Source: a virus
Strand: one strand, 5' to 3'
DNA: 64,000 nt
Virus record (IMG/VR): IMGVR_UViG_3300050821_009780
Span: 1-64,000 of that record
Below the pieces are notes generated by a model that did not search any database, was not told the origin of the DNA, and was given only the letters and a program-made list of their open reading frames with translations. The translations under genes were made by a program, and so were the position numbers. This document shows positions 1 to 64,000 of this stretch, piece after piece (positions within the stretch are counted from its first letter, which is position 1; each line of letters begins with the position of its first letter).

Positions 1-545
1 GTTGCGGTGGAGGACGTGACCAGGTACCCGAGAACGGCCAGGTACGTCCCGCCCGAGCTGCCGATTGAAGCGAACCCGCCGGTCCAGGTAACGGTCGCCG
101 AGGTGATCTGCAGCGCGGAGATCGCCAGCTCGTTCGCCTGGCCCAGCGTCCCGGAGGCGTTGGAGGCCGCTGAGGTGGTGGAACCGAAGGTGGCGGTCGG
201 GGATTGGTCGAACGCGACGGGCTGAAGGCCGGAGCAGGCGGCGGCCTCCATCTGCCCGCCGGAAGTCGTGGTGATGGTGATGGTGTCGGTACCGGAGGTC
301 AGCTTGGCGGTCGGCGTGCCGGAACTGCCCTTGTAGGTGGCAGCGAACAGGTAGCAGTCCGCAGAAGCGTCGCTGCTGCACTGCTGGTAGGTGTTGCCCT
401 GGGAGTCGCTGACGGCGGTGATGGCCGCGTTGCCGTTGACGGAGAGGAAGATGGCGTCGCCGGGGGCGGTGGTGGCGGAGACGGTGATCGAGGTGGCGGT
501 GCCGGTGCTATCACTGCCGATCACATACGGAACACCGATAGTCAC
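1..545 (-). CDS. Ser/Thr/Gly-rich virion-type protein, truncated by the window edge
   Basis: The GTG at 545 overlaps the TGA of the upstream gene (GTGA). It reads MTIGVPYVIGSDSTGTATSITVSATTAPGDAIFLSVNGNAAITAVSDSQGNTY... and is open towards position 1. Composition resembles neighbouring beta-rich virion proteins. Confidence 0.7.
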   Translation of the reverse strand, partial: MTIGVPYVIGSDSTGTATSITVSATTAPGDAIFLSVNGNAAITAVSDSQGNTYQQCSSDASADCYLFAATYKGSSGTPTAKLTSGTDTITITTTSGGQMEAAACSGLQPVAFDQSPTATFGSTTSAASNASGTLGQANELAISALQITSATVTWTGGFASIGSSGGTYLAVLGYLVTSSTA

Positions 546-3500
546 GGGCGGTCCCCTATCTCCAGCCGGACGGCGAGCGCCGGGACCATGTGCAGCGTGA
601 CGGGCAGCGAGCCGGCCTCCTCGTGCTCGGCGGCAGGGCCGGACGCGTCGGCGTCGGCCACGAACAGCAGCTTCCCGGCGGCGTGCGCGGCGGCGAGCCG
701 GAACGCAGTACCGTCCGGGCGCTCACCCCGCCACAGCTCCAGCAGCCGGTGGACGTCGTCCTCCGGGTCCAGCGGGGGCACCGGCAGGACCAGGCTGTAC
801 CCGCCGCCGTTCCAGCGGAACGGGGGCTGGAACGTGTACACATCGAGAACGAGGCTCTCGGCCCCGTGGCCGCCGTCGCTGTCCGCGAACGGGAACGGCA
901 GCACGGTGTCGGTGCCCTGGGCGGACTCGGGGACCGGGTCAGTCAGCAGCCCGGACCAGTACCCGGCGTCGGCACCGCGGCCAGCGTCGGCGTCGGCGGG
1001 CCACGCGGTCAGCTCGACATCCGCGCCGGCGGTGCGCTCAACGGAGGAAACGCCGACCAGGTGGCTGTCGGTGCCGGTGGCCGTGTCGGTGCCGGCCTCG
1101 TCGTAGAACCCGCTGTCCTCGCCGTGGGCGGAATCTGTGTCGATCGGGTGGGTGGAGCCGGCGATGAACTCCCCGGCATCGGTGCCGTGGATAGTATCCG
1201 AGCTGCTGAGGGTGGCCGCGACCAGCTCGCCCGCATCAGTGCCGTGGCCGGTGTCGGTGTCGGACAGAGCGACGGCGAGGTGCTCGCCCGCATCGGTGCC
1301 CGTGCCCGTGTCGCTGAGCGGCGTGACCGCCAGGTTTTCGCCGGCGTCCGTGCCGTGGCCGCTGTCGGTGTCGATCGGGGCGTAGGGCGGGCAGTAGACC
1401 GGCGTCTGCAGCTTCTGCCTAGGCTTGAACCGCTCCAGCCAGGTGCGGGACACCTGGGCGGCAGCCGGGGGCGGCAGGAGCGGCAGGAGGGCCAGCAGCT
1501 CAAGGGCAAGCGCGCCGTACCAGTCGTTGGTCTGGGTCCAGGCAACGGACACCGCCCCGACGGCGGACGCCTTGTCGAACGCGGCGGAGTTGCCGGCCGC
1601 GCTGGCGGTGTTGATGTCGGCCTTGTACCGCAGGGTGTCGCTGCTGGCGGCCTCGCCGCCCGACCCGGTCGCGACCAGGCCGAACAGCATGTTGACGGCG
1701 TTGGTGCCGGTCAGGGAGACCGAGGCGCTAGAGACCCCGGAGCCGCCGGAGGTGCCGGTGGACACGGGGCCGCAAGCGGTGGCCAGTGTCGTGCCGGTGC
1801 CGGTGTAGGTCAGCGACCCGGCCCCGACCGTGTGCCCGGAGCCGCTGGCCACCGTCACCTGCACGGTCTGCGCTCCGGCGGGCGGCGAGGCCAGGGCGAA
1901 CACCTGGGCGTACCCGAACGAGCCGGTGCCCACCTCCTGCCGGCCGAGGCTGGTCATGGCGGTCCCGCCGTAGGTCACCGAGGCGATGACGCCGGTGTCG
2001 CCGCCCGAGACGACGCCGACGGTGACGCCGACGATGGCGAGGGTGGGAGTGTTGGACGGGGTGTGCGTCCAGGTAATGGGCGCGCTGTAGGAGGCGGTCT
2101 GCGACCCGGTGGAGGACGGGGCGAGGGCGTCGAAGTACACACCGGGCGGGATCACGGGGGCGCCGGAATCGGTGCCCGAGCAGGAGTCTGAGTCGGAGAC
2201 GACGGCGTTCTGCGGGAAGGTCACCGGGACCTGGAGCTTGCGGAACGGCCGGAACTCCTCCAGCCAGGTGCGGGAAGTCCTGGCAACAGCACTGAACAGC
2301 GGGGGCGGTCCGGTGTCGAAGTGCAGGAAGGTGAACGTGCCGGGGTTGGTCTCGGCCTGGAAGCAGGCTCCCTGGGCGACCGCGTCCAGCGTGGCGATGG
2401 TGACGTTGTGCACGGAGTCCAGGGCGGAGCCCTGGTTGGTCCACGCCCGTCCATCCGGGGAGGTATCCCAGTAGGTGGTCCCGGCGGACTCCCGGATGCG
2501 CCACCACCGGTGCGTCGTGGCGGAGTAGGTCAGCGTCGCGAGGGTGGTGACCGAGCCGTTGCTGTAGGACGCGACCAGGGAGCCGTTCTCGACCTGCCAC
2601 TGCAGGTAGTTGCCGCTGAGGGTGTCCGTCAGCTTCAGCGCGCCGAAGGCGTGGGTGGCCGCCGACGGCACGGCGGTGACCTCCATGCTGGCGGCGCCCT
2701 CGGTGAGGTCGTAGGCCGCGGCGGAGGTGACCTTGCCGCTATCGCTGCTGGTGGCCGAGGACGGCAGGGTGACGGTGGCCCCGGCGGCGCTGTACGACAT
2801 GGTGGTGCTGCCGCCGGTGGACTGGGTCCACAGGCCGGTGTTGAGCGCGTTCCCGGTGAACGGGTCCACCAGGGCCGAGATGGGGGTGCCGATGAGCGGC
2901 GCGGACGCCTGCCGGGGGGTCCCGCCGCCGCCGACGGCGTTGGCAGCGTTGTTGTCCACCAGCCACAGCGCGCCCATGCACGTCTGGAAGTCGTTCGTCC
3001 ACGGCGTGTTGTCGCTGATCCGCCCGAAAAGGCTGTATCCCCAGTCGTTGAGGAACTCGGTGTTCTTGACCCCGGCCGGGCTGTCCTCGGCGCAGAGCAC
3101 GTACATCGGGGAGCCGGTGTCCACGATGTACATGCCGTAGTTCTGCAGCGTCCAGGCGAGCTGCAGGCCGGGGGCGGAGACCAGCCCGAGCGCGTTGATG
3201 TTCACGCTGGCCGGGATGGCGAGCAGCGCGCCCATCCGCATGCCGCTGTACTGGGTCGCGTTGGTGCTGCCGTAGTTGGACCAGTCGCTGTCGGCAGTGG
3301 TGGCGGGCCAGCGGTAGGAGTTGGCCAGGCTGGTCTGCGGGGCCAGCACCCCGGCGCCGTCCACCGCGACCTTGAGCGCGTGGTTCATCCCCGTCTGGCC
3401 GGGGCGCAGCTCCCCCATCCGGATGGACCCGCCGATGGAGGACAGGGCCGACCCGCCGTGGCTGCCGCCGATGCCCTGCCCGTACAGGTCCACATTGGGA

Positions 3501-3916
3501 AACCCGACGATGCTGGTGCCGTTCCCGGCGGCGGTGCAGAGGGCCAGCGGCTGGGACTGAGAGATGGTCCGGCCGTCAGACTGCAGGAACGACGCGCAGC
3601 TGTTGGTGTTGTCGCTCGGCACCGTGTAGGTGGCGGGCACCGGTGCCGTGAAGGGCAGCCCGGTGGCGCTGCCGCCGGTCGCCGAGCAGCGGCTGCCCCC
3701 GCCCCAGCCCGCCGAGGAGTAGGCGATGGTGACCGTCGGCCCCGCAGCGTCCTGCACGATGTGCTCGGGGTCGATGTTCGGCATCGGGGTGAAGTTGCTG
3801 CCGCCGTTAGGCCCGTACGTGGGCATGCCCACGTTGACGTAGACCGCACCGGAGCCGATGGGCGTGTTCCACGGGCTGGCGGCGGCAAACGGCCACTGCA
3901 GCGCGTTGCGGCTCAA
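542..3916 (-). CDS. Large multidomain virion-associated protein (1124 aa): beta-rich/lectin-like domains and C-terminal SDxxxGxD repeats
   Basis: The ORF has phage-like codon usage and an SD (GGAGGGAG) before a TTG start. It contains a lectin-like segment (HRWWRIRESAGTTYWDTSPDG), two RTWLExF-x-P linker motifs and repeated DTDxGHGTD units. Confidence 0.7.
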   Translation of the reverse strand: MSRNALQWPFAAASPWNTPIGSGAVYVNVGMPTYGPNGGSNFTPMPNIDPEHIVQDAAGPTVTIAYSSAGWGGGSRCSATGGSATGLPFTAPVPATYTVPSDNTNSCASFLQSDGRTISQSQPLALCTAAGNGTSIVGFPNVDLYGQGIGGSHGGSALSSIGGSIRMGELRPGQTGMNHALKVAVDGAGVLAPQTSLANSYRWPATTADSDWSNYGSTNATQYSGMRMGALLAIPASVNINALGLVSAPGLQLAWTLQNYGMYIVDTGSPMYVLCAEDSPAGVKNTEFLNDWGYSLFGRISDNTPWTNDFQTCMGALWLVDNNAANAVGGGGTPRQASAPLIGTPISALVDPFTGNALNTGLWTQSTGGSTTMSYSAAGATVTLPSSATSSDSGKVTSAAAYDLTEGAASMEVTAVPSAATHAFGALKLTDTLSGNYLQWQVENGSLVASYSNGSVTTLATLTYSATTHRWWRIRESAGTTYWDTSPDGRAWTNQGSALDSVHNVTIATLDAVAQGACFQAETNPGTFTFLHFDTGPPPLFSAVARTSRTWLEEFRPFRKLQVPVTFPQNAVVSDSDSCSGTDSGAPVIPPGVYFDALAPSSTGSQTASYSAPITWTHTPSNTPTLAIVGVTVGVVSGGDTGVIASVTYGGTAMTSLGRQEVGTGSFGYAQVFALASPPAGAQTVQVTVASGSGHTVGAGSLTYTGTGTTLATACGPVSTGTSGGSGVSSASVSLTGTNAVNMLFGLVATGSGGEAASSDTLRYKADINTASAAGNSAAFDKASAVGAVSVAWTQTNDWYGALALELLALLPLLPPPAAAQVSRTWLERFKPRQKLQTPVYCPPYAPIDTDSGHGTDAGENLAVTPLSDTGTGTDAGEHLAVALSDTDTGHGTDAGELVAATLSSSDTIHGTDAGEFIAGSTHPIDTDSAHGEDSGFYDEAGTDTATGTDSHLVGVSSVERTAGADVELTAWPADADAGRGADAGYWSGLLTDPVPESAQGTDTVLPFPFADSDGGHGAESLVLDVYTFQPPFRWNGGGYSLVLPVPPLDPEDDVHRLLELWRGERPDGTAFRLAAAHAAGKLLFVADADASGPAAEHEEAGSLPVTLHMVPALAVRLEIGDRP

Positions 3917-3947
3917 CTTGGCTCCCTCCTTCCGGGAGGGAGGGAGA

Positions 3948-4547
3948 CTAGTTCAGGCCGAAGATCATGTGCCGCTGGCACGCCGAGTGAGTCGCGGCGG
4001 TGCTCCAGGTGAAGGACGCTTCCCACCAGTAGGCCGTCGTGCCGGTCAGCGCCACCACCGTCGGCGTGGTGTTCGCCGCAGCCGCCAGCGGGATGACGAC
4101 CCCGGCTGCGGTGCCTCCGGCGACGCCCAGGGTCATGAAGCCATCGCTGTAGACGTTAACGGTGGAGCTGGTGCCGGTGCTGACGACGGTCAGGTCGATC
4201 TGCGCGGTCCAGATGCCGGTGGTCGTCACGGGAACGGCTGCGGTGACCAGGGCGCCGGTGGCTGCCACGGTGGTCGGCGCGTTGATGGTGGCCTGGGCAG
4301 TGTCCAGCGCGTACTTGAAGGTCAGGGTGGGGGTGCCGGTGATGTCGTAGGTGCCGCCGAGGCTGATGTGGAAGCCCTTGCCAACAATGGCGGACGGCTG
4401 CCAGATGGAGAACAGGGGCGGCAGGTACGCCGGCGGGTTGGTGGAGCTGTTCGCCGTCATGATGGTCGCGACGGAGGTGGCGTTGTCCGCGCCCGCCGAG
4501 TCCATGTTGTAGATCAGCTCGGTGTTAGTGGCAGTCAGGAAGCTCAT
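3948..4547 (-). CDS. Putative virion structural protein (199 aa, Thr/Ala-rich beta protein)
   Basis: Clean ORF with beta-strand-rich composition, adjacent to other virion-type genes. Confidence 0.6.
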   Translation of the reverse strand: MSFLTATNTELIYNMDSAGADNATSVATIMTANSSTNPPAYLPPLFSIWQPSAIVGKGFHISLGGTYDITGTPTLTFKYALDTAQATINAPTTVAATGALVTAAVPVTTTGIWTAQIDLTVVSTGTSSTVNVYSDGFMTLGVAGGTAAGVVIPLAAAANTTPTVVALTGTTAYWWEASFTWSTAATHSACQRHMIFGLN

Positions 4548-4559
4548 GCCGTATAAAGC

Positions 4560-4596
4560 GGCAGCCCTCCCGGACCAAGAACGAGAGGGCTGCCAT
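4560..4596 (-). terminator. Hairpin GGCAGCCCTC...GAGGGCTGCC
   Basis: 10-bp inverted repeat between the genes ending at 4604 and starting at 4547. Confidence 0.45.
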
Positions 4597-4603
4597 CTTT
4601 TCG

Positions 4604-5113
4604 CTAGGCTTCAGCGGTCAGGTGCCGTACCGGAGGCTGGTGCTCGTGCCAGGAGTACCCGGTGGCCAGCAGCGTGCGGAACACCGGCCCGTCGATGTGG
4701 TCCCAGCGCAGCACGCCAGGAGCCGCCCAGCCGTGGGCAGGGTGGTCGTCCAGCCGGGCGCGCTCCAGGATGTCCGAGGACCGCGCCCGGGCGCGCAGGG
4801 CGGCGGAGAACCGGGTGCACCCGAGGCTCATCTGCATCATGGACCGGATGTCCTCGCGGTTCGGGTGCGGGAACTCGCACCACGGCTCCGGGCAGGACTC
4901 CAGCTGCGGGACCACCTGCTCGTGCAGGACGACATCCTGCTCGACGACCAGCAGGTCGCCGTCCGGGTTATCCCAGTGCCGGGCGAACGGCCTCCAGTAG
5001 TCCCCGTCGCCGGGACCGGTATAAACCACCTCGCAGTCCGCCCAGGCATGCCGGCGCAGCGCGTCGAACGCCTCCGGGAACATGGTGAAGGCGAACATCA
5101 CGGTCCGTATCAC
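4604..5113 (-). CDS. Small GT-A-fold glycosyltransferase-like protein
   Basis: The GTG at 5113 overlaps the previous stop. It has a DxD-like motif (DLLVVEQDVV), SLGCTRFS, WDHID and a C-terminal HEH..VRH, which are typical of small phage GT-A proteins. Confidence 0.55.
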   Translation of the reverse strand: MIRTVMFAFTMFPEAFDALRRHAWADCEVVYTGPGDGDYWRPFARHWDNPDGDLLVVEQDVVLHEQVVPQLESCPEPWCEFPHPNREDIRSMMQMSLGCTRFSAALRARARSSDILERARLDDHPAHGWAAPGVLRWDHIDGPVFRTLLATGYSWHEHQPPVRHLTAEA

Positions 5114-5430
5114 TCCGGGTCCCCCTCCGCCGCCACGGCCGGGCCGATGCCGCCGGGCTTGTCGTGCATGGCGTTGATCCGGCGCACCACCTCGGCCTGC
5201 ACCTCGTGCCGGTACGCCTCCTCGGTGTCCTCCTCGGTCAGGGTCAGCGGGTAGGGGATGGCGGCCTCCCAGCCGAACGTCCCGGTCAGCCGCCCGCCCA
5301 TGAGCGCCCCGGTGACCTGAGCGGTGGCGTGGTCGGCGGCATCGCGCACGGCCTTCTGCCACGCGGCGGCGAAGTCCGGGCGGTCCGCGGCGAACGCCCG
5401 GACGGCGGCGAGGGCCTCCTCAGCTTCCAC
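5110..5430 (-). CDS. Hypothetical protein
   Basis: ORF with start/stop overlaps to its neighbours and GC3-biased codons. Confidence 0.55.
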   Translation of the reverse strand: MEAEEALAAVRAFAADRPDFAAAWQKAVRDAADHATAQVTGALMGGRLTGTFGWEAAIPYPLTLTEEDTEEAYRHEVQAEVVRRINAMHDKPGGIGPAVAAEGDPE

Positions 5431-5980
5431 TGCTCTCCTCCGGGTGCTGCTGCCTGTCGAGCTGCTCCCAGGCAGCGCGGCGCACGTCGTCCCACACAGC
5501 CTCCAGGGCCTTCCGGAAAGCCTCCTCGCCCCCGGAAGGCAGGCAGGAGAGCACCTCGCAGACCGCCTCCGCCGCCCGGCGCCACACCGTGGCAGGCAGC
5601 TCCGGCCCGCACCGGTGCCAGTCCGCGTAGCTGTGCAGCTCGTCCAGGTCGCCGGGCAGCTCGCGGGAGAGGTGCCCGCACCGGGAGCAGCGCACCTTCG
5701 CGCCGCCGGGGCTGAAGGTCACGGCGAAGCGGCGCCCCCGCGAGCGGGGAGGATTGTCCGCGCGCATCACAGGCTCGTCCTCGCCGAACAGCTCCCGGTG
5801 AGACCGCTTCGCCTCCTGCTGCTCCCGCAGCTGCTTCGCGTTCCAGTGCTCCTGCCGGCCCGTCTCCGGCTCCCCGGCCTCCTGCCGCTCGCGGAGCTTG
5901 TCCCGGAAATTCCGGGCCAGGCCGCCGTGCGCGGAGCACGGAGGGCCGTCCAGCTTGCGGGTCATGCAGGTGCAGGCCAT
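5420..5980 (-). CDS. Hypothetical Cys/His (Zn-binding) protein
   Basis: Motifs CTC..PCSAH and CSRCGH..HRC. Confidence 0.5.
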   Translation of the reverse strand: MACTCMTRKLDGPPCSAHGGLARNFRDKLRERQEAGEPETGRQEHWNAKQLREQQEAKRSHRELFGEDEPVMRADNPPRSRGRRFAVTFSPGGAKVRCSRCGHLSRELPGDLDELHSYADWHRCGPELPATVWRRAAEAVCEVLSCLPSGGEEAFRKALEAVWDDVRRAAWEQLDRQQHPEESSGS

Positions 5981-6009
5981 CACGCCGCCGCCAGCTTCGC
6001 CAGCCAAGG

Positions 6010-6198
6010 TCACTTCCTCCTGCTCGAAAAGGCCCGGACGGCGAGCATGCCGGCCAGGACGAGGAACGCGGTCAGGAACGGCCTGCCGGGCAGCAGGACG
6101 GTCCCGAGGGCCCCCGCCGCGAGTACGCCCAGCACCCACCCGGCGCGGGCCAGCTGCTGGGCCGGGGAGTAGTACCGCCTGCGCCGGGCTGCGGACAT
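6010..6198 (-). CDS. Small two-TM membrane protein
   Basis: MSAARRRRYY... followed by two hydrophobic stretches; the ATG overlaps the upstream TGA. Confidence 0.55.
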   Translation of the reverse strand: MSAARRRRYYSPAQQLARAGWVLGVLAAGALGTVLLPGRPFLTAFLVLAGMLAVRAFSSRRK

Positions 6199-6521
6199 CA
6201 CGCCGGCCCCGCTTCCTCGACCCGGGTGACGTGGAAGCCCTTCTCCTGCCAGGTATCCCGCACGGCCTCCGCCGACTCGCCGAGCTCCAGGAGACTGTGG
6301 TGCGCGCCGGTCACGTCGGTGCAGTACGGCGACACGGCGCACTCCCCCGTCTTCTTGTCCGCCGGGTCGTGGCCCGGGTTCCCCGGCACCTTGACAGTCA
6401 CGATGTACGTGCTCACGGCTCTCCTGCGGTCACGGAACGCGCTCGCCCCCGGGTGCAGGGCGCACGGCGCGTCCCCCGGCCTCCGCGCGGCACATGCCGG
6501 GCAGACAGGCTCTGTCATCAC
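6198..6521 (-). CDS. Hypothetical protein (true start may be the GTG near 6416)
   Basis: ORF coupled to its neighbours, containing HDP..KTGEC..CTDVTGAHHS. Confidence 0.5.
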   Translation of the reverse strand: MMTEPVCPACAARRPGDAPCALHPGASAFRDRRRAVSTYIVTVKVPGNPGHDPADKKTGECAVSPYCTDVTGAHHSLLELGESAEAVRDTWQEKGFHVTRVEEAGPA

Positions 6522-6730
6522 TCGATCCCGTCCAGCTCGGCCAGGGCGCGCTCGACCACGAGCCGGGCCATGGCCAGCTGCTCGGGCCCGGCGGGGACGG
6601 TCTTCCCCCGGGCAATCGCGGCCACCGCCTTCCGGAGCTGGGCGGCCAGGGCCTCGCCGGACCCCGCCTTCTCCCGGGCCTGCCGCAGCAGGGTCTCGTC
6701 TACGCGGAACGACACGGGCACGGTACTCAC
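6518..6730 (-). CDS. Ribbon-helix-helix (CopG/Arc-like) DNA-binding protein
   Basis: An N-terminal alternating beta strand (VPVSFRVDE) is followed by two helices. SD GGAGG upstream; first gene after a sigma70-type promoter. Confidence 0.55.
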   Translation of the reverse strand: MSTVPVSFRVDETLLRQAREKAGSGEALAAQLRKAVAAIARGKTVPAGPEQLAMARLVVERALAELDGIE

Positions 6731-6772
6731 GGAGCGCCTCCAGGGGCTATTACCGCTGCTGTCACTGCTGAC

Positions 6773-6801
6773 AGGCTACCCGGTCCGGGGACGTGCGTCA
6801 A
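6773..6801 (-). promoter_or_regulatory. Housekeeping-sigma-type promoter TTGACG-N17-TAGCCT
   Basis: Minus strand: -35 TTGACG (6801-6796), a 17-nt spacer, and -10 TAGCCT (6778-6773, TANNNT). An AT-rich palindrome GTAATTAATTAC lies just upstream. Confidence 0.65.
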
Positions 6802-7412
6802 TGGCACTGACGGTAATTAATTACAGGGGCTGCGGGGCGGGAATTCCGGGAAACGGGGACTGCGGAAATTCAGAGGGGGAAATTCCGGGAGTCCCTCATC
6901 GCGCACGGGCGAGGGGTCGGGCCATGCGACAGCCACGGCACTGAGCGACCATCCTTTTGCATGTTCGCGTACCGCTCACGCGTGCTGCGCACATGCATGC
7001 CGAGCGGGCCACGTTGCACGGTGCTAGCGGGTGCGGGCATGGCGATGCCCGCTCACGGTCCAGAACGGCATTGCTGCCGCTCACCCGTGGCCGGGCGGGG
7101 GTCTGCGTACGGCGGGCCGGACTAGAGCCGGGGGCTGCGCCGTGCGGTCGTGTTCTGCGGTTGGCGGTACCTGTCGTGCGCGTGCGGTTGGTGGCCTTGA
7201 CGCTGCCATCCCCTGCTTTGCCTTCGTGGCACCGTCGGTTGGCCTAGGCTCTGCGGGCATGGTCTGTCTGCCGTGTCCCATGCTACCGCATGCGAGGGGC
7301 CGGGAGGGGCGTTGACTGGCATTCCGCCCGTATGGGGCCTGTACGGGCCGCAGAGCCACGCTGCGGGGTTGGGGCACGCTGCCTAGGCAATGACACCAGC
7401 GGGCATGAGTTA

Positions 7413-7438
7413 GCCCCGGAGGATTGCCCTCCGGGGCT
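7413..7438 (-). terminator. Hairpin AGCCCCGGAGG-N5-CCTCCGGGGCT
   Basis: 11-bp perfect stem about 20 nt downstream of the stop at 7459. Confidence 0.55.
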
Positions 7439-7458
7439 TGGGTGTCGGGGAGGCTAGC

Positions 7459-7644
7459 TCACCACTCGTCTGCCTCACTGGCCGACACGGTCGTGGTCAT
7501 GGTAACCGAGTCGTGGTGGTCCATCGTGCCGGCCACGGCCCACGCCCACTGGATTTCCATAACGCGCCTGATCTCTGTCCAGTCGTGGGCGGGGGTGTCT
7601 GTGCTGACTGTCTGCGCGTTCTGTGTGGTCTGCGTGGCGTTCAT
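7459..7644 (-). CDS. Hypothetical 61-aa protein in its own transcription unit
   Basis: Strong SD (AGGGGAGG) before ATG 7644, a TTGACA upstream (~7711-7706) and a downstream hairpin. Confidence 0.55.
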   Translation of the reverse strand: MNATQTTQNAQTVSTDTPAHDWTEIRRVMEIQWAWAVAGTMDHHDSVTMTTTVSASEADEW

Positions 7645-8659
7645 TCTGTGTGCCTCCCCTTGTGTGTACCGCTTACAGTTACAGTTCACATTACGGGGTA
7701 GTGCCTGTCAAGAGGGGAGTGCACACTTTCTGTCTGTACTTAGGTCACAGACGTGTCTCAGAGGGAGTTCCCCTGAGAGTGCGCGCATCTCTGCGTTGCC
7801 TGCCCGTGACCTAGGCCGGGGAGGGGGGCGGCCCATCTGTGACCCTTGCACGGGAGACCGTGGCCGTACCGTGACCTCTTGCGGTGGGCGGGTATGCGGG
7901 GGGTTTCTGGCCGAAACAGCGTTACAAGCGCAAGAGGTCACCTGCCCTGCCGCCGTTACCCGGCCCCCAGCAACACGGAACAGCGTCACCTCGCACACAC
8001 CAGCGGCCCTACGCGCGTACGAACGCGTGAGGGGGCCCTTATGCCTCTGGGGCAGGCTTCCCCTGCGCACGGGAGGCAGGGGAGGACGGGCCGGGAGGAT
8101 AGTGGACATGCCCGCATGTGCACGTGTGGCGCTTAGTGGTCTTGGCCCTTTGCCTGTATCTCTGCTGCCTCTCCGCTCCTGTGAGGGGAATGCTGTAGGC
8201 AGGCACGGGGGAGGGTGTGTGCACGCTAGGTGTCTGCACAGAGGGGGCTGTATCAGGGGAAGGGGGCTGTACCGGGGCGGCGTCACGGTCGGGCAGGGGG
8301 GTGGTGCCCATGCGGGCACGCTGCCACGGGGGAAGGGAGTTATCAGGATGAGGGGGTGCCATGCCAGGTGACGTTACCACGGGGGAGGCAGGGGAGGTTA
8401 AGGAACTTTCCTCGGGAAGGGGGTGCATCAATGCATCCTTCGGTGCCTGCCCTGTTTCAGCCTTGGCACGCACTGCCCTCAGAGGTACCCCTATCGGAAG
8501 GGCAGGCCGTAACCAGGTGGCGGAACTCGCCGGCGTAGTACGCGACAGGCTCGCCGCACACGGCGCACGTCCGCAGCTCGGTCATCATCATGGTAGCCAT
8601 GCCCGTCAGAGTACGCGACGGCTCCCCGCCGCACTGGCACACCTTTTGCACCTCGGGCC

Positions 8660-9019
8660 TTAGCCGTACCCGTGGTAGCGCGCGCCCACGTGGGCGAGAT
8701 GCAGCACGTGGAGCGCATGCCAGTGCTCAAGGTGGAGCACGTGGGCCAGGTGGAGCTCGTGAGCTTGAATCAGCCCCCTATCAGGGGCGGGTGCTCCGCT
8801 CCCGGGCGCGGACGTTTTATTATCCTTGTTCCGGCCGGCCTGGGCTGCCGCGGCGTGCCCGGGCGGTAGGGGCGCGAGCACAGCGGCATGCGGGCCCGTG
8901 TGCTGCCGCAGCGCGGTGCCGGCCCCGTACCCGGCGGCCAGCACCGTTGCCGCTATCCCAGCAACCGCGAGCATCCTGCCCAGCCTGCGGCGCCGGCGCG
9001 GCAGGGCGTGCCTCGGCAC
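8660..9019 (-). CDS. Membrane-anchored protein with a His-periodic C-terminus
   Basis: Basic N-terminus, a TM helix (MLAVAGIAATVLAAGYG) and the tail HELHLAHVLHLEHWHALHVLHLAH. Confidence 0.55.
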   Translation of the reverse strand: MPRHALPRRRRRLGRMLAVAGIAATVLAAGYGAGTALRQHTGPHAAVLAPLPPGHAAAAQAGRNKDNKTSAPGSGAPAPDRGLIQAHELHLAHVLHLEHWHALHVLHLAHVGARYHGYG

Positions 9020-9024
9020 GTACC

Positions 9025-9426
9025 TTACCGGGTGAAGGTGAAGGGGTACCATCTCGGCTCGCCGTCCGGCCCGTGCGTGTGCGGGTCGAACCCGCCGGCA
9101 TGAGCGTGCTCGGTACCGTCATCCGTGTGTGTGTGCCGCACGGCGTCCCCCGTATCGGTGTGTCTGTGCCGCACGGCGTCCCCCGCCGTGTAGCTGTGCC
9201 CGTGGGCCAGCGCGTCAACCTCGGCCTCGGTAGCCTCACCGATGCGAACGCGCACGTAGCGCCCGTTGGACACATCCCGGTAAACCGCTTCCACGGTGAC
9301 GCCTGCCAGCTCGGACGTACCGACCAGCTCGAAATCGTGGTAGTCGGCCACCACCTCGGCCAGCATCGCCGCCGTGGAGGCGAACGAGTACAGCCCGGAC
9401 GCGTACTCGGGCTTTTCGCCGCTCAT
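9025..9426 (-). CDS. His-rich hypothetical protein with a duplicated GDAVRHxHTD unit
   Basis: ORF coupled to its neighbours, with a ~20-nt direct repeat at ~9133 and ~9165. Confidence 0.6.
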   Translation of the reverse strand: MSGEKPEYASGLYSFASTAAMLAEVVADYHDFELVGTSELAGVTVEAVYRDVSNGRYVRVRIGEATEAEVDALAHGHSYTAGDAVRHRHTDTGDAVRHTHTDDGTEHAHAGGFDPHTHGPDGEPRWYPFTFTR

Positions 9427-11173
9427 GACCCATCCTTGACGCTCGCCGCCCGCAGCACGCTCAGCCTGAGATCGTACGTCTGCTCGATATGGTGCATGGC
9501 CTCGGCGTGCCGCCGCAGCTCGGCCATGGTGTTCTCACGGTGCTTGTCGCGCTCGTGATCGATGGACCGGATGCGCTCACTCTCAGCCTCGGCCCTGATC
9601 TCTTCCTCGGTGTAGCTCACGACACCTCCTGACGGGCATTGCGGTGCGCCTCGATAGTGAAGCCGCGCATGCCGTCGCTGTGCATGTCCAACCCCTCGGC
9701 CGACGTCGCCGTCAGCGTGAGGTTGCCGTCCTTGTCGGCGAACCCGTGCACCCGCAGCGCCACCACGGACTCGCCGTGGTGCCAGACGCGGACCTCGGTC
9801 TCGAAGCCGCCCTCTTTTCCGCGCGGCCCGGTCGCCTGTGCCGTCTTGGCCCCGTCTACTACCGTCGTGATCCAGAAGTTCCTGCCAGGTCCCATGCCCA
9901 TGTCACTTCAGTTCCCCTCGGTAGTTGTCTCGTTTTCGCTGTGCCCCGCAGCAAGCCACGGGGCGAACCCTGCCGGGTCGTTTCCGGCCGCACACCAGCG
10001 GTAGAACGCTGCCTCACGGCGCACCGCCGCAACCCCGCCGTGCGGGTCGTAGTCCGCGCCTAGGTAGCGCGCCCGCCATGCCTTCCGCAGCGTGTCCAGC
10101 TCATCCTGCGCGTCGCGGTCTCTCAGGTTGAGGACCGGCCGGCCGTGCGTGCTGTGCTCGGGGTAGCTCACGGTGCCTCCTGCAGTGTCGAAAGGTCTAC
10201 GTACCGCGCGGCGTCGGCCACGCTGGCCACGTCGGCCACCAGCCAGCCGTGGGCGGTGCGGTCGATGCCCGCCCGCTTGGCCGCATCCTGGTGGACGGGG
10301 ACGGTGTGCCCGTCGGGCAGCTTCACCGTGTCGTGCTCGACCCGGATGACCTGCCGGCCGTCGATGCTGATGACGCTCAGGTGCCAGTGGCCGTCTTTCG
10401 AGACGTAGCCGCTCACAGCGGCCTCACCCGCGAGAAACTGACCATCTCGGTACCGTGGCCGAAACGGACGCGCGCCCAGTGGCCCGACTCCGCCTCGAAA
10501 AGCTCGGTGATGCTGCCGTAGCGGACGAACCGGCCGGCCTTGACCGATACGCCGTCGCCGGGCCGGTAGGTGACCTCGCCGTGCCGTACGGCCTCGACCT
10601 TGCGGTAACTGTCGGTCCTGGTCATTTCGCGCCCCCTGCGTGTTGCCCTGTACCCTCTACAACTTGGTCAAGGCCAAGTCTATTCCTCAGTCGGAACCCA
10701 CTTGCCGTCTCGCCACTCGGCGTTGCTCACCCGCATGTACCCGCCGGTGGACAGCCCCTTCATGTAGCGCACGTCCGGCCACCTGTACTCGACCGGCCGC
10801 AGCCCCAGCCTGCGGCGGTGCGCCATGTGCGGGACGTGCTGCATTGACATGCGGGCCGGGGGACGCTTCGGTGCCCACCCGCACTCGCAGCCGATGAGGT
10901 GGTTCGCCGCGAACGGCCAGTGGCCATCCGTCTCGGCCTCGGTACTCACGCTGTTGCTTCCTTCCTTGCCCGCCACGCCCGGCACACCTTGACCAGGACG
11001 ATTAGCCCCAGCTCGTCGGCCGGGCCGGGTATGGCCAGGCACAGCAGGCACAGCAGCAGCTTGAGCCACCACGGGCCGGGCAGCGCCCGCCACATCTCGC
11101 GCGCCTCGTCCTTGAGCCACCACCACAGCCAGGATGCGTAGAAGCTCCCGTACTCTCTCATGCTCTCGCTCAT
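9423..11173 (-). other. Run of small coupled hypothetical genes (9423-9620, 9617-9901, 9908-10171, 10168-10416, 10413-10625, 10680-10949, 10946-11173)
   Basis: Successive GTGA/ATGA start-stop overlaps and SD sequences, typical of phage early genes. Confidence 0.65.
10662..10679. promoter_or_regulatory. Palindromic operator/promoter ACTTGG-TCAAGG-CCAAGT
   Basis: Member of a repeated intergenic motif family. Confidence 0.75.
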
Positions 11174-11178
11174 GCCCT

Positions 11179-12282
11179 CTATAACTTGGCCTGAGCCAAG
11201 TTTATTTCCCTTTCGTCGGGCAGCACGGAGAAGAACAGGAACCCGCCCGACTCGTCGGTGGTCTGCGCCCCCGAGCTGTCCGCGACCGGGCCGGCCTGCC
11301 AGGTCAGCTTGTGGCCGGTCAGCTTCTCCGCGTGCGACTGCGCCTCGGCCGGGGTGGCGAACTCCCCTTCCACTTTCGCGGTGCGGTGCCCGCCGCCGGA
11401 CTGGTACAGCTCCCAGAAGCGCTCGGCGTGCCCTTCAGCGTCGTCGGCCGGCACAGCGGAATCCTCGCTGATCTCGTACCCGCGCGAGGACTTCATTTTC
11501 TCGGCCAGCTCCTCGACCTCGACCGGCCACACCAGGCAGGTGTCGTTCCCCGTGCCCGTGATGACGTAGCGGATGCCCGTTTCGCTATCCGAGAGAGCAT
11601 TGGCCTTCTCCACCGTCAGCGCCCGCGCGCTGCTCGCCTTGTCCTTGTCCGGGCGGCCGATGCGCAGCACCACCCGGCAGGCATCTGTCAGCCCCTTGCT
11701 GCCGGCGGTCGCGCCCGACTTGACCGAATGGTGCGTCAGCACCAGCGCTGCGCGCTGCTTGGCCGCGAACACCTCCAGCGGGTCGATGACGGCCCGCGCC
11801 CCCTTGTTGGTGGCCAGGTTGACCGACGACACGGCGTACAGCGGGTCGATGACGATGAGCCCCACGTGCCGCCCGGTCAGCTGCTCGACCTCGGCCACGG
11901 CGCGCTGCAGGGTGCCGTCGTTCACGCTCTCGGGCAGGGTGAAGCGGGTGCCGTCCGCGAACACGGTGAGGTTGAACACCAGCGCCTGGTCAGCCCCAGC
12001 GGCGGTCAGACGCCACGCTACGGCCTCGTTGGGGTCATCCTCGGGTGCAACCAGGATGACGGCCTCCGGCTCGCGTACGGCGCTCTCCGGCTCGCCGGGG
12101 AAGGGCCGGCCCGTCGTCACCCGCGCGGCCATGTCGATGGTCAGCAGCCCCTTGCCGGTGCCGCCGGGGGCCACCAGCAGCGTGACGTGCCGGCGGAGGA
12201 ACCACCCCTCCCACAGCGGGTCCACTTCCTTGGTCGGAATATTGGTGAACGGGACGGCCAGAAGCTTGCTCACGTCGGTCAT
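11179..12282 (-). CDS. AAA_25 / RepA-like (SF4-type) helicase-ATPase
   Basis: Walker A APGGTGKG, acidic ILVAPEDD, Walker B LIVIDP, and the motifs LTHHSVK and GSKGL..ACRVVL. No N-terminal primase domain is visible. Confidence 0.8.
   Translation of the reverse strand: MTDVSKLLAVPFTNIPTKEVDPLWEGWFLRRHVTLLVAPGGTGKGLLTIDMAARVTTGRPFPGEPESAVREPEAVILVAPEDDPNEAVAWRLTAAGADQALVFNLTVFADGTRFTLPESVNDGTLQRAVAEVEQLTGRHVGLIVIDPLYAVSSVNLATNKGARAVIDPLEVFAAKQRAALVLTHHSVKSGATAGSKGLTDACRVVLRIGRPDKDKASSARALTVEKANALSDSETGIRYVITGTGNDTCLVWPVEVEELAEKMKSSRGYEISEDSAVPADDAEGHAERFWELYQSGGGHRTAKVEGEFATPAEAQSHAEKLTGHKLTWQAGPVADSSGAQTTDESGGFLFFSVLPDEREINLAQAKL
11184..11201. promoter_or_regulatory. Palindromic operator/promoter ACTTGG-CCTGAG-CCAAGT
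   Basis: Motif copy overlapping the helicase 3' end, 10 nt from the next ATG (11173). Confidence 0.75.
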
Positions 12283-12384
12283 GACCGGTCACCCCTCACG
12301 TAAGCCTCACGAACTAGCTCACCGGCATCCCTGTAATTCCTGCGCTGCCTGCTCATATCCTGCCTCCCCTGCTTGCCTCGTATA

Positions 12385-12402
12385 ACTTGGTACGAGCCAA
12401 GT
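12385..12402. promoter_or_regulatory. Palindromic operator/promoter ACTTGG-TACGAG-CCAAGT
   Basis: Motif copy upstream of the helicase operon. Confidence 0.75.
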
Positions 12403-12916
12403 CTTATTCCGCAGACTGCCTCCCGAGCAAAGCCAGCTTCCACAGCGCCTCGAAGGCCAGCCCGTCGGTCACCGCCTGCTCACCGGAGGTCGGCACTTCC
12501 GCCATCCTGCGCTCCAGGTAGCGGAGCGCCTGGTTCGGTGTCATGTCGCTCATGCGGACGGTGCCTCCTCGGGCTGGACGTGGTTCGCGTTCATGACCTC
12601 GACCATGCGCAGCGCGCACGCCGCACAGTACGGACCCCACTTCATGCCGTCGTCGATGTGCGGGTAGACACGCCAGAGCGCGCCGTCCCACAGCAGTGCG
12701 CGCTGGTCGGTCGTCTGAATGAGGCAGTTATGGCACGTAGTCGCCTCGGCTCCTGCCCGTTCCGCGTAGCGCGGGTCGCAGTCGATGATGAACGGGCACG
12801 CGTCATCGAAGACGCAGGTATCAGCCGCATGACACCGGCTGGCCTTCGCCTGGTCCAGGGTGTCGCCTAGGTTGTCGTCGCTCATGTTGTTGCTCCCCTT
12901 GCCTTGAGACAAGTCT

Positions 12917-12950
12917 AGCAGGGCACTTGACTTTGGCCAAGTGCCCTGCT
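12917..12950. promoter_or_regulatory. 13-bp inverted repeat enclosing a variant operator (ACTTGA-CTTTGG-CCAAGT)
   Basis: AGCAGGGCACTTG-N8-CAAGTGCCCTGCT. A second variant, CCTTGC-CTTGAG-ACAAGT, lies at 12897-12914. Confidence 0.6.
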
Positions 12951-13320
12951 GACGTTACGGTTCGGTGTGCTGCTTGACTTCGTTGCGGACGCTCAGTGCC
13001 AGCGCGATGCCGCCGATGCCGGCGTCAAACCTGAAACCGGACTCCGTGGATGACAAGCCGCACCTTGTCGTTCATGCGCGCGGTGAACTCGAAGGGAACC
13101 TCGTGCAGCCCCTGGTTGCGCCTACGGGCAGCCTGGTCCCTGTTACGCTCAGTGGCAGCCAGGGCCAGCGGATGGCGCTCAGCTACCTGCTCGCGCCACG
13201 CAACATCGCGCTGCTCTTGCGCGGCTTCCTGCAGTTCCTCTTCGGTGAGACTGTCGTCTAGGTACATGGCTGCGACCTTTCGCCCCGGCCCGGCTCCCCC
13301 GGACCTTCGTGCTCAGTATA

Positions 13321-13338
13321 ACTTGGCTTGAGCCAAAT
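13321..13338. promoter_or_regulatory. Palindromic operator/promoter ACTTGG-CTTGAG-CCAAAT
   Basis: Motif copy with the same flanks (TATA...TATTCC). Confidence 0.7.
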
Positions 13339-15332
13339 GTATTCCGCTGGCGAAAAGTATTATCCGACCTTCGCCGGGCCTGCGTAGACGTTGATGCAGC
13401 CCTGCGCGCACGCGTCGAAGCCCTCGCGGGCATACCAGCAGCCGGCGTCCTTGCAGGTGACCGCTTTCGGCGGCTCGGGCGGGCGGCCCCACAGGTGGTG
13501 CCAGGACACGGCGACAGCCGCATGGCGCTCGGTGCTGATCGCGGTGCAGGCATCGCTGTCCGAGACGTTCACCTCGCCAGGACCTGGCAGCCGCAGCCGG
13601 CGTGAGCGCACACCAGCCACGGGAAGGTGTCCTCAGTTCCGGTGTGCGCGGTCAGCGGGTGAGTGCAATCGTGCTCAGGGGGGTTCATGTCCTGTTAATA
13701 CGGCAGTCACAGCCTGGCCACCTGGCGCTGCGCCCACTCAAGCACCCGGTCCACGCTCAGGTCGCTGCCGTATTTCTCGTCGTACTCGTCGCCCCAGAAG
13801 TCTGCCCGGTCGGGGTTGTCCCTGAGCTGACTGCGGATGCAGTGCTCAATGTGCGCCTTGCTGTAGTTGCGCAGATCAGATTCCTCCCTCGGCCTCGTGT
13901 AGGCGATGAACAGGGAAGCGGCCTTGTTCCTGCTCACCACGTGCTGGACGGATATCTTGGCCACCGGCGTGCCGTCAGACTGGCGCTTCCAGTTGAACCT
14001 GATCACTTCCGTGCCCCCTTCCCCTCTTGCCCCGGTACCAGATGGCACCCAGCAGCGGCATAGAGCCGACCAGCGTGCCGATGCGCAGCGGGACCACGGC
14101 CCCGTGGCGCTTGCCGTGCACCGCCGCCGCCTGGGGGGCCTGGGGAGCGGCGCTCTCCCGGCTGCCGAAGATGCCCGCCAGAATCGGGGCGGCATCGTCC
14201 GGCCCGTCTGCGGCGTAGACGGCGTAGACGAACACCTGGCGGCCCAGCCCCACGCTCTTCCTAGGCACTAGCTTCCCTCGCGTTGACCAGTGCCGTCCTG
14301 AACGCGACAAGGTCGTCAACCGTTCCGGTGTTGACGAGAACCTGGTAGTACCGCCTCTGCGCCGTATCAGCCGACGACTCCAGCTTCCCGAGCGCCTCCA
14401 GCGCGCGGCCGAGAGAGCACTCCAGCTTCTCAGCGTACGGCTGACCGAAAGTGACCAGGTACTTGGTTTCCCGCCTGATCTCGATCACAGGATCTACCTC
14501 TACTCGCATGTCCGTGCCGTCCATTCCGGGGTGTCTTCCAGGCCAGTGCCTCGCGGGCCGCCCATGCGGGACATAGTGGCCAGCAGGTCCAGCTCGTCGA
14601 TGCTGTAGTTGCGCATGACCAGCAGTGCGAACTGGCCCTGCAGCGGGTCCAGGTTCACGGGACGGCGCTCCCGTCATCGATGCCGTACCCGCCCCGGCGC
14701 ACCTTCTCGGCCGTGGTGGTGCCGCCGTGCTCCTCCAGGTAGCCGATAAACCACTCGGCCTGCTCGGCGGTGGGGTAGCGGGTGACTACGCACGGCGGAT
14801 CGCTTTCCTCATCCACCACGGCCACCGGGTTGACTGTCTCGTAGCTCACCAGTTGGTCCCATCCTTCACGTTGCGCGCGGCCTCGGCGGCATCCCCGATG
14901 AGACTGCACACGTCGCGGGCCAGCGCCCGTGCCTCGGTCTTCTCGGCCTCGGTCAGCGGCCCGCGCTTCATGAGAGCCAGCTCGCGGATGCGCCTGGCCT
15001 TGGCCAGCGCGTCATCCAGGTAGTCGCACAGCTCGTCGGCGAACGGGTACAGCTCCTCCTCAAGCGGGTAGCCGCTCACGACACGCTCACCCACGCACTG
15101 GCCGTGTTCAGCGCCTCGACGTAGCTCGCCGCAGCCACCACCTCGCCGATGAACTCGGAAACAAGATCGCCGTGGCCGTGGTTCCGCAGAGCCGCGCCCA
15201 CCTGGCCGGCCACGGCGAAGATGCTGCCGTTGCTGGTCAGCCTGACCGTGATGCCGGGGAACCTCGGCACGGGGCGATCGGTGCCGCCCGCGCCCTGCGC
15301 GTAGTGGAACAGCAGCTCCCTGTCTTTTCCGC

Positions 15333-15917
15333 TCACTGCTGCCTCACCACCTCGTCCGGGCTGACCACGTGCAGGATGGAGTGCGACAGCCGCGCGTACG
15401 CGCCGCCGTGGCCGCCCAGCCTGGCCACGTTGACCAGCCGGCCCTTGTCGGCCAGCACCACGGCCAGGTCGCCGTCGGACACCCCGCCGTAGCTCTTGCC
15501 CTTGGGCAGGGTGACCCGGACCAGCGTGCCGGGGTGCAGCGTCACCTGTGCCGCCTCGGCCTCGGCGTACATGTGCGCGGCCATGGCGCTCCCGGCGGGA
15601 ACGCAGCGGCGCAGCTCCACGAAGTGCCGCCCGCCGTCGCCTTCCGCGACGGTCACGTACATGTAAGGACTGGCGGCGTCACGCTCGAAACTCAGGATGT
15701 TGCCCGTGTGCGCCCGCTGGTAGCGGTCCAGGAACGTCACCTCATGACCAGGGCGGTACATGTGCGGGCCGCCGTCTTTCTTGGGGAACTTGACCACGGC
15801 GCTGGTAATGGGAGCCTTAGCCGGTTTCGATGACGGTGCCGTGTACGGCTCAAGCGGGTCTTCCCGCTTGGCGAACTTGCTCTGGCCGAACAGGTCTGAT
15901 GTGCTCTTGGCGGTCAT
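15333..15917 (-). CDS. Hypothetical protein with two SH3-like beta modules
   Basis: Segments YRPGHEVTF..HTGNILSF and LHPGTLVRV..DLAVVLAD resemble SH3-barrel patterns. Confidence 0.5.
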   Translation of the reverse strand: MTAKSTSDLFGQSKFAKREDPLEPYTAPSSKPAKAPITSAVVKFPKKDGGPHMYRPGHEVTFLDRYQRAHTGNILSFERDAASPYMYVTVAEGDGGRHFVELRRCVPAGSAMAAHMYAEAEAAQVTLHPGTLVRVTLPKGKSYGGVSDGDLAVVLADKGRLVNVARLGGHGGAYARLSHSILHVVSPDEVVRQQ

Positions 15918-16130
15918 TTACCTCGCCACCCTTACCTGCTCGGTCACCGAGCGGGGGTTGAAGCCGATGTGGATGCGCCTCGGCTGGTCGTCCTGCTCGT
16001 GCTGCGCGCCCAGCATGCGCATGAGCTGCTGCAGCTGGTCGCGCTCGCTGTATTCGTTCTGGTAGCCGTATCCGGGCTCGTGCCTGAGAATGTTCATTGT
16101 GCCGCTCCCTTTTCTCTCTGTTACGAGAGC

Positions 16131-16224
16131 CGCAGGTGCCCGAGTTGAACGGGAGTGCGCGGTAACCCTCCGCGCCGACTGTGACGGGGGAACCGTCCCC
16201 ACCGAATGTCACCTGCGTAGTCGG
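16131..16224 (-). ncRNA. Candidate tRNA-like structured RNA
   Basis: 8-bp closing stem CGCAGGTG/CACCTGCG, T-arm-like CCCG-TTCAACT-CGGG, and hairpins GGGGA-CGGT-TCCCC and GCGCGG-N7-CCGCGC. Intergenic, downstream of an operator/promoter. Confidence 0.45.
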
Positions 16225-16295
16225 GGGAGCGGGACCGGGCGGGGACTGTTGTTTTCGCTGTCCCCCTGTGCCCTGTTCCCCCTGCGCCCCGTATA

Positions 16296-16313
16296 ACTTG
16301 GTCAAGGCCAAGT
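16296..16313. promoter_or_regulatory. Palindromic operator/promoter ACTTGG-TCAAGG-CCAAGT
   Basis: Core identical to the copy at 10662; heads the early-gene block. Confidence 0.75.
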
Positions 16314-16411
16314 CTATTCCCTCTGCTACGACAGAGACAAGGCGGCGAACACGAACACGGCGGCGGCGAGCGCGACGGCCCCGTACGCCAGCACCGACAG
16401 CCAGAAGCGCC

Positions 16412-16999
16412 TCACTTGAAGTGCCGGTCCGCGTCGGCCAGCAGGAACCGCAGCCGCCCCGCCAGCCGCAGCACCGTGCGCTCGCGCACGGTCGCCCAGC
16501 CGCCCCGCAGCTTGGTGTGCAGCGACGCCTCGTCCAGCTCCAGCGCGGCCTTCAGCAGCTGCGCCATGAGGTCGTCCCACAGCGGGACGGGCACGCTGTC
16601 CCCGGTCACATCCGCCGCCCGCCCGCCGGACCGCTGAATCATCTCGGCGACGTAGTGCCGCTGGAACTCGGACGGGAACTGGCGCCTCAGCTGCAGCAGC
16701 GCCGCCTGGCGGGCGGAATCGCGGAGGTGCCGCAGCTCGACGTTCTCCGGGATTTCGCGGATCTTGCGGTTGTACTCCTGGTTGGCCTCCCGGCACCCGC
16801 AGGTGCCCGCCGCGAGCGGCCATCCCCAATCCCCGCTGCGCTGGCGCTTGTGCTTCTGGTAGCCCCGGTTGGTGCCGTGCCGGAACTTGGCCTTGGGCGA
16901 ACTGAACGTCTTGCCGCAGTCGCCGCAGTGCACCTTGCCGCCCGGCAGCTTGGTGCGGTTCTTGGCATGGCGGCACGGCCACTGCTTGGTGGTGGGCAT
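16412..16999 (-). CDS. Zn-binding protein with an HGT..GY..H..CxC motif (putative regulator)
   Basis: ATG at 16999; CRH..CGDCG and RHGTNRGYQKH...TCGCREAN motifs, common in actinophage DNA-binding proteins. Confidence 0.55.
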   Translation of the reverse strand: MPTTKQWPCRHAKNRTKLPGGKVHCGDCGKTFSSPKAKFRHGTNRGYQKHKRQRSGDWGWPLAAGTCGCREANQEYNRKIREIPENVELRHLRDSARQAALLQLRRQFPSEFQRHYVAEMIQRSGGRAADVTGDSVPVPLWDDLMAQLLKAALELDEASLHTKLRGGWATVRERTVLRLAGRLRFLLADADRHFK

Positions 17000-17196
17000 A
17001 ACAGCTGATCTCCCGTGACGTAGTCGCGCAGCCAGCCGAACGTCTGCTCGCGGCCGGACCACTCCGCGTTGAACGGGGACCAGCCGGCCAGGGCGCGGTC
17101 GGTGGGCTGCTGCCACAGCAGCAGCATGCAGCTGGCGGCACTGACATCCAGCTCGGGCTTGCGGCGCAGGACATAGGACGGAAGCTCGAAGTTCAT
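16999..17196 (-). CDS. Hypothetical 65-aa protein whose natural end is a TTA codon overlapping the next ATG
   Basis: MNFELPSY...DYVTGDQL-TTA(17001-16999). The formal ORF runs on as junk sequence to 16687. Confidence 0.5.
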
Positions 17197-17212
17197 GCTC
17201 CCTGGTACGGCC

Positions 17213-17374
17213 TCACAGCGCCTTGAGCGTGTTGTAGGTATCCCAGTGCTCGTGGCAGCAGAAGTACAGGTAGCCGCCGTGCTCGTAGTGCGTGTCACGG
17301 CGCGCGTCGCCGTCCATGCGGCCATCCCGGTCCTCGACCGGCTTCTCGCACAGCCAGCAAAAGAAGACGCTCAC
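17213..17374 (-). CDS. Small TRASH/YHS-like metal-binding protein
   Basis: MSVFFCWLCEKPV...YEHGGYLYFCCHEHW. It is below the ORF-track cutoff and was translated by hand. Confidence 0.5.
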   Translation of the reverse strand: MSVFFCWLCEKPVEDRDGRMDGDARRDTHYEHGGYLYFCCHEHWDTYNTLKAL

Positions 17375-17376
17375 CG

Positions 17377-18039
17377 TTACGGCACCAGGTGGGCGTAGGC
17401 GATGATCGAATCCAGGTAGTGCCCGGTGGCGGCGTCGAACGGCCCGCCGCAGGTGACCAGCCGGAGCTCCGGCGCTCCCGCGGACGCGAACACCCGGGAC
17501 GGCTGGAAGGAATCCTTGGCAATCACCTGCACCCCGTCGGTGTCGAAGCGGGCGGTCCGGCCATCTTCCAGCACGACTTCGACGAGGTCGCCCCTGACGA
17601 GGTTCTTGAGCCGGTAGAACACCGAGGGCCCCTGGTAGCTGTCCACGTGGCCGAGGATGACGGCGGTGCCCTGCTGGCCGGGGGTGACGCTGCCGTCGTA
17701 CCAGCTCGCCAGGTTGTGGTTGCCCAGGGGCGGGACGGCCATGGTGCCATCGCTGTTCAGGCCGAGGGGCTCCACCGGCGCGTCCACCCCGAGCACCGGG
17801 ATCTCTATCCGGTCCGGAGCCGAGCGGGCCAGCGCGACCGCCCGGGAGGCGGGTGCCCGGGGCGGCGGCGTCGGCGAGACGGTGGTCGGAATCACCTGGG
17901 CCGCCGCGGGCGGCAGCTGGACCTTATCCAGTACCGCCCGCGCGACCAGGAACCCTCCGGCTGCCAGCAGCACCACGGCGGCGGCGACAGCCGCCTTGCC
18001 GTGCCACCGGGAACTGCGGTGGTGCCTGCCCCTGCTCAC
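17377..18039 (-). CDS. Class F sortase
   Basis: N-terminal TM anchor, PDRIEIP, PGQQGTAVILGHVD (catalytic His) and LRLVTCGGPFD...HY (catalytic Cys). Confidence 0.9.
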   Translation of the reverse strand: MSRGRHHRSSRWHGKAAVAAAVVLLAAGGFLVARAVLDKVQLPPAAAQVIPTTVSPTPPPRAPASRAVALARSAPDRIEIPVLGVDAPVEPLGLNSDGTMAVPPLGNHNLASWYDGSVTPGQQGTAVILGHVDSYQGPSVFYRLKNLVRGDLVEVVLEDGRTARFDTDGVQVIAKDSFQPSRVFASAGAPELRLVTCGGPFDAATGHYLDSIIAYAHLVP

Positions 18040-18881
18040 TGCTGGCGGCGGAGCCTCCGCACCAGCAGCAGGCCGCCGGCCGCCGCGGCCAGGCCGCCGG
18101 CCGAAGCCATCACAATCAGGCCGGCACCGGGCCCGGTGCCGCCGCCGGTAGCGGGAGCCCCGACCGGCACGGCAGTGGACGCGGGAGCCGTCGTGACCGG
18201 AACCGTAACCGGGGTCGTGGCCGGCGTCGCGGGCATGGTGGTGCCGTTCCCGTTGCCGTTAACCACGGCGACGGCGGCGAACCCGGCCTGCTCGATCTGC
18301 GCGGTGCTCAGCCCCTGGCACTGGGCCAGCACGCGCGCCTCGGAGAAGGCCACCGCATCGGTCATGGCGGTGCTGTGCGTGCGGGCGAAGGCCACCAGCG
18401 CGGCGGTGCAGTCGGCCACGGTGGGGGTCGTCATGGTTGCGCTTGCGGAGGCGCTGGGGGTCATGCTGGGGGTCGCGGTGGCGGTCGCCCCGGACACCAG
18501 GGTGGTGAACGACATGTCCCCGCCGGGGACGGTCACGCCGCCGGACACCGCGTCCACCCGGAAGTGGTAGGTGGTGCTGGGGGCCAGCCCGGTGACGCCG
18601 GCGGACACCACCTCGGTGGTGAACCCGTTGCCCGCGTTGACGGAGCCGGTGGTGGAGCCGTACGCGACCGTGGTCCCGTACTCGAACTGGTAGGTGGTGT
18701 CGTTTCCCTCGGGGTTGACGGTGCCGTTCAGCGTCGCGCTCGTGGCGGCGACGTTGGTGGCGGGCAGCGTGCCGGCGGTCTGCGGCACGGCGGCCGAAGA
18801 CGGCCCGGCGGCGACCGCCAGCCCGGCCATCGCCAGGAGCGGGGCAACCGCCAGCCGGCGGCAGAACTTAGCTAGCATCAT
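18036..18881 (-). CDS. Sortase substrate: secreted FN3-like surface protein with a sorting signal
   Basis: Signal peptide, FN3-like domain (SATLNGTVNP..YQFEYGTT..TGLAPSTTYHFRV), then VPVGAPATGGG, a TM helix and an RRLRR tail. Confidence 0.8.
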   Translation of the reverse strand: MMLAKFCRRLAVAPLLAMAGLAVAAGPSSAAVPQTAGTLPATNVAATSATLNGTVNPEGNDTTYQFEYGTTVAYGSTTGSVNAGNGFTTEVVSAGVTGLAPSTTYHFRVDAVSGGVTVPGGDMSFTTLVSGATATATPSMTPSASASATMTTPTVADCTAALVAFARTHSTAMTDAVAFSEARVLAQCQGLSTAQIEQAGFAAVAVVNGNGNGTTMPATPATTPVTVPVTTAPASTAVPVGAPATGGGTGPGAGLIVMASAGGLAAAAGGLLLVRRLRRQQ

Positions 18882-18894
18882 GGTCGTCCGATCG

Positions 18895-20220
18895 TCAGGT
18901 CGGCATATCTGTTGGTGTGCCCGTGGCGGGAGTGGCGGGTGCGGCAGGCGGGGCAGGAGCAGGTGCCGCAGCGCCCGGTACCGGCTGCGCAGCGGAGACG
19001 GTGACGCCGCCCGGGTACGCGGCGGAGACGACGATCCCGGCCCCGTCGGCGGTCGGCGTGATCGGTGACGGCTGGCCGGTCAGCGCGGGGCAGCCCAGCA
19101 GCATCCAGGTGAGGCTGAACCGCCCGGCCAGCACCAGGGCCAGGCTGTTGCCGATCATGGCGAACCCCGGTGCGGGGAACTTGTTCTCGATCGCCGCGTC
19201 GGCGGCGAGCCGGACCGCGCCGGTGCGGGACAGCTCGCCGCACCAGGCGGCGGTGTCCTGGTCGTTGAGGGTGAACGGCTGGTCCACCTGGGCGCGGTAG
19301 AGGTCGTCGAGCGGGAGGTTCGGCACCCCGTTGCCGGCGGGCGCGACGAAATTGCCGTTGTTCGTGACGAACTCGTCGCTTCCGGGCACCAGCGCGACGG
19401 GCGCGGCCTGCCAGTAGGCCGCCTGCGCCTCCTGCAGCGCCCCGGACGGGCTGGTGGCCGCGCCGCTGACGGCAGGATCGAGGCTGGGCACCTGCCACTC
19501 GGCGCAGCCGAGCGCCTGCTGCAGGAAGTTCAGCAGATGTTCGTCTGAGCCGTTGGAGACCCCGTTATCGAAGGCGTAGGTGACCGGGACGTTGTCGGAC
19601 GGGTCCTGATCCACCACGGAGAAGTCGCGGGTGGTAGGGCAGGGCATGTGGTCGGCGGTGGACGTGCCGGGGGCGGGGACAGTGACCTGCCCGCGCTGCA
19701 CCGCCGCGTTCAGCGCCCGGAAGAACGGCACCGAACCGGCGTAGGACTGCTGGGCGAAGTTGACGAAGCTGCCCGCGCCTGGGCCGGTGAGCTTCAGCAC
19801 GTTGCCGTTGAACCCGGTCCAGATGCTGACGACATCCCCGTGGCGCAGCCTGGGCACGGGCGGGACGACGGGAGGCTGCTGCCCGGTGCTGACCACCACC
19901 GGGTCGTAGACGGACAGCTGCCCGGTGGACGGGCTGTAGACGGTCGCCTGCACGAACGCGGCGGTGCCCTGGTCCATCTCGCTGCACGCGGTGGCGGCCG
20001 AGCTGAGCACGTACGGGGTGGCCAGGCCCTCGGCCGACAGCGGATCGCGCGGGACGGTGAGGGTGCACTGGGGCGCGGCGGTCAGCGGCGCGGTCAGCGC
20101 GAAATCAGCGGTCGGCTGGCTTTGTCCGGGCTGGTCGGCGGAGGCGGCGCCGCCGAGCGCGGTCACGGCCAGGACGACGGCCGAGGCGAGCGCGGCGGTG
20201 CGCGCGGTTAGCCTGCTCAT
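18895..20220 (-). CDS. Secreted Cys-containing protein of unknown function (441 aa)
   Basis: Signal peptide; motifs CTLTVPRDPLSAEGLATPY, CPTTRDFSVVDQDPSDNV and NGSDEHLL; Pro/Ala-rich tail. Confidence 0.7.
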   Translation of the reverse strand: MSRLTARTAALASAVVLAVTALGGAASADQPGQSQPTADFALTAPLTAAPQCTLTVPRDPLSAEGLATPYVLSSAATACSEMDQGTAAFVQATVYSPSTGQLSVYDPVVVSTGQQPPVVPPVPRLRHGDVVSIWTGFNGNVLKLTGPGAGSFVNFAQQSYAGSVPFFRALNAAVQRGQVTVPAPGTSTADHMPCPTTRDFSVVDQDPSDNVPVTYAFDNGVSNGSDEHLLNFLQQALGCAEWQVPSLDPAVSGAATSPSGALQEAQAAYWQAAPVALVPGSDEFVTNNGNFVAPAGNGVPNLPLDDLYRAQVDQPFTLNDQDTAAWCGELSRTGAVRLAADAAIENKFPAPGFAMIGNSLALVLAGRFSLTWMLLGCPALTGQPSPITPTADGAGIVVSAAYPGGVTVSAAQPVPGAAAPAPAPPAAPATPATGTPTDMPT

Positions 20221-20227
20221 GGCCGGT

Positions 20228-20464
20228 TAAATCGGTGAAGTGCCCGGCGTTGGCCTGCCGGTAGTGCGCCAGCTCCGCCGGCAGGTCGGCCGCGTAGTAG
20301 ATGGCGTCAGACGGGCAGGCGGGCTCGCACGCCCCGCAGTCGATGCACGACTGCGGGTTGATGAACATCATGCTGGTGCCCTCGGCCAGGCAGTCCACCG
20401 GGCACACGTCCAGGCAGGAACGGTCCAGGCTGTCCGCGCAGGCGGCGGTCACCACATAGGTCAC
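20228..20464 (-). CDS. 7Fe/dicluster ferredoxin (FdxA-like)
   Basis: MTYVVTAAC..DRSCLDVCPVDC..CIDCGACEPACP. The domain ends at ...HFTD-TTA; the formal stop is at 20105. Confidence 0.85.
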
Positions 20465-20784
20465 GGGCCGGCGGGCGGGGCGGGCGGGGTCTCCAGCCCC
20501 TTCACCTGCTCGTCCACGGCCTGCAGGGCGGCGACGGCGGCGGTCAGCCCGGACGTGTCCACCGGCTGCCCGGCGGCGAGCTGGCCCTGAATAGCGGAAA
20601 CGGCGGCGACGAGGTCGGCGGTAACCGCCTGGATGGCGGAGATTGCCGACCTGATGTCATCCTGTGCAGCCATGAGCTTGCCTACTTTCTGGGAGAGTCC
20701 TGCGACCGCAGCCTGCAGGGCACCGACCTGCTTCGTCAGTGCCGTGATAGCCGGCTGCCACGGTGCCCACGTAAACGGCGACAT
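20461..20784 (-). CDS. Coiled-coil hypothetical protein
   Basis: ATG at 20784 follows a CCGATCA motif; heptad-rich Ala/Leu/Gln sequence. Confidence 0.6.
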   Translation of the reverse strand: MSPFTWAPWQPAITALTKQVGALQAAVAGLSQKVGKLMAAQDDIRSAISAIQAVTADLVAAVSAIQGQLAAGQPVDTSGLTAAVAALQAVDEQVKGLETPPAPPAGP

Positions 20785-21386
20785 GCCCTGGTGATCGGTG
20801 CAGTAGCACCATGCTCGTAGAGGTAGTTGATTCCTGCCTCCAGCACCTCGACGTTGTCGCGGGCATGGCCAATCATAAGGTTGCAATGCTTGCACAGCAG
20901 CCCCCGGAGCGCACCGCCCTCCTCATGGTCATGGTCGATGCAGAAATACTCATCCTCCTGACCGCTAAACCCACGCCACGGCTTGCTAGTACCGCAGATG
21001 GCACACTTGCCTTCTTGCTTCGCGAACTGCTCGGCGTACCACTCAGGAGTAGCCCCGATCTCAGCCCAGCGACGCTCACGGCTGTACTGACGCATGTGTG
21101 CACGACGAGCTTCCAGCTGCTCATCAGTGAGGCTGTCGCCCCAGTGCTGACCTGACGCCTTACGTTCACGCCTAAGTGCCCTATTGGCATCTCGGACCTT
21201 AACACGTACGTCCTGTGCATTCTCCGTACGATGCGCCTTCTTACGGTCACGGTCGCACGGCTTGCACCGCTCCATGATCCCGCGCTTACGGCTAGCGTCC
21301 TTGACTGACTCTTCCACCGGGAACTTCTCGTGGCAGTCCCGGCACACGAACGTCTCTCTGTTCTGCATTGAACGAGAATAGCACAC
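20736..21386 (-). mobile_element. Free-standing endonuclease VII-family homing endonuclease
   Basis: QEGKCAICG...IDHDH..GALRGLLCKHCNLMIG..DNVEVL..YL, with an N-terminal CxxC Zn module. Lower GC than the flanks. Confidence 0.85.
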
Positions 21387-21394
21387 TAGCGAAG

Positions 21395-21442
21395 GTAAAC
21401 ACCCACCAGATTATTTTCCCTGGTCAGCGCTTGGGTGTTTAC
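21395..21442 (-). terminator. Long hairpin GTAAACACCCA...TGGGTGTTTAC upstream of the endonuclease
   Basis: 11-bp outer stem plus an inner CCAG/CTGG pairing. Confidence 0.45.
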
Positions 21443-21444
21443 GA

Positions 21445-22188
21445 CTATAAGCTGAAAACGATCGTGGTCGAGAAGACCCAGCTCGCGCCTGATGCCTTCG
21501 TTCCAAGGCTGGAGATCTTGTGGTTGATCATGGACCGAAGCGTGGTGAACACATGCCCGGAGGCAAGTTGGGTACCTGCCGCGATAGTGGTCCCGGTCGC
21601 CCAGCACCACTCGTTCCAGGCGAAGTTGGCGTTGCCCGACGCGAACGTGCACTGATTGTTGATAGTGGCCGGACCGGTAATAGACGGGAACGTCGCATCC
21701 GACCCCTGGTAATAGGCATTGGCCGTGTTGTCGGAGCCGAGCGCGGTATCGGAGGTGGTCGCGGCGGTCGCAGTGGTGCCAACGCCGACGACGGTCTGCG
21801 TGGTGGTCATCGTGGTGGCAGAGCCGCCGCCTGTGCAGTAGTTGATGATCTGGGTGAGTCCGCCGTTGACGAGGATGTTGCCGTCGTCGTAGGCGTACCC
21901 GTCCTCCGGGCCCTCCGGGAACAGCTCGCGGAGCCAGTTGCCGTGCAGGTCGTGGACGTAGTGCGACTTCGCCTCACCGTGTGCACGGTGACTGCGCAGG
22001 GTGGCGACGGGGGCACCATCCCGCTCGCCTAGGGGGATGTGCTTCAGCAGGGGGAGGCGGCGCCAGCCGATCGCATCCGCCAGCTTCTTCTCCGCCCAGC
22101 TCGTCTGGTCGATCGAGTACTTCGAGATCGTGCTGTACGGGTGCCAGTGGATGTGCTCCGCGCACTCGCGGTCGATCAGGGCAGGCAT
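21445..22188 (-). CDS. Minor virion/tail protein
   Basis: GNILVNGG...VGVGT..TAA..SDTALG...TFASGNANFAWNEW...LGTKASG pattern, resembling phage tail-collar/baseplate-like proteins. Ends TTC AGC TTA TAG. Confidence 0.65.
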   Translation of the reverse strand: MPALIDRECAEHIHWHPYSTISKYSIDQTSWAEKKLADAIGWRRLPLLKHIPLGERDGAPVATLRSHRAHGEAKSHYVHDLHGNWLRELFPEGPEDGYAYDDGNILVNGGLTQIINYCTGGGSATTMTTTQTVVGVGTTATAATTSDTALGSDNTANAYYQGSDATFPSITGPATINNQCTFASGNANFAWNEWCWATGTTIAAGTQLASGHVFTTLRSMINHKISSLGTKASGASWVFSTTIVFSL

Positions 22189-22354
22189 GGGTCCTCCGGC
22201 GAGGTGAATGATGAATTCTCCTCGCAGGTAATCGGTCCCGCGGCGGCCCGGAGCTTGCGGTCCGGGGCATCTCGCTGGTACCAGTCGCGGAACCAGGCCG
22301 GGCGGCGGCCGAGGCAGCTCGCGAGCTGCAGCAGGGTGTCCAGCAGGCCGCACA

Positions 22355-22915
22355 TCACGTGATGGTCTCGCCGCCGTCGGTGCCCGCGACCGTCTCGCGA
22401 TCGGGGACGGCAGCGCTGGTCCAGTTGAACTCGGTGGCGGCGACGGCATCCCCCGCGACGCCGCCCAGCACGACGGGAGCCGAGCTGTCGGTGCCGGCCG
22501 CCGTCTCGAAGCCCAGCGCAGGCACCGGGTAAGTCATGGTGTCCTGAACGTTGTACTGGACGCCGGCGGACAGGCTGGTCCAGCCCACCGTCCGGGCGAC
22601 GATCACCAGGGCCTGGAGAGAGCCGAGGGTGAGCCCGGACATCGAGGCCATCACCGTCAGCACGGCGGTGACGGCGGCGGCGAAGGCCGCTTCGGCGGTG
22701 GCCTGATTGAAGGACCCGAAGCTGCCGGCGGGGGTGAAGGTGAAGGACACGCCCATCGTCGTCTGCTGCTGATCCCACAGCAGGGAAGTGCTCACCCCGG
22801 CACCGAAGTCCATCGAGGCGCCGGTGCCCGCGGTGAACTGCGGCTGCGGGAGCCGGGCGGTGTAGTAGAGCGAGCTGACCTGGAAATCGCGCAGCGGCGG
22901 GGGCGGGAAGCTCAT
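22355..22915 (-). CDS. Putative minor virion protein
   Basis: Coupled to the tail genes; C-terminal ETxAGTD repeats. Confidence 0.55.
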   Translation of the reverse strand: MSFPPPPLRDFQVSSLYYTARLPQPQFTAGTGASMDFGAGVSTSLLWDQQQTTMGVSFTFTPAGSFGSFNQATAEAAFAAAVTAVLTVMASMSGLTLGSLQALVIVARTVGWTSLSAGVQYNVQDTMTYPVPALGFETAAGTDSSAPVVLGGVAGDAVAATEFNWTSAAVPDRETVAGTDGGETIT

Positions 22916-23094
22916 TTCGGTGCGGGCCTCCCTCCGGGCGCTGGCGACTGCCTGAGTTTCTCCAGCTCGGCCCTGGCCGTCGCCAGCTCCTGCTCCAGCT
23001 GCTCCACCCCGGCGGAGAGCAGCGCGCTCTCCGCCATGAGATCGGCCATCCGGGTCTTCAGCTTGTCGATTACCCGCATGGGGTCAACGTTCAT
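22912..23094 (-). CDS. Short coiled-coil protein downstream of the tail fibre (possible chaperone)
   Basis: MNVDPMRVIDKLKTRMADLMAESALLSAGVEQLEQEL; SD GGAAGGGAAG. Confidence 0.55.
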   Translation of the reverse strand: MNVDPMRVIDKLKTRMADLMAESALLSAGVEQLEQELATARAELEKLRQSPAPGGRPAPK

Positions 23095-23119
23095 TCCCGC
23101 CTGCTTCCCTTCCGTAAAA

Positions 23120-26100
23120 TCACGTCGTGCCCAGCGCCGCCGCGATGGCGTTGATGACGTGGAGCACGTTGTTCCCGTAGGCCGTGCCGTCGGCAATCGG
23201 GGCCCCGGCGATGGCGGGGGCCTTGAACCCGCCGTCGGCCTCGCAGATCCCGGTGACGTGGAGGGAATCGAACCCGTCGATGCCGCCGGCGCCGCCGAGG
23301 CCGCCGTCGAACTCCCCGCTGCCGGTGAAGTGGCAGGAGACGAACCCGGTGACGGTGCCGCCCGCGCCGTCCCCGCTGATGCTGGAGTTCACGTAGAGGG
23401 TGCTGTTCAGCGTGGTGCTGCCGGTGACGGTGAGGCCTCCCGAGCAGGTGACGCTATCAATGCTGAGGTTCCCCGAGCAGGAAATGGAATCGCCGACGGT
23501 GATGGTGCCGCCGGTGCCGAACAGCGACGCGGTCACGTGCACGCCGCCGGAATCCCAGTAGGCGGAGTAGCTGGACGAGTTGTAGTACATGCCGACGGCG
23601 GTCCCCGACTGCGGGTAAACCCCGTTGGTCTCCACGAGCCCGTCGAACCGGCCGACGCCCGAGGTGTGGATGGACGCGGCGCTGACGCCCACCCCGGAGG
23701 CGAACGTGCCGGTGGCGAACTGGGCCGAGCTGTTGATCACCGAGGTGGAGCCGACCTGGACGCCGCCGTTGAACTGGCCGTAGCCGTCGGTCAGCAGCGC
23801 CAGGGAGCCCGAGCTTCCGAAGTGCGCCGACACGGCGCTGACGCCCACCGTCGGCGCGAACACGCCGGTAGCCAGCTGGGCGGAGCTGTTGACCACGGAG
23901 GTGGAGCCGACCTGGACGCCGCCGTCGAACTCCCCGATGCCGCTGGTGTGGATGGAGGTGAACCCGCTGATGCCGCCCGTGGAGTTCCCGCCGATGCCCC
24001 CGTTGACGGTCAGGGTGCCATCTACCTGCCCGTTCCCGCTGACGTGGAAGGACGCGGCGGTGATGCCCACCCCGGTGGCGAACACCCCGACGGCGAACTG
24101 GGCGGAGCCGTTGATCACCGTCGTGGAATCTACCTGCACGCCGTTGTCGAACTCGCCGATGCCGCTGGTGTGGATGGCCGCGGCGCCGATGCCCCCGGTG
24201 ACGCTGACGCCCCCGGCGGTCCACGACAGCACCGCAGAGCCGCCGCTGGTCAGGGTGCCGATGCCGGGGTTCGCGCCGTTGGCGGTCGCGCTGCTCAGGG
24301 TGACCGTCATCGCGGTGCTGTCGTAGGTGGACGCCGGGCCGCGGAGGATGGTCTGCATGTACTCGGTCGCCGTGTTGGGGTTGACCGTGTGGCTGACCAC
24401 CTGGCCGGAGGCGTTCTCGCTGCCGGCCCCGGTGATCATGTTGAAGACCGGGTCGAAGGCGGTGGACGACAGCTGCGCGGTGGCCGGCCCGGTGCCGCCG
24501 GGCGGGGTGTACCCGTACGCGGTGATGCCGTTCAGGTAGGGGTTGGTGTGCGGATCGGTGCCCGAGGTGGGGGTAATGGAGATAGCCAGGTCGCCGGCGG
24601 CGGGGGTGCTGCTGTAGAAGAACTCCCCGGCGGCGTTCTCCAGCCAGTTGGTGCCCACGAAGGTGGAGCCGCTGAACGTGGCGGCGGTGACCGTGGTGGC
24701 ATCGATGATGCCAGCCACCACGATGCCGGACACCAGCCGGTCAGCGGTAACGGACCCGGCAACGATGCTGGCGCCCTCGATGGTGCCGGCCTCGATGATC
24801 CCGCCGTTGACCGGGCTGAAGAGGCGCACCTCGGTGGCGTACAGCACGGTGCCGTTGGGCGGGACGGACGGCAGGGTGCAGAAGACCAGCCCGGAGACGG
24901 TCCCGGCAGGGGCCAGGGAAAGGGTGCTGATCTGCGTCCACGCGCTGGCGGTGACGGTGTTGGTGGTGCTTCCGGCACCGAGCGAGGCACCGGTGGCGTC
25001 GTACCAGTCGATGCCGACCCCGACGGAGGTCATCGCGGTGAACACCCACGCGGTGACCAGGTAGTACTGCCCGGCGGTGACCGGGAACTTCGCGGTGCCG
25101 TAGAAGGACGGCCCGGCGGAGGTGCCGTCGGTGACGATCTCGACGGCGGACGGGAACGGGGCGCCGGCGGGCGGGCTGGTGGTGCCGGAGATGGTGCTGC
25201 CGTAGGAGTCCCACCCGGTGGTGTCCCCGCCGGCGAAGTAGACGTTCTGGTTGACCAGGTTGCCGACCGCCAGCAGGTCGGCGCTGATGGTCCGGGCGGC
25301 AATCTGCCCGGCGGTGATGGTGTTCGCGGCGATCTGCGACGCGGTGATGGTGTTCGCGGCGATCTGCGACGCGGTGACGGACAGCGCCGCAATCGCGTTG
25401 GTGCCGAACTGGTAGGGCACCCAGGCGGCACCGTTCCACTGCTTCAGCTCGTTGCCGTTGGACCCGTCGTACCACAGGTCGTTGAGGTGCGGGCTGCCCG
25501 GCGCGAAGCTGGAGAAGGTGGCGTTGGCGACGGTGAACGACAGCTGGCCCTGGCCGATGGACCCGGCGGGGATGTTCTGCGTGACGCTGGTCGGGCTGCC
25601 GGCCTGCTGCGCGCTGGGCGGGGACAGGATGCCGGCGTCGTTCTCCGCCAGCAGCACGATGTAGTAGGCGGTCCCGGAGTTCAGCTGCATGATGGTGATG
25701 TTGCCGGGCCGGGACAGGGTGGCCTGCAGCGTGGCGGCGGACGGGGTGAACCCGCTGGTGGTGGAGGCGTGCACCTGGACGTGCAGGAAATCGAGCATCG
25801 GCTCGCTGCCGAGCCCGAAGCCGGTGCCGCCGAGCAACCCGTCCCAGGCGACGTTGACGCCGAGGAGGGTGCTGGAGACCAGCGGCGGGTCGGGAGCGAG
25901 CGGCGGCGGCGAGTTGTAGCTGCGGGTGGTAATGCTGCCGTCGCCCTGCGTGCCGGAGATGATCCTGGTGGTGCCAGACCCGTCCATGATGGCGGTGCCG
26001 CCGGGGCCGACCACGGTGGTGCCGCCGGTCGCCGTGGAGCTGCTGCCGAACGCGGAGTTGTAGATGTAGAAGTCGGTGACGCACAGCGGGTTGCCGACCA

Positions 26101-28744
26101 CGGCGGTGTACGGCCCGATGAACAGGTTGCCCTGGGTGGCCCCGGCCGGGGCGGTGACCCCGAGGGTGAGCTGCTGCCAGGCGGACGCCGCGACGGTGCC
26201 GGGCACCGTGACGGTGCTGAGGAACTGGCCGTGCGCGTTGTACCAGTCCACCCGGCTGGTGACGCGCATATCGGACTGGGCGGCGAGGTAGACGTAGGCG
26301 GTGACGCCGTAGGCGGTGCCCGGCACCAGCCCGGAGACGGTCGGGACCCCCGCCGACACCTGCGTGGTGAGGTAGACGTTGGCCGCCGGCCCGGAGGGGT
26401 TCAGGAAGGCGGCGTAGGCGGCGGGGACGCCCGCCGGGGCGGAGCCGGCCGGGACCACCGCCAGGGTGCCGTTCTGCGCCGCCCAGCCCGAGGAGGAGCC
26501 GCCCGGGAACGCGTAGTTTGCGTTGAGCGGGCCGGGGCTGCTGGCCGCCGCGCTGACGGACACCCCGCCGGGGCCGACCACGGTGGCCCCGCCGAACCCG
26601 CCGATGCCCAGGTTGACGACCTCCCCGGAGACCGGGTCCACCGACCCGGCGGGCACCCACTGGCCGGTCAGCGAGTTGTACACCATCGGGGCGCCGGTGC
26701 CCCCGGAGGTGCCCAGGTAGCCGTAGGTCTCGGTGAACACGGTCGGGGTGACGTTGGAGCTGGCGTTGTCCGCGACCGCCGTGGTGCCGGGGGCGGCGAC
26801 GAACCCGCCGCCCATCTTGGTCTGGATGTAGGTGAGCCGCTGCTGCAGCCACTGCAGGTAGGAGACGAGCACCAGCTCGTGCGTCTCGACGCCGTTGGAG
26901 TCGATGCTGACGGTGATGCCGACCACCCGCACCGCGTCCACGGCGGTGTAGTCCGGGCGCTCCAGGCCGACCCAGTCCCCGACGTTGAAGTCGCGGAAGA
27001 CGGTGCGGCCCGGCTGGTTCGGGGTGATCTGCAGGGTCCAGGTGAGGATCTCGTCGGCGTTGGCCTCGACGGCGGCCTCGGCGACGACCTCCAGATCCAG
27101 CTCGGTCACCTGGGCGGCGGCCTGCACCCACGCCTCGCGCTGCTTCCACTCGCTGATGGAGGTGGAATCGCTGGCGACGATGGTGCGCCCGTCGGCGTTG
27201 ATGGCGGCGACCAGGTTGGCTATCTGGTTGCGGGCGCGCTGCCGCTGCTTGGCGGTCTCCCCGCCGGCCTCGTAGAACCGCACGTAGGCGCTGCGGTCGT
27301 AGCCGAGGGTGACGTTGGTTTGGTTGGGGGTGACGGGGGCCGGGATGCCGATCAGCAGCTCGAACCCGGGGGTCATCATCCAATCCGCGTCGATGGTGGC
27401 GGCCTGCCCCTGCAGCAGCGCGTACAGGGTGGTGCCGTTCTGGATCTGCACCGAGACGCTGTCGGTCCACGGGCTGCCGTAGCTGTCGTGGGCGGTGGTC
27501 GCCTTGGTGCCGACCCAGGGGATGGTGCCGCGGGCCTTGGCGGCGGCCAGGGTCTGCAGCCACGTGCTCATGACGGGGGTGTTCAGGTAGACGGGGCCGC
27601 CGAGCGAGCTGACCACCTCGGCGGAGTTGATGCTGGTGACGGTGGCGTACTCGGTGGTGGTGCCGCCGTAGGCGGCGGCGAAGTACGCCCCGACGGAGCT
27701 GGGCGTCCACTCGGCGGTGACCGTCCACACCTTGGTCCAGGTCTGCCCGTCGGGGCTGGTCCAGAAGCTGAAGACGCCGCCGGCCTCGGTGATCTGCCAG
27801 TTGCTGTAGTTGCTGGTGGAGCCCTGCACGGACGTGTACTGCGCGGCGGAGGCGATGGTGTGGGCGATGGTGGCGTTGGGGCCCTTGTACTGCGCGTAGA
27901 AGCTGCTGCCGCTCAGCCCCATCATCACGTAGTAGCCGGAGCCGGAGGTGTCCTCCAGGTACATCTGGGTGACCTGGCTGCCGTTGAGCACCTTGTTCAG
28001 CGCATCGGGGCTGATGATGGGCGTCACCTGGGCGGAGAACACCGACTGGGTCAGGTCCCAGGCGGTGGAGCCGAGCACGGTGCCGCCGCTGGTGGCCTTG
28101 AGCTGCACCGACCCGGCGGGGTTGATGGACACCGGCCCGCTGATGGCGTTCCACAGCCCGGTGTCGATGACGTAGTTCCCGTTGACGTCTACCTCGTCGA
28201 AGCTGTCCACCAGCGCGTCGGTCTTGTAGACGATGCTGATGGGGAAGCCGGTCGGCATGGCCGACGCCCAGCCGAGCATCGCGCTGGTATCGGGTCCGGT
28301 GGTGGTAGCCAGCCGCTGCTCGCCCTGCTGGACGAGCTGCTCGGTGACGGTCTCCCCGAGCCACTCGAACCGCAGCACGCCGTCCTGCCACACCTGCCAG
28401 CAGTGCTCGGCGTCGAACAGGTAGTGCGCGGGGTGGGTGCCGGCCGAGTCGGTGACGGTGGTGGTCTTCCACCACGGGTCGTCCAGGGCCAGCACGAGGG
28501 TACCGGACCCCTGGGTGCCCTCCGCCTCGCTGTTGAGCATGACGGAGAAGGTGTTGCTGTTCCACAGCCGGTGCGGCACCCAGCACAGCACGGTGCTGTA
28601 GTCCACGGCGCTGATGACGCGCATCTCCCAGCCGGTGCCTGGGGTGGGCGGGGGCGGGCCCAGCGGGCCGCCGGGAGCTCCGGGGGTGCCGGGCTTCAGG
28701 ACGCAGGTGCCGAATGCCTCGGGAATCAGGGACTTAATGGGCAC
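23120..28744 (-). CDS. Large tail hub / central fibre (receptor-binding) protein, 1874 aa
   Basis: Follows Dit. It has an N-terminal hub-like region, lectin/CBM-like and FN3-like modules, ITASQIAANT repeats and C-terminal Gly-rich beta repeats (IHTSGIGEFDxGVQV). Confidence 0.8.
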   Translation of the reverse strand: MPIKSLIPEAFGTCVLKPGTPGAPGGPLGPPPPTPGTGWEMRVISAVDYSTVLCWVPHRLWNSNTFSVMLNSEAEGTQGSGTLVLALDDPWWKTTTVTDSAGTHPAHYLFDAEHCWQVWQDGVLRFEWLGETVTEQLVQQGEQRLATTTGPDTSAMLGWASAMPTGFPISIVYKTDALVDSFDEVDVNGNYVIDTGLWNAISGPVSINPAGSVQLKATSGGTVLGSTAWDLTQSVFSAQVTPIISPDALNKVLNGSQVTQMYLEDTSGSGYYVMMGLSGSSFYAQYKGPNATIAHTIASAAQYTSVQGSTSNYSNWQITEAGGVFSFWTSPDGQTWTKVWTVTAEWTPSSVGAYFAAAYGGTTTEYATVTSINSAEVVSSLGGPVYLNTPVMSTWLQTLAAAKARGTIPWVGTKATTAHDSYGSPWTDSVSVQIQNGTTLYALLQGQAATIDADWMMTPGFELLIGIPAPVTPNQTNVTLGYDRSAYVRFYEAGGETAKQRQRARNQIANLVAAINADGRTIVASDSTSISEWKQREAWVQAAAQVTELDLEVVAEAAVEANADEILTWTLQITPNQPGRTVFRDFNVGDWVGLERPDYTAVDAVRVVGITVSIDSNGVETHELVLVSYLQWLQQRLTYIQTKMGGGFVAAPGTTAVADNASSNVTPTVFTETYGYLGTSGGTGAPMVYNSLTGQWVPAGSVDPVSGEVVNLGIGGFGGATVVGPGGVSVSAAASSPGPLNANYAFPGGSSSGWAAQNGTLAVVPAGSAPAGVPAAYAAFLNPSGPAANVYLTTQVSAGVPTVSGLVPGTAYGVTAYVYLAAQSDMRVTSRVDWYNAHGQFLSTVTVPGTVAASAWQQLTLGVTAPAGATQGNLFIGPYTAVVGNPLCVTDFYIYNSAFGSSSTATGGTTVVGPGGTAIMDGSGTTRIISGTQGDGSITTRSYNSPPPLAPDPPLVSSTLLGVNVAWDGLLGGTGFGLGSEPMLDFLHVQVHASTTSGFTPSAATLQATLSRPGNITIMQLNSGTAYYIVLLAENDAGILSPPSAQQAGSPTSVTQNIPAGSIGQGQLSFTVANATFSSFAPGSPHLNDLWYDGSNGNELKQWNGAAWVPYQFGTNAIAALSVTASQIAANTITASQIAANTITAGQIAARTISADLLAVGNLVNQNVYFAGGDTTGWDSYGSTISGTTSPPAGAPFPSAVEIVTDGTSAGPSFYGTAKFPVTAGQYYLVTAWVFTAMTSVGVGIDWYDATGASLGAGSTTNTVTASAWTQISTLSLAPAGTVSGLVFCTLPSVPPNGTVLYATEVRLFSPVNGGIIEAGTIEGASIVAGSVTADRLVSGIVVAGIIDATTVTAATFSGSTFVGTNWLENAAGEFFYSSTPAAGDLAISITPTSGTDPHTNPYLNGITAYGYTPPGGTGPATAQLSSTAFDPVFNMITGAGSENASGQVVSHTVNPNTATEYMQTILRGPASTYDSTAMTVTLSSATANGANPGIGTLTSGGSAVLSWTAGGVSVTGGIGAAAIHTSGIGEFDNGVQVDSTTVINGSAQFAVGVFATGVGITAASFHVSGNGQVDGTLTVNGGIGGNSTGGISGFTSIHTSGIGEFDGGVQVGSTSVVNSSAQLATGVFAPTVGVSAVSAHFGSSGSLALLTDGYGQFNGGVQVGSTSVINSSAQFATGTFASGVGVSAASIHTSGVGRFDGLVETNGVYPQSGTAVGMYYNSSSYSAYWDSGGVHVTASLFGTGGTITVGDSISCSGNLSIDSVTCSGGLTVTGSTTLNSTLYVNSSISGDGAGGTVTGFVSCHFTGSGEFDGGLGGAGGIDGFDSLHVTGICEADGGFKAPAIAGAPIADGTAYGNNVLHVINAIAAALGTT

Positions 28745-28916
28745 GCCGCATCACCGCCCCGGTCGGCACCTTGTTGCGCTGCTGCGGCCCCGGCTCGGGG
28801 TGCGGGAGCGGCGGCGGGGCGGCGGGGTACGGGATGTGGTCCCGCCCGGTGTGCAGCCGGGCGAATCCCTCGGTGCCGACAGCCGTGTCGCTGTCGCTGA
28901 CGGTGCGGCGGGCCAC

Positions 28917-29846
28917 TTAGCTGACCCCGTAAAGCGACAGTACCGTCCCGGCCTGGAAGTACAGCCCACCCGGTGCCGTGAGGGTGAGCGAGGTGATCGC
29001 GGCGGCGGAGGCGGGGTGGAACCAGCCGCTGCGGGTCCGCATGTCCACGAACGCGGAGGACCCGTCTCCGGCCCCGGAATTGGAGGTGAACGACTTGTCG
29101 AAGGTGGCGGAGGTGTAGTTGGGGATGAGCGCCCAGCCGCCGCCTGCGTTGGACGCGGCCCCGGACTCGCTCGCGGCCAGCCGCAGCATAGGCCAGCCGG
29201 TCATCGCGTAGCCGCTGTTGGTCCCGCTGACCAGCGTCCCGGTGCCGGCCCCGGACACGTTGGTGACGAACTGCTCGACGTAGGAGTACACGGCGGCGGT
29301 GGACCCGTTGACGGTGACGGTGATGTCGTCGGACTGCAGCGAGGTCTCGGTGAACTTGCCCTGCGCCATGATCATGAGGTGGCTGTAGGTGCCGGGGATC
29401 GCGGACCAGTTGACTGACGATGTGGTCGAGTTGGCCAGCACGTTCTCATCGAGCGCGGCGACGATGGCGGTGGCCCACGCCCCGGCAGGCAGCCCATGGG
29501 CACCGGACGCGGACCCGGACAGCGCCTCGTGCTGCCGGGAGAGGGTCACGTCCTCGGCGGTGATGTAGTGCGCAACCACGGCGCTGGTACTGTGCGCCTG
29601 CCCGAGAGTTCCGTCCCAGGCACGGACGATGGTCCACGGGGTGCCGGAGGTGCCGTTGCCGGCGGTGACCTTGACAATCTCCTCGGTGGACAGCCCCTGG
29701 TCAATGACCAGCTTGAAGGGGAACGAGCCGGGGTAGTTGGTCGGCGTAGCGGCCAGGTACAGGGAGGTGCCGGAGTTGGTGATCCCGCCCGTGTTGCCGA
29801 CGACGCCCGGGACTGCGGTATTGCTGTAGTAGTATGCCTGGCTCAC
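28917..29846 (-). CDS. Minor tail protein
   Basis: FPFKLVID..EEIVKVT..WTIVRAWDGT..QAH N-terminus and an AITSLTL..FQAGTVLSLYG C-terminus, typical of actinophage tail proteins. Confidence 0.75.
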   Translation of the reverse strand: MSQAYYYSNTAVPGVVGNTGGITNSGTSLYLAATPTNYPGSFPFKLVIDQGLSTEEIVKVTAGNGTSGTPWTIVRAWDGTLGQAHSTSAVVAHYITAEDVTLSRQHEALSGSASGAHGLPAGAWATAIVAALDENVLANSTTSSVNWSAIPGTYSHLMIMAQGKFTETSLQSDDITVTVNGSTAAVYSYVEQFVTNVSGAGTGTLVSGTNSGYAMTGWPMLRLAASESGAASNAGGGWALIPNYTSATFDKSFTSNSGAGDGSSAFVDMRTRSGWFHPASAAAITSLTLTAPGGLYFQAGTVLSLYGVS

Positions 29847-29906
29847 GGCAGCGGCCTCCTCATGGTCCTCTCCGGGACTCTGGAGGAGTAATCGGGCCTG
29901 CCGGGC

Positions 29907-30788
29907 CTACGAGTACGCATCACACCAGTTGAACGTGGCGGTGCCGGCCGACACCGTGATGGCGTTGCTGCCGCTCACCAGCGCCATCCACAGCCGCGAG
30001 CCGGCGTGCGAGAAGTAGCGGACCTGGTTGGCCGAGCCGGCGTCGATCACGGTCTGGTTGAGTATGTCCACCGTGACCGGGAAGAACGGCCCGGACGCGA
30101 CGGTGAAGGAGCAGCCCGCCGTGACGTTGGTGACGGTGCAGGGGGCGCTGACCTGGACGTTGAAGGCGTTGACGGCACTGGGCCAGCCCTCGCCGACGAC
30201 GCCCTCGCCGAGCGCGGTGATGCTCCCGGACGTGACAACGCTCTGCGACTGCTGCGTCCCGTAGAAGTAGGGGTCGGCCAGCAGCAGGTCCACGCTGAAC
30301 GCGGCGTTGGTGCGCCCGTTCATGGTCAGGTCCATGGACCCGGCAATCTCCGCCATGGCGGTGGAGGTGACCAGGGTCGCGGTGCCGCCCTGCTTGAAGT
30401 ACCAGTTGCGCTTCAGCTGCCCCTGCACCGACCCGGAGGCGCCGCGGGAGAAGAACAGCGCGCGCAGCTGCTGGATGTTGGAGTTGAACGCGAGCCGGGG
30501 GTCGTTGCCCGAGGGGTAGCTGCCGCTGCTGCCGCCGAAGCCCTGCCCGTCGGCCCACATGGTCAGGGTGACGGTGCGCGCATCGGGGAACTTCGGGGAG
30601 TAGGACTGGCCGGCCCGGTACGGGACGGCGATGTTCTGGCCGCGCAGCACCGGGAGGCCGAACCGGCTTCCTCCCATCGTGCTGATGTTCCAGGCCCCGT
30701 GGGGGTCCTGCAGCGGGGTCCCGTTGAAGTACCACAGCTCGGCCGGGTTGGACCAGGCGGTCTGGCTCGGCGGGTTGTAGACGGGCAC
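29907..30788 (-). CDS. Distal tail (Dit)-like protein
   Basis: Immediately after the tape measure gene; LRGQNIAVPYRAG, DARTVTLTM and FSVDLLLADPYFY. Confidence 0.75.
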   Translation of the reverse strand: MPVYNPPSQTAWSNPAELWYFNGTPLQDPHGAWNISTMGGSRFGLPVLRGQNIAVPYRAGQSYSPKFPDARTVTLTMWADGQGFGGSSGSYPSGNDPRLAFNSNIQQLRALFFSRGASGSVQGQLKRNWYFKQGGTATLVTSTAMAEIAGSMDLTMNGRTNAAFSVDLLLADPYFYGTQQSQSVVTSGSITALGEGVVGEGWPSAVNAFNVQVSAPCTVTNVTAGCSFTVASGPFFPVTVDILNQTVIDAGSANQVRYFSHAGSRLWMALVSGSNAITVSAGTATFNWCDAYS

Positions 30789-30793
30789 TCAGC

Positions 30794-33700
30794 TCACCCC
30801 CTTCCGCTGAGGTAGGCAAGCTTGTTGCTCGCCCGGGTGATGGAATCAGAAGGCTTCTCGGGGACCGGATTAATAATGTTGACATCGCCGGTGACGTTGA
30901 CGCCGACCCGCGACTGCGCGGCCCCGGCCTCGGACAGCGACCGGGACGGCTCGGCCTTGCGGGTGCTGCGGTCCATCCCCCGGCCGAACGCGTCGGGCAG
31001 GGCCACCGGCATGTAGCCGTTGGTGCCGGGCACCACGATGGAGAACCGGCCGGCCACGTCCCGCAGGGTGGGCGTCACCAGCCCGCCCCCGGCGAAGCCG
31101 AGCCCGCCGTCGCCGGGGGAGACGGGCGTGCCGGGGCCGCCGAGAATCACCTCGGGGGTGAGGTTCTGCGGCGCGACCGTGACGGGGTAGGTGGTGCCGA
31201 CGGGACCGGCGGGGGCGGGGGTGCCGCCGCCCCCGCTGCTGCTGCCGAACGCGTACTTGGTCAGCGGGCTGACCGGGCCCCAGCCGCCGGCGTTGCCTGC
31301 CTGCATCTGCCAGTCCACGGCGGTGCGGTCCCCGTAGATGCCCAGGGTGGTGGGGGAGTGGACGTGGCCCTGCCAGATCTTGCCGCCGTGCACGTCGTCC
31401 ACGGCCAGCATGTAGTCGGTGGCGCCGGAGACCGGCGGCCACTTCCAGGTGACCTGGTCGCCCGCGTTGGACACGGCCACGTGGCCGGGGAAGGTCTGCG
31501 GTTCCCGGCCGGCCGAGGAGGACCCGGTCACCCCGGTCAGGGTGTAGGCGTGCACGGCGCTCGGCGGCCCCCAGCCGCGGCCGTTCAGTGCCTGCAGCTG
31601 CCAGCTGACGATCTTGTGGCCGTCGAACGCGAGGGTGACGGGCGACGACACGAAGCCCTGCCACAGCCCGTCGGTCGGGCCGGCGGTCACCGTCAGCCAG
31701 TAGGCGGTGGCCCCGCCGACGGGCGGGAACTTCCAGGTGACGGCGTAGCCCTTGTTGGTCACGGTGACCGGGCCGGGCGAGGTGCGCGGCGCCCCGGCGG
31801 GGGTGGCGTAGCCGGGCTTCGGCGCGGTCGTGCCGGGCGGGGACGGCTTGGGGTTGACGGGGGGCGGGGTGACGGGGGGCGGGGGCGGCTGCTTGGTGGC
31901 CGGGGCGGGGACGGTGCTGGCGATCCCGCCGCTGGCCAGGCCGGGGATGATCAAGCCGCCGGCGGCGTTGTTGGGGATGCCGGCGATGGACGCGGCCATC
32001 GCCAGGCCGGCCGGGTGCACGTCGTTGACCCCGGCCCGCTCCACCCCGGTATCCCAGTCCTGGGCGGCCGAGTTGAGCGAGGTCTCCCCCTCCATCGTGG
32101 TGATCGTGGCCTGGTCCCCGCTGGAGTTGACGAAGGCGATGATGGCCGGAAGCTGGGTCTTCATGCCGCCGCTGAAGTCGGCGTCGGAGATGGCGGAAGG
32201 CGGGGTCCAGCCGATCAGGCCGCGCCCGCCGGAACCGGACGCGGCCGGGTTCCAGCCCGACTCGCCGTCAATGGACGCCACCGCGCCGGCGGCGGCGACC
32301 TTGTGGCCGCCGAACAGGTTGGCCAGCAGGTAGCTGTAGCCCTCCTTGGCGTTGGCCAGGTCGGACCCGGTGGCCCCGCCGGCCGCTGCCGCCGCCGCGG
32401 CGGCCTTGGCGGCCTGGGCGGCGGAGATGGCCGCCGTGAGCGCGGCGGTGTTCAGGTTCAGGTTGACGGCGAAGGCGGCGCCGCCGGAGGCCAGCCCGGG
32501 CACCATCAGGGGCACCATCATGCTGGACCCGTCGCCGCCGACCGCGCCGCCGCCGGCCCACTGCTGACTGGCCGCGATGCCCCGGCTGCCGGCCCCGAGC
32601 CAGGAGTCGGCCTGGTTCAGGCGGTGCAGGTAGCCGGGGCCGTACTGCTGCTCCAGCGCCATCCGGGCGGACTTGCGGACCACGAACTCGCCAGGCATGA
32701 GCATGGCGTGCACGCTGTCGTGCTCCCCGGCCCCGGCGACGGAGCCGTGCTGCGCCTGGCGGCTGGCCCCGATGGGGCCGCCGGATGCCTTGACGGTGAC
32801 GGTGACGTTGCCAGACGCGTTCTTGATGCCGGTGTCGATGTCGTTGGTGATGGCGGTCTCGGCACCCTGGGCGGCGTTCCCCAGCGCGGTGGTAATCGCG
32901 GTGCCTGCCTTGGTGACGGCAGCGGGCAGGGTGCTGTTGAAATAGGTATTCATCGGGGTCTCGACCTGACCCACGAACACCAGCATGGCCGAGGCCCAGG
33001 CGGTGCCCCAGGTCGAGACCATCTTGGTGAGGTAGCTGTTCATGGTGACGGTGAAGAACAGCCCGAGCGGGGTCTCCACGGCCTTCTGGAAGTCGGCGGC
33101 GGCGTTGGACCAGGTAGAGGTCCACAGCGCAGCCGTCTTGCTGAAGTACCCGGCGATGGTGACGGTGAAGAACAGCCCGAGCGGGGTGATCACGGCCTTC
33201 TGGAAGTCGCCGGCGGCGTTGGACCAGGAGGTGTTCCACAGCGAGACGGCCTTGTTCAGGTACCCGGACATGGTGACGGTGAAGAACAGCCCGAGCGGGG
33301 TCTCGACCGCCTTCTGGAAGGTGCTGGCGGCGGTGGACCAGGTAGAGGACCAGAGCGCGCCCGCCTTGCTCAGGTAGCCGGCCAGGGTGGAAGTGAAGAA
33401 GGTCTGGACGGGGGTGACGACATCCTTGGCGAAGCTGGTTCCCGCCCCCGTCCACAGCGTGCTCATCTCGGTGGTGGCGCTGCCCGCCCACCCCTTGAGG
33501 CTGCTGGTAAAGAACGTCTGCACGGGCGTGGCGACGTCCTTGGCGAAACTGGTTCCCGAGCCGCTCCAGAGCGTGTTCATCTCGGTCGTGGCCGAGCCGC
33601 TCCAGCCCTTGAGGCTGGAGGTGAAGAAGGTCTGGACCGGGGTAACGACATCCTTGTTGAAGCTGCTCTGCGCGCCGGACCAGAGCGTGCTCATCTCGCT

Positions 33701-36700
33701 GGCGGCGCTGCCGGTCCACCCCTTGAGGCTGGAAGTAAAGAACGTCTGGGCCGGGGTAACGACGTCCTTGGCAAACGCGCTCTGCGAACCGGACCACATG
33801 GTGGTCATCTCAGAGCTGGCGCTGCTGCTCCAGCTCTTGAGGCTGGAGGTAAAGAACGTCTGGACGGGGGTGACGACGTCCTTGGTGAACGCCCCCTGGG
33901 AACTCGACCAGGCGGCGCTGACCTCGGTGCCCGCGCTGCCGGTCCAGCCCTTGAGGCTGCTGGTAAAGAACGTCTGCGCCGGGGTGACGACATCCTTGGT
34001 GAACGCGGCCTGCGAGCCAGACCAGGCGGTGCTGACCTCGGTGCCCGCCGTTCCCGCCCACCCCTTGAGACTGGAGGTAAAGAAGGTCTGGGCGGGGGCG
34101 CTGACATCCTTGGCGAACGCGCTCTGCGACCCGGCCCAGGCGGCGGTCACCGAGCTCTGCGCGGTCTTGGCCCAGCCGGGGAGCTGGCTGGCGAAGAAGG
34201 TCTTCGCCGGATCTGCGACGTTCTTGGTCAGGGCCGAGCCGGAAGCGGTCCACAGGGCGGCGACCGAGGCCTGCGCGGCCTTGACCCAGCCGGGGAGCTG
34301 CCCGGTCAGGAGGTTCTTGACCGGGGTCGTCAGGTCGGCGTTGAGCGAGGTGCCGGCCTTGGTCCACATGCCGGCCAGGATGGTGGAGTCCGCCGCGACG
34401 TCCGCCTTGAGCACGCCGCCGAACGCCGTGTTGAACTCCACCCCCATGAGGGTGGCGGCGACCTTCCACAGGTTCGCAATCTGCCCGAGGGCGGTCTGGA
34501 ACTCCCCGACGAGGCCGCCGCCCGCGAAGTGCTGCACGCCGCCCTTGACGGTGCCCGCGGCTGCGGGCTGCGGACCCTGCTTCTTCGCCTGCTGGGCGGC
34601 CATCTGGGCCGGGGTGAGCTGCGCCGTCGTCCCCTTGTGCGCCTGGTTGAGCTGGTCCAGCACGCCGGGGCCGTGCTGCGCCTTCAGCGCGTCGGCGGCG
34701 GGCTTCTGCAGGACGAACTCGCCGGGGGTGAGCATCGCGGGCACGGTGTCGCCCTGGCCCTGGCCGGGGACGTGGCCGCCCGCCGCCTTCTTGACCGGCG
34801 GGGGAGGGCCGCCGCCGGGGAGGCCGGGGAGGCTGCTCCCCGCCCCGGCCGGGATGGAGCCGAAGAGCGTGTTGAAGCTGGCCGCGAAGTTGGCCGCCGC
34901 CTGCGCGCCGGCCTTCGAGAACGCCTGGGTGAGCGGGTTGGTGTTGGCCTGCGGCGTGATGATGGTCTTGTTGATGGTGGCGATTGCCTGGTTGCTGAAG
35001 CCCAGCGAGTGGAGCAGGGTGTCCAGCTGCGTCAGGTCGGTCTTGGGACTGATGTTCAGCGAGTTGAGGAAATCAATCTGCTGCTTGTTGAGGTTCAGCT
35101 TGTCGTAAGTCTTTTGCAGGTTGTCCTGGAACGTAACGGTGCTTGCCCCGACGACCAGCCCGTCGATAATCTTGATTTGCGCTGTGGTAAGACCCAGGTT
35201 GCTCAGCAGCTTGTTAACCGACTGCAAATTAGCACCCGGCTTAATCTGCATCTGGTTGATTTTATCGATTATGCCCTGGGGAAGACCGAGGTCATGGAGA
35301 ACGGTGTTCAAGTCGTTCTGGAACGGGGTCATATTCGGGTTGATAACCTGAGCATTGATTTTCCCGATTTCCGTCGGGGTCAGCTTCAGGTCGGACAGCA
35401 TTTTATCCAGCTGGGTCAGGTCGGTCTTGGGCGTCAGCTGGAGCTTGTCCACCGCCTGTATCTGGGCCGGGGTCAGCCCGATCTGCTTGAAGAACGTGTT
35501 CCAGGCGGTGAAGTTGGTCCCCGGCCCGATGATCAGCTTGTTGATGGCGGCGATGTTCTTCTGCGATATCCCGAGGCTCGACAGCCAGGCATCGTAGACG
35601 TGGAAGTCGGTCTTCGGCCCGATCGTGAACTTGTTGATGGCGGTGATCTGGGCCGGGGTCAGGCCGAGCTTGACGTAGTAGTTGTCGAAGGCCTGCGCCC
35701 CGACCGGCGGCGCGATGACCATTGCATCGATCTTGGAAATGGCGGCCGGGGTCAGGTGCAGCTGGCTGAGCAGCTTGTTGATGTCGGTAAGGTTGGCGCC
35801 CGGCTTGATAACCAGCGCGTTGACGGCGGATATCTGCTTGGGAGTGAGCTTCAGGGTGTTGAGGTAGGCGTCGATGGCGGTCGTGCTGACCGGGACGTGC
35901 ATAATGAGCTGGTTGATAGCGGCGACCTGCGGCGGAAGGAGCCCTATCTTCGCCAGCATGGCGTCGATGGCGGTCACGCTGGTGGTCGGGGCAATCCGCA
36001 GCTTGTTGATCGCAGTTATCTTCTGGATGGACACGCCCGTGTGCGCGGCCAGCTCGTCGATTCCGGCCCAGTCCACCTGGGGCTTGATGACCTGCTTGTT
36101 GGCCGCGACGACGTTATCCGACCAGAGGGTCAGCGCAGTCTGCCGGGCCACGCCCATCGCGCTCAGGGTGGTCAGGAACTCGGCCTTGGCCTGGGCCATC
36201 CCCGTCGGGGTGGTCCCGTACACGGCAATCAGCGCGTTGGCGATGGCGTTGGCACCGGTGATGTCCTGGGGGGAGATGATCCCCTGCTTGAGCTGATCCT
36301 GGGCCGAGTGGATGGTCGTCTCGAAGTTCGCGACGGCCTTGGTCATGCCCGGCATGTTGACCAGCGCCGCGCCGATCGCCTGGTTGAGGTCGGTGTTGAC
36401 GGCGGCAGCCAGGTTGATGGTGTCCTGCTGCAGGTTGGACGACGAGGTCTCCAGGTACCCGACCTGCTTGTTGAGGTCCGCCGTCGTCTTGGACGCCTGC
36501 TGGTTGCCGCCCGACCACTTCACCAGGGCCGCGTAGGTGTCCGCCCCGGTGTAGCCCATCTGCTGCGCCAGGGCGTAGGCGGCGTTGGTCGCCTCCTTCG
36601 AGCCGTCGCCCTGGGCCAGCAGCACGTTGACCATGTCCTGCCCGGCGTGCTGCAGGGAGCCGTAGGACGCGGCGGTGTTGCCGGCGGCGGCGTTCTGCAG

Positions 36701-39700
36701 CTGGAGCTGGCTGTAGAGTCCCTGCGCCGCAGTGGCGTTCTGCTCCCAGGACTGGCGCAGCGTGAGGCTGTTGGCGTTCAGCCCGGTCATGGACGCGCCG
36801 GCCGCCTTGGCGTTCGTGCTGACGGTGTTGATGCCCGTCAGGAACGTCTCCAGCTTGGTCTCGCCGCCGGTGACCATGGTGTAGAACTGGGTGAAGTCGC
36901 CGGTGAGGGTGGTGATCTGGCTGTTGGTGGTCTCGCTGGCCAGGGCGACGGCGTCGATGGAGTTGCCGACCTGGTTCATGTGAGTCGAGACCTGGTAGCC
37001 GGCGACCCCCATGTTGGTCCAGCCGGTGACCAGCGCGTTGACCTTGCTTATCTGGACCGACATGCTGTCGGTGACCTTGACCCCGGCCAGGTCCATCAGG
37101 GCGAACGCCTGGTCGCCGGTCACCCCGAACTTCTTCATGCTGTACGAGACCGTCTGGATGGCGGCGTCCCACCGGTCGTTATCCGCGACCAGGGCCGCGT
37201 AAGCGGCGCCGCTCTGCGCCTTCAGCTGCTGGAACGACCCGAACAGGTCGGTGATGGCGCTCTGGAAGTGCCCCGAGGTGATGTCGCCCCAGAAGCTGAC
37301 GGCACCCCCGGCTCCCGTCTGGTTGACCGGCTGGTTGAGCTCCTGCCGCAGCACGCCGTACTGCGTGCCGAGCTTCTGCATGTCGGTCTGGAGCTGACTG
37401 AACCCCTGGGCGGCGTTGAGGTTGTTCAGCTGGGTGTTCATGGCGGAGATCTCGGCCGGGATCGCGCCGCTGGCCTTGTTGAACTGGTAGAACTCGTAGG
37501 CCGCGCCGCCGACGGCACCGGCGATGGCGAGCCAGGCCCCGGCCGAGATGCCGGCCAGCGCCCCACCGATCTTCTGGATGGTGCCGCCGAGCCCGGCCGC
37601 CTCCGGCTCGGCGTCCTTGGCAGCGCCGCCCAGCTTGGCGACGCCCGACTCCAGCTGGCTCACGTTCGCGCCGCCGACCAGGGCCATGGAGGCGGTGGCC
37701 TTCTCCACGCCGCCCAGCCCGGACATCGCGGCCTGGGTCTCCGGGGTAATCTTCCCCAGGTCGGCCGCCAGGCCCTCGGCGCTCTTGCCGGATGCCGCGA
37801 CGGAGATGGCCGCGGCGGCAGCCTGCTTGTCGGTCAGCCCGAACGCGTCGGCCAGGGCCTGGACATCGCTGTTCTGCGACGTGACCTTGACCATCTGGTC
37901 GTAGGTCAGGCCCAGGTTCCCGGCCATGGCCAGGGCGGCGCTGTCGCCCTTGGCGAACAGGGTGCCGATGTTCTCCAGTTCCGGGGTGAGCTGCCCCATC
38001 TGGATCAGCTTGGCGTTGGACGCGCCGACCGAGCTGGCGAGCCCGCCGAAGACGTTGCTGCCGCCCGTGATCTTGGCGACCAGGCCGCCGAACTGGGTGA
38101 TGAGGGTGCCCGTGTACCGGGTCAGGTCGATGAGGGCGGTGGAGAGCAGCCCGCCGTAGTGGACGACGGCGAAGACGGCGATGCCGAAGGCAATCACCTG
38201 CGGGCCCATGGCGTTCATGGCCTTGGCCAGCAGCGAGAAGGCGTAGGCGAGTCCCTCGAAGAGCAGCTCGGAGACGTGGGTCATCTGCCCGGCCTGGAGG
38301 AACTCGGCCCCGATCTTGAGGATGGAACCGCCGATGGAGCCGAGGATCTTCAGGTCGTTGACGGCGGTCTCGATGAGACCGGACAGCTGCCCCGAGTGGG
38401 AAGTGAGCGCCTGATCTACCTTGATGAAGGTGTCGGTGATGAAGGTGCCGGTCTTCTGGGCAACCCCCTGCATCAGGCCGAGGACGCTGGTGAACGTCTG
38501 GCCGAACGCCTTGATGGGCGCGGTCTTCTGGGTCAGGGCGTCGATGGCGGCCCCGTACATGGTGACCACGGTCGGGGCCATGGCCGCCTGGATGGACCGG
38601 ATGGTCACCGGCATGGGCTTCATGGTCGAGTCGAGCGTGCCCATCTTGGTGCTCAGCGGGCCGATGTGATCGGTGCCGAGCACGTCCGCGCCGGTGCCGA
38701 GGGCGTCCAGCGCGGTGTGCAGCCCCTGGACGTGCGCGAGCAGGTCCAGGACGGACGGCTCGGCGGCGACGCCGAACGCGCCGAGGGCGGTGCCGGCGGC
38801 GATGACCGCGGGCACCAGGACGATGAAGAAGTCGATCAGGGTGTGCAGGGCGACGGCCCACACGCTGATGGTGGCGGCGAACGGGATGCTCTTGAACGCC
38901 CCGCCGAACAGGGTCAGGTCCTTGGTCCAGCCGCCCCAGGCGGCGATGGCGAGGTTGACCAGGCCGGTGGTCTTGGCTACGGAGGCGCCGCCCTGGTCTA
39001 CGGACTGCGTGGCGCCATCCTGCGCGTTCTTGACGAGGAGGGCGGCGGCTGCCGCGTTCTTGGCCGCTTCGGCAGCGCTCATCGTGGACTGGCCGAGCTT
39101 GTCGTAGCTGCCGGAGGCCCCGCTGACGGCGTCCCCGGCCTGCTGCGCGGCCAGCGCCTCGGCGACCATGCTCTTGGCGAACTGCGCCGCCGTCGGCGGC
39201 CCCTGGGCCTGGAGGCCGAACCAGTGCTCGTACTGCGCGGCGTTGGACTCCAGCGCAGCACCGTTCGCGTTCAGCGCGGCATCGGCCTGCTGCACCACCG
39301 GGATGAACCGGGCCATGGACAGCTCGCCGGACTGCACGGAGCCGACGAACCGGGTCCAGTCCACGTCGTTCGCGGCACTGCCGACCTGCTTCAGCGCGGC
39401 GGCGTCGGCCATGGCAGCGGCGGCGTTGGCGTTGAACCCCTTGGCCGAATCGTCGGCGTCGGTGCCGGCCGTCTGGGCGGCCTTTCCCGCGGCCAGCAGC
39501 GCGGCCTGGGTGTACAGCTGGCGGTTGCCCAGGTCGGTGGTGGCCTGGCCCATCTTCGCCAGCTTGGCGGACGCCTCGTCGGCCGACATGCCGGTGGCCA
39601 GGAACGCGTCGGCCAGCTTCCTGGCGGCGGCGGCCTGGATGCCGGCGGAATCACTGGTGAACTTGGCGGCGTTGGAGGCCCGCGCGGCCTCGTAGTCGAA

Positions 39701-41781
39701 GGAGTCGCCCGCCTGGTGAATCTCGTCGGCGGCACCGTGCACGGCCCCGCCCAGCCGGGTCCAGGCGGCATCGTCGTTAGGGTTGGGTGCCGACTTGTCC
39801 ACGTCACTGCCCAGCGTGGACAGCACGGCCTCAGCCTGCCGGACAACAGGGATGAACCGGGCCATGGACAGCTCGCCGGACTGCACGGAGCCGACGAACC
39901 GGGTCCAGGCGGCATCATCCGCCGGGTTGGGCGCGGCCTTGGCCAGGGCGGCGGCTTGCTCGGCCAGGGCGGCGTCGGCCTGCTTCACCACCGGGATGAA
40001 CCGGGCCATGGACAGCTGGCCGGACTGGACCAGAGCGATGAACTTCGCCCAGTCGTCGTCATCCGCCGGGGTGGGGACCGGGATGTCCGGCGGAGGCCCG
40101 CCGCCGCCCCCGGCGTGGCCGGCCGTGACCAGTTCCTCGGTGACCAGCTCGGTGACGTGATCGTTGGCGTGAAGGCGGGCCTGGAACGCCATCCACTCGG
40201 CGATGGCCTTGTTGATGCCCGTCAGCTGGACGGCGGTCTTGGCGTAATCGGGAACCTCGTTCAGCTTGGCAATCCAGGCTTCCAGCTGGGCCTTGGCCTG
40301 GTCGTCGGTGAACCGGGCGGTGGTGTCGAGCACCTCGGGGACGATGCCCAGGTCGCGGAGCCAGATCTCCAGGTCTCCCTCGGCCGCTGCCGCGCTGAAG
40401 ACGGCGTTCACGGTGACGCTATCCGGGAGCGCCTCCAGCTGGGCTATCAGGGCGGTGAGATCGGCCTTGGCCTTCTCGTCGTCGAAGACCACCCGGACGG
40501 TCACCTCGGCGGGAACGGACCGCAGCTGGGCCAGCAGCGCGGCGAGGTCATCCTTGGACGCCCGGTCGTTGAAGACCGCGTTGATGGTGACGTTCTCGTT
40601 CTCCGGGGTCTTGCCGACCGCGATAAGCGACGTGGTGATGTGCTCGGGGATGCTGTGGAGCACGGACTTCCACAGCGCGACGTCGGCCAGGCCCTGCTCC
40701 GGGTCGGCCTTCAGCTCGGTGGTAACCGAGGTCGGCACCCCGGCCAGGGCGGAGTTCAGGGCCTGCGCCCCGGCGACGCTGCCCTCCTCGCCCAGCTGGG
40801 TAACGGACTTGTGGGTACCCTCGATCGCGTTGTAGTAGGCGAGGGCGGCGTCGGTGTTGGACTTGTACAGCGCCGCCCGGCGCTCCAGCTCGGCGTTGAA
40901 GTCACGGTACAGGGCGGTCTGCTTCTGCAGGTACTGCAGGTACTGGTCGGCGGTGAAGTACCCGGCCCACTCGGCACGGTTCATGAGGAGCTTCTGGGTG
41001 TACTCGGTCTGGCGCCACGCGTAAGCCTGCTGGGGCGTGGTGAACATGAGCCAGCGCTGCCGGTTCAGCAGCGTCTCGTACTCCAGCTCCTTGCGCATGT
41101 CGGCCAGGTGCGTGCCCATGTCCGACCGTCCGCCGAACAGCGACTGCTCGTTGTACCGCTTGTAAGCATCCGACGTCGTGTTAACGGCGGCGGTCTCATC
41201 CTTTAGTACACTTATTTCTTCCTTGCGGACGGAGATAAGCCGCTGCTCGTCCGATATCTCGTCAACAACAGCCCGGTCCAGCTTCTCCAGCGTGCTGGTG
41301 ACATTCCGGTACGCCTCGTCGGTCGCCGTGACCTTGTTTACCGTCTCGTCCCGGACGGTAAACGAAGAAATAGTATCCTTGTACCGCTTATAGGACTCAC
41401 TGGCCAGGTCAACGGCCGACACTTCTTCTTTAAGTCCGTCAAGAACAGAACTGTGGTAGCTCTTGTAAGAAGCAGCAAGGGCCTCAATCGAATTCTTCTG
41501 CAGCTTCAGCGACTCGATTGAGGTGTCGCTGTAGTCCTTGGATGCCGCCGCCAGCGAGTCAAGTGCAGTCCGCTCCTCGGTGAGCTTGCTGATCTCATCC
41601 TTGTGAGCGTCTACCAGCTTCTGGTACTCGGCAGTCTGCGCCTTAGCGGCGTCGCCTCCGGCCTTTCCCAGTGCCTCCAGGGCAGCCTTAGCCTCGGCTG
41701 CCTTGCGCATGAGGTCGCCGAAATCGGCAATTGCTTTATAAAGGACAACTCAGGAGGTAACCAGTATTCCTCTCCGGCCAT
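30794..41781 (-). CDS. Tape measure protein (~3,650 aa) with a phage-tail-lysozyme-like domain and two FN3-like domains; 5' end frame-interrupted
   Basis: Lies after the chaperones and is Ala-rich helical with 38-aa Trp/Phe repeats, two DTVPAMLTPGEFV-type motifs and a GESGWNP..GRGLIGWT lysozyme-like motif. The main ORF is 30794-41710; the likely N-terminus MAGEEYW from ATG 41781 is in another frame. Confidence 0.9.
32990..34330 (-). repeat. Tandem ~114-bp (38-aa) repeats in the tape measure gene
   Basis: The unit F-x-KDVVTP-x-QTFFTSSLKGW recurs at ~114-nt spacing (e.g. 33421, 33650, 33764, 33878, 33991, 34105). Confidence 0.85.
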
Positions 41782-41845
41782 AACTCAGCCGCCAGGGAAT
41801 ACTGCAACAGGGTGGAATTCACCCCGGCTCACCTCCCTCCTCCAC

Positions 41846-42487
41846 TCAGCCGACCGTCTTGATGTCGAACGACTGCTTCCCGTGCCCGTCCGTCCAGCCG
41901 CTCCGCAGGGCCTCGTAGGAGCCCTGCGCGTTCTTCCGGGCCGCCGCCTCCGTGTCTCCCTGGAACACCCACGCCGGGAGCACGTCGTCCGCCTCCGGCC
42001 CGTACTGCACCAGCTTGTCCAGCCCCGGGTCGGGGGGCGGGTTCAGCCGCGGGTCGTCGCGGTAATCTGCCGCGACCACCGGGCCGCGCATCTCCTCCAG
42101 CTCCCGCTCCTCCGGGGTCAGCTTCCGGACGCTGCCGGTTCCGTCTATGGAAATCGCCCGCACCGCCTCCAGCAAGGGGTTCTCCTTCCTGCCCCAGTCC
42201 ACCAGCCCCAGGCCCGCCTGCGCGGCGACGAACAGCGAGACGGTCTTGGCCTGCCACTCGGCCAGGCTGGCCCGCTCCTTCTGCTCTAGACGGCGGCGGG
42301 TGCCCGCCGCTTCCGCGCACTGCCGGAGCCGGCAGACGGGGAGATCGAGGAGGTACTCGTCGCTCCATCCGTACTCGGCGCTGAGGAGGTCGAAGAGGCT
42401 GGCGTAGGCTCCGGCAAGTGAAGATCCTGGGCTTCGGGTGCCGTCTCCGCCTGGCCCATCCCGGTGGCCTTCTTCGCCACCGTCCAC
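41846..42487 (-). CDS. Tail assembly chaperone, frameshift-extension (T) segment
   Basis: Overlaps the chaperone gene in the -1 frame; FDLLSAEYGWSDEYLLDLPVCRL motif; lies directly before the tape measure gene. Confidence 0.7.
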   Translation of the reverse strand: MDGGEEGHRDGPGGDGTRSPGSSLAGAYASLFDLLSAEYGWSDEYLLDLPVCRLRQCAEAAGTRRRLEQKERASLAEWQAKTVSLFVAAQAGLGLVDWGRKENPLLEAVRAISIDGTGSVRKLTPEERELEEMRGPVVAADYRDDPRLNPPPDPGLDKLVQYGPEADDVLPAWVFQGDTEAAARKNAQGSYEALRSGWTDGHGKQSFDIKTVG

Positions 42488-42948
42488 AGGGCCCGGAGCT
42501 TTTTTCCCAGGGACTGCAGCTCGGGTGCCTCGTTCGCGACAATCACCTCGAACAGCGCGAGGGTGTCCCCGACCTCCGGGTTAAACAGCTCCTCGTTGAA
42601 CCGGTCCCACAGCTCCTGGTTGTGCTCGGACTCCTGCTTGGTGATGTGCTGCGGCTTCTTCTCGCTCAGCCCGGCGGGCTTGCACATGGACTGCAGGAAC
42701 GCGACGGTCTCCTGCTCGGCGTCGGGGACGGAGACCAGCAGCAGGCCGAGCAGCTTCTGCCCGAACGCGGCCTGGTCCTCGTTGAAATCGAGCTGGGCGA
42801 TGGCGGGTCCGGCACCGCGGGTGAGGATGCGGAGCAGCCGGAACATCTGCCGGGTCTTCAGCCGCACCACCTCGACGGGGAACCCCGACTCCAGCTTGAC
42901 GGTGACTGCTTCCGGATCGATTCTGTCCAGCTCGGACTCTGCTGCCAC
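42286..42948 (-). CDS. Tail assembly chaperone (G)
   Basis: Located between the tail tube and tape measure genes; slippery sequence GGGAAAAAAG at 42508-42499. Confidence 0.75.
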   Translation of the reverse strand: MAAESELDRIDPEAVTVKLESGFPVEVVRLKTRQMFRLLRILTRGAGPAIAQLDFNEDQAAFGQKLLGLLLVSVPDAEQETVAFLQSMCKPAGLSEKKPQHITKQESEHNQELWDRFNEELFNPEVGDTLALFEVIVANEAPELQSLGKKLRALWTVAKKATGMGQAETAPEAQDLHLPEPTPASSTSSAPSTDGATSTSSISPSAGSGSARKRRAPAAV

Positions 42949-43023
42949 TGGCCCTCCCGGGGACTCTGTGCTTGGCGGACGGCGCTAGCTGCGCTCTACG
43001 GCCCGGTAGATCGGCACCGGAAC

Positions 43024-43050
43024 GAAGAAAGGGAGCCCGCAGGCTCCCTC
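43024..43050 (-). terminator. Intrinsic terminator after the major tail gene
   Basis: GGGAGCC-N-GGCTCCC stem followed by TTTCTTC on the minus strand. Confidence 0.7.
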
Positions 43051-43066
43051 CCTCACGCTGTCAGGA

Positions 43067-43699
43067 CTAGATGACCGCGCCGGAACCGAACTGGCCGATT
43101 TCGGCGGCGGTGAAGGCACCGGTGTTGTTGCCCGGGTAGGAGACCAGGCGGCCGAGCCGGTTGCTGGTGTCGGTGCCGGTGAACGAGCTGCCCTGCTCGT
43201 TCGTGGACGAGAACAGCGCCCTTGCGGAGATTGATACGGAAAGTCCCGTCTTGTACGAGGGTCCCGTGAAGTTGAAGGGCTGGAACTGGCACTTGTACAG
43301 CACGAAGTCCAGCGTGCGGATCGCGCCGCCTGAGTCCTTCGACGGCACCCGCAGCGCCAGCGGCTGCGTCGGCTGGTTCATGGAGTTCAGCGTCCACAGC
43401 GCGACACCGTAGTAGTCGTTCGGCGTGCCGCCGGACGAGGCCACCTGGGTGCCGGTGATCAGGGCGATCGTGGCGAAGGGGACGTAGCCTTCTTCAATGG
43501 TGATGTTGGCGAAGTTGATCCAGAAGTGCTCAGAAAGCACCACGTCGTCGCCGGTGTTCTCGAAGTTGCCCTGGTCGGTGGCGATTGAGCCGTTGCGCAC
43601 CCCGTAGATGCTGGCGTTCTCGGCGCCGGTGCCCTGGGTCAGGATCGCGGCGTGGCTCAAGGAGAAGCCCTCGAAATAGAGGGCATTAGCAGCAGTCAC
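43067..43699 (-). CDS. Major tail tube protein
   Basis: Position upstream of the chaperones; IYGVRNGSI..ENTGDD..LRVPSKDS..DFVLYKCQF. Confidence 0.75.
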   Translation of the reverse strand: MTAANALYFEGFSLSHAAILTQGTGAENASIYGVRNGSIATDQGNFENTGDDVVLSEHFWINFANITIEEGYVPFATIALITGTQVASSGGTPNDYYGVALWTLNSMNQPTQPLALRVPSKDSGGAIRTLDFVLYKCQFQPFNFTGPSYKTGLSVSISARALFSSTNEQGSSFTGTDTSNRLGRLVSYPGNNTGAFTAAEIGQFGSGAVI

Positions 43700-43737
43700 T
43701 GGCCGGTCCTTTCTCGGCTAACACAGTCCTGCCAGGT

Positions 43738-44127
43738 CTAATCGGCGGAGCGCCGGTCCAGCCAGCGCTGCACGAACGCGGGCTTCTTCTCCAGCCACCA
43801 CACGACGCAGCGCCAGCACATGACGGCGGCGGCCCCGCCGAGGACGAAGATGTCGATCCACGCGGAGGTGACCGGGGTGATGAGGTGCGGGAAGAACACC
43901 AGGAGCGAGCCGGGGACCAGGATGCAGAGCAGCACGATGTCCTTGAGGACGATGGTGGTGCCCACCCGGTCCTTCCACCACGGGGAGGTGAGGGTGTACT
44001 GGACGACGAACAGCAGGAACGCGGCAGTGGCGGCCAGGGTCACATCGCTGACCGCCGTGAGCATCCACGACGGGACCATCGCGTAGGCGGTCACCGTGTC
44101 GTGGACCGGGGCGTGCGATGCCATCAT
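43738..44127 (-). CDS. Three-TM membrane protein (putative holin family)
   Basis: Three hydrophobic helices and a SPWWKDRVG motif, in the lysis-like cassette. Confidence 0.6.
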   Translation of the reverse strand: MMASHAPVHDTVTAYAMVPSWMLTAVSDVTLAATAAFLLFVVQYTLTSPWWKDRVGTTIVLKDIVLLCILVPGSLLVFFPHLITPVTSAWIDIFVLGGAAAVMCWRCVVWWLEKKPAFVQRWLDRRSAD

Positions 44128-44345
44128 AGCTTCCTGCCGTTCCCTTCCGTCTTGTCGTACCCGAGCTGCAGCGCGTCCCGGATGATATCTGAGTAGTGGT
44201 TGCGCTGGTTGGCCCGGAGAAGCGGGTGCGCCAGGCGCTGCTCGGTCTCCGCCAGCGCCGCCTGGGAGCGGGCCACCTCGGTCTCGGCGTGCTGCTGCTG
44301 GTCGCGGGCATGCGAAGCGAGGCGCCACAGCCACGGGATCCTCAT
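44124..44345 (-). CDS. Small helical protein of the lysis-like cassette
   Basis: MRIPWLWR...LLRANQRNHYSDIIRDAL, coupled on both sides. Confidence 0.55.
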   Translation of the reverse strand: MRIPWLWRLASHARDQQQHAETEVARSQAALAETEQRLAHPLLRANQRNHYSDIIRDALQLGYDKTEGNGRKL

Positions 44346-44662
44346 GAGGCGGCACCCTCCTCCGGCACGACGGCCCGCTGGCGGTCCTTCGTGAGATCGC
44401 CGTACGCGTCGCCGGCACGGCTGGCCCGGTGCTCCTCGGCCAGCTGGGTCAGCGCCTGCATGGCCTGCGCCCCGGTCGTCGCCACCTGCTGGAGCCCCTG
44501 GTTGCGCTCCCGCTCCAGGGTCAGCGCATCCTGGAGCTTGTCGTTCGCATCCTTGAGGTTGCGGTAGACCCAGCCGGGCACCAGCATCCCCGACACCATC
44601 AGGACGAACACGAGCCCGAGCGCCCCGAAGTTGAGCAGCCACTGGATGGTCGTAGGATCCAA
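44342..44662 (-). CDS. Holin-like membrane protein (N-terminal TM plus coiled coil)
   Basis: TTG start after the SD AGGGGAG; NFGALGLVFVLMVSGMLVPGWVY followed by a coiled coil. Confidence 0.6.
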   Translation of the reverse strand: MDPTTIQWLLNFGALGLVFVLMVSGMLVPGWVYRNLKDANDKLQDALTLERERNQGLQQVATTGAQAMQALTQLAEEHRASRAGDAYGDLTKDRQRAVVPEEGAAS

Positions 44663-44709
44663 TGCGCTCCCCTTTTGCGGCAGGATGTTCCCTTTTGCTA
44701 ATCGGGGAG

Positions 44710-45627
44710 TCAGCCGCGGAGCCATTCGAGCAGCCGGGCCAGCACGCTGCGCCGGCGATGATGGTGCGCAGGAGGTACAGGAGGCGCAGGGGGCACCGGA
44801 GGCTCCGGCGCGGGGGGCGGGGACGGGAACGGCACCGGGGGCGGCGGCACGGTGGAGGGGAACGGGTTCTGCCCGACGGCCGACTGGAACTCGGCGCCGA
44901 GCACGGCCAGGCTCACGCCCTCCGGGTCGTTCTGGGAGGCAGCGCTCACCCAATCCTGCGACACTACCGGCCACGCCTCGGAGAAGTACCTATCCCAGAA
45001 CGGCCAGGTCACCTGGACGGGGCGGTCCCAGGTCCAGATGACGGGGCCGTTGGCGTTGTATCCGCACACGCAGACGCAGTGCCCGCCGAGAATCCCGCCG
45101 TCGTTCGCCACCACATCCCACTCGTGCCCGGCGTTGAACTGATCCATGGCGGACTGCGGCAGGCCCAGCCCGGCCGACAGGTAGCCGAACTCGGCGACGC
45201 AGACCATGACGCTGTTGTGGTTGGCGAGGCCGGCCAGCTGCCCGTAGGCGGCGACCCGGTGGCCGCCCATCCCCTGGGCCTTGAGCAGGGCGAGGGCGCT
45301 GGAGATCATCCATCCCTGGTCGGTCGGGTTGTTCCCGGGCGGGCCGGCGTTAGGGCTGAACCCGGACTGCTCGTACGCCTGCTCGACCACGACATCGGGG
45401 ACGACAGCCTCGGTGCCCTGCCCGTAGAAGGTGATGCCCTGGACGATGTTCGCATCGCAACTGCAAGTGCAGCACCCGTACAAATCATTAAGGTGCATCC
45501 CGATGACCGGGACCTGGCTGTACCAGTCGGCCGAGTCGGGCGGGGCGACGGCGCGCAGCGCGGTGTCGAACCGCGGCCGGGGCAGCTCGCGGGGGGTTGG
45601 GTTCCACCCGTGGCGGAAGGTGACCAC
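44710..45627 (-). CDS. Papain-like (C1-type) cysteine peptidase, candidate endolysin
   Basis: NDLYGCCT (catalytic Cys), DQGW and GGHCVCVCGY..IWTW (His motif); Pro-rich tail; directly upstream of the holin-like genes. Confidence 0.65.
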   Translation of the reverse strand: MVTFRHGWNPTPRELPRPRFDTALRAVAPPDSADWYSQVPVIGMHLNDLYGCCTCSCDANIVQGITFYGQGTEAVVPDVVVEQAYEQSGFSPNAGPPGNNPTDQGWMISSALALLKAQGMGGHRVAAYGQLAGLANHNSVMVCVAEFGYLSAGLGLPQSAMDQFNAGHEWDVVANDGGILGGHCVCVCGYNANGPVIWTWDRPVQVTWPFWDRYFSEAWPVVSQDWVSAASQNDPEGVSLAVLGAEFQSAVGQNPFPSTVPPPPVPFPSPPPAPEPPVPPAPPVPPAHHHRRRSVLARLLEWLRG

Positions 45628-45753
45628 GCAGGCTCCAGACGCGAATGAGGGCCGGGCCTTCCGGCCTGACCCTCAGATCGTCTGTTGAGCGGCCCCGGTG
45701 AGGTCGTCGCCGGCAGGGGCCATCCACCGCCGCGTGGGCCTTTCCCGGGGCCG

Positions 45754-46011
45754 CTAGTCACTGGTACGGCCGGCGAAGCCCGCCCCCGTCCTGCGCCAGC
45801 ACCCGCAGCTGACGGTGGGGTAATCGCGGCGGGTCAGGTTCACGATGGCCACCAGCTTCACGGTGCCGCAGCGCAGGCACCGCACCTTCGCGGCCCGGCA
45901 CCCCTTCGGCCTGGCCCGGGTGCGGGCGACGCGGCCGGCCTCCGGGTCCAGCACCTGCAGGAAGCCGAACATGTCTCCCGCAGCCAGGTAGACCTCGATA
46001 CGTCTGCCCAC
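45754..46011 (-). CDS. Isolated N-terminal module of the HNH-endonuclease type (no nuclease domain)
   Basis: GDMFGFLQVL..CLRCG..NL..SCGC resembles the N-terminus of 62911-63582. Confidence 0.5.
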   Translation of the reverse strand: MGRRIEVYLAAGDMFGFLQVLDPEAGRVARTRARPKGCRAAKVRCLRCGTVKLVAIVNLTRRDYPTVSCGCWRRTGAGFAGRTSD

Positions 46012-47243
46012 GGCTTACCAGGACCGGTACCAGATGTGCATGGTGATCGCTGCCACGAAGAACCCCCAGAGAACGAGCGACGCCCACCAGGCGGCACCGT
46101 GCCCGCTGACCTCCAGCGCCCGGGTCACGCCCAGCTCGTGCCAGCAGTAGTCGCTGAGCGTGTTCTTCGCCTGGCCCGCAGCGAGCGCGAACACCTCGAC
46201 GGGCAGGAACAGGCTGAGCGAGACGAGCAGGTACGCAGGCCAGTAGACCAGGCCCCAGGTCGGCGCGGGCATGTCCGGGGAAATCGTCACTCCGGCCGGC
46301 CGTAGCCGAACCAGCACTTGATATCTCCGACCGCGTAGCCGGAAATGCTGTCCTGCCTGAACGGGTACGCGGCCAGCAGGGACGTGTACGGACGCTGCCC
46401 CCAGGTGGCGCTGAACCCGACCGGTTCACCATCGCGGTTCCGCACCAGGTCCCAGCGCGCCCCGCAGTCCGGGCACCGGCCCTCCAGGTCCAGCGGCCAC
46501 TGCGCCCGGCCCGGCCCGGTGACGAAGAACGGGCAGAACCCCTCCGCGATCATGCACAGTGCCTCGCGGGCCTCGGCGGTCGGGGTGAACCACTCCTGCG
46601 GGAACGCCCGGAGACGGGCGGGCTTGCTCACAGGCCGGACACCTCCAGCATCATGCCCATCACGTACGCCACGTTGTAGTCGGCCTGCAGGCAGCGGCGG
46701 CAGACGCTAGGAGACGCTGCAGTAGCGCAGCCTCGGGCACTCGTCGTACGACCGCCGCTCGTACCAGTCCACGGCGGTATCCAGGTAACGGCTCTCACGC
46801 CGCTCGGCACTAACCACCCGGCAGCTCTCCGCCGAACTCGCCGTCAACTCCCGGGAGGCAGGCGAGCCACTGCCCGGCCTCCGCCGGCAGAGGGCTGCCG
46901 CTGCCCAGGACAGCGCAGTGCGCCAGGCTGATGCCGACAACCCCGTGCTCCTCCGCCATCGCGGTATCGGTGGTCTTCTCGTACCCCTCGCGGACCTCCA
47001 GCAGCCAGCCGGCCGCGTCGCTCCACGGGGTGAGCACCTGCGGGAACTCGCCGGTGGCAGGGTACGCCCGCCACCGGCGTGATCCGGGGAGCCGCTCGGT
47101 GCGGCCCAGCAGGACCGAGCCGTCGGCGTGCGGCTCCCCGAGCCACACCGCGTACCAGGTGGGGTAGCGGGAGTACGCGGCGGTGCCGCGCTTCAGCACC
47201 TCGCGGTGCAGGTCCGGCCGCTGCCTGCGCATCCCGCCCACGG

Positions 47244-47714
47244 CTACTTCTTCTTGCTCTTGGTGCGGCGCGCGTCGATGGCGCGCTGCTTGGCCAGGGA
47301 CGTGCCGCGGGCGGCGAAGCCGCGCTCCAGCAGCTCCAGCCGCACTTCCGCACGGCGCTCCCGGCTCATGGCCGCGCCGTCGCAGGCTTCCGGGGGCAGC
47401 AGATAACCGGGCACCAGGGTGTAATCGTAGCCGCTGCGCCCGCCCGGCATCAGCGTGCCATCCTTGACGCCGACGAGCTTGCGCAGCACCACGCCGCACC
47501 GCTCGCACGGGGCCTCGATGACGCAGACACCGCGCCGCACCTCCAGGCTAGTCCTCGGGTCGTTGTACCCGGGGATGATGTGCCGTCCGTTGCGGCACTC
47601 CAGGTAGCTGGTGTCCGCCGTCTCCAGCCACGCGCGGAACGACTCCTCGCGCTGGCGGGCGATTTCCGGCGGCGTGCTGCCGACGAGGGTGAACTTCCTT
47701 CTTGCTGCGGTCAT
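47244..47714 (-). CDS. Hypothetical Zn-binding protein
   Basis: ECRNGRH..CERCG..YDY...GY; SD GGGAGG. Confidence 0.55.
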   Translation of the reverse strand: MTAARRKFTLVGSTPPEIARQREESFRAWLETADTSYLECRNGRHIIPGYNDPRTSLEVRRGVCVIEAPCERCGVVLRKLVGVKDGTLMPGGRSGYDYTLVPGYLLPPEACDGAAMSRERRAEVRLELLERGFAARGTSLAKQRAIDARRTKSKKK

Positions 47715-47731
47715 TTGCGACCGACCTCCCT

Positions 47732-47986
47732 TTAAGCGGTGGCACTCCGCCTGCTGCGGTGCAGCTGCCTTTCCCTCGGCGTCGTGCCTCCCCATATTCC
47801 ATACGCCTCCGGGTAGCCGATGGCGTAGTCCCGGCATGCCAGCCGGACCGGGCACGCACTGCACACCGCCTTGGCGGCGATGACCCGCTTGCGGTAGCGG
47901 CGGTCGGTGAGGTCGGTGAACTCGATGAAGAACATCTCGGTCGGCAGCCCGGTGCAGGCCGCTCCCTCTGCCAGGTGCTGCAGCAT
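47732..47986 (-). CDS. whiB: WhiB-family Fe-S transcription regulator
   Basis: AAC..FF..AKAVCSACPVRLACRDYA..GIWGGTTPRER (four Cys plus the GIWGG turn). Confidence 0.9.
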   Translation of the reverse strand: MLQHLAEGAACTGLPTEMFFIEFTDLTDRRYRKRVIAAKAVCSACPVRLACRDYAIGYPEAYGIWGGTTPRERQLHRSRRSATA

Positions 47987-48224
47987 GCGGTCAGCCCTTC
48001 CGGGCGGTCTTCCACGCACAGGTGCACCAGGGAAACTCACTGCCCTCCCGGCGGGCCACAGGGTAACGGGTCACCAGGCAGAACTCACGGTGCCCGGCTA
48101 TCCGGGCGGCCCGCACGGCAGCCTCCTCGCGCTGCTGGGCCGCCTCCTCGGCCAGCGACCGGGCGATGGTGTAGCCGGCGAACGCGACGCAGGCTCCGAC
48201 GAACAGCCACTCGAACACAGGGGC

Positions 48225-48503
48225 TCACTCTTCCACTATCAGGGTCTCGATCAGGAGGCCGAGGAAGTCGTACCGGTGCAGCACGCGCTTCACCCTCCTG
48301 CCTGTTTTACGCATCTTGCGGGTGCAGTCGTCGCAGTACAGCTCGATGTGATTATCCGGGTGCACGTACGTCTCCCGCTCGCCGCGCTGCCGGAGCTTGA
48401 ACAGCAGCCGCCCGGGCTGGCAGGTGCCGTCCGCCTTGCGGTAGCCGTCCGGGCAGCGGACAAGGAAGACCTGCTCGTCGGTCACCTCCTGGCGATCGTC
48501 CAT
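48225..48503 (-). CDS. Zn-ribbon protein (Mu Com-like)
   Basis: VRCP..GRLLFKL..IELYCDDC. Confidence 0.45.
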   Translation of the reverse strand: MDDRQEVTDEQVFLVRCPDGYRKADGTCQPGRLLFKLRQRGERETYVHPDNHIELYCDDCTRKMRKTGRRVKRVLHRYDFLGLLIETLIVEE

Positions 48504-49808
48504 CTACCGCACCGGGACGGGGCCGAGTTCCTCCTCGCGGCGGCAGGCCATGGCGGTGTCGTAGACCTGCGCGCCGACGCCGTTGCTGGTCACCTCGTCG
48601 CGGATGCGGCGGAAGAGGTTCTCCACCACCACCGACCAGTCGCACAGCTTCGGGATCAGCTCGGCGGCCTTCTGCCCCTTATCCCTGGCCTCGCTGCGGT
48701 GCGTGTAGATGTGCCAGATGGTCTCGGCGAGGTGCTCCACGCTGACCTTGGCATCGTGCGCGCCCCACGGGCAGTATCCGAAGGTGGCGCCGAGCTTGTA
48801 GTCCAGCGGGTAGGCCCAGTCCCCGCCCATCCACATGGTGTGGCCGCCGAAGTTGGTGGCCGCGACCGCCCCGGCGGTGGACATGAACTCCAGGGCGGGC
48901 AGGTTCTTGCCCTCGCCGCGGCTGGGGGCGAGCAGGCAGTGGCTGGCGGCGTACATGTCCTTGACGCCCTGCACGTCCAGGGACGACACGAACACCTTGA
49001 TGCCGGCGTGCGCGAACGGCAGGTTCAGCTCAGGGAACAGGGTGCCGGGAAGGCTGGTGTGCAGCGCGAGGCGGGCATCGGCGAACGCCCCGCCCTTCTC
49101 GTCCTTGAGCTTGTGCCACGCCTCGATGACGAGCCACGGCTGCTTGCGGGCGTTGAGCGCCCCGTGCATGAGGAACTGGAACCGGTCACTGTGCCAGTCG
49201 CGCTCGACCGGGCGCCACAGCGAGGAGTCGTAGCCGCCCTGGAGGATGCCGGACTTGACGGTCTTGGGGATGAACGGCGCGAACGAGGCGAGGGACACCG
49301 GGTCGTAGCCGAGCACCAGATCGTACCAGCGGAGCCGCTCGCGGAAGCTGGACTTCTGCTTGGCGTGCGGGTACAGCCCGGAGGCCGGGGGCTTCCGGCA
49401 GTTCCGGCAGCCGGGGACGCCCAGCTCGTTCTTGCCGTTCTCCTTCAGGTGCCTGGCGCACGGGCGGAGGATGGGCACGCCATCCTCGCGGAACTCCGGC
49501 GGCGGGGCGAACTCCCACATGGACCAGCCGACCGCGACCCGGGCGCTGGCCCGGGCCTCGCGGGTGATGAGCAGGTGGTCGGGGTCCCAGTGGTTGATGA
49601 GCAGGTCCCACGGGCCGTACAGGGTCTTGCCGAACAGCGGCATGAGGTCGGCCGGGATGGGCACATCCAGCCAGGTGGGCTGGACGTACACGTCGCAGCC
49701 CCAGCGGTGCAGCGCGCGGACCAGGCCGAAGCCGTCGTTGCCGTATCCGGAGTACTGCGAGAAGGGGGCTAAAGCCTTAACACAGACCTTCAAAGGCCGG
49801 TTAAGCAT
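48504..49808 (-). CDS. GT-B (GT4-like) glycosyltransferase
   Basis: SGYGNDG, WSMWE, GALNARK and LLAPSRGEGKNLPALEFMS (EX7E motif). Confidence 0.85.
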   Translation of the reverse strand: MLNRPLKVCVKALAPFSQYSGYGNDGFGLVRALHRWGCDVYVQPTWLDVPIPADLMPLFGKTLYGPWDLLINHWDPDHLLITREARASARVAVGWSMWEFAPPPEFREDGVPILRPCARHLKENGKNELGVPGCRNCRKPPASGLYPHAKQKSSFRERLRWYDLVLGYDPVSLASFAPFIPKTVKSGILQGGYDSSLWRPVERDWHSDRFQFLMHGALNARKQPWLVIEAWHKLKDEKGGAFADARLALHTSLPGTLFPELNLPFAHAGIKVFVSSLDVQGVKDMYAASHCLLAPSRGEGKNLPALEFMSTAGAVAATNFGGHTMWMGGDWAYPLDYKLGATFGYCPWGAHDAKVSVEHLAETIWHIYTHRSEARDKGQKAAELIPKLCDWSVVVENLFRRIRDEVTSNGVGAQVYDTAMACRREEELGPVPVR

Positions 49809-49814
49809 TGGGCA

Positions 49815-50402
49815 TCACCTCTTCGTCGCGGCCAGATAGGCCGCTATCTCGTCGGAGAACTGCTCGTACCAGCCCAGCGAACCATTGCACTTCGTGCACA
49901 ACAGTCCCCGGACACACTTGCCGCAGGAAGTAGGGCCTGAGCAACAGCGCCTATCGTGATCAACAGCAAAGTGCATGAACACGAACTTAGAACCGCGACG
50001 CTCGCCCTCAGCCATCTCCTGCAAGGACCGACTGCATATCCGACAACGTCCTTGCTGCTCGTCGTACATGCGCCAGTAGTCATCAGGATCTATGTTGAAC
50101 TGACGACGCAGCTTCCGCTCCCAGCGGGCATCAGCTTCCCGGGCTACCCGCTCAGTATCACGAGCATGCCAGGAAGCCTTCGCGTACTCGCGCCTACAGT
50201 CCTTGCACGGCACCATGAGACGACCATCTGGATACTTATAGAAGTCGTCTCTATCCTTCTCACGAGTGCACTGATAGCACGTCTTACGAGTCGGACGACA
50301 GGAAGGCCCGCAGTGCTTCTGAACTGAGCCTGTCGGCTGAAACTCTTCTCCGCAGCCAACGCACACCCTAGTAGGCCACTTAAAGTCAGGAGGTCTAACC
50401 AT
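49815..50402 (-). mobile_element. Free-standing endonuclease VII-family homing endonuclease inserted at the glycosyltransferase 5' end
   Basis: QQGRCRICS..AVDHD..CC..SCGKCVRGLLCTKCN..LG; lower GC; flanked by duplicated RPLKVC coding sequence. Confidence 0.85.
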
Positions 50403-50867
50403 TCTCCTGCCTACAGACCTTAAGCGGGCGCTGCTGCACTTGCTCCTCCAGGGAGTCTCTGTTGAATGCTGCGCCCTTCGCGTATCGTCCGGGTTCTCCG
50501 GCGATCAGCCCATCTCGGCGAACAGCCGCTCGACGGCGGTCAGGTTCCGCTCCCCGGCGCGGGGCAGCCGGCCATGGTAGCCGAAGAACTGCAGGCACCA
50601 GCCGCAGTAGACCCGGTCGGGCAGCACGCTCCAGTGCCGGCAGTTGAAGCAGTAGTTCTCAGGCACGACCCACCTCGCCGGGCCAGCGCGCTATCTGCCG
50701 CTGCAGGTAGTGCACGTCCACCGCGAACGCCGCCAGCAGAACGGCCTCGACCGCCCAGTAGCGGCAGCTCAGCTCGGAGACGGTCGGCACCCTGCCCGAG
50801 GCGATGGCCGCGATCTCGTAGCCGCACAGCAGCAGGACTGCCCCCTTGAGGACGGACCCCGGCTGCC

Positions 50868-51134
50868 TCACGGCTCCACTGCCAGCTGCTCCCCCTCGCA
50901 CGACTGCCTCCCGGCCACGTACTCGCCCCGCGCGAACAGCTCCGCGCAGAGATTGAGGTAACTGCACTCAGCGTCGGTCAGGGCCGTGGAAAAGCCCACC
51001 AGGTGCGTGCTGGCATCTGCGGGAACAGGCCCGGCTACCTGAGCCTGCTCCGCCTGCAGTGCGAGTCTCCGCAGGTCCGGTGTGCTCAGGTGAGCGTACG
51101 GTCCCGCCATGACTGGAGAATCGGTGAATCCCAT
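50868..51134 (-). CDS. Hypothetical protein, divergent from the XRE gene
   Basis: SD GGGGAGG before ATG 51134. Confidence 0.55.
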   Translation of the reverse strand: MGFTDSPVMAGPYAHLSTPDLRRLALQAEQAQVAGPVPADASTHLVGFSTALTDAECSYLNLCAELFARGEYVAGRQSCEGEQLAVEP

Positions 51135-51220
51135 CGCAGCCTCCCCAGGTGCGACTGAAGACTTCCCGGACCGGGCTCCCCACCACGGGGCCCGGTCAGG
51201 TTGACTCTGTTTCTACACTC

Positions 51221-51326
51221 TAGTATCCCTCAGTGTCAACGGTTCAGGGATACTAAGGGCTACTGAGTAGGCGGCGATCACCCGAAGTTGACTCAAGACA
51301 ACGTTGGAACTAGGCTCAAGCCTAGC
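51221..51326. promoter_or_regulatory. Divergent control region with a 10-bp inverted repeat and two variant operators
   Basis: TAGTATCCCT-N15-AGGGATACTA (51221-51255) encloses a minus-strand TTGACA. AGTTGA-CTCAAG-ACAACG lies at 51286 and ACTAGG-CTCAAG-CCTAGC at 51309. Confidence 0.55.
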
Positions 51327-51411
51327 CGGTACCGCTCACGGCTGAGCACGGCCGGCTCCGGAATTAGATTCCTCCGGACCCTGCGGGAATCTTGAACAGA
51401 GATGTACCCGA

Positions 51412-51855
51412 ATGACAGGAACCATCACCACCAACGCCCCCCTGCGCGGACTGCTGCGCACCGCACGGCGCCACACGCGGCTGTCGCAGAAGGAAGCGGC
51501 AGCGAAGGCCGGGGTGTCCTCGGCCTGGTGGAAGCGCGTGGAATCCGCCTACGAAACCTCAGTCTCCGCCGAGACCCTGGCCGACATGCTCGACGCCGTC
51601 GGCGTCCTGCCGGGCCACCTGGACGACCTGGGCGAGCACGTCCTGGCCGAGCTGATCATTGCCCGGCAGTCGTTCCGCGACACGGTCACCTCCTCCCAGG
51701 AAAGCCTGGAGGAGTACCTCATGAACGCCCCCGCTGCGGACGACCTGCGGCACGAACTTATCACCTACGTCCGCACGAGAAGCGTGCTGCGTACTATACG
51801 TAGTGACCCGTTCACCGACCAGTTCCATCCCGATTCGGCGGAGAAGCACAGATGA
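51412..51855 (+). CDS. XRE-family HTH transcriptional regulator
   Basis: LLRTARRHTRLSQKEAAAKAGVSSAWWKRVES..SAETLADMLDAVGV. Confidence 0.85.
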   Translation: MTGTITTNAPLRGLLRTARRHTRLSQKEAAAKAGVSSAWWKRVESAYETSVSAETLADMLDAVGVLPGHLDDLGEHVLAELIIARQSFRDTVTSSQESLEEYLMNAPAADDLRHELITYVRTRSVLRTIRSDPFTDQFHPDSAEKHR

Positions 51856-52334
51856 TATTCAACGCAGTCACCGCCGTGACACTCGCCCCGACGGCAGTCA
51901 GCGCATCCTACTCGGCCCTGCAGGCAGAGACGAGACTGCTCATCCAGCTGAGCTTCTACGCCGCCCTGCTGTTCCTGGTGCTCTACACCATCCGCACCGC
52001 CTGGTGGCACACCGTGCACGGCCGGACGCTCGCGGCGCTGGCAGCCGCCTTCATCATCGTGATGCTGCGCGTCATGCTGGTGTACTGGCACCTCCTCGGC
52101 TCCCCCGACAAGGCCCCCGACGCCCTGGACTGGGGGTCCACCAGCTGCCTGCTGCTGGCTCCGCTGGCGTTCCTCACGATGAGCTGGCAGCTGGCGCGCA
52201 AGCCGGTCCGGCGCTGGGCGGCGAAGCTGCGGCCGAGGCACCCGGCACCGGGCGACGACCCGCTGGGTCCCGGGGCACCGGAGAAGAAGCTGAGCGAGTA
52301 CCCGGAGCGCAACCCGCGGCACAGCCAGGACTAG
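51852..52334 (+). CDS. Three-TM membrane protein, similar in layout to 43738-44127
   Basis: Coupled to the XRE gene (ATGA); FLVLYTIRTAWWHTVHGRTL motif; three TM helices. Confidence 0.65.
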   Translation: MIFNAVTAVTLAPTAVSASYSALQAETRLLIQLSFYAALLFLVLYTIRTAWWHTVHGRTLAALAAAFIIVMLRVMLVYWHLLGSPDKAPDALDWGSTSCLLLAPLAFLTMSWQLARKPVRRWAAKLRPRHPAPGDDPLGPGAPEKKLSEYPERNPRHSQD

Positions 52335-52849
52335 GACAGCGCGTCGGTCCAGCCGCCGATGTACACCGCGTAGACCGCGCTCCCGGACAGCATCCAGTCG
52401 CCGTCGGGCACGGCTGTCCAGTCCGGCTCGGTGAGCAGCGCGCAGCCGAAGGTCACCAGGTCGCCCCAGGCGACGGTGTCCGCATCGCGGCGGTGCAGGT
52501 GGTTGTTGACGGCGGTGAACAGGGCGTTGGCCCGGTTGGCGGTGTCGGAGCTGGTGCGGATGACGCCCCCGGCCTGGTCGCGCACCGGGTCGGCCCAGAT
52601 GTCCACCCGGAGCCGGCGGAATCGCTGGCTGCCGCCCAGGGGCGGCGCGGACCAGCCGCCGTAGTCGGAGCAGACCACGGCCAGCTGGCTGGTGCCCTTC
52701 ATGTTGACCAGGATGTCCCCGGCGAACAAGTACGGCTGCCCCTGGTTGCCGCCCACCGGGTCGGACAGGCTGAAGCTGCCGAGCAGCGAGGTCACGTCGC
52801 TGAACTGGGACAGGTACTTCCGGCCGCCGGTGCCGACATCGTCAGGCAC
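52331..52849 (-). CDS. Tail terminator/completion-like protein
   Basis: GTG at 52849; FRRLRVDIWADP..RANALF..HLH; position in the neck module. Confidence 0.55.
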   Translation of the reverse strand: MPDDVGTGGRKYLSQFSDVTSLLGSFSLSDPVGGNQGQPYLFAGDILVNMKGTSQLAVVCSDYGGWSAPPLGGSQRFRRLRVDIWADPVRDQAGGVIRTSSDTANRANALFTAVNNHLHRRDADTVAWGDLVTFGCALLTEPDWTAVPDGDWMLSGSAVYAVYIGGWTDALS

Positions 52850-52985
52850 GGTACTCGTCCCCCGCGCGCCTGACCGCCTGGGCGGTGCAGGCCGCGCAGC
52901 GGCAGCGGAAGAAGCGCCGCCGCTTCCGGGGCGGCGGCTCCTGCTCGGGCTCCTGCTCGGGCTCCTGCGGTTCCTCGTCGGCCAT
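52842..52985 (-). CDS. 47-aa peptide (acidic EPEQ repeats, basic patch, CxCxxC)
   Basis: The ATG at 52985 overlaps the TTA of the upstream gene. Confidence 0.45.
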   Translation of the reverse strand: MADEEPQEPEQEPEQEPPPRKRRRFFRCRCAACTAQAVRRAGDEYRA

Positions 52986-53326
52986 AACGTCCCTACCAGG
53001 ATGCCGGTGTCGGTGCCGTCGCCGGCAACCCAGGTGAACTCGCCCTCGGCCCCGACCGGCCGGTGCATCATGCAGCGGCAGCAGTAGGTGGCCCCGTAGA
53101 AGCCGGGCCGCCGGGCGTACGTCTCGCACAGCGCCAGGCCCATGGTGGTGACCGCGCCGCACTCCGGGTCGTGGTGGAGGTAGGAGCGGTACACCGGGCG
53201 GACGAACCCCTTGGCCCGCTCCTCCTCGCTGAGCACCAGGTACTTGCTGTTCATGCCCTTGGGCTCGCGGTCGGCCCCGTGACCCAGCTCCGGGTCGTCC
53301 GGGTCGGTGGTCAGTCCCGTACCCAT
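52985..53326 (-). CDS. Zn-binding hypothetical protein ending at a TTA codon
   Basis: YLVLSEEERAKGFVRP..H..CG..TTM..ETYAR.P.FYGATYCCRC..H...LVGT-TTA. The formal ORF reads on into the tail terminator gene. Confidence 0.6.
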
Positions 53327-53327
53327 G

Positions 53328-53798
53328 TCAGCCTCCCGAGCGCGGCGCAAGGCCGCCGGCCGGGGCGGCACCGCCACTGCCGTCGGTCACGTAGTCCCAG
53401 ACCGCCTGCCGCACGCCCCGCTCGAACTGGGGGCCGCCGCCGTCGGTGTAGGCGCCGAAGAAGTTGTGGCCTCCCTCGGGATGGTTGTGCGTGGCGCGGT
53501 GGCCGCGGGCCAGCTCGTAGATGCCGGGGTAGCGGGAGTAGTCGATCTCTCCCTCCCAGTCATCGATGCCGGCGCTGGACCGGGTGATGCCGGACCCCTT
53601 GAGGTACCCGGTGATCACGTGCACGTGGGCCTCGGTGAGGACGGCGCCGAGCGCGAGCGCCGCCTCCATGGCGAGCAGGGTCTCCCCGGCCGGGCCCTTG
53701 ATGAGCCGGTCCAGCTCCGGCCCGGCGGCGTGGGGGAAGCCGTAGAGCTCGGAGTTCACCTGCCAGGAGACGCTGACGTGGCTGAAGCTGATGGCCAT
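53328..53798 (-). CDS. Neck protein (HK97 gp10-like)
   Basis: VHVITGYLKGSG motif and YPGIYE; position. Confidence 0.55.
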   Translation of the reverse strand: MAISFSHVSVSWQVNSELYGFPHAAGPELDRLIKGPAGETLLAMEAALALGAVLTEAHVHVITGYLKGSGITRSSAGIDDWEGEIDYSRYPGIYELARGHRATHNHPEGGHNFFGAYTDGGGPQFERGVRQAVWDYVTDGSGGAAPAGGLAPRSGG

Positions 53799-53824
53799 GC
53801 CTGTCCAATCGGGGGCTTGCCGGG

Positions 53825-54259
53825 CTAGTGGATGTGCTGGATAACGGCGATGATGACCTCGGTCACGATGACGACAACAGATATCACCGCACCGATGATG
53901 AGCATGCGCTGCTGCACGACCGCCTGGTCTTTCCGGCGGATCTCCTTCTCGGTCCGGGCCCCGGTCTCGATGACCGACAGCCGGTCCTCGATGGCGCGCA
54001 GCCGGAGATCGACCGAGACGGCATGCTGGTCGAACAGGTCGCGTCCTACCTTGGTCCCCGCGATATCCCCCATCGCGTCCCGGAACTCGTTCATCCCGCC
54101 CAGCCGCACGGCGAGGTCAGCCGCGGTCTGGGACACCTGGGCACGCTGCTCACTGAACCGCCGGTCCATCTCCCCCTGCAGCTCGCGGTAGATGTGGTCG
54201 ATGTACTCGCGGAAAGAAACGCCGTCAGCTGGCGCCTCCTGGTGACGATGGATGGCCAT
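53825..54259 (-). CDS. Coiled-coil protein with a C-terminal TM helix (moron)
   Basis: SFREYID..MNEFRDAM..; C-terminal hydrophobic helix; flanked by a 25-bp direct repeat. Confidence 0.6.
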   Translation of the reverse strand: MAIHRHQEAPADGVSFREYIDHIYRELQGEMDRRFSEQRAQVSQTAADLAVRLGGMNEFRDAMGDIAGTKVGRDLFDQHAVSVDLRLRAIEDRLSVIETGARTEKEIRRKDQAVVQQRMLIIGAVISVVVIVTEVIIAVIQHIH

Positions 54260-54275
54260 GCCTGTCCCATCGGGG

Positions 54276-54611
54276 CTATCTGGGCTGCGCCAGGTGCTTC
54301 TTCAGCTCCTCGTGCCGCTTGTCGATGTGCAGCTTGATGTCCCCGGAGGTGAGCCCGGTGGTGACGAGGGAGAACGTGGCCGCGAACAGCGGGATGACGG
54401 TGAGCATCATGGCGACGGCGATGGCGTGCGGGGCCCAGCCGTGCGGGGCGACATCGCCGTAGCCGACCGTGGTGGCGGTGGTGACGGCGAAGTACAGGCC
54501 CACGGCAGCGGAGACATGCTGGGCGGCGGCGAACAGCAGGCCGAGAACGATGTCCAGTGCCACGGCGGCGGCCATGATGCCCGCCGCCCGCCTGTGGTGC
54601 CTGTTGCCCAT
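54276..54611 (-). CDS. Minimal 2-TM potassium channel (KcsA/Ion_trans_2-like), 111 aa
   Basis: TM1, pore helix (GLYFAVTTATT), selectivity filter TVGYGD, TM2; the ATG at 54611 overlaps the upstream TGA. Confidence 0.85.
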   Translation of the reverse strand: MGNRHHRRAAGIMAAAVALDIVLGLLFAAAQHVSAAVGLYFAVTTATTVGYGDVAPHGWAPHAIAVAMMLTVIPLFAATFSLVTTGLTSGDIKLHIDKRHEELKKHLAQPR

Positions 54612-54973
54612 CAGCCCCCCTGCCCCCCCAGCAGTGCCACTATCTGCTCCAGCAGCTCGCGCTCGGACTTCTCGGGCCTGGCCTTCTCGTGGTGGATGTT
54701 GCACCAGGGGGTGCCGCTGACCTTGTGCCGCCCGATGCGCAGGCAGCCGGGCTCGTGGCAGTTCAGGCTGTGCCACAGGCCGAGGATCATGCCGCTGAAC
54801 CCGAGCGCGGTGATGATCATGGGGCCGACGCCGGACACGAAGTCGTAGTTCTGCGACGCCTGGGTGTCGATGCCGAAGAAGTGCGCCCAGCCGTGCTCGT
54901 ACATGACCAGCGCCCAGGCGCCTCCTGCCCCGAGGAGAATCCCGGAGAGGAACAGGACCGCGAACCGCCTCAC
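54611..54973 (-). CDS. Two-TM membrane protein with a C-terminal Cys/His motif
   Basis: GTG at 54973; CHEPGCLRIGRH..WCNIHH; coupled to the K+ channel gene. Confidence 0.6.
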   Translation of the reverse strand: MRRFAVLFLSGILLGAGGAWALVMYEHGWAHFFGIDTQASQNYDFVSGVGPMIITALGFSGMILGLWHSLNCHEPGCLRIGRHKVSGTPWCNIHHEKARPEKSERELLEQIVALLGGQGG

Positions 54974-55461
54974 GGGGCACCTCCGGGGAAGGGCGTCGGG
55001 CTGCCGGGACCGGACTGGGCCGCGACCTCGACGACCTGGGTCTCGCAGTGCGCCGCGCCGCGGTAGGACTGGAGCTGATCGGCCGGGTTGCGCATCTCGA
55101 AGGTACCGGAGACGGGGCCGGAGACGCACAGGAACCGGTCGCCCGCCTTCACCAGCGGCACCCCGCCGGCATCGGTGACCGGGTCGTAGTACATGACGCC
55201 GAACCGGTCCTGCGGGCGGCCCGCCGTCAGCGGCGGCGGCTGATCCTTGCCGGGGCGCAGCCGGCCGAGGGCGATGCGGCAGGCGAGCAGGCCGGGCTGG
55301 TCGAGCACCACGTCCACCACGTCGGGGACCGCGTTCCAGGTGATGGACATGCCGCCGGACTCCTCCAGCACCGGGAGCAGCCGCAGCACCTGCACCACCG
55401 AGGAGTACAGGCCGCGGACCGGGGACAGGCCGGCCTGGTAGGGCTGGTAGGGAGTCGTCAC
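54970..55461 (-). CDS. Head closure/stopper-like protein
   Basis: Follows the adaptor; LVKAGDRF..SGTFEM..HCETQVVE. Confidence 0.55.
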   Translation of the reverse strand: MTTPYQPYQAGLSPVRGLYSSVVQVLRLLPVLEESGGMSITWNAVPDVVDVVLDQPGLLACRIALGRLRPGKDQPPPLTAGRPQDRFGVMYYDPVTDAGGVPLVKAGDRFLCVSGPVSGTFEMRNPADQLQSYRGAAHCETQVVEVAAQSGPGSPTPFPGGAP

Positions 55462-55534
55462 GGGTACCTCACGCTTGGGGCAGGAGCAGAGCCCCAGGTC
55501 ACGTCACTGCCCCTGCCGACGTTGACCATCGGGC

Positions 55535-56143
55535 CTACCCGGTGCCGGGGTCGCCGGGGAACGATTCTGCATTCACGTCCGGGCCGAAGCCGGGGATGTC
55601 CACCTTGTTGAAGTCGCCGGGCCCGAGGAGCACCATCTCCCCGGTGCGGCGGTCCTCGCGCAGCATGATGCCGATGTCCCGGTCGGCGCTGTCGCCGCTG
55701 CGGTCGAAGCAGCGGAGCTGGCCGAAGAACACCCCGCCGGCCCGGGTGCGCTTGGACAGGTACTGCACGGCGGTATCCCACAGCTCGACGCCGGTCGAGC
55801 CGATGCCCAGTTCCTGGGCCTGCACGTTGCGGACCTGGATGGGCGGCGGCTTGCTGAAGGTGTAGTCGCCGATGGTCTCGCTCATGGCCGGGCTGGCGAC
55901 CATCTGCTGGTAGGGCTGCTTGAGGTAGGTCCAGTCGGCGTAGGCGAGGATGCCGTACACGGCGAGCTGCTGGTCGTCGCTGTTGAGCGCGGCGAAGTCG
56001 GAGTTGTTGCCGTAGTTGACCTCGGTGACGGTGGTGAAGATGATGGTCGCCTGGATCAGGGCGGACGTGGCGTAGCTGGTGTAGCTGGTCTCCGGGCGGC
56101 CGGAGAACTCGGCCAGCTGCGCGAGGGACGGGACCGGTATCAC
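55535..56143 (-). CDS. Head-tail adaptor-like protein
   Basis: PSLAQLAEFSGR N-terminus and SETIGDYTFSK motif. Confidence 0.65.
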   Translation of the reverse strand: MIPVPSLAQLAEFSGRPETSYTSYATSALIQATIIFTTVTEVNYGNNSDFAALNSDDQQLAVYGILAYADWTYLKQPYQQMVASPAMSETIGDYTFSKPPPIQVRNVQAQELGIGSTGVELWDTAVQYLSKRTRAGGVFFGQLRCFDRSGDSADRDIGIMLREDRRTGEMVLLGPGDFNKVDIPGFGPDVNAESFPGDPGTG

Positions 56144-56574
56144 CCCAGCAGCCTCCGGACGTACTCGTAGGCGGCGTAATCGCTCGCGCTGGCGGTGTGC
56201 ACGCCCGCGTTGCCGCGGTGGTGCTTGACGCAGAGCAGCTCCAGGTTCTCCGCGCTCTCGACCCACGCCCCGACGCCCATGGTGGAGACCCCCGGGTAGG
56301 CAGGCTCCAGCAGCGCCAGGTCAACGCTGTTCAGCGTCGCGAACTCGATAATCCGGTGATGGCACTCCAGCGGGTTGGCGTTGTCGCACTCGCTGGTATC
56401 ACCGCCGCGGTAAGCCTTGGCGAAGTCGCAGTAGTACGTCCCCGCCTTGCGGCGCAGCGCCTTGTAGGCGTGGAAGTCGGCGTAGTGCGGATCAGAGGTG
56501 CGCGGGCCGTGCTCGGGATAGGACACCGAGTACGAGTGGGTCACCTTCTGGACGTGCGCCGGGACATCCGTCAT
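56140..56574 (-). CDS. HNH-like protein
   Basis: LECHH..NLELLCVKHHRG..GVH. Confidence 0.6.
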   Translation of the reverse strand: MTDVPAHVQKVTHSYSVSYPEHGPRTSDPHYADFHAYKALRRKAGTYYCDFAKAYRGGDTSECDNANPLECHHRIIEFATLNSVDLALLEPAYPGVSTMGVGAWVESAENLELLCVKHHRGNAGVHTASASDYAAYEYVRRLLG

Positions 56575-56590
56575 GTCCTGGTAATCGGGA

Positions 56591-56983
56591 CTACAGCAGG
56601 GCGGAGATGTCCACGACCGGGCCGAGGGTGTGCGGCACGGAGACCCCGGTCACCGGGACCGGGTTGAGGATGTCCGGGGTGTTCAGCCGCTGGGTGATCG
56701 TGTAGGTGAAAGACGGGGACACCGCGTCGGTGCAGACAACGGTGACCGGGACCGCGGTGCCGTTGGTCACGGTGAGCACGGTGCTGCCCTCCAGCACCGC
56801 CCAGCCGGGAATGTACGCCGGCTCGCTCGGGGTCAGGATGATGTCGCCGTCGAGCAGCTCGCCGCCGGTGCCGACCAGGGACTCGCCGGTGACGGTGATG
56901 ACGCCCAGCCAGAACGGGAACGGGACACGGGTGACCACGGCGTCGGCGGCGGTGCCGGCATCGCTGTCGGAGATCGCGGTCAT
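56591..56983 (-). CDS. Putative virion accessory protein
   Basis: N-terminal SDSDAGTAAD motif followed by a beta-rich domain. Confidence 0.5.
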   Translation of the reverse strand: MTAISDSDAGTAADAVVTRVPFPFWLGVITVTGESLVGTGGELLDGDIILTPSEPAYIPGWAVLEGSTVLTVTNGTAVPVTVVCTDAVSPSFTYTITQRLNTPDILNPVPVTGVSVPHTLGPVVDISALL

Positions 56984-56990
56984 GGCCCTG

Positions 56991-57641
56991 CTACCAGGGG
57001 ACCAGGGACTGGGAGCCGTCCCCGGCCGCGTGCGCGGGCACCGAGACGCCGCGGGACCAGCGGCTGGCCGCGGCGGTGCTCAGGGGGATCTCCGCCCCCG
57101 GCGGCGGCGCGGCACCGGGCCAGGGGCCGAAGTCGAAGAAGATCCGGCCGTACCGGGCGTACTGCTCGGCCTTGGACAGCCTGATCCAGGTCAGCGCGGA
57201 CTCCCACTTGGGGTGCTTCGGGCCGATCTGTAGCATCTCGCCGACCTGCCACACCTTGCCGCCCCAGGTGAAGCCGTCCTCGACGAAGTGCACCATGATG
57301 GTCTTCTCGCTCGGGTCCGCAATCTGGGTGACATCGCGGACCTGCTGCTCGGCGGCGAGGTTGGCGGCGAGCACCTGGGCGTGCTCCCGGTCGCGGGCCG
57401 CCTGCTCCTGGGCGGTCAGCGGGCGCTGCACCGCCTCCCGGACGGCCTCCAGGTCCACCCGGGGGCCGAGGTCCACGGAGCCGAGGGGCAGGCCGCACTC
57501 GCCGCAGAAGCGGGTCCCTGCGGCGTTGGCGTGGCCCAGCGGGCACTCGGCCGAACCGGGCTGCGCCGGGGCGGCAGGGGCCGCCTCCGGGCCGTCCAGC
57601 CGCCTTGCCGCCTTGACCACGTCCACCAGGTAATCCGCCAT
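56991..57641 (-). CDS. Zn-ribbon-containing hypothetical protein
   Basis: CPLGHANAAGTRFCGECG. Confidence 0.55.
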   Translation of the reverse strand: MADYLVDVVKAARRLDGPEAAPAAPAQPGSAECPLGHANAAGTRFCGECGLPLGSVDLGPRVDLEAVREAVQRPLTAQEQAARDREHAQVLAANLAAEQQVRDVTQIADPSEKTIMVHFVEDGFTWGGKVWQVGEMLQIGPKHPKWESALTWIRLSKAEQYARYGRIFFDFGPWPGAAPPPGAEIPLSTAAASRWSRGVSVPAHAAGDGSQSLVPW

Positions 57642-57898
57642 GTCAGGTCCGATCGTCTGGGGCACGGAGGTTCCGGCCATCGTACTGCTCCACGGTGTAA
57701 GCATTGCCAGCCAGGACCCTGATGACCAGCCCCCGGTAGCCGTACAGGTCCAGGGGATAGGCAGCGTAGCGGTACCAGCGCGGGTTCAGCCGGTAGTGGT
57801 GCAGCCACTGCAGGTACCACCGGAGGTTCCGGGCGATGACCGGCACCGGAGGCTGGTTGGCCGCGAGCGCCTGCGCGTGCCCCGGACTGCTGTACTGC

Positions 57899-58366
57899 TC
57901 ACTCATCCGGGTGCAGCGCCTGCCCGCGCGGTCCCTTGCCATCGCGGGGCAGCCCACACGCCAGGCAGGTCTCCGGGGCCATGGCCCAGGCGGTGAACTG
58001 CTCCGGGTCGGCGGGCGGGGTGTAGGCATGCGGCACCGGGCGGGCATCGACACTGATCCCGCCCTCGGCGGTGCGCTTCACCACGACGCGCAGGGCCGGC
58101 CGGCCGCTGCCCGAGCAGCCGGGGCACGCCTGGGCGGTGGGGCTGTCCGCGCCGAGGACCCCGAAGCCGAGGCAGTCCTCGCACAGGCCGAGGCCGGGGC
58201 AGTCCTCGCGGCGCAGCGGGTGCACCTCGGCCTCGGGGTACATCTGCGGCAGGTGCTGGCCGAGGATGTTGACCTCGGTCCAGTCGGTGTGCTTGCTGTG
58301 CGCCGGGCCGAGCTTCCGGGCCCCGCAGGGCAGCGGGCCGGACAGGACCCACGCGGCGGTGCTCAC
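57899..58366 (-). CDS. Protein with DnaJ-like CxxCxGxG zinc-finger repeats
   Basis: CEDCLGFG and CPGCSGSG. Confidence 0.5.
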   Translation of the reverse strand: MSTAAWVLSGPLPCGARKLGPAHSKHTDWTEVNILGQHLPQMYPEAEVHPLRREDCPGLGLCEDCLGFGVLGADSPTAQACPGCSGSGRPALRVVVKRTAEGGISVDARPVPHAYTPPADPEQFTAWAMAPETCLACGLPRDGKGPRGQALHPDE

Positions 58367-58500
58367 TGCTCCTCCAGCAGCTCGTCCACCTCGTCCAGGT
58401 CGATGTCCAACCCGGCGGTGTCCAGCGCGGGCAGCGGCCACGCCTGCTCGTGCGGCTCGGCGCGGCGGCTCCGGCGGCGCTGCTTCTGGATGAACTTCAT
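58363..58500 (-). CDS. 45-aa Pup-like peptide
   Basis: The C-terminal LDIDLDEVDELLEEQ resembles the Pup core DDLLDEIDDVLEE but lacks the GGQ/E terminus. Confidence 0.4.
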   Translation of the reverse strand: MKFIQKQRRRSRRAEPHEQAWPLPALDTAGLDIDLDEVDELLEEQ

Positions 58501-59240
58501 ACCACTAGTACCCCCGGCTCGCACGGGAACACGATCTCCCGGTAGTCTTGAGGGCCGTATCGCGAAGTATAACAGCCGGAGCGGTGCTGCGCATAGAAGT
58601 ACTCCGACAGCGGCCAGGAGGTCTGGGTGGAGGCCAGCCCGCAGTGCATCACCCGCGACCGGGCCGGGAACACGCTGGCCAGGCCGCTGTTCTTCACCTG
58701 CAGCATCAGGTTCAGGTCCCAGCTCTCCGGGTTGCCGTGATCGCCCGGCCCCCAGTGAGGAGCGATGACGTTCTCCCACCGGTCGCGCCAGGTGCCCCAC
58801 ACCAGGGGGCTGAACCAGGGGGCGCGGGCGACGACGGCGGGATCCTTGAGCCTGCTGGCCCGGGTGTGCGCGCAGACCGCGGCCACGTCCTTGTCCTGCG
58901 CGTAGGCATCCCTGGCCCAGGCGAGGTACTCCAGGGTGTCGTCGGCGACCTCCAGATCCTCCTCGGCGACGACGGCGAAATCCTCCCGCTCCAGCGCCAG
59001 CTCCGCCGCGCGGCGGGTGTTGCGCAGGCAGCCCAGCCGCTCGTCCGCGACGTGCACCGAGGAGCCAGGGAAGCTGCGCGCGGCGAACGCGGCGAACTCG
59101 GCGGCGGGGAAGTTGTTCGCCGGCGGCTCCAGCGCGAACAGCATCGTGGCCTCGCGCACCCCCCGGACCTTCGCCCACGACTCCAGCGCGGCCCGCAGGT
59201 ACTGCTGCCGCAGGCAGGAGACGGTGAACGCGACGATCAC
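58497..59240 (-). CDS. GT-A glycosyltransferase resembling the GnT-I (GT13) family
   Basis: VVAEEDLEVADDTLEYL..AAVCAH..WFSPLVWGTWRDRW..SWD..VFPARSRVMHCG parallels the GnT-I motifs EDDLEVAPDFFEYF..CVSAW..FFPGLGW..WDDW..RPEISRT. Confidence 0.7.
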   Translation of the reverse strand: MIVAFTVSCLRQQYLRAALESWAKVRGVREATMLFALEPPANNFPAAEFAAFAARSFPGSSVHVADERLGCLRNTRRAAELALEREDFAVVAEEDLEVADDTLEYLAWARDAYAQDKDVAAVCAHTRASRLKDPAVVARAPWFSPLVWGTWRDRWENVIAPHWGPGDHGNPESWDLNLMLQVKNSGLASVFPARSRVMHCGLASTQTSWPLSEYFYAQHRSGCYTSRYGPQDYREIVFPCEPGVLVV

Positions 59241-59470
59241 CCGTCCGCGGCCTCCGGCTTGCGGGCACGCGGCCGGCTGCGCGGGCTCTTCGCCCCGTCG
59301 CCGTCGGAGTCCGCTTCCCGCTCCCACATCACCGCGACCTCGGTGAAGTTCATGATGGTGGTGTGCATGTGCCAGCCGTCGGCGGACATCCTGTCCATGG
59401 ACTCCTGCGCGGCGGCGGCCCGGGAGCTGTCCTGGAAGCTGTACATGGAGAACTGGTAGCGGAAGGCCAT
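59237..59470 (-). CDS. Small hypothetical protein (DUF4177-like pattern)
   Basis: RYQF..MDRMSADGWHM..VMWERE. Confidence 0.45.
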   Translation of the reverse strand: MAFRYQFSMYSFQDSSRAAAAQESMDRMSADGWHMHTTIMNFTEVAVMWEREADSDGDGAKSPRSRPRARKPEAADG

Positions 59471-59806
59471 GGCTAGTGCGTCCCCGCTTCCTGCACGACC
59501 CGCTGCTCGAACAGGTTCGCCTTGGACCCGCTGTTGGAGCCGGCCGTGGCATCGGCCGGGGTGTTCGCCGGGGCGGCGACCTTCTTCTCGGAGCCGCCGT
59601 CGTTCGACACGGACGGCGCGTTCTTTACGCTCATGCTCCTGAGAATCGGGAGGGACAGGCAGCGGCTCTGCCGTCGTGCACGTAGGCCCTGTACTTCAAG
59701 GGCCACGGCCAGCTGTGCTCCCCGCCCCTCCCTCATCTCCGGAGCCGGGCGCGTCTAGTGCCCCACCAGTAGGGTCCGCGTCTCCCGGCACGCACTCCCT
59801 TATACG

Positions 59807-59840
59807 GCAGAGGCCCCCGGATTGCTCCGGGGGCCTCTGC
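59807..59840 (-). terminator. Strong hairpin after the major capsid gene
   Basis: 14-bp perfect stem GCAGAGGCCCCCGG/CCGGGGGCCTCTGC. Confidence 0.75.
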
Positions 59841-59856
59841 TTAGCTTGGCTTGAAC

Positions 59857-61014
59857 CTAGTCGATCAGGCCGCCTGCCCAGTAGGAACTTGAGGCCGCAG
59901 ATCCGTTCGAGACGATGCCAGTCGCGACCAACATCTGTTCCGGGCGGTACACGACCGGGAGCAGATGCCACTCAAGCAAATATTGACGAGCTGACGGGTC
60001 CTTTTCCTTCCAGGTCTTGGCGTACTTGCCCGCGAACCCGGAGGGGGCCTCCTCGTCGGCGGTCGGGCCGATCAGCAATTCCAGGGGGCGCTGGTCGGTG
60101 TAGTTGCCGAGGTAGAGCTGGCCGTCGGGGACGAAGAAGGTGAGGTTCCCGCTGTCGTTCTCGTAGACCTGCTCGACGGTGGTCCAGGTGAGGCCCATGA
60201 AGCCGGACAGGATGCCGGTGGAGAAGTACTCGTCCTTCATCCGGTCGCTGATCATGGTGGCGGGGATGTTGACGGTGGACCCGGCGCCGCCGTGCACCCA
60301 GGCTTCCATGAGGGAGGCCATGGTGACGGAGGTGGCGAAGACCTCGCGGGCGGGGACCCGGCCGTGGATCTGGACGATGCGCTTCCAGGAGCGGACGTCC
60401 TCGATGATCTGGAACGGGCTGGCGTAGGTGACGGTGCCGGTGCCGGCACCCAGGTTGACGTTGGCGCTGCCCAGGTCGGTGGCCGCGCCGGTGCCGGTGT
60501 GGTAGGTCAGGGACGTGTTCTGCACCCAGGGCGCGGCCGGGGTGACGAAGTGCGAGCTGGGGAACTTGAAGTCCACCGTCGCCTGGACATCCGCGTAGTT
60601 GTACGCGATGCCGCCGCCGAGGGCCTGCCAGATGCTCCACTCGGCGAAGTTATCGAACCGCATGTTGAGATCGTTGATCTCCCGCAGCACCGACTTCTCC
60701 GCGTTGAGGCGGGCAATCTCGCCCGGCTCGCGCAGCCACCGCAGGGTGGTCGGCTCGAAGACCTTCTTCTCGCGGAGGTAGATGAACGCCGCGGACTCCT
60801 GGCTCCGGCCCAGGCGGCTGATGATGTGCGCCTCGGAGTTGGGGACGTTCGGCTTGGCGACCATCCGCGAGCCCTTGATCACGTCCCACGTGGCGTAGGG
60901 GTACGGGTGCGGGGTCTGGTCCAGGCGGTTGAGCATCATGAGCGACTCGGGGGTCACCCACTTCTCCACCACGCCCCTCAACACCATGGGCTCTAGTAGT
61001 GATATGTCGGGCAC
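59857..61014 (-). CDS. Major capsid protein (lambda gpE-like family)
   Basis: Follows the decoration and protease genes; AFIYLREKK, FAEWSIWQAL.GG, ATVDF, FFVPDGQ, KTWKEKDPSARQYL...LPV. Confidence 0.85.
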   Translation of the reverse strand: MPDISLLEPMVLRGVVEKWVTPESLMMLNRLDQTPHPYPYATWDVIKGSRMVAKPNVPNSEAHIISRLGRSQESAAFIYLREKKVFEPTTLRWLREPGEIARLNAEKSVLREINDLNMRFDNFAEWSIWQALGGGIAYNYADVQATVDFKFPSSHFVTPAAPWVQNTSLTYHTGTGAATDLGSANVNLGAGTGTVTYASPFQIIEDVRSWKRIVQIHGRVPAREVFATSVTMASLMEAWVHGGAGSTVNIPATMISDRMKDEYFSTGILSGFMGLTWTTVEQVYENDSGNLTFFVPDGQLYLGNYTDQRPLELLIGPTADEEAPSGFAGKYAKTWKEKDPSARQYLLEWHLLPVVYRPEQMLVATGIVSNGSAASSSYWAGGLID

Positions 61015-61164
61015 GGAGGTCGCTCCTTACACGTCAAGTGTCCACTTGCTCTTGGACAGCGACGCCCTCGGGAGGACGCCCGGCCTGCGCCGCTCATATC
61101 TCAGAGCCACTTGGCTGGCCTTCGTTGCAACTGTTAATCGGCCTGCATCCCCTGCAGGCATGGA

Positions 61165-61202
61165 TCAGCCCCGGCCGCGAAGCAGGAAGCGGCCGGGGCT
61201 GA
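61165..61202 (-). terminator. Hairpin after the head decoration gene
   Basis: 14-bp stem TCAGCCCCGGCCGC/GCGGCCGGGGCTGA. Confidence 0.6.
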
Positions 61203-61214
61203 GCTGCTACCGGA

Positions 61215-61799
61215 TCAGAAGATCCAAGCGTTGACGCCCTGGTTGGCGCCGGTGCCGCCCTTGTCCATGCCGTCCATCGGGCCGCCGGGGAACGCCCCGC
61301 CGGAGACGCCGTTGCCGAACGGGACGATGCGCGGCTTGAGCTGGGTGTACGCCCCGGTCGCGCTGGAGCCGACGCCGCCGCCGGTGCCGGTGACCAGCGA
61401 GGTGGTGTCGGTCCCGGAGATCAGGTTGGCGTTGAGGATGCCGCGGTAGACCAGGTTGGCCTGGCAGTCGGTGGACGACTTGCCTGCCGGGGAGGACGAG
61501 CCGCCGGTGTCGCGGCCATCGCGCAGGATGCCGAGGGCGGTCTGGGTGCCGTCGCTCGCGGCGGCGCTGTAGGCGTAGTACTTGCCGTTCGCCGTCTGCT
61601 GGGCGAGCACGCAGCCGGTCGGCAGCACGCCCTGGCCGCCTGCGAGGGTGACGCCGCGCTGGGAGTACCCTGCCATGGACAGCAGGAGCTCCTGCACTGC
61701 CTCGGCATGGAACTCGTCCCCGAAGGTCGCACCGAACTCGTGGGTCGGCTTGGTGTAGCCGGGGGTGTAGTCAAACTCGAAGCTGTCGTTGGCTGCCAC
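61215..61799 (-). CDS. Head decoration protein (lambda gpD-like)
   Basis: GVTLAGGQGVLPTGCVLAQ..GKYYAY..ASDGTQTALGIL. Confidence 0.75.
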   Translation of the reverse strand: MAANDSFEFDYTPGYTKPTHEFGATFGDEFHAEAVQELLLSMAGYSQRGVTLAGGQGVLPTGCVLAQQTANGKYYAYSAAASDGTQTALGILRDGRDTGGSSSPAGKSSTDCQANLVYRGILNANLISGTDTTSLVTGTGGGVGSSATGAYTQLKPRIVPFGNGVSGGAFPGGPMDGMDKGGTGANQGVNAWIF

Positions 61800-61829
61800 G
61801 GTGTCTCCTCAGCGCCTGTCCGGTTCCGG

Positions 61830-62918
61830 TTACTTCCGCAGCTTGCTGTGGCCGCCGAGGCTGGCGGCCATCTCGCCGAGACGGGTCGTCTCGGAGTCAA
61901 CGTCGAACTCGTGCTTCGCCGCGCCGTCGCCGTCGCCGGTGATGCCGGCGGTCTCGGACATGCGGATGAAGGGGGCGTCCTCGGGGGCGAGCAGCTCGTC
62001 CAGCCCGTCCTGTCCCTCGGAGAGGTACACGTTCACGCCGCGCTTGAACGTCTTGGCCAGCAGCCGGCCGCCGTCCACGTAGGACTGCACGGTGCGCTCG
62101 GCATCCTTGCGGTTCAGCGTCTGGACCGACAGCTCCAGCGTCTCGTTCTTGCGCGCCAGCTCCACGATCGCGCCGACCACGTCGGACTGCTCCAGCGAGT
62201 CGCCGGACAGGGCGACGGCACCGGAGCCGCGGAGGGCGTCGGTGATCGCGGCGGTGAGGGACGCGGTGTCCGTCTGGGCGGTAGCGGCAGCCTGAAGCGC
62301 CTCCACGTCAATGCCGTGGTCGGCCTTGAGGGCCGCAATCAGCTCTTCCCTGGTCGGCACTGGGTCCTCCGTAGATAGCACGACAGGTTCATCAAAGTCC
62401 ATATCGGCGGAGTCCACGGTGGCGGCCACGATTTCCTGGTAGGGTTCCAGGTCCAGCACGTGCGGGCGGTTGGTGAAGCAGTGGTGCAGCAGGGCGGGGC
62501 CGACCTTCTGGCCGGTGCGGCTGTCCTCGTAATCCATGGACAGCATGGCGCTCGCGCCCATGATGGTCTTGTTGCGCAGGCCCTCGGCGACCTGGGGGTT
62601 GCGCACGTCCAGGACGGTGTAGACCTTGTTGCCCTCGCGCTCCAGGCGCACCACCTCGCCGCCGTTGCGCAGCGGATCTTCGGTGTGAGAGTTCTTGGCA
62701 TCGGCAACCGGGGCCTGCACCATAGAAACACGGTTGTCGAAGTTCCGCTTCATCCCGTCCCAGAACTTCTCGTCAAGGTTATAGACCTTACCGTGGAAGT
62801 TCAGTGGGCCGAGATTGAGGATGTGCTTGCGGAACAGTGCCCCAGACGCACCCTGACGGCCCAGCTCGACATAAGACTCAGTGCCTGCGCCGGCAGGGAT
62901 GATAACAAGGTCACTCAT
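61830..62918 (-). CDS. Mu gpI-like prohead protease / scaffold
   Basis: H..GEVVRL..GASAML..GPALLHHCFTNRPHVLDL protease motifs plus a helical C-terminal scaffold; ATG at 62918. Confidence 0.8.
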   Translation of the reverse strand: MSDLVIIPAGAGTESYVELGRQGASGALFRKHILNLGPLNFHGKVYNLDEKFWDGMKRNFDNRVSMVQAPVADAKNSHTEDPLRNGGEVVRLEREGNKVYTVLDVRNPQVAEGLRNKTIMGASAMLSMDYEDSRTGQKVGPALLHHCFTNRPHVLDLEPYQEIVAATVDSADMDFDEPVVLSTEDPVPTREELIAALKADHGIDVEALQAAATAQTDTASLTAAITDALRGSGAVALSGDSLEQSDVVGAIVELARKNETLELSVQTLNRKDAERTVQSYVDGGRLLAKTFKRGVNVYLSEGQDGLDELLAPEDAPFIRMSETAGITGDGDGAAKHEFDVDSETTRLGEMAASLGGHSKLRK

Positions 62919-63582
62919 GCACCTGACTATCGGGGACTGCCTGAAGCCTCCGACGCAGCTCACTGTTCTCGGCGGTAAGCTGGCGCACCTGCGCTTCCAG
63001 AGCAGCGATTGTCCGCCTGCTCAACAACTGCTCCGATGCAGTCGCCCACTGCATATTACCCGGCTCATATCCCCGATCATTGTTGACGCGATCAAGCGAC
63101 TGCCCCTGCGGTCGCGGCCCTAGCTCTGCCTCGATGTCGCGGACAAACACCGCCACGTCATGCCACTGCGGAGCCACGCTTATCCCACGTGCACCATAGT
63201 TCCTGTAGGCATCCGCAGAAGGGTTGTAGCAGCGGGACATCATCTTCCGCCAAGCACCATAAAGCGGATGCCTGCTCAAGCCATGGGTGGTATTCGACAG
63301 CCTTAGCCTGTCCAAACTCTCCGCAGTCTGACCTCTGGCGCGCTGAACATCCACCCGCCAGCATCCGCAGGACTTACTAAGTCCTGCGACCAAAGCGGAT
63401 ACGCGTGTAACTAGAACCGCTCCACAGTCACAAACACACTCGGCGTACCGCTGCCCGTTACTGCTCCACCTTGCAGCAGGATCTACTACCTCAAGTCGCT
63501 CGAACCTATCACCTACACGCACCTGAGTTATCCGAGCATTCTTATGCCTGCCGCACTCGCAGCCTGGGTTACACCTCGCCAT
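62911..63582 (-). mobile_element. Free-standing HNH homing endonuclease
   Basis: CVCDCG..KSCGC..THGLS..W..MMSRCYN..YGARGI.V..W..RPQGQSLDRVNNDRGYEPGNMQWAT; lower GC. Confidence 0.85.
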
Positions 63583-63613
63583 GATTACAGATTACACCTC
63601 GCCATGATTGCAC

Positions 63614-63653
63614 AAGAAGAAGGGCTGCCCCGTTGCGCGGGGACAGCCCTTCT
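63614..63653 (-). terminator. Intrinsic terminator
   Basis: AGAAGGGCTG-CCCC...GGGG-CAGCCCTTCT stem ending in TTCTTCTT on the minus strand. Confidence 0.65.
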
Positions 63654-63687
63654 CTCGCAGCGGTAGCGCCCGCCCGTACGCCTTGCG

Positions 63688-63957
63688 CTACCGCACGCTG
63701 AAGGTCGTCGGCCCCTCGCCGAGGGGGACGTTGTGCTTGATGTAGTGGTTACCGGTGAAGCTGAACACCATGAGGTGCACGGTGCCCGGCTCGGGCCGGG
63801 AGGTCCCGGACTGCGCATCGTACATGTCGCCGATGGTCTCGGGCGTGGCCACGATGAAGGCGGCCTTGCGCCGGCCGTCGCGGTCGCGGTACTCGACGCC
63901 GGTGCTGAGGGCCAGTCCGCTGACCAGGGCGCTCGTGGCTTCGGTTGTCTCACTCAT
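63688..63957 (-). CDS. Hypothetical protein
   Basis: SD AGGGGGAG before ATG; clean ORF. Confidence 0.6.
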   Translation of the reverse strand: MSETTEATSALVSGLALSTGVEYRDRDGRRKAAFIVATPETIGDMYDAQSGTSRPEPGTVHLMVFSFTGNHYIKHNVPLGEGPTTFSVR

Positions 63958-64000
63958 GGGCTGCTTCTCCCCTTTTTCCTGTTCCGGAGCCTTCCCCCGG

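Follow-up and report, generated by a model that had tools for sequence, protein, structure and literature searches.

In the lineage of the phage analysed here (G000), the codon UUA is probably not read as leucine during infection; comparison with related phages suggests that it either ends the protein or triggers a hop. If true, a leucine codon serves as a stop or jump signal; the only accounts of such a use that we found concern organelles and a single Streptomyces phage gene. G000 is a 143.5-kb IMG/VR virus record with 69% GC content, and the window is its first 64 kb. A WhiB gene is present and no tRNA genes were found in the whole record, which together with the GC content points to an actinobacterial host. 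Its relatives, about 60 IMG/VR contigs (1.68 Mb) gathered via the capsid protein, belong to a family of phages of about 125–152 kb. We used 8 family genomes for statistics on whether coding continues past a codon, and 33 TTA sites in 60 contigs for orthologue alignments.

The scarcity of TTA is unremarkable given the GC3 bias, as the earlier note on this DNA had allowed: TTA/TTG is 0.021 in the family, where NNA/NNG ratios span 0.013–0.147. The anomaly is the position of TTA. About nine in-frame TTA codons occur across the whole of G000, seven at gene ends and two at the heads of apparent hop sites, and none is a conserved internal leucine. Among the 42,663 codons of our own gene calls, in-frame TTA occurs 6 times, three times as the last sense codon, compared with 1 of 25 for CTA, 0 of 60 for ATA and 1 of 45 for AAA; a coding scan in which TTA scored zero adds the sites at 17001 and 20230. 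The note's observation is confirmed, and it goes far beyond chance. Across the 8 family genomes, in-frame coding goes on past only 1 of 32 TTA codons (0.031), and that one lies in an antisense frame. The corresponding values are 0.023 for TGA, 0.07 for TAA and 0.079 for TAG, and no other sense codon falls below 0.31. TTA-neutral coding cores, comprising 275,000 family codons, hold 10 TTA in total, each lying before a start or at the end of a gene after which another gene continues in the same frame; none is a conserved mid-gene leucine, in agreement with the claim that TTA is missing from ordinary gene bodies. The three standard stops all still terminate genes in these genomes, and TTA does so alongside TGA, TAG and TAA for about 1–10 genes per genome (about 1–5% of genes).

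The TTA codons at gene ends in G000, together with the weak case at 41783, are these:

52985..52987, minus strand: TTA closing gene A (53326 to 52988, 113 aa), context GGG ACG TTA TGG.
16999..17001, minus strand: TTA closing a 65-codon gene (ATG 17196), context CAG CTG TTA TGC.
20228..20230, minus strand: TTA standing as codon 79 in the gene for a phage ferredoxin (from GTG 20464), context ACC GAT TTA ACC GGC C ATG.
21448..21450, minus strand: TTA then TAG, ending a 247-aa gene (21445–22188); from gene calls and orthologues.
11182..11184, minus strand: TTA then TAG, ending an AAA_25 / primase-helicase-like gene (11179–12282); from gene calls and domain.
41781..41783, minus strand: TTA in overlap with the ATG that opens the tape-measure head, context GAG TTA TGG; from sequence only.
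117212, outside the window: AGG TTA TGA; orthologues carry TGA here.
141306, outside the window: TTA 12 codons ahead of a stop; from gene calls.

All the sites that the earlier note had listed are present on the minus strand where it had placed them, and reading through at 17001, 52987 and 20230 would, as it had said, yield junk; the next in-frame stop is 103, 217 and 40 codons away. Its core reading, UUA as a stop or take-off signal, is supported by the stops that homologues carry at 52987, 21450 and 117212. At 52987, TTA runs into the start codon (ATG 52985) of a 47-codon gene, the TTA frame stays open into the following gene, and both reading frame and GC3 change exactly at the TTA. Orthologues of gene A (L003, L004, L005, G015, L008) end in HILVGT followed by TGA or TAA at the same codon; five loci have TGA opposite the TTA and one has TAA, and G015 has TGATG at the junction where G000 has TTATG. 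A homologue from a Synechococcus phage stands alone as a protein of 112 aa. At 21450, the TTA itself is matched by TAG in G015 and by TGA in G008. No orthologue alignment of the AAA_25 gene extends to its C-terminus.

TTA 17001 overlaps the ATG (16999) of the following gene (16412–16999), which has a GGGAG Shine–Dalgarno sequence about 11 nt upstream, and the coding signal moves from frame 0 to +2 at the TTA; a search for an orthologue of the gene upstream found none. TTA 20230 lies 7 nt ahead of the following gene's ATG (20220) and closes a gene with a Fer4 domain, at whose TTA the frame changes. Phage ferredoxin homologues are 78–106 aa long and several terminate directly past the N..FF motif, at the position of this TTA, so that their lengths are compatible with the proposed end, though not decisive. 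The lack of close orthologues for the 17001 and 20230 sites counts against our reading. The weakest listed site is 41783: the overlap of TTA with ATG that had been noted there does exist, but the only open reading frame ahead of it is a possible 13-codon GTG mini-ORF (from 41822), for which we have no comparative support.

The same pattern extends to relatives. Among the 33 sites, orthologues had a stop exactly opposite the TTA 123 times and a stop no more than one codon away 98 times, against a sense codon 12 times; the aligned codon was itself TTA 5 times, with 4 more within one codon, and 49 further orthologue alignments finished ahead of the TTA. The TTATG at G006:32314 aligns with TGATG in at least 10 relatives, and the TTA at G009:43411 with TAG, TAG, TGA and TGA. 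Three TTA ends occur in both G007 and G009; others are common to G006 and L126, and to G008 and L135/L136. The proteins of these phages are only about 60–70% identical. One case counts against the stop reading: opposite the TTA at G007:144285, two relatives have GTA (Val), and the sequences stay similar past it; this stretch is probably non-coding.

The second use of TTA is at the head of short interruptions in genes that are unbroken in relatives. Seven such gaps of 6–14 nt, each starting with TTA, occur in tape-measure, portal and glycosyltransferase genes, and two of them lie in the window:

41761..41781, minus strand: seven-codon tape-measure head, ATG GCC GGA GAG GAA TAC TGG, in a frame that differs from the body.
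41750..41760, minus strand: 11-nt coding gap TTACCTCCTGA at the tape-measure 5' end; from orthologue comparison.
30794..41749, minus strand: tape-measure body; from gene calls and orthologues.
49767..49775, minus strand: GCT TTA GCC, codons 12–14 of a GT4-type glycosyltransferase (48504–49808); from orthologues.

The apparent hop sites of the earlier note, 41760 (TGG TTA) and 49772 (GCT TTA GCC), indeed correspond to TTA-headed inserts relative to uninterrupted orthologues, with matched codons. In the tape-measure gene, which directly follows a tail assembly chaperone gene, the putative take-off codon TGG (41763–41761) is followed by TTA, a landing TGA (41752–41750) and a restart at GTT 41749. 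The uninterrupted proteins of G006 and G008 begin M-AYEGPEYW-YVIYKA.., whereas that of G000 reads MAGEEYW, the gap, then VVLYKAIADFGDLMRK. Its head corresponds by homology to codons 1–9 of uninterrupted orthologues, and the 13 codons preceding the body's first ATG (41710) encode conserved protein but include no start codon. At the equivalent point G009 carries a gap of 14 nt, and a further gap lies 8 codons on in both G007 and G009. The glycosyltransferase (Pfam Glyco_trans_1_4) reads K-V-C-V-K-A-L-A-P-F-S in G000 and K-V-L-V-K-S-P-F-S in all of about 25 orthologues; a 6-nt hop would give K-A-P-F-S, restoring the orthologue length.

The take-off and landing codons are TGG/TGA (G000), TGG/TGG and GGT/GGT (G009) and GGT/GGT (G007) in tape-measure genes, ACC/ACC (L116) and GGC/GGT (L133, with the same gap in L149) in portal genes, and GCT/GCC in the G000 glycosyltransferase; they match in six of the seven gaps, TGG/TGA being a near match. 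Such matched codons around a gap are the signature of translational bypassing. Peptides joined across the gaps match up to 18 contigs at 95–100%, and we infer a gap-spanning protein product from the essentiality of these genes and their conserved flanks. RNA folding at five sites showed one that stood out, the G009 tape-measure region, which beats shuffled sequences (z = −2.85, against −0.5 to +1.5 for the other four); no common stem-loop or nascent-peptide signal was found at the gaps.

Programmed −1/+1 frameshifting was considered and rejected: the TTATG junctions carry no X XXY YYZ motif, and, by reading the sequences, a plain +1 or −1 shift hits a stop inside four of the seven gaps; at the 41750–41760 gap, a −1 shift would run into TGA. 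Nor does bldA-type control, with UUA read as leucine once its tRNA is available, fit these sites: read-through of gene-end TTAs would run as out-of-frame junk across the following gene and read-through of the frame-breaking gaps would truncate the tape-measure and portal proteins.

In the mechanism that we propose, a UUA codon that reaches the ribosome's A site would end the protein at gene ends, where it often stands as UUAUG over the following gene's AUG, a counterpart of UGAUG. Where a codon matching the P-site codon lies 3–11 nt downstream, the peptidyl-tRNA would detach, slide and re-pair, and bypass of the 6–14-nt gap would restore the orthologous protein. The cause we favour is that UUA is unassigned or starved: the host would have no, or nearly no, charged tRNA-Leu(UAA), and the phages would never supply one. 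The earlier note had suggested that the use of UUA may depend on the supply of this tRNA, which is absent from every phage tRNA set examined in the family and in Microbacterium phage Magritte; Magritte and the relatives with 31–37 tRNAs carry Leu-CAA and Leu-CAG, and most also Leu-GAG. The peptide may be freed by a rescue or drop-off route. Rescue by tmRNA would tag the products for degradation, yet the TTA-ended genes look conserved, a point that counts against our reading.

The main alternative cause is recognition of UUA by a release factor, a sub-case of our reading with a different origin. It would be a true code change in the host lineage and its phages, with UUA as a fourth stop, arising through a host RF2 or RF1 relaxed at the second base or through a phage factor; we consider it possible, though on balance rather unlikely. 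TTA behaves statistically just like TGA, TAA and TAG, the conservation of TTA-ended genes seems to need productive release, organellar codes with UUA as stop exist (NCBI table 23), and G008 encodes a protein with an RF-1 (GGQ) domain. A T also comes next after 16 of 28 gene-end TTAs, and U at +4 is the strongest termination context in Escherichia coli, but this excess arises largely because an ATG overlaps the TTA. Efficient release would compete with the hops that make the portal and tape-measure proteins. We found no release-factor or peptidyl-tRNA hydrolase gene in G000 and no release-factor gene in four other relatives, and we know of no bacterial release factor that reads UUA.

That TTA is simply leucine, its gene-end cases being stop losses or rare C-terminal leucines with junk extensions or fusions and its gaps 2–5-residue insertions or frameshift pseudogenes, appears very improbable. 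Tolerated C-terminal leucine fits equally well where three of the seven G000 gene-end TTAs directly precede TAG or TGA, and where several in relatives have a stop 2–4 codons later; a stop follows within 0–4 codons of several TTAs, TTA frequency is as the GC3 bias predicts, the glycosyltransferase and L133:6891 insertions are in frame, and two further odd junctions in the genome are both without TTA. Against this, at least 18 sites would gain 20–217 junk residues, out of frame across the following gene, and stop codons lost at random should mostly turn into TGG, CGA, GGA, TCA or CAA rather than into TTA every time. TTA ends are moreover kept between phages of about 65% identity, the frame-breaking portal and tape-measure gaps in CheckV-complete genomes cannot be pseudogenes, and the agreement of take-off and landing codons is unlikely to arise by chance. 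Miscalling of TAA or TGA as TTA, or chimeric contigs, is a concern since every genome is a metagenome assembly, but we give it almost no credence: the pattern recurs in dozens of assemblies made independently of one another from different samples, and TTA ends common to them, identical in diverged relatives, argue against sequencing error. The gaps are 6–14-nt insertions, not substitutions, and long genes of 3638, 1874 and 1124 codons are intact, which implies a low error rate.

The closest known system is the Streptomyces phage phiHau3, which with two prophages has UUA-headed gaps of 7–10 nt in the terminase gene (Smith et al. 2013; Antonov et al. 2023, PMC10732093); bypassing when UUA is undecodable was proposed there and, for the 10-nt gaps of phiHau3, has first experimental support (PMC10732093). 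In the G000 family TTA is also an ordinary terminator, which is not described in PMC10732093. In both cases short non-coding inserts headed by UUA interrupt a virion gene that is conserved and essential, in an actinophage of high GC content, and the flanks agree with uninterrupted orthologues. The G000-family gaps differ in the genes that they break (tape-measure, portal and glycosyltransferase), which belong to an unrelated family of about 125–152-kb phages, and in having a 6–14-nt span with clearly matched take-off and landing codons. Bypassing is also known from T4 gene 60 (50 nt) and from the byps of Magnusiomyces mitochondria (27–55 nt), where likewise matched codons flank the gap, its first codon is undecodable (a stop or unassigned) and the peptidyl-tRNA re-pairs downstream. 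The G000-family gaps are far shorter, and what blocks decoding there is, under the standard code, a sense codon.

UUA is a stop in Thraustochytrium/labyrinthulean mitochondria (NCBI table 23). The same holds for some green-algal organelles (cf. PMC12574857). As in those codes, UUA in the G000 family has no conserved internal use and stands where homologues have standard stops; unlike organelles, whose release factors are their own and whose tRNA sets are reduced, G000 is a bacterial virus translated by an actinobacterial host. Work by Kano and colleagues in 1993 reportedly described AGA and AUA as unassigned in Micrococcus luteus. In Streptomyces, UUA occurs in regulated genes and is read as leucine once the bldA tRNA matures (PMC4255298, PMC10732093). 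The likeness to these high-GC Actinobacteria is that an A-ending codon may lack a usable tRNA and ribosomes halt there; unlike in Streptomyces, reading through the G000 TTAs gives junk, so TTA would be an end or jump signal and not a delayed leucine. Phages are also known that recode stops by giving TAG or TGA an amino-acid meaning (Borges et al., bioRxiv 10.1101/2021.08.26.457843). As in those phages, genes of the G000 lineage are mis-called under the standard code, but here the direction would be reversed, from sense to stop.

We consider where the leucine codon TTA (UUA) falls in the genes of the full 143,503-bp record (G000), a single virus record of 68.9% GC in which no tRNA genes were found and in which the minus strand bears ~205 of the 211 coding segments. 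Its first 64 kb make up the window. The following features serve as landmarks.

59860-60969 (G000): major capsid protein (phrog_29)
30794-41710 (G000): tape-measure gene, 3638 codons
genome 82663-81128 (G000): portal protein
encoded in G000: tail assembly chaperone
47765-47965, minus strand, in the window: WhiB-family gene (PF02467, 61.7 bits)

The WhiB-family gene points to an actinobacterial host, and the ferredoxin yielded no host clue, its best matches being at most 58% identical and spread over several phyla. Among cultured phages, Microbacterium phage Magritte is nearest (48% capsid identity); a near-DNA search of the phage collection with G000 gave no match. Using the capsid protein, we gathered ~60 related IMG/VR contigs (1.68 Mb); seven relatives were fetched whole, namely G006-G009, G013 and G015 (140-151 kb) and the 61.6-kb fragment G012. 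A further genome, G001, was dropped from the family, having only 7 proteins in common with G000.

All TTA sites listed in an earlier note, made by a model from the sequence alone, are present in the sequence. Gene calls from a codon model contain 6 in-frame TTAs in 42,663 codons, and the note's caution that the codon is rare at this GC anyway was justified: the family's TTA/TTG ratio of 0.021 lies within the range of other NNA/NNG pairs (0.013-0.147), as GC3 bias predicts. The anomaly is the placement of the TTAs, not their scarcity. TTA is the last sense codon in 3 of its 6 occurrences, versus 1 of 25 for CTA, 0 of 60 for ATA and 1 of 45 for AAA. Because the codon-model caller penalises TTA, the scan was repeated with TTA scored as neutral, and every in-frame TTA with good upstream coding signal was a frame end or change point (11184, 17001, 20230, 52987 and 141306). 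The upstream ORF stays open for 103 more codons at 17001, through the next gene in a poor-GC3 frame, for 40 codons at 20230 and for 217 codons at 52987, where its frame coincides with that of the next-but-one gene and consequently produces a false 348-codon ORF under table 11. A possible 13-codon mini-ORF was also seen on the minus strand of the window (41783-41822; GTG at 41822, with GGAGGAGGGAGG before it), whose terminal TTA overlaps the ATG of the tape-measure head and which resembles the UUA-ending upstream ORF of adpA (PMC10732093).

Across 8 family genomes, we took each codon preceded by 30 codons of stop-free coding signal and determined how often its frame remained the best coding one for another 30 codons. 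The frame continued after 1 of 32 TTAs (0.031), compared with 0.023, 0.070 and 0.079 after the standard stops TGA, TAA and TAG, and with a minimum of 0.31 (AGA) and typical values of 0.5-0.77 after other sense codons. The sole TTA with continuation, at G008:132001, belongs to an antisense frame, and stops occur in the 'orthologues' of that frame; the apparent exceptions G012:57430 and L116:9060 (the latter on a related contig) are antisense frames as well. Within TTA-neutral coding cores totaling 275,000 codons, all 10 TTAs are gene ends before a same-frame gene or lie upstream of a start. G009:127436, another apparent exception, is a gene end: the G007 orthologue also has TTA and similarity ceases there. 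In 100 kb of Magritte, in-frame TTA is absent and the one TTATG comes after a real TGA, and this phage speaks neither for nor against TTA as an end. The standard-code control, mycobacteriophage Bxb1, has 2 in-frame TTAs, one of them mid-gene, which is too few for a strong control.

We then read the codon opposite each TTA by aligning the upstream protein to the other family contigs (33 sites, 1.68 Mb). Homologues largely have true stops at these positions, with a stop directly opposite in 123 cases and within one codon in 98; the remainder comprised TTA in 5 (and 4 within one codon) and sense codons in 12, while 49 further matches had alignments that ended before the TTA. The G000 end at 52987 (..ILVGT-TTA-TGG) stands opposite ..ILVGT-TGA in the related contigs L003, L004 and L005 and in G015, where the junction is TGATG, and opposite TAA in L008. 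Likewise, G006:32314 reads GTT TTA TGG against GTG TGA TGG in at least 10 contigs, G015:25910 faces TAG or TAA in 6 of 6 relatives, G009:43411 faces TAG, TAG, TGA and TGA, and in G000 the TTAs at 21450 and 117212 face TAG/TGA and TGA/TGA. Close orthologues of G000:17001 and 20230 were not found; phage ferredoxins are 78-106 aa long, and several terminate where the TTA at 20230 stands. TTA ends are common to G007 and G009 (three sites), to G006 and L126, and to G008 and L135/L136, and since the flanking proteins of these phages are only ~60-70% identical, they are neither sequencing errors nor fresh mutations.

The gene-end TTAs frequently overlap the next start: family-wide, 12 of 28 occur as TTATG, compared with a one-base overlap at roughly 8% of normal stops (our estimate from two counts), and in 16 of 28 the next base is T. 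An initial count of NNATG junctions was confounded by ATGA overlaps and was discarded. Fusion of the adjoining genes by frameshifting at TTATG was rejected, as the P-site tRNA is unable to re-pair and each downstream gene has an SD and ATG of its own.

TTA also heads short coding gaps. Below, the take-off codon precedes the square brackets, which enclose the gap filler, and the landing codon comes just before coding resumes.

G000 glycosyltransferase, 49772: AAG GCT TTA GCC CCC
G000 tape-measure 5' end, 11-nt shift: ATG GCC GGA GAG GAA TAC TGG [ TTACCTCC TGA ] GTT GTC CTT TAT AAA
G009 tape-measure, place of the G000 gap: TGG [ TTAGATCGCTT TGG ] TAT
G009 tape-measure, second gap, eight codons on: GGT [ TTAACATTCA GGT ] GAC
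G007 tape-measure: GGT [TTACCCA GGT] GAC
L116 portal gene: ACC [TTAG ACC] ACG
L133 and L149 portal gene: GGC [TTAACCT GGT] GTC

All ~25 glycosyltransferase orthologues read KVLVKS-PFS where G000 reads KVCVKA-L-A-PFS, and skipping from GCT past TTA to GCC restores the orthologue length. The tape-measure 5' end is unbroken in G006 and G008 (M-AYEGPEYW-YVIYKA(I/V).DFG.LMRDA). The portal gaps were found by a homology-based junction-peptide search, which superseded a permissive take-off/landing scan whose 158 candidates were mostly false, and joining the coding sequence across them gives peptides with 95-100% matches in 17-18 other contigs. TTA stands at the head of all seven gaps; the landing codon is identical or synonymous to the take-off codon in six; in the seventh, take-off is at TGG and landing at TGA. 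In 4 of 7, judged by eye on printed sequences, simple slippage by +1 or -1 would encounter a stop within the gap. At the level of sequence, the seven gaps carry the classical signature of translational bypassing, and the two hop sites proposed earlier, 41760 and 49772, proved to be TTA-headed gaps with take-off and landing codons and unbroken orthologues. RNA folding of five sites found no shared structure. In G009 (88235-88325; L203:8235-8325), the first tape-measure filler GATCGCTTTGG pairs with downstream coding CAAGGCGATC in a hairpin far more stable than shuffles (z -2.85), with no such structure at other gaps.

Some coding irregularities in G000 occur apart from TTA. A C5 DNA methyltransferase (genome 98193-97560, minus strand, locus L097) is divided between two overlapping frames without a TTA: motif VIII (..RRERIFITAW..) terminates at a stop codon, and the LLPTPSA.. 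part lies in the other frame, from an ATG that precedes this stop by ~100 nt. A split enzyme, a frameshift and a pseudogene are all conceivable. At genome 129821-129525 (minus strand), an ORF runs 21 codons past the next gene's ATG (129586); the junction is CATAATG, whose TAA is in another frame, and TTA does not account for the overrun. On the minus strand of the window, the tail assembly chaperone ORF (42286-42948) and a second ORF (41829-42542) overlap by ~200 nt shortly before the tape-measure gene, the usual site of a G/GT -1 frameshift.

None of the family's phage tRNA sets reads the codon found at gene ends and at the head of coding gaps. The tRNA-rich relatives G006, G007, G008, G009 and G013 (31-37 tRNAs each) have Leu-CAA and Leu-CAG, most also Leu-GAG, and never Leu-UAA; the annotated tRNAs of Magritte give the same picture. 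The most TTA gene ends occur in the tRNA-poor G000 (7 ends, 0 tRNAs) and G015 (10 ends, 1 tRNA). Among the 33 tRNAs of G007 (IMGVR_UViG_3300036790_000419), ARAGORN lists one with anticodon TCA ('SeC-tca'), which could be a UGA-reading tRNA. We propose that UUA would be left undecoded in the A site, after which either the peptidyl-tRNA may re-pair with a matching codon close by or the chain may be released. The earlier core reading of UUA as a stop or take-off signal is supported by position, by the stops in orthologues and by the matched gap codons.

Possible release routes are recognition by a host release factor, ArfB-type rescue, or drop-off followed by peptidyl-tRNA hydrolase (Pth); release through tmRNA tagging appears to fit poorly with the fact that TTA-ended genes are conserved. 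No match to the release-factor (RF-1) or Pth families was found in G000. Among G000 and the five relatives searched, only G008 has a release-factor-like gene, an RF-1 (GGQ) domain match at 17239-17445 on the plus strand (57 bits) within a 322-codon open frame. Conceivably, though we think it rather unlikely, UUA is a genuine fourth stop recognised by release factors in an uncultured high-GC Actinomycetota lineage and adopted by its phages, this ~140-kb siphovirus family among them, also for the portal and tape-measure hops. To our knowledge, code changes in phages have so far been of the stop-to-sense kind alone, and the sense-to-stop kind is confined to organelles; if true, this would be the first sense-to-stop code change outside organelles. 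An undecoded UUA, the reading we favor, hints that in some soil actinobacteria the codon goes unread, either altogether or in the course of infection, and could link late-gene expression of the phage with host physiology.

In practice, table-11 gene callers mis-annotate these phages: genes overlap falsely over long stretches, ORFs become fused (for example 52331-53377), and portal and tape-measure genes look 'broken'. Termination at a sense codon in a bacterial virus would widen the known flexibility of the code. UUA-triggered bypassing would go from a single-gene curiosity in phiHau3 to a recurrent device of a whole family, which offers seven natural, short and comparable candidate bypass sites.

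No phage or bacterial use of TTA as a terminator turned up in text searches of the literature. UUA is a stop in organellar codes, and Micrococcus luteus has unassigned codons; together with Streptomyces bldA control and bypassing in phiHau3 and T4 gene 60, these are the nearest precedents. Set beside them, the use of TTA would combine bypassing with either a variant code or hungry-codon recoding. In the phiHau3 terminase gene, which has UUA-headed 10-nt inserts, bypassing is experimentally supported (PMC10732093), and the seven gaps of this family are parallel to those inserts.

Follow-up and report, generated by a model that had tools for sequence, protein, structure and literature searches.

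Probable UUA-triggered translational bypassing at the 5' end of the tape measure gene in a clade of uncultured phages

The tape measure protein of the uncultured soil actinophage described here is probably produced from two reading frames, joined during translation by a bypass that a UUA codon triggers. The original prediction, that this tail gene may need a programmed ribosomal hop, gains strong support from comparison of about 35 related phage sequences, many of them interrupted at the same end of the gene by short blocks that follow common rules.

The window, by which we mean the whole stretch of DNA analysed, covers the initial 64 kb of an IMG/VR record of 143.5 kb; the record has 69% G+C and almost all of its genes on the minus strand. 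The base composition and a WhiB-family gene point to an actinobacterial host. No tRNA genes were found in the 143.5-kb phage genome; searches of GenBank phages at the DNA and protein levels gave no match, nor was there one in GTDB genomes. The split gene lies in a standard siphovirus tail module, of which the upstream members are:

43067-43699: major tail protein, identified by a PHROG match
42286-42948: chaperone G, matching a PHROG tail chaperone
chaperone T frame: entered by a -1 shift from G at the slippery site G GGA AAA AAG (42508-42499) and ending at the TGA stop 41848-41846

The long ORF that follows directly after this G / G-T pair is identified as the tape measure gene by that position and by PHROG tape measure matches. 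Its 5' end comprises the following elements:

41761..41781, minus strand: coding segment 1, ATG GCC GGA GAG GAA TAC TGG, with the take-off codon TGG at 41763-41761
41750..41760, minus strand: the 11-nt non-coding block TTACCTCCTGA, with TTA 41760-41758 (A site) first and TGA 41752-41750, the proposed near-cognate landing triplet, last
30794..41749, minus strand: coding segment 2, from GTT 41749 (VVLYKAIADFGDL, then Met 41710) to the stop 30796-30794
41708..41710, minus strand: internal ATG, the gene caller's start for the long ORF

Direct re-reading of the sequence matched, base for base, the split layout that had been predicted: ATG 41781-41779 and the six codons after it spell MAGEEYW, TGG is followed by TTA CCT CC TGA, and GTT 41749 is the first codon of the long frame. 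The two frames differ by -1/+2. That of ATG 41781 stays open for 56 codons, to 41611; in the other, the TGA noted at the end of the gap is indeed in frame, and is the last upstream in-frame stop of the long ORF. Counted from Met 41710 this ORF (30794-41710) encodes 3638 aa; counted from GTT 41749 its frame has 3651 codons, and the predicted joined product is 7 + 3651 = 3658 aa. The 13 codons that precede Met 41710 are conserved among relatives, and the GAT of the GCC GAT TTC upstream of this ATG is the conserved Asp codon of an A/G-D-F motif. The take-off codon has a GGAGAGG 6-12 nt to its 5' side, and an A AAG is found a few codons downstream of the block. The locus has no Rfam match, and neither a sigma-70-like promoter nor an intrinsic terminator was found in it.

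Relatives were all gathered by alignment-based scans and protein searches; a scan of IMG/VR for exact patterns with the single N-terminus gave no match. Searches with the N-terminal region yielded 11 large homologues (P0002-P0012) and 68 representatives, then 42 further loci, from IMG/VR and JGI metagenomes, and consensus N-terminal peptides were aligned to the DNA by a small dynamic program that permits nucleotide skips. The closest relative, L025 (61% identity), is ungapped, reading ...GAG TAC TGG GTT GTC CTT TAT AAG..., and deletion of exactly 11 nt from the window sequence produces this uninterrupted sequence codon for codon. The expectation that homologues should join a MAGEEYW-like segment directly to a VVLYKA-like one was borne out in P0003, P0010-12, L025, L007 and L002: the N-terminus of P0003 is MAGEEYW followed by SVVYRAVADF, those of P0010-12 are similar, and in L025, L007 and L002 the Trp is joined straight to the next three residues, with no block at that position. 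L002 has its Trp directly before VVL, yet carries two other blocks further downstream. A homologous 8-nt block, TGG-TTACCTGA-GTC, occupies the same place as that of the window in L003, L004 and L005. Several other homologues had been annotated from internal starts, and the DNA ahead of those truncated calls proved to contain small blocks at this site or close to it.

Of the 35 distinct 5' ends in the comparison, 21 are gapped and 14 ungapped. The gapped ones have 22 different blocks between them, 4-16 nt in length and as many as two in one gene; these are placed after at least 8 different codons, all among the first 25 of the gene. Every one of the 22 starts with an in-frame TTA immediately after the last codon that is collinear with the relatives, and none has a length divisible by 3 (P ~1e-4). 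The triplet at the end of the block copies the take-off codon exactly in 10 cases (binomial P ~5e-13), synonymously in 4, at two of three positions in 6 and more poorly in 2, which leaves 8 of the 22 with neither an exact nor a synonymous copy; examples of landing copies are GGT followed by TTACCCAGGT, GTC by TTAGGTC, AAG by TTAAG and TAT by TTAC. The window belongs to the group with two matches. Its TGA had been proposed as near-cognate for peptidyl-tRNA-Trp; UGG and UGA agree at two positions of three and share the preceding C as well, but an exact copy it is not, and this is the weak point of the bypass reading here. The landing triplet of L003 is likewise UGA. Many of the 22 blocks share ancestry, about 10 insertion events being clearly separate, and because of this common ancestry the P values overstate independence; generous as they are, the pattern that the aligned blocks display is not marginal. 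The 3-nt repeat that flanks many blocks could in part be an insertion scar rather than a selected landing site.

TTA is otherwise nearly absent from these phages. A single TTA occurs in 16,495 confidently coding codons of the 143.5-kb genome, coding frames having been picked by a codon-usage score; the tape measure gene has none in frame among 3,639 codons, with 33 TTA triplets out of frame; and the downstream tape measure codons of the relatives have 1 in 37,931. Against this background the TTA that opens the block is unlikely to stand there by chance. UUA is the classic limiting codon in actinobacterial hosts (PMC10732093). A genome-wide scan for TTA blocks with a landing match revealed no second convincing internal hop, yielding only out-of-frame TTAs within genes and junction cases. 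Those in-frame TTAs of the phage genome that follow clearly coding sequence are at gene junctions, in TTATG overlaps.

One such overlap is formed at the tape measure start itself, by a short leader ORF on the minus strand:

41832..41843, minus strand: SD-like run GGAGGAGGGAGG, directly past the TGA stop 41848-41846 of the chaperone T frame and conserved in L003, L006 and L002
41736..41822, minus strand: leader ORF, SD-led, starting at GTG 41822, 28 codons long and ending TTA TAA at 41741-41736

The in-frame TTA of the leader ORF at 41783-41781 overlaps the tape measure ATG, before which there is directly no GGAGG-like site. Homologous leader ORFs end in TGA 7 nt beyond the tape measure start in L003 and L006, and with TTA TGA in L009-type loci, while ungapped loci without the 40-nt leader have an SD directly before the tape measure start, at 5-9 nt. 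This arrangement suggests that initiation at the tape measure start is translationally coupled to the SD-led leader ORF. A candidate hop out of the leader, from GAG 41786-41784 across a 14-nt TTA-led gap to a landing GAG at 41772-41770, fits the rules of the blocks. Such a configuration has by our estimate about a 10% chance of arising by accident, and the leaders of L003 and L006 have a real stop; a second hop uniting leader ORF and tape measure gene is no more than speculation.

Part of the leader also pairs with the sequence that runs into the take-off codon:

41762..41804, minus strand: RNA hairpin, with its 5' arm (CAGUAUUCC..) in the leader and its 3' arm (..GGAAUACUG) ending inside the take-off codon

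The tape measure AUG sits in its apical loop. Only this local structure is stable: the whole 131-nt leader is not significantly so (z -1.1). All 8 loci whose block follows Trp have the hairpin, with z from -2.5 to -6.0 (that of the window has z -1.9 using a 60-nt segment), whereas loci without a block after Trp have no hairpin (z -1.5 to +2.1). More generally, almost every gapped site has a hairpin abutting its take-off codon, with z mostly from -1.4 to -6.1, compared with a mean z of +0.1 to +0.4 at equivalent positions of ungapped relatives. Compensatory change is seen at one pair (U-A vs C-G; UAU/GAA vs UAC/GAG), the same in each of two clades, a covariation made up of one double change per clade among few sequences. 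In two-block loci the first block forms the 5' arm of a hairpin for the second take-off, and this second hairpin shows a compensatory switch of its own, GAUCGC/GCGAUC in L009, L013 and L017 vs AAUCGC/GCGAUU in L031 and L045; it was read directly from the sequences, the automatic alignment having mis-registered that pair.

From these elements the following course of events can be proposed. Initiation would take place at AUG 41781, to which ribosomes are probably brought by coupling to the leader ORF from GUG 41822. Having translated MAGEEYW, they would pause with UGG in the P site, paired to peptidyl-tRNA-Trp, and UUA, a codon that is hardly used, in the A site. The UUA tRNA being presumably scarce or absent, the peptidyl-tRNA would release UGG, the mRNA would slide by 11 nt, likely helped by re-formation of the 5' hairpin, and the peptidyl-tRNA would re-pair with the near-cognate UGA. 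Decoding would then restart at GUU 41749 and yield a 3658-aa protein with an N-terminus like that of the ungapped relatives. A forward driver of this sort, 5' pairing that re-forms as the mRNA exits the ribosome, has been proposed for T4 gene 60 (bioRxiv 10.1101/2024.12.09.627546), and by analogy the 5' hairpin may have the same role here.

The gene might dispense with recoding altogether if the block were a tolerated frame-breaking insertion, translation began at Met 41710 from a leaderless or weak start, and the upstream pieces were remnants or a separate tiny peptide; we regard this as unlikely. It is true that gene callers have placed the starts of the P0006 and P0007 database entries at the Met equivalent to 41710, and those of P0004 and P0005 at an earlier internal start, but ATG 41710 has no promoter-like site before it and, as the original prediction had stated, no GGAGG-like site either, and the CCGATTT that had suggested a leaderless start there simply contains the conserved Asp codon noted above. 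The substitution pattern also speaks against this reading. Pairwise comparison, with overlapping pairs, gave 109 synonymous vs 15 nonsynonymous differences for the codons that precede the last block; the count takes in the inter-block segment of L009-type loci, where a start codon is lacking and which can therefore be read in its frame only once recoding has occurred. Between segment 1 of the window and those of L003, L006 and L025 there are 2-3 synonymous differences and 0 nonsynonymous. Both flanks of the block are, by these comparisons, translated and under purifying selection, which argues against decaying remnants and also against simple internal initiation. Neither would a remnant preserve, over 22 blocks, a TTA at the beginning, a landing copy at the end and a length indivisible by 3.

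Less probable still is a -1 (or +2) frameshift at or after the TTA, which would bring some block-encoded residues into the protein. The -1/+2 offset of the two frames would fit, a hungry codon in the A site is known to stimulate frameshifting, and the A AAG lies only a few codons further on. Against this, the TGA with which the block ends closes the target frame, and a later shift would add at least 4 foreign residues to a region, W-x3-YKA, whose length is constant in ungapped relatives. The blocks share no slippery heptamer, and matching landing triplets would have no role. Related blocks would need shifts of +1, +2, +4 and others, and the need varies at a single site: the same position has 14 nt in L009 vs 13 nt in L017, as that of the window has 11 nt vs 8 nt in L003, and since the lengths in L009 and L017 differ modulo 3, a fixed frameshift is excluded. 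We attach very little weight to the idea of an error in sequencing or assembly, or of a defective genome, recovered by metagenomics, in which the block is a lethal mutation. The window's own contig is the only source of its tape measure entry, P0001; however, an 11-nt non-homopolymer insertion is an atypical error, the homologous 8-nt block comes from three different SRA runs, separately assembled, other blocks recur in separate IMG metagenomes (L013/L015/L040, L010/L032 and L021/L046/L047), and CheckV rates the genome as complete. Equally improbable is removal of the block from the mRNA before translation, by hairpin-guided RNA cleavage and ligation or by editing. Conserved hairpins do flank the blocks, and sequence data alone do not separate removal from ribosomal skipping; an in-frame TTA and landing copies in codon register are nevertheless features of translation, no Rfam family matches the locus, and we know of no system in bacteria or phages that removes RNA segments of 4-16 nt.

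UUA-triggered bypassing, the reading that we prefer, has precedents. The Streptomyces phage terminase that had been named as an example does exist: a proposal of 2013 invoked UUA bypass in the large terminase of phiHau3 and of two prophages (Smith et al. 2013, as cited in Antonov et al. 2023, PMC10732093). The terminase genes of phiHau3, StrepC.1 and S. catenulae contain UUA-led blocks of 10 nt and 7 nt, and support came in 2023 from detection of the full-length product in Streptomyces and of the junction peptide by mass spectrometry in E. coli; a stop codon in the shifted frame of the phiHau3 block did not reduce the full-length product (PMC10732093). The same paper found such blocks, at 4 sites, in 3 of 100 terminase genes, makes no mention of tape measure genes, and states that UUA-mediated bypassing has for the most part escaped notice. 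The window resembles phiHau3 in having a short frame-breaking block (11 nt here, 10 or 7 nt there) that opens with an in-frame UUA and whose flanks are adjacent in relatives, in an essential late gene of a GC-rich actinophage with hardly any other UUA; the signals proposed there comprise a landing codon, an SD-like sequence and a stem-loop close by. It differs in that the gene encodes a tape measure protein rather than a terminase and belongs to an unrelated uncultured clade with genomes of ~125-150 kb; in that the blocks of this clade, 4-16 nt long and as many as two to a gene, are spread over at least 8 positions among the first 25 codons, compared with the 4 sites of the terminases; in its proposed landing triplet, the stop codon UGA, near-cognate to Trp; and in the putative stimulatory hairpin, which lies behind a leader ORF and has the start codon inside it, and the association with endonuclease VII described below.

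In T4 gene 60, as would be the case here, peptidyl-tRNA leaves one codon and lands on a matching one (bioRxiv 10.1101/2022.08.31.505936). There, however, the gap is 50 nt long, a UAG stop follows the take-off codon, the take-off stem-loop is inside the gap, the nascent peptide contributes a signal, the site is single and fixed, and the host is a proteobacterium, whereas the trigger here is a sense codon with a presumed limiting tRNA, and the structure is 5' of the site. A cassette of the T4 gene 60 type was accordingly rejected, given the 11-nt gap, the sense codon after take-off, the 5' structure and the lack of sequence or Rfam similarity. Hungry-codon bypassing in E. coli and the byps of Magnusiomyces mitochondria, for which PMC10732093 cites the original work, share with our proposal a slow or unassigned A-site codon and a slide to a downstream match, and the byps also show that many short inserts can be tolerated within coding sequence. 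The E. coli events are low-level and not programmed, unlike the hop proposed for the window; the byps, unlike the blocks here, are 27-55 nt long and GC-rich, spread over many mitochondrial genes and with no single trigger codon. The kind of event is thus already known; what is new is its occurrence in a tape measure gene, in an uncultured phage clade, and in a much larger natural set. To these the sequence comparisons would add a hot spot at the 5' end of the gene, a UGA landing triplet, a hairpin abutting the take-off codon and a link to endonuclease.

This last trait concerns a gene for endonuclease VII (PF02945), which immediately precedes the tape measure gene in 8 of the 21 gapped loci vs 0 of the 14 ungapped (Fisher P = 0.012); in L003 this gene spans 2126-2464. 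It is missing from that position in L017, L006, L002 and the window; L017 has a remnant of its 3' end, and the leader that follows the endonuclease VII gene in L003 is retained in L006, L002 and the window. Two endonuclease VII genes are present elsewhere in the genome of the window. In T4 the bypass adjoins the free-standing homing endonuclease mobA, with which it forms one cassette, the endonuclease often being lost while the bypass stays (bioRxiv 10.1101/2022.08.31.505936), and the insert protects its site from mobA nicking (Bonocora et al. 2011, as cited in bioRxiv 10.1101/2022.08.31.505936). By analogy, the block may protect its site from a homing enzyme of the endonuclease VII type. Such protection could be the purpose of the hop, as could a gate on the supply of UUA-tRNA or a limit on tape measure dosage. 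A wider reading, which we consider possible without favouring it, is that the 5' end of the gene is a hot spot in which a mobile endonuclease VII cassette and TTA-led blocks travel together, the blocks breaking the endonuclease target while leaving the protein unchanged, as in T4, and that UUA is more generally a stop-or-hop signal in this genome, since in-frame TTAs after clearly coding sequence sit at gene junctions. Such blocks may follow a grammar different from that of T4 and simpler: UUA as the hungry codon, a landing triplet that copies the take-off codon, and a hairpin on the 5' side that abuts the take-off.

Programmed translational bypassing is among the rarest decoding events known; beyond T4 gene 60 and yeast mitochondria, the evidence for its UUA form comes from three terminase genes with four sites between them. 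With 22 natural variants and their ungapped controls, its rules become readable: the trigger codon, a gap range of 4-16 nt, a requirement for a 5' hairpin, and tolerance of landing mismatches, including a stop codon as a candidate landing site. For annotation, the consequence is that gene callers cut such tape measure genes short, placing the start at an internal Met or at an internal codon before it, as with P0004-P0007. The endonuclease VII link hints that bypass blocks may be a recurrent answer to homing endonucleases, arrived at independently in phages of Proteobacteria and of Actinobacteria.

The scan of in-frame TTA codons across the genome found none flanked on both sides by strongly coding sequence in the same frame, and every TTA that comes after clearly coding sequence lies at a gene end or junction. 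At the following junctions the codon overlaps, or closely precedes, the start of the next gene:

52987-52985, minus strand, TTA in a TTATG overlap with the ATG of the next gene
17001-16999, minus strand, TTA in a TTATG overlap with the ATG of the next gene
41783-41781, minus strand, TTA in a TTATG overlap with the tape measure ATG
20230-20228, minus strand, TTA with the ATG of the next gene 8 nt downstream

Past each of these junction TTAs the upstream frame stays open, free of stop codons, for 28-218 codons. A TTA between genes may act as a stop-like signal or as a signal for the hop, the proposed UUA-triggered translational bypass.

The TTA that overlaps the tape measure ATG belongs to the leader ORF, a short ORF preceded by a Shine-Dalgarno sequence, and provides an additional candidate hop (41770-41786, minus strand): GAG at 41786-41784 is followed by a 14-nt TTA-led gap, TTATGGCCGGAGAG, whose final triplet is GAG 41772-41770, such that reading would restart at GAA. 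This arrangement conforms to the block rules, and from sequence it is possible that a hop over the gap would fuse the leader ORF to ...EYW. The leader ORFs at L003 and L006, the tape measure loci of related phages, terminate at a real stop and so lend the leader-ORF hop no support.

Elsewhere in the window, just downstream of an endonuclease VII gene (49815-50402), another in-frame TTA (49772-49770, minus strand) forms codon 13 of a glycosyltransferase-like ORF (48504-49808, 434 aa); the codons ahead of it form a leader of atypical codon usage, and those right after it contain a 12-mer, TCGCAGTACTCC, that is also present in the L003 tape measure leader, again downstream of an endonuclease VII gene.

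Within the 11-nt block of the tape measure gene lies ACCUCCU (41751-41757, minus strand), which is identical to the anti-Shine-Dalgarno core at the 3' end of 16S rRNA. It could pair with GGAGAGG seven codons upstream; this pairing is absent from the MFE fold of the region. Further upstream, tail chaperone frame G has at its codons 146-148 the classic -1 slippery sequence G GGA AAA AAG (minus strand, 42499-42508), where the coding signal passes into frame T (41846-42487).

WhiB-family genes mark actinobacteria and their phages, and the one at 47765-47965 (minus strand; PF02467, 61.7 bits) supports an actinobacterial host. The motif CCCGATTAC is repeated on the minus strand, at 89712 in genome coordinates and, inside the window, at 56584 and 29891; the copies are intergenic, immediately past stop codons and ahead of genes.

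The tape measure protein carries an insertion of ~126 residues (residues ~43-168; ~41209-41584, minus strand) that is missing from every aligned homologue. GC content drops to 0.49-0.54 over this stretch, compared with 0.69 genome-wide, which suggests that its sequence was recently acquired. The joined protein (30794-41781), at 3658 aa, is far longer than its homologues (~2000-2900 aa), and by the usual rule of 0.15 nm of tail per tape measure residue would predict a tail about half a micrometre long.

Follow-up and report, generated by a model that had tools for sequence, protein, structure and literature searches.

The region immediately upstream of the tape measure gene in this soil phage most likely contains the 5′ control elements of a UUA-triggered translational bypass of the phiHau3-terminase type, in which a hairpin would act as the 5′ stimulator and short open reading frames (uORFs) would feed ribosomes to a buried AUG. 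Taking the comparative sequence data and the folding models together, the probability of this reading is put at about 0.8. The window referred to below is the whole stretch of viral DNA that was analyzed, 64,000 nucleotides in length, and every feature discussed in it lies on the minus strand.

Comparison with uninterrupted relatives shows that the tape measure gene starts at AUG 41781, breaks after seven codons, and resumes at GUU 41749 in the -1 frame. The first segment (41781-41761) is made up of the AUG and six further codons, translates as M-A-G-E-E-Y-W, and ends in the take-off codon UGG at 41763-41761. It is followed by a coding gap of 11 nt (41760-41750) that opens with UUA (41760-41758), continues with five bases able to pair with the SD core, and closes with UGA (41752-41750). 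The UGA is proposed to be a near-cognate landing triplet for tRNA-Trp, matching the take-off UGG at two of three positions, and is also the stop codon that closes the tape measure frame on its 5′ side. The second segment (41749-30794), which is in the ORF list and has PHROG tape measure hits, runs for 3,651 codons from GUU 41749 plus a stop, contains no in-frame UUA or AGA, and has a GC3 of 0.93.

The closest relative, L035, is uninterrupted, shares 61% identity, and lacks the leader. It has no counterpart of the insert at 41760-41750, and UGG there is followed directly by GUU. The peptide of the first segment is the N-terminus of both L035 and L012, and the three differences from L035 in this segment are all synonymous. 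Once the 11 nt are taken out, every one of the first 23 residues matches L035 (23/23), with eight synonymous and no non-synonymous differences, while the next 34 codons contain 18 non-synonymous differences. The same N-terminal motif is found in the uninterrupted P0002, P0004, and L012. These comparisons show that both parts of the gene are under purifying selection, each in its own frame, with the junction exactly as in uninterrupted relatives, and the selection patterns support a putative single polypeptide joined across the gap.

Gaps of the same design are found among relatives, where 18 interrupted gene variants contain 24 gaps in all. These range from +4 to +16 nt and fall at five codon positions, none beyond codon 17. 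The next zero-frame codon after take-off is UUA in 23 of the 24 and AGA in the other. Take-off and landing triplets are identical in 14 gaps, synonymous in 5, matched at two of three positions in 3, and unmatched in 2; L044 and L051 have no matching landing triplet. Relatives with a gap at the same codon as the window's are L020, L008, L013, L019, L039, and L057. Among close relatives, gap lengths vary modulo 3, one site having gaps of 13, 14, and 16 nt, and one gap of the family is in frame with a stop inside. All predicted joined peptides match the family consensus, and the segment between two gaps shows mostly synonymous change. A pattern scan of viral contigs found no second copy of the window's own gap. 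DNA and protein searches of isolated phages returned no match, and therefore yielded neither a cultured relative nor a host. No prophage relative was found by N-terminal alignment against 185,579 prokaryote genomes, and an ESM Atlas look-up of the neighboring glycosyltransferase gave no host hint.

At 0.82 per 1000 codons, UUA is used less than any other sense codon in the phage, which has no tRNA genes. The UUA-decoding tRNA is assumed to be scarce in the host, an assumption based solely on phage codon usage. Several other accounts of the gaps were rejected. Reading of UGA as Trp through a variant code was set aside as UGA is a normal stop in this genome (GC 69%), introns or RNA editing because the gaps are just 4 to 16 nt long, and transcriptional slippage for want of a long homopolymer. 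A strict genome-wide scan for matched codons around UUA, AGA, CUA, and AUA produced an apparent gap at 105421, which is an out-of-frame UUA within a clamp-like gene. The loose form of the genome-wide scan returned noise only and missed even the true site.

The stop codon of the chaperone T (GT) frame (41848-41846; ORF 42487-41846) lies directly 5′ of a purine-rich SD tract at 41843-41829. An earlier note on this DNA had claimed that the strong SD within this tract (41840-41831) belongs to short uORFs rather than to the tape measure start, and this is confirmed by the SD-led GUG starts at 41832 and 41822. With about 50 nt separating the tract from AUG 41781 and about 120 nt separating it from ATG 41710, it serves neither directly; in L035 an identical SD lies 5-6 nt 5′ of the tape measure start. 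From GUG 41832, uORF2 (41832-41785) is translated for 15 codons to UGA 41787-41785, which does stop 3 nt short of AUG 41781 as described in that note. From GUG 41822, uORF1 (41822-41736) has 28 codons and ends at UAA 41738-41736. Its frame spans the 5′ arm of hairpin 2, discussed below, and contains UUA at 41783-41781 (the 14th codon) and at 41741-39. The first of these overlaps AUG 41781 as had been noted, but it does not end the uORF, whose frame continues to the UAA.

AUG 41781 itself lacks an SD and lies buried in hairpin 2, with the uORF2 stop 3 nt upstream. In all long-leader relatives, the end of an upstream ORF falls between about -7 and +11 nt relative to the main start, and the layout of an SD-led short ORF ending near this start is also present in L020, the L008 clade, L039, L057, L044, L051, and L015. 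Within the tape measure family, long leaders are found only 5′ of interrupted genes. The window's own leader has no close relative, being absent from L035 and L012. UUA trinucleotides number 3 in the 110-nt leader stretch, compared with 0.19 expected from the genome. A promoter and terminator scan of the leader found no such site.

RNA folding was among the checks proposed in the earlier note, and the leader folds far better than its shuffles. The 110-nt stretch reaches -51.4 kcal/mol, compared with -34.9 +/- 3.6 kcal/mol for 200 dinucleotide shuffles (z -4.62; 0/200 as good), and another folding test gave a z of -4.1. Two hairpins are predicted by the minimum-energy folds. Hairpin 1 (41826-41808) has 7 bp and a 5-nt loop, and its 5′ arm contains the start codon of uORF1. 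Hairpin 2 (41804-41762) is made up of a 5′ arm at 41804-41794 and a 3′ arm at 41773-41762. The core is the perfect 9-bp stem around AUG 41781 that had been reported earlier (41804-41796 with 41770-41762), and the AUG is contained in an inner 5-bp stem and apical loop. The last base of the 3′ arm is the middle base of the take-off codon UGG. When tested against shuffled upstream sequence, the hairpin 2 duplex gave p=0.012. The SD-complementary motif that had been pointed out in the 11-nt gap is likewise there, as CCUCC within 41760-41750, and in the minimum-energy fold the gap pairs with the 3′ part of the SD tract (41837-41829); this pairing is a prediction from the window's fold alone, and none was seen in relatives. 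Comparison of the leader with Rfam gave no family match.

Stems of this kind are also associated with take-off sites in the relatives. An upstream complement to the 12 nt whose 3′ end is the take-off codon is present at p<0.05 at 10 of 18 sites; among control positions, taken from uninterrupted genes, the figure is 2 of 42 (Fisher combined p 3e-9; Mann-Whitney p 6e-4). Of the 18 sites, 4 have no significant stem. Stem position follows the take-off codon in L044, L051, L002, and L011. Where a gene has two gaps, the 5′ arm of the second stem is supplied by the first gap, and compensating changes are seen. Covariation, also proposed as a check, is thin within the L008 clade, where 98% of cells are paired but there is a single compensatory pair, which is not above shuffles; the case for the stem is made by the comparisons across lineages. 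A 3′ arm that ends in the take-off codon, and a stem that tracks this codon among relatives, fit a 5′ stimulator of bypassing. On this reading the stem is not chiefly the lid over the AUG, opened by a paused uORF ribosome, that the earlier note had envisaged. That note was right to treat the hairpin, UUA, and hopping as belonging together; the UUA it singled out was the uORF codon at the AUG, whereas the key one appears to be at 41760-41758.

The translational switch proposed in that note is the strongest of the alternatives, and we consider it unlikely. A ribosome on uORF1 pausing at the UUA over AUG 41781 would keep hairpin 2 open and thereby license initiation. The SD of uORF1 is well spaced and its UUA does overlap the AUG, and the published uORF of adpA, with UUA about 5 nt 5′ of the main start, provides a parallel. 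However, a ribosome stalled at this UUA would hide the AUG rather than expose it, and the upstream-frame UUA is partly automatic from the main-frame Ala-Tyr codons. In a variant of the switch, the uORF1 ribosome would hop from GAG 41786-41784 to the main-frame GAG 41772-41770, resulting in an N-terminally extended protein. L015, L044, and the L008 clade do have an upstream-frame X-UUA with a matching or near-matching main-frame codon a few nucleotides downstream. In the window, the first downstream GAG (41774-41772) remains in frame with the uORF and would be a dead end, and in four lineages the upstream frame simply stops near the start. The main start is preserved as AUG or GUG in all leader-bearing lineages, which argues for its use. 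The switch would also still require the hop at 41760. Judging by the upstream ORFs of the long-leader relatives, termination-reinitiation, probably from uORF2, is the better account of how ribosomes reach the buried AUG.

The UUA-triggered bypass may then proceed as follows. Ribosomes would enter at the SD tract and read a short ORF, melting the hairpin that buries the AUG. Termination at UGA 41787-41785 would be followed by reinitiation 3 nt on, at AUG 41781. After seven codons, peptidyl-tRNA(Trp) would sit on UGG in the P site, while the A site would contain UUA, presumably decoded slowly. Behind the ribosome, the 5′ arm of hairpin 2 would be free; its 3′ arm consists of 9 nt, the last of which belong to the take-off codon, and re-forming of the hairpin at the mRNA exit would favor forward movement. 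The peptidyl-tRNA would unpair, and the ribosome would slide 11 nt and re-pair on the near-cognate UGA. This would place GUU in the A site, and its decoding would yield the tape measure protein of 3,658 residues. Alternatively, UUA may be read as Leu, which would result in a 56-residue dead-end peptide; the yield of bypass would rise when the UUA-decoding tRNA is scarce. The yield is probably low, which would suit a protein present in few copies per virion. With just 7 residues joined at take-off, the nascent chain runs the risk of peptidyl-tRNA drop-off and is too short for a nascent-peptide signal of the gene 60 type.

Ordinary frameshifting is improbable by comparison. Here, UUA would be read as Leu and a -1 shift would follow after UGA 41752-41750, for example at A_AAG 41738-41735, resulting in an altered N-terminal stretch. 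A_AAG is a shifty tetranucleotide, and because no stop closes the start frame before 41611, the whole of 41749-41611 formally allows a -1 shift. An X_XXY_YYZ heptamer is absent from both 41763-41735 and the proposed shift region, and the UGA ending at 41750 closes the tape measure frame on its 5′ side. A late shift would also replace the residues after Trp, yet those 13 codons, which lie 5′ of ATG 41710, differ from L035 at third positions only. Among relatives, gaps at the same site have a net change of +1, +2, or 0, and one is in frame with a stop, so that no single shift mechanism fits; the invariant UUA and the matched flanking codons are also left unexplained. A -1 slippery run is found elsewhere, near 42508-42499, in the G/GT gene of the chaperone, whose G and T frames both have PHROG tail assembly chaperone matches.

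It is just as improbable that no recoding takes place and that the tape measure protein is simply made from ATG 41710, with 41845-41711 being a decaying relic of an endonuclease insertion. Gene callers do begin the ORF at ATG 41710, as they do for the related protein P0001, which has the same internal Met and may itself be interrupted, and this Met is common in the family. It is absent, however, from interrupted relatives such as L007. No SD is present 5′ of 41710. The eight synonymous and zero non-synonymous differences over 23 codons are found upstream of and around this position, and the segments between gaps are conserved as protein, while the UUA, the matched codons, and the stem are all non-random. 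It is barely credible that the 11 nt arose through an error of assembly or sequencing, or that the phage genome is defective. The record is one metagenome-assembled contig, but CheckV estimates it to be complete. Several independent samples and lineages have gaps of this design at the same codon, and identical copies are found in 3-4 separate metagenomes each.

The origin of the gap may be linked to mobile endonucleases. An Endonuclease VII or HNH gene adjoins the gene start in L008, L011, L015, L020, L044, L057, L045, and L051, compared with 0 of the 7 uninterrupted loci tested. In the window, no endonuclease is present between the chaperone stop and the gene start, which are 65 nt apart, and the two Endonuclease VII genes of this genome are located away from the tape measure start. 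Judging from the relatives, the gap and leader are probably parts or remnants of a homing-endonuclease cassette from which the endonuclease gene itself has been lost here. More tentatively, and with slightly less than even odds, the leader may be the residue of a portable "hop cassette", an endonuclease element that inserted beside the start of an essential gene and brought with it the gap, the 5′ arm, and the SD-led ORF; the nuclease would since have been lost, with the phage still dependent on the rest. The UUA-led gap would break the gene and probably also the nuclease's own target site. The stem would have its 5′ arm fitted to the host-gene codons just 5′ of the gap, and the SD-led short ORF would supply ribosomes to the now-buried start. 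Two-gap genes would chain such devices, since their first gap is the 5′ arm of the stem for the second hop. If this holds, tape measure supply and tail assembly would hinge on poor decoding of UUA by the host.

Natural bypassing is known from very few systems, namely T4 gene 60, the yeast mitochondrial byps, and the candidate phiHau3 terminase. Between them, the locus and its relatives provide 24 natural gaps within a single gene family, together with uninterrupted controls, and the varied gap lengths, moving take-off codons, co-varying stems, and near-cognate landings could be used to derive the rules of UUA-triggered hopping. For annotation, gene callers would be placing the start of an essential tape measure gene 71 nt too late. 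Short UUA hops appear tied to homing endonucleases, as in T4, which hints at a common evolutionary route in which selfish DNA breaks a gene and recoding rescues it.

T4 gene 60 has a 50-nt gap with a stop codon, UAG, in the A site and a take-off codon inside its own stem-loop, and it needs a nascent-peptide signal of about 46 residues (PMC5009743; bioRxiv 2022.08.31.505936; bioRxiv 2024.12.09.627546). As proposed for the window, its peptidyl-tRNA unpairs and re-pairs downstream with a slow codon in the A site, a 5′ stem-loop forming at the mRNA exit is thought to drive forward movement, and a mobile endonuclease is associated with the gene. The window differs from gene 60 in its 11-nt gap, its sense codon in the A site, and its 7 residues made before take-off, and there is no sequence relation between the two; in gap length, stop codon, and nascent-peptide signal it falls outside the gene 60 type. 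The mitochondrial byp inserts of Magnusiomyces capitatus, 27-55 nt in length, are known here through their citation in PMC5009743. As portrayed there, they resemble the window's family in being multiple short non-coding inserts per essential gene that are bypassed and of mobile origin. They differ in belonging to mitochondrial translation and in having other take-off rules, with no UUA rule in that account.

Two actinobacterial examples also involve a UUA. In mycobacteriophage Bxb1, the primase genes 50/51 have UUA in their overlap and are suspected of frameshifting or bypass (PMC12646305). The resemblance to the tape measure gene lies in an actinophage gene pair that may be joined near a rare UUA; the passage on these genes in that source leaves the mechanism undefined and does not describe matched codons or a stem. 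The leader ORF of Streptomyces adpA starts at GUG and has its in-frame UUA 5′ of the main start (PMC10732093). It shares with the window an SD-led short GUG ORF with UUA at or adjoining the main start, but adpA is a chromosomal regulator gene and has no coding gap after it. The bldA logic of Streptomyces may hold for this phage as well.

The closest parallel in design is the large terminase of phage phiHau3 (g6/7/8), which together with two Streptomyces prophages contains UUA-led coding gaps, according to Smith et al. 2013 as relayed by Antonov et al. 2023 (PMC10732093). Bypass was proposed for phiHau3 with partial experimental support, and the four published sites of this type are still termed "candidate" (PMC10732093). 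The terminase sites are GGC-UUA-(+10)-GGU and UCU-UUA-(+10)-UCC, the second of which has a 10-bp hairpin ending 2 nt before the end of the take-off codon. Both phiHau3 and the window have a frame-breaking insert that is absent from orthologs, an in-frame UUA 3′ of a sense take-off codon, a proposed landing triplet for the same or a near-cognate tRNA, and a 5′ stem-loop near take-off, all in a high-GC phage. The window differs in that the gene is a tape measure rather than a terminase and is broken at codon 7 of 3,658, the proposed landing triplet is the stop codon UGA, and a dedicated leader containing short ORFs provides the 5′ arm of the stem. The window's family is also set apart by its adjoining endonuclease genes and by its 24 gaps of 4-16 nt at five positions, compared with the four published sites.

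The 110-nt stretch that runs from the chaperone stop codon to 41736 on the minus strand probably, at roughly 80%, serves as the 5' apparatus for a translational bypass that UUA triggers at codon 7 of the tape measure gene, as judged from comparative sequence evidence. The phage record is 143.5 kb in length, of which the window is the first 64 kb, and is rated complete by CheckV; its GC content is 69%, and a search of isolated phages with the window gave no match. The minus strand carries the major tail protein (43699-43067), tail assembly chaperone G (42948-42286), a chaperone T frame that contains a conserved chaperone T-type motif and ends at 41846, and then the giant tape measure ORF, for which the gene caller places the start at ATG 41710. 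A classical -1 slippery run for G/GT, made up of a G-run and then an A-run ending in G, lies within the chaperone G frame (42499-42508, minus), roughly 210 nt upstream of the stop codon of G, and feeds the T frame. An open frame of 3,282 codons on the plus strand (31358-41206), antisense to the tape measure ORF, is not a gene but the shadow of a strongly biased coding strand (GC3 of 0.93).

When all three frames are read, AUG 41781 is found in a different frame from the giant ORF. The tape measure frame opens only just after UGA 41752-41750, and the 13 residues that it encodes before Met 41710 are also present in two related proteins, P0004 and P0002. The seven residues encoded from AUG 41781 also match these two proteins, after which that frame diverges. 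The nearest relative found, metagenome locus L035 (61% identity), has an SD followed after 6 nt by a GUG start; its first seven residues are the same, and they lead straight into those that the window encodes from 41749. The two are separated in the window by an 11-nt insert (41760-41750) that opens with UUA, and its removal makes the first 23 residues identical to those of L035. Across the join there are eight nucleotide differences from L035, three before the gap in one frame and five after it in the other, and all are synonymous, whereas the next 34 codons contain 18 non-synonymous differences. Purely synonymous change in both pieces, with free divergence downstream, argues that both are translated, each in its own frame, and are joined exactly at Trp-7 and Val.

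Similar gaps recur in related genes. Viral and metagenome contigs were scanned with the N-terminal alignment, which gave 53 loci, and six more were reached via the chaperone protein; loci are cited below by L numbers. About 15 lineages are uninterrupted. The interrupted genes comprise 18 sequence variants with 24 sites at five positions, all in the first 17 codons. In the zero frame, the last good codon is followed by UUA at 23 of these 24 sites and by AGA at the other. Among the sense codons of this phage, UUA is the rarest (0.82 per 1000), a search for tRNA genes in the genome found none, and the 3,651 codons after the gap include neither UUA nor AGA. The take-off codon and the landing triplet, which stands just before the resumed frame, are identical at 14 sites, synonymous at 5, alike at two of three positions at 3 (including the window, with UGG and UGA), and unmatched at 2, with hop lengths of +4 to +16 nt. 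In close relatives, the gap at one site is 13, 14, or 16 nt, lengths that differ modulo 3, and a second gap of the same gene restores the frame; a single frameshift mechanism is therefore ruled out as an explanation. Two gaps are present in five lineages, and nearly all changes in the eight codons that separate them are synonymous.

Several loci depart from the common pattern. At the AGA site (L020-L023 and L052-L054; about 2519-2536 in L020), GCU-AGA is found with an in-frame 12-nt gap that has UGA inside it, and a second GCU follows at +15. In L044 (about 694-703) and L051 (about 1191-1200), a UUA-led 7-nt insert follows a Val codon, the landing is unmatched (GUU vs GCC), and a second UUA is present two codons later in the zero frame. 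Uninterrupted L036 has ACG at the start-codon position (about 1127) and no in-frame AUG, GUG, or UUG after the preceding stop, and may use a non-canonical start. Five other uninterrupted loci (L010, L018, L024, L042, and L049) have an extra small conserved gene between chaperone and tape measure, 200-350 nt before the tape measure start, the product of which has a C-terminal part rich in Trp-Arg-Glu-Ala-Tyr-Asp-type residues and no Pfam match.

An earlier note described the window's leader as structured, with short upstream ORFs and an anti-SD sequence, and every element it listed was found in place at the coordinates given. There is a purine-rich SD tract, a 15-codon frame from GUG 41832 (uORF2) with its stop 3 nt before AUG 41781, a perfect 9-bp stem around that AUG (41804-41796 with 41770-41762), and an SD-complementary motif within the 11 nt after the stem. 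The frame from GUG 41822 (uORF1) does have UUA as its 14th codon, overlapping AUG 41781, but, as a correction to the note, that UUA does not close the frame, which continues to UAA 41738-41736, 28 codons in all. The folding energy of the stretch is -51.4 kcal/mol (z = -4.62). Within it are three UUA trinucleotides, against 0.19 expected. An Rfam search of it returned no family, and no promoter- or terminator-like sites were found in it. The predicted fold is made up of three parts on the minus strand: an outer helix pairing the SD (41837-41829) with 41760-41752 of the gap, a small hairpin holding the uORF1 start codon, and a long hairpin holding AUG 41781. The predicted helix between SD and gap is peculiar to the window among its relatives.

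In the window, the take-off codon is UGG (41763-41761), and the 3' arm of the 9-bp stem reaches as far as its middle base. To compare sites, the 70 nt ending at each take-off codon were folded, with uninterrupted genes at equivalent codons as controls. The same geometry is seen at most sites, including those where the take-off codon lies deeper in the gene by two, seven, or ten codons, and the stem position shifts along with the take-off codon in the relatives' folds. The pairing partner of the Trp-Tyr-Val codons in L044 and L051 is the leader; that of the Ile-Tyr codons, which precede a Lys take-off codon in L002 and L011, is the start-codon region. In two-gap genes, the first gap forms the 5' arm of the stem ending at the second take-off codon, and there are compensating changes between the gap and Lys-Ala-Ile codons. 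On average, 7.1 of the last ten bases are paired, compared with 4.8 in controls (Mann-Whitney p = 5e-4). For the 12 nt that end with the take-off codon, 10 of 18 sites have a significant complement upstream, versus 2 of 42 controls (Fisher combined p = 3e-9; Mann-Whitney p = 6e-4). Four sites have no convincing stem. For the L008 clade, pairing holds in 98% of cells and a single compensatory pair is seen, too little variation for a formal test. The Gln/Pro-Tyr-Ser that recurs in the upstream peptides is the reverse complement of Glu-Tyr-Trp codons and thus reflects a constraint on RNA rather than protein. The hairpin may act as a 5' stimulator of bypass, a role that we judge evenly poised.

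A long leader, defined as 35 nt or more from SD to main start, is present only in interrupted lineages (the window, L020, the L008 clade, L039, L057, L044, L051, and L015) and in none of the roughly 15 uninterrupted ones, where the SD lies 5-13 nt before the start. In each case the main start is kept as AUG or GUG, without an SD of its own, in the apical part of the stem, and some upstream frame, uORF2 in the window, terminates between about -7 and +11 nt from it. We infer that ribosomes would reach the buried AUG by termination-reinitiation; that the short ORFs serve to couple them to this start is a proposal with about equal chances of being right or wrong. It is possible that uORF1, with its UUA over the AUG, could supply a second layer. 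The earlier note instead had a uORF1 ribosome at that UUA acting as the switch or hopping, for which the adpA leader ORF offers a parallel (PMC10732093). A ribosome that paused at that UUA, however, would sit on top of the AUG, and a hop from the GAG of uORF1 first meets a GAG that stays in the dead-end frame, so this version is rated lower; the note's interpretation is partly supported and its observation confirmed. UUAUG is also found at 16999-17001 and 52985-52987 (minus), where an upstream-frame UUA overlaps the next gene's AUG at a position where a stop-start overlap is usual, and the upstream frames continue past the AUG. The genome has three cases of this kind, a number that, roughly estimated, does not clearly exceed chance.

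The ORFs adjoining the gene start were also scanned for endonucleases. In L008, L011, L015, L020, L044, and L057, an Endonuclease VII gene immediately precedes the gene start on the same strand, and in L045 and L051 an HNH gene is head-to-head with it; in L020 and L008, the 3' end of the Endonuclease VII gene itself makes up the upstream short ORF. No endonuclease gene adjoins the gene start in the seven uninterrupted loci tested, and none is present at the tape measure start of the window, which has Endonuclease VII genes at 20736-21386 and 49815-50402 (both minus). Nuclease-free lineages (the window, L002, L007, L009, and L017) share gap types with nuclease-bearing ones, which indicates that gaps outlive the nuclease gene. 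The whole device is probably a relic of an endonuclease cassette. Directly downstream of the Endonuclease VII gene at 49815-50402, a glycosyltransferase gene (ATG 49808, minus) has an in-frame UUA as codon 13 (49770-49772), flanked by Ala codons (GCU before, GCC after) in an unbroken frame; the UUA may be the site of an in-frame hop, or simply a codon that is read slowly.

A literature search found no report of UUA-led gaps in a tape measure gene, and a UUA near the Bxb1 50/51 junction has drawn comment (PMC12646305). The large terminase genes of Streptomyces phage phiHau3 and two prophages contain 7-10-nt inserts starting with UUA, with 3 of 100 terminase genes affected; bypassing during bldA tRNA scarcity was proposed, and the junction peptide was seen in E. 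coli once UUA was replaced by a stop codon (PMC10732093). Streptomyces phages GreenWeasel (ON526974.1) and BroPlease (ON526970.1) show 97-100% identity at about 2583-2688 to the end of the phiHau3 terminase part g6, in a feature annotated only as a hypothetical protein, and may carry the same UUA gaps. The phiHau3 terminase is the closest published case, and in the locus as read here both of its sites share the anatomy of the window site, and at the second a 10-bp hairpin stops 2 nt short of the take-off end. T4 gene 60 has in common with the window's family the idea of a 5' stem-loop and a link to mobile endonucleases (bioRxiv 2022.08.31.505936; 2024.12.09.627546), but its gap length, its stop codon in the A site, and its nascent-peptide signal set it apart from the window site.
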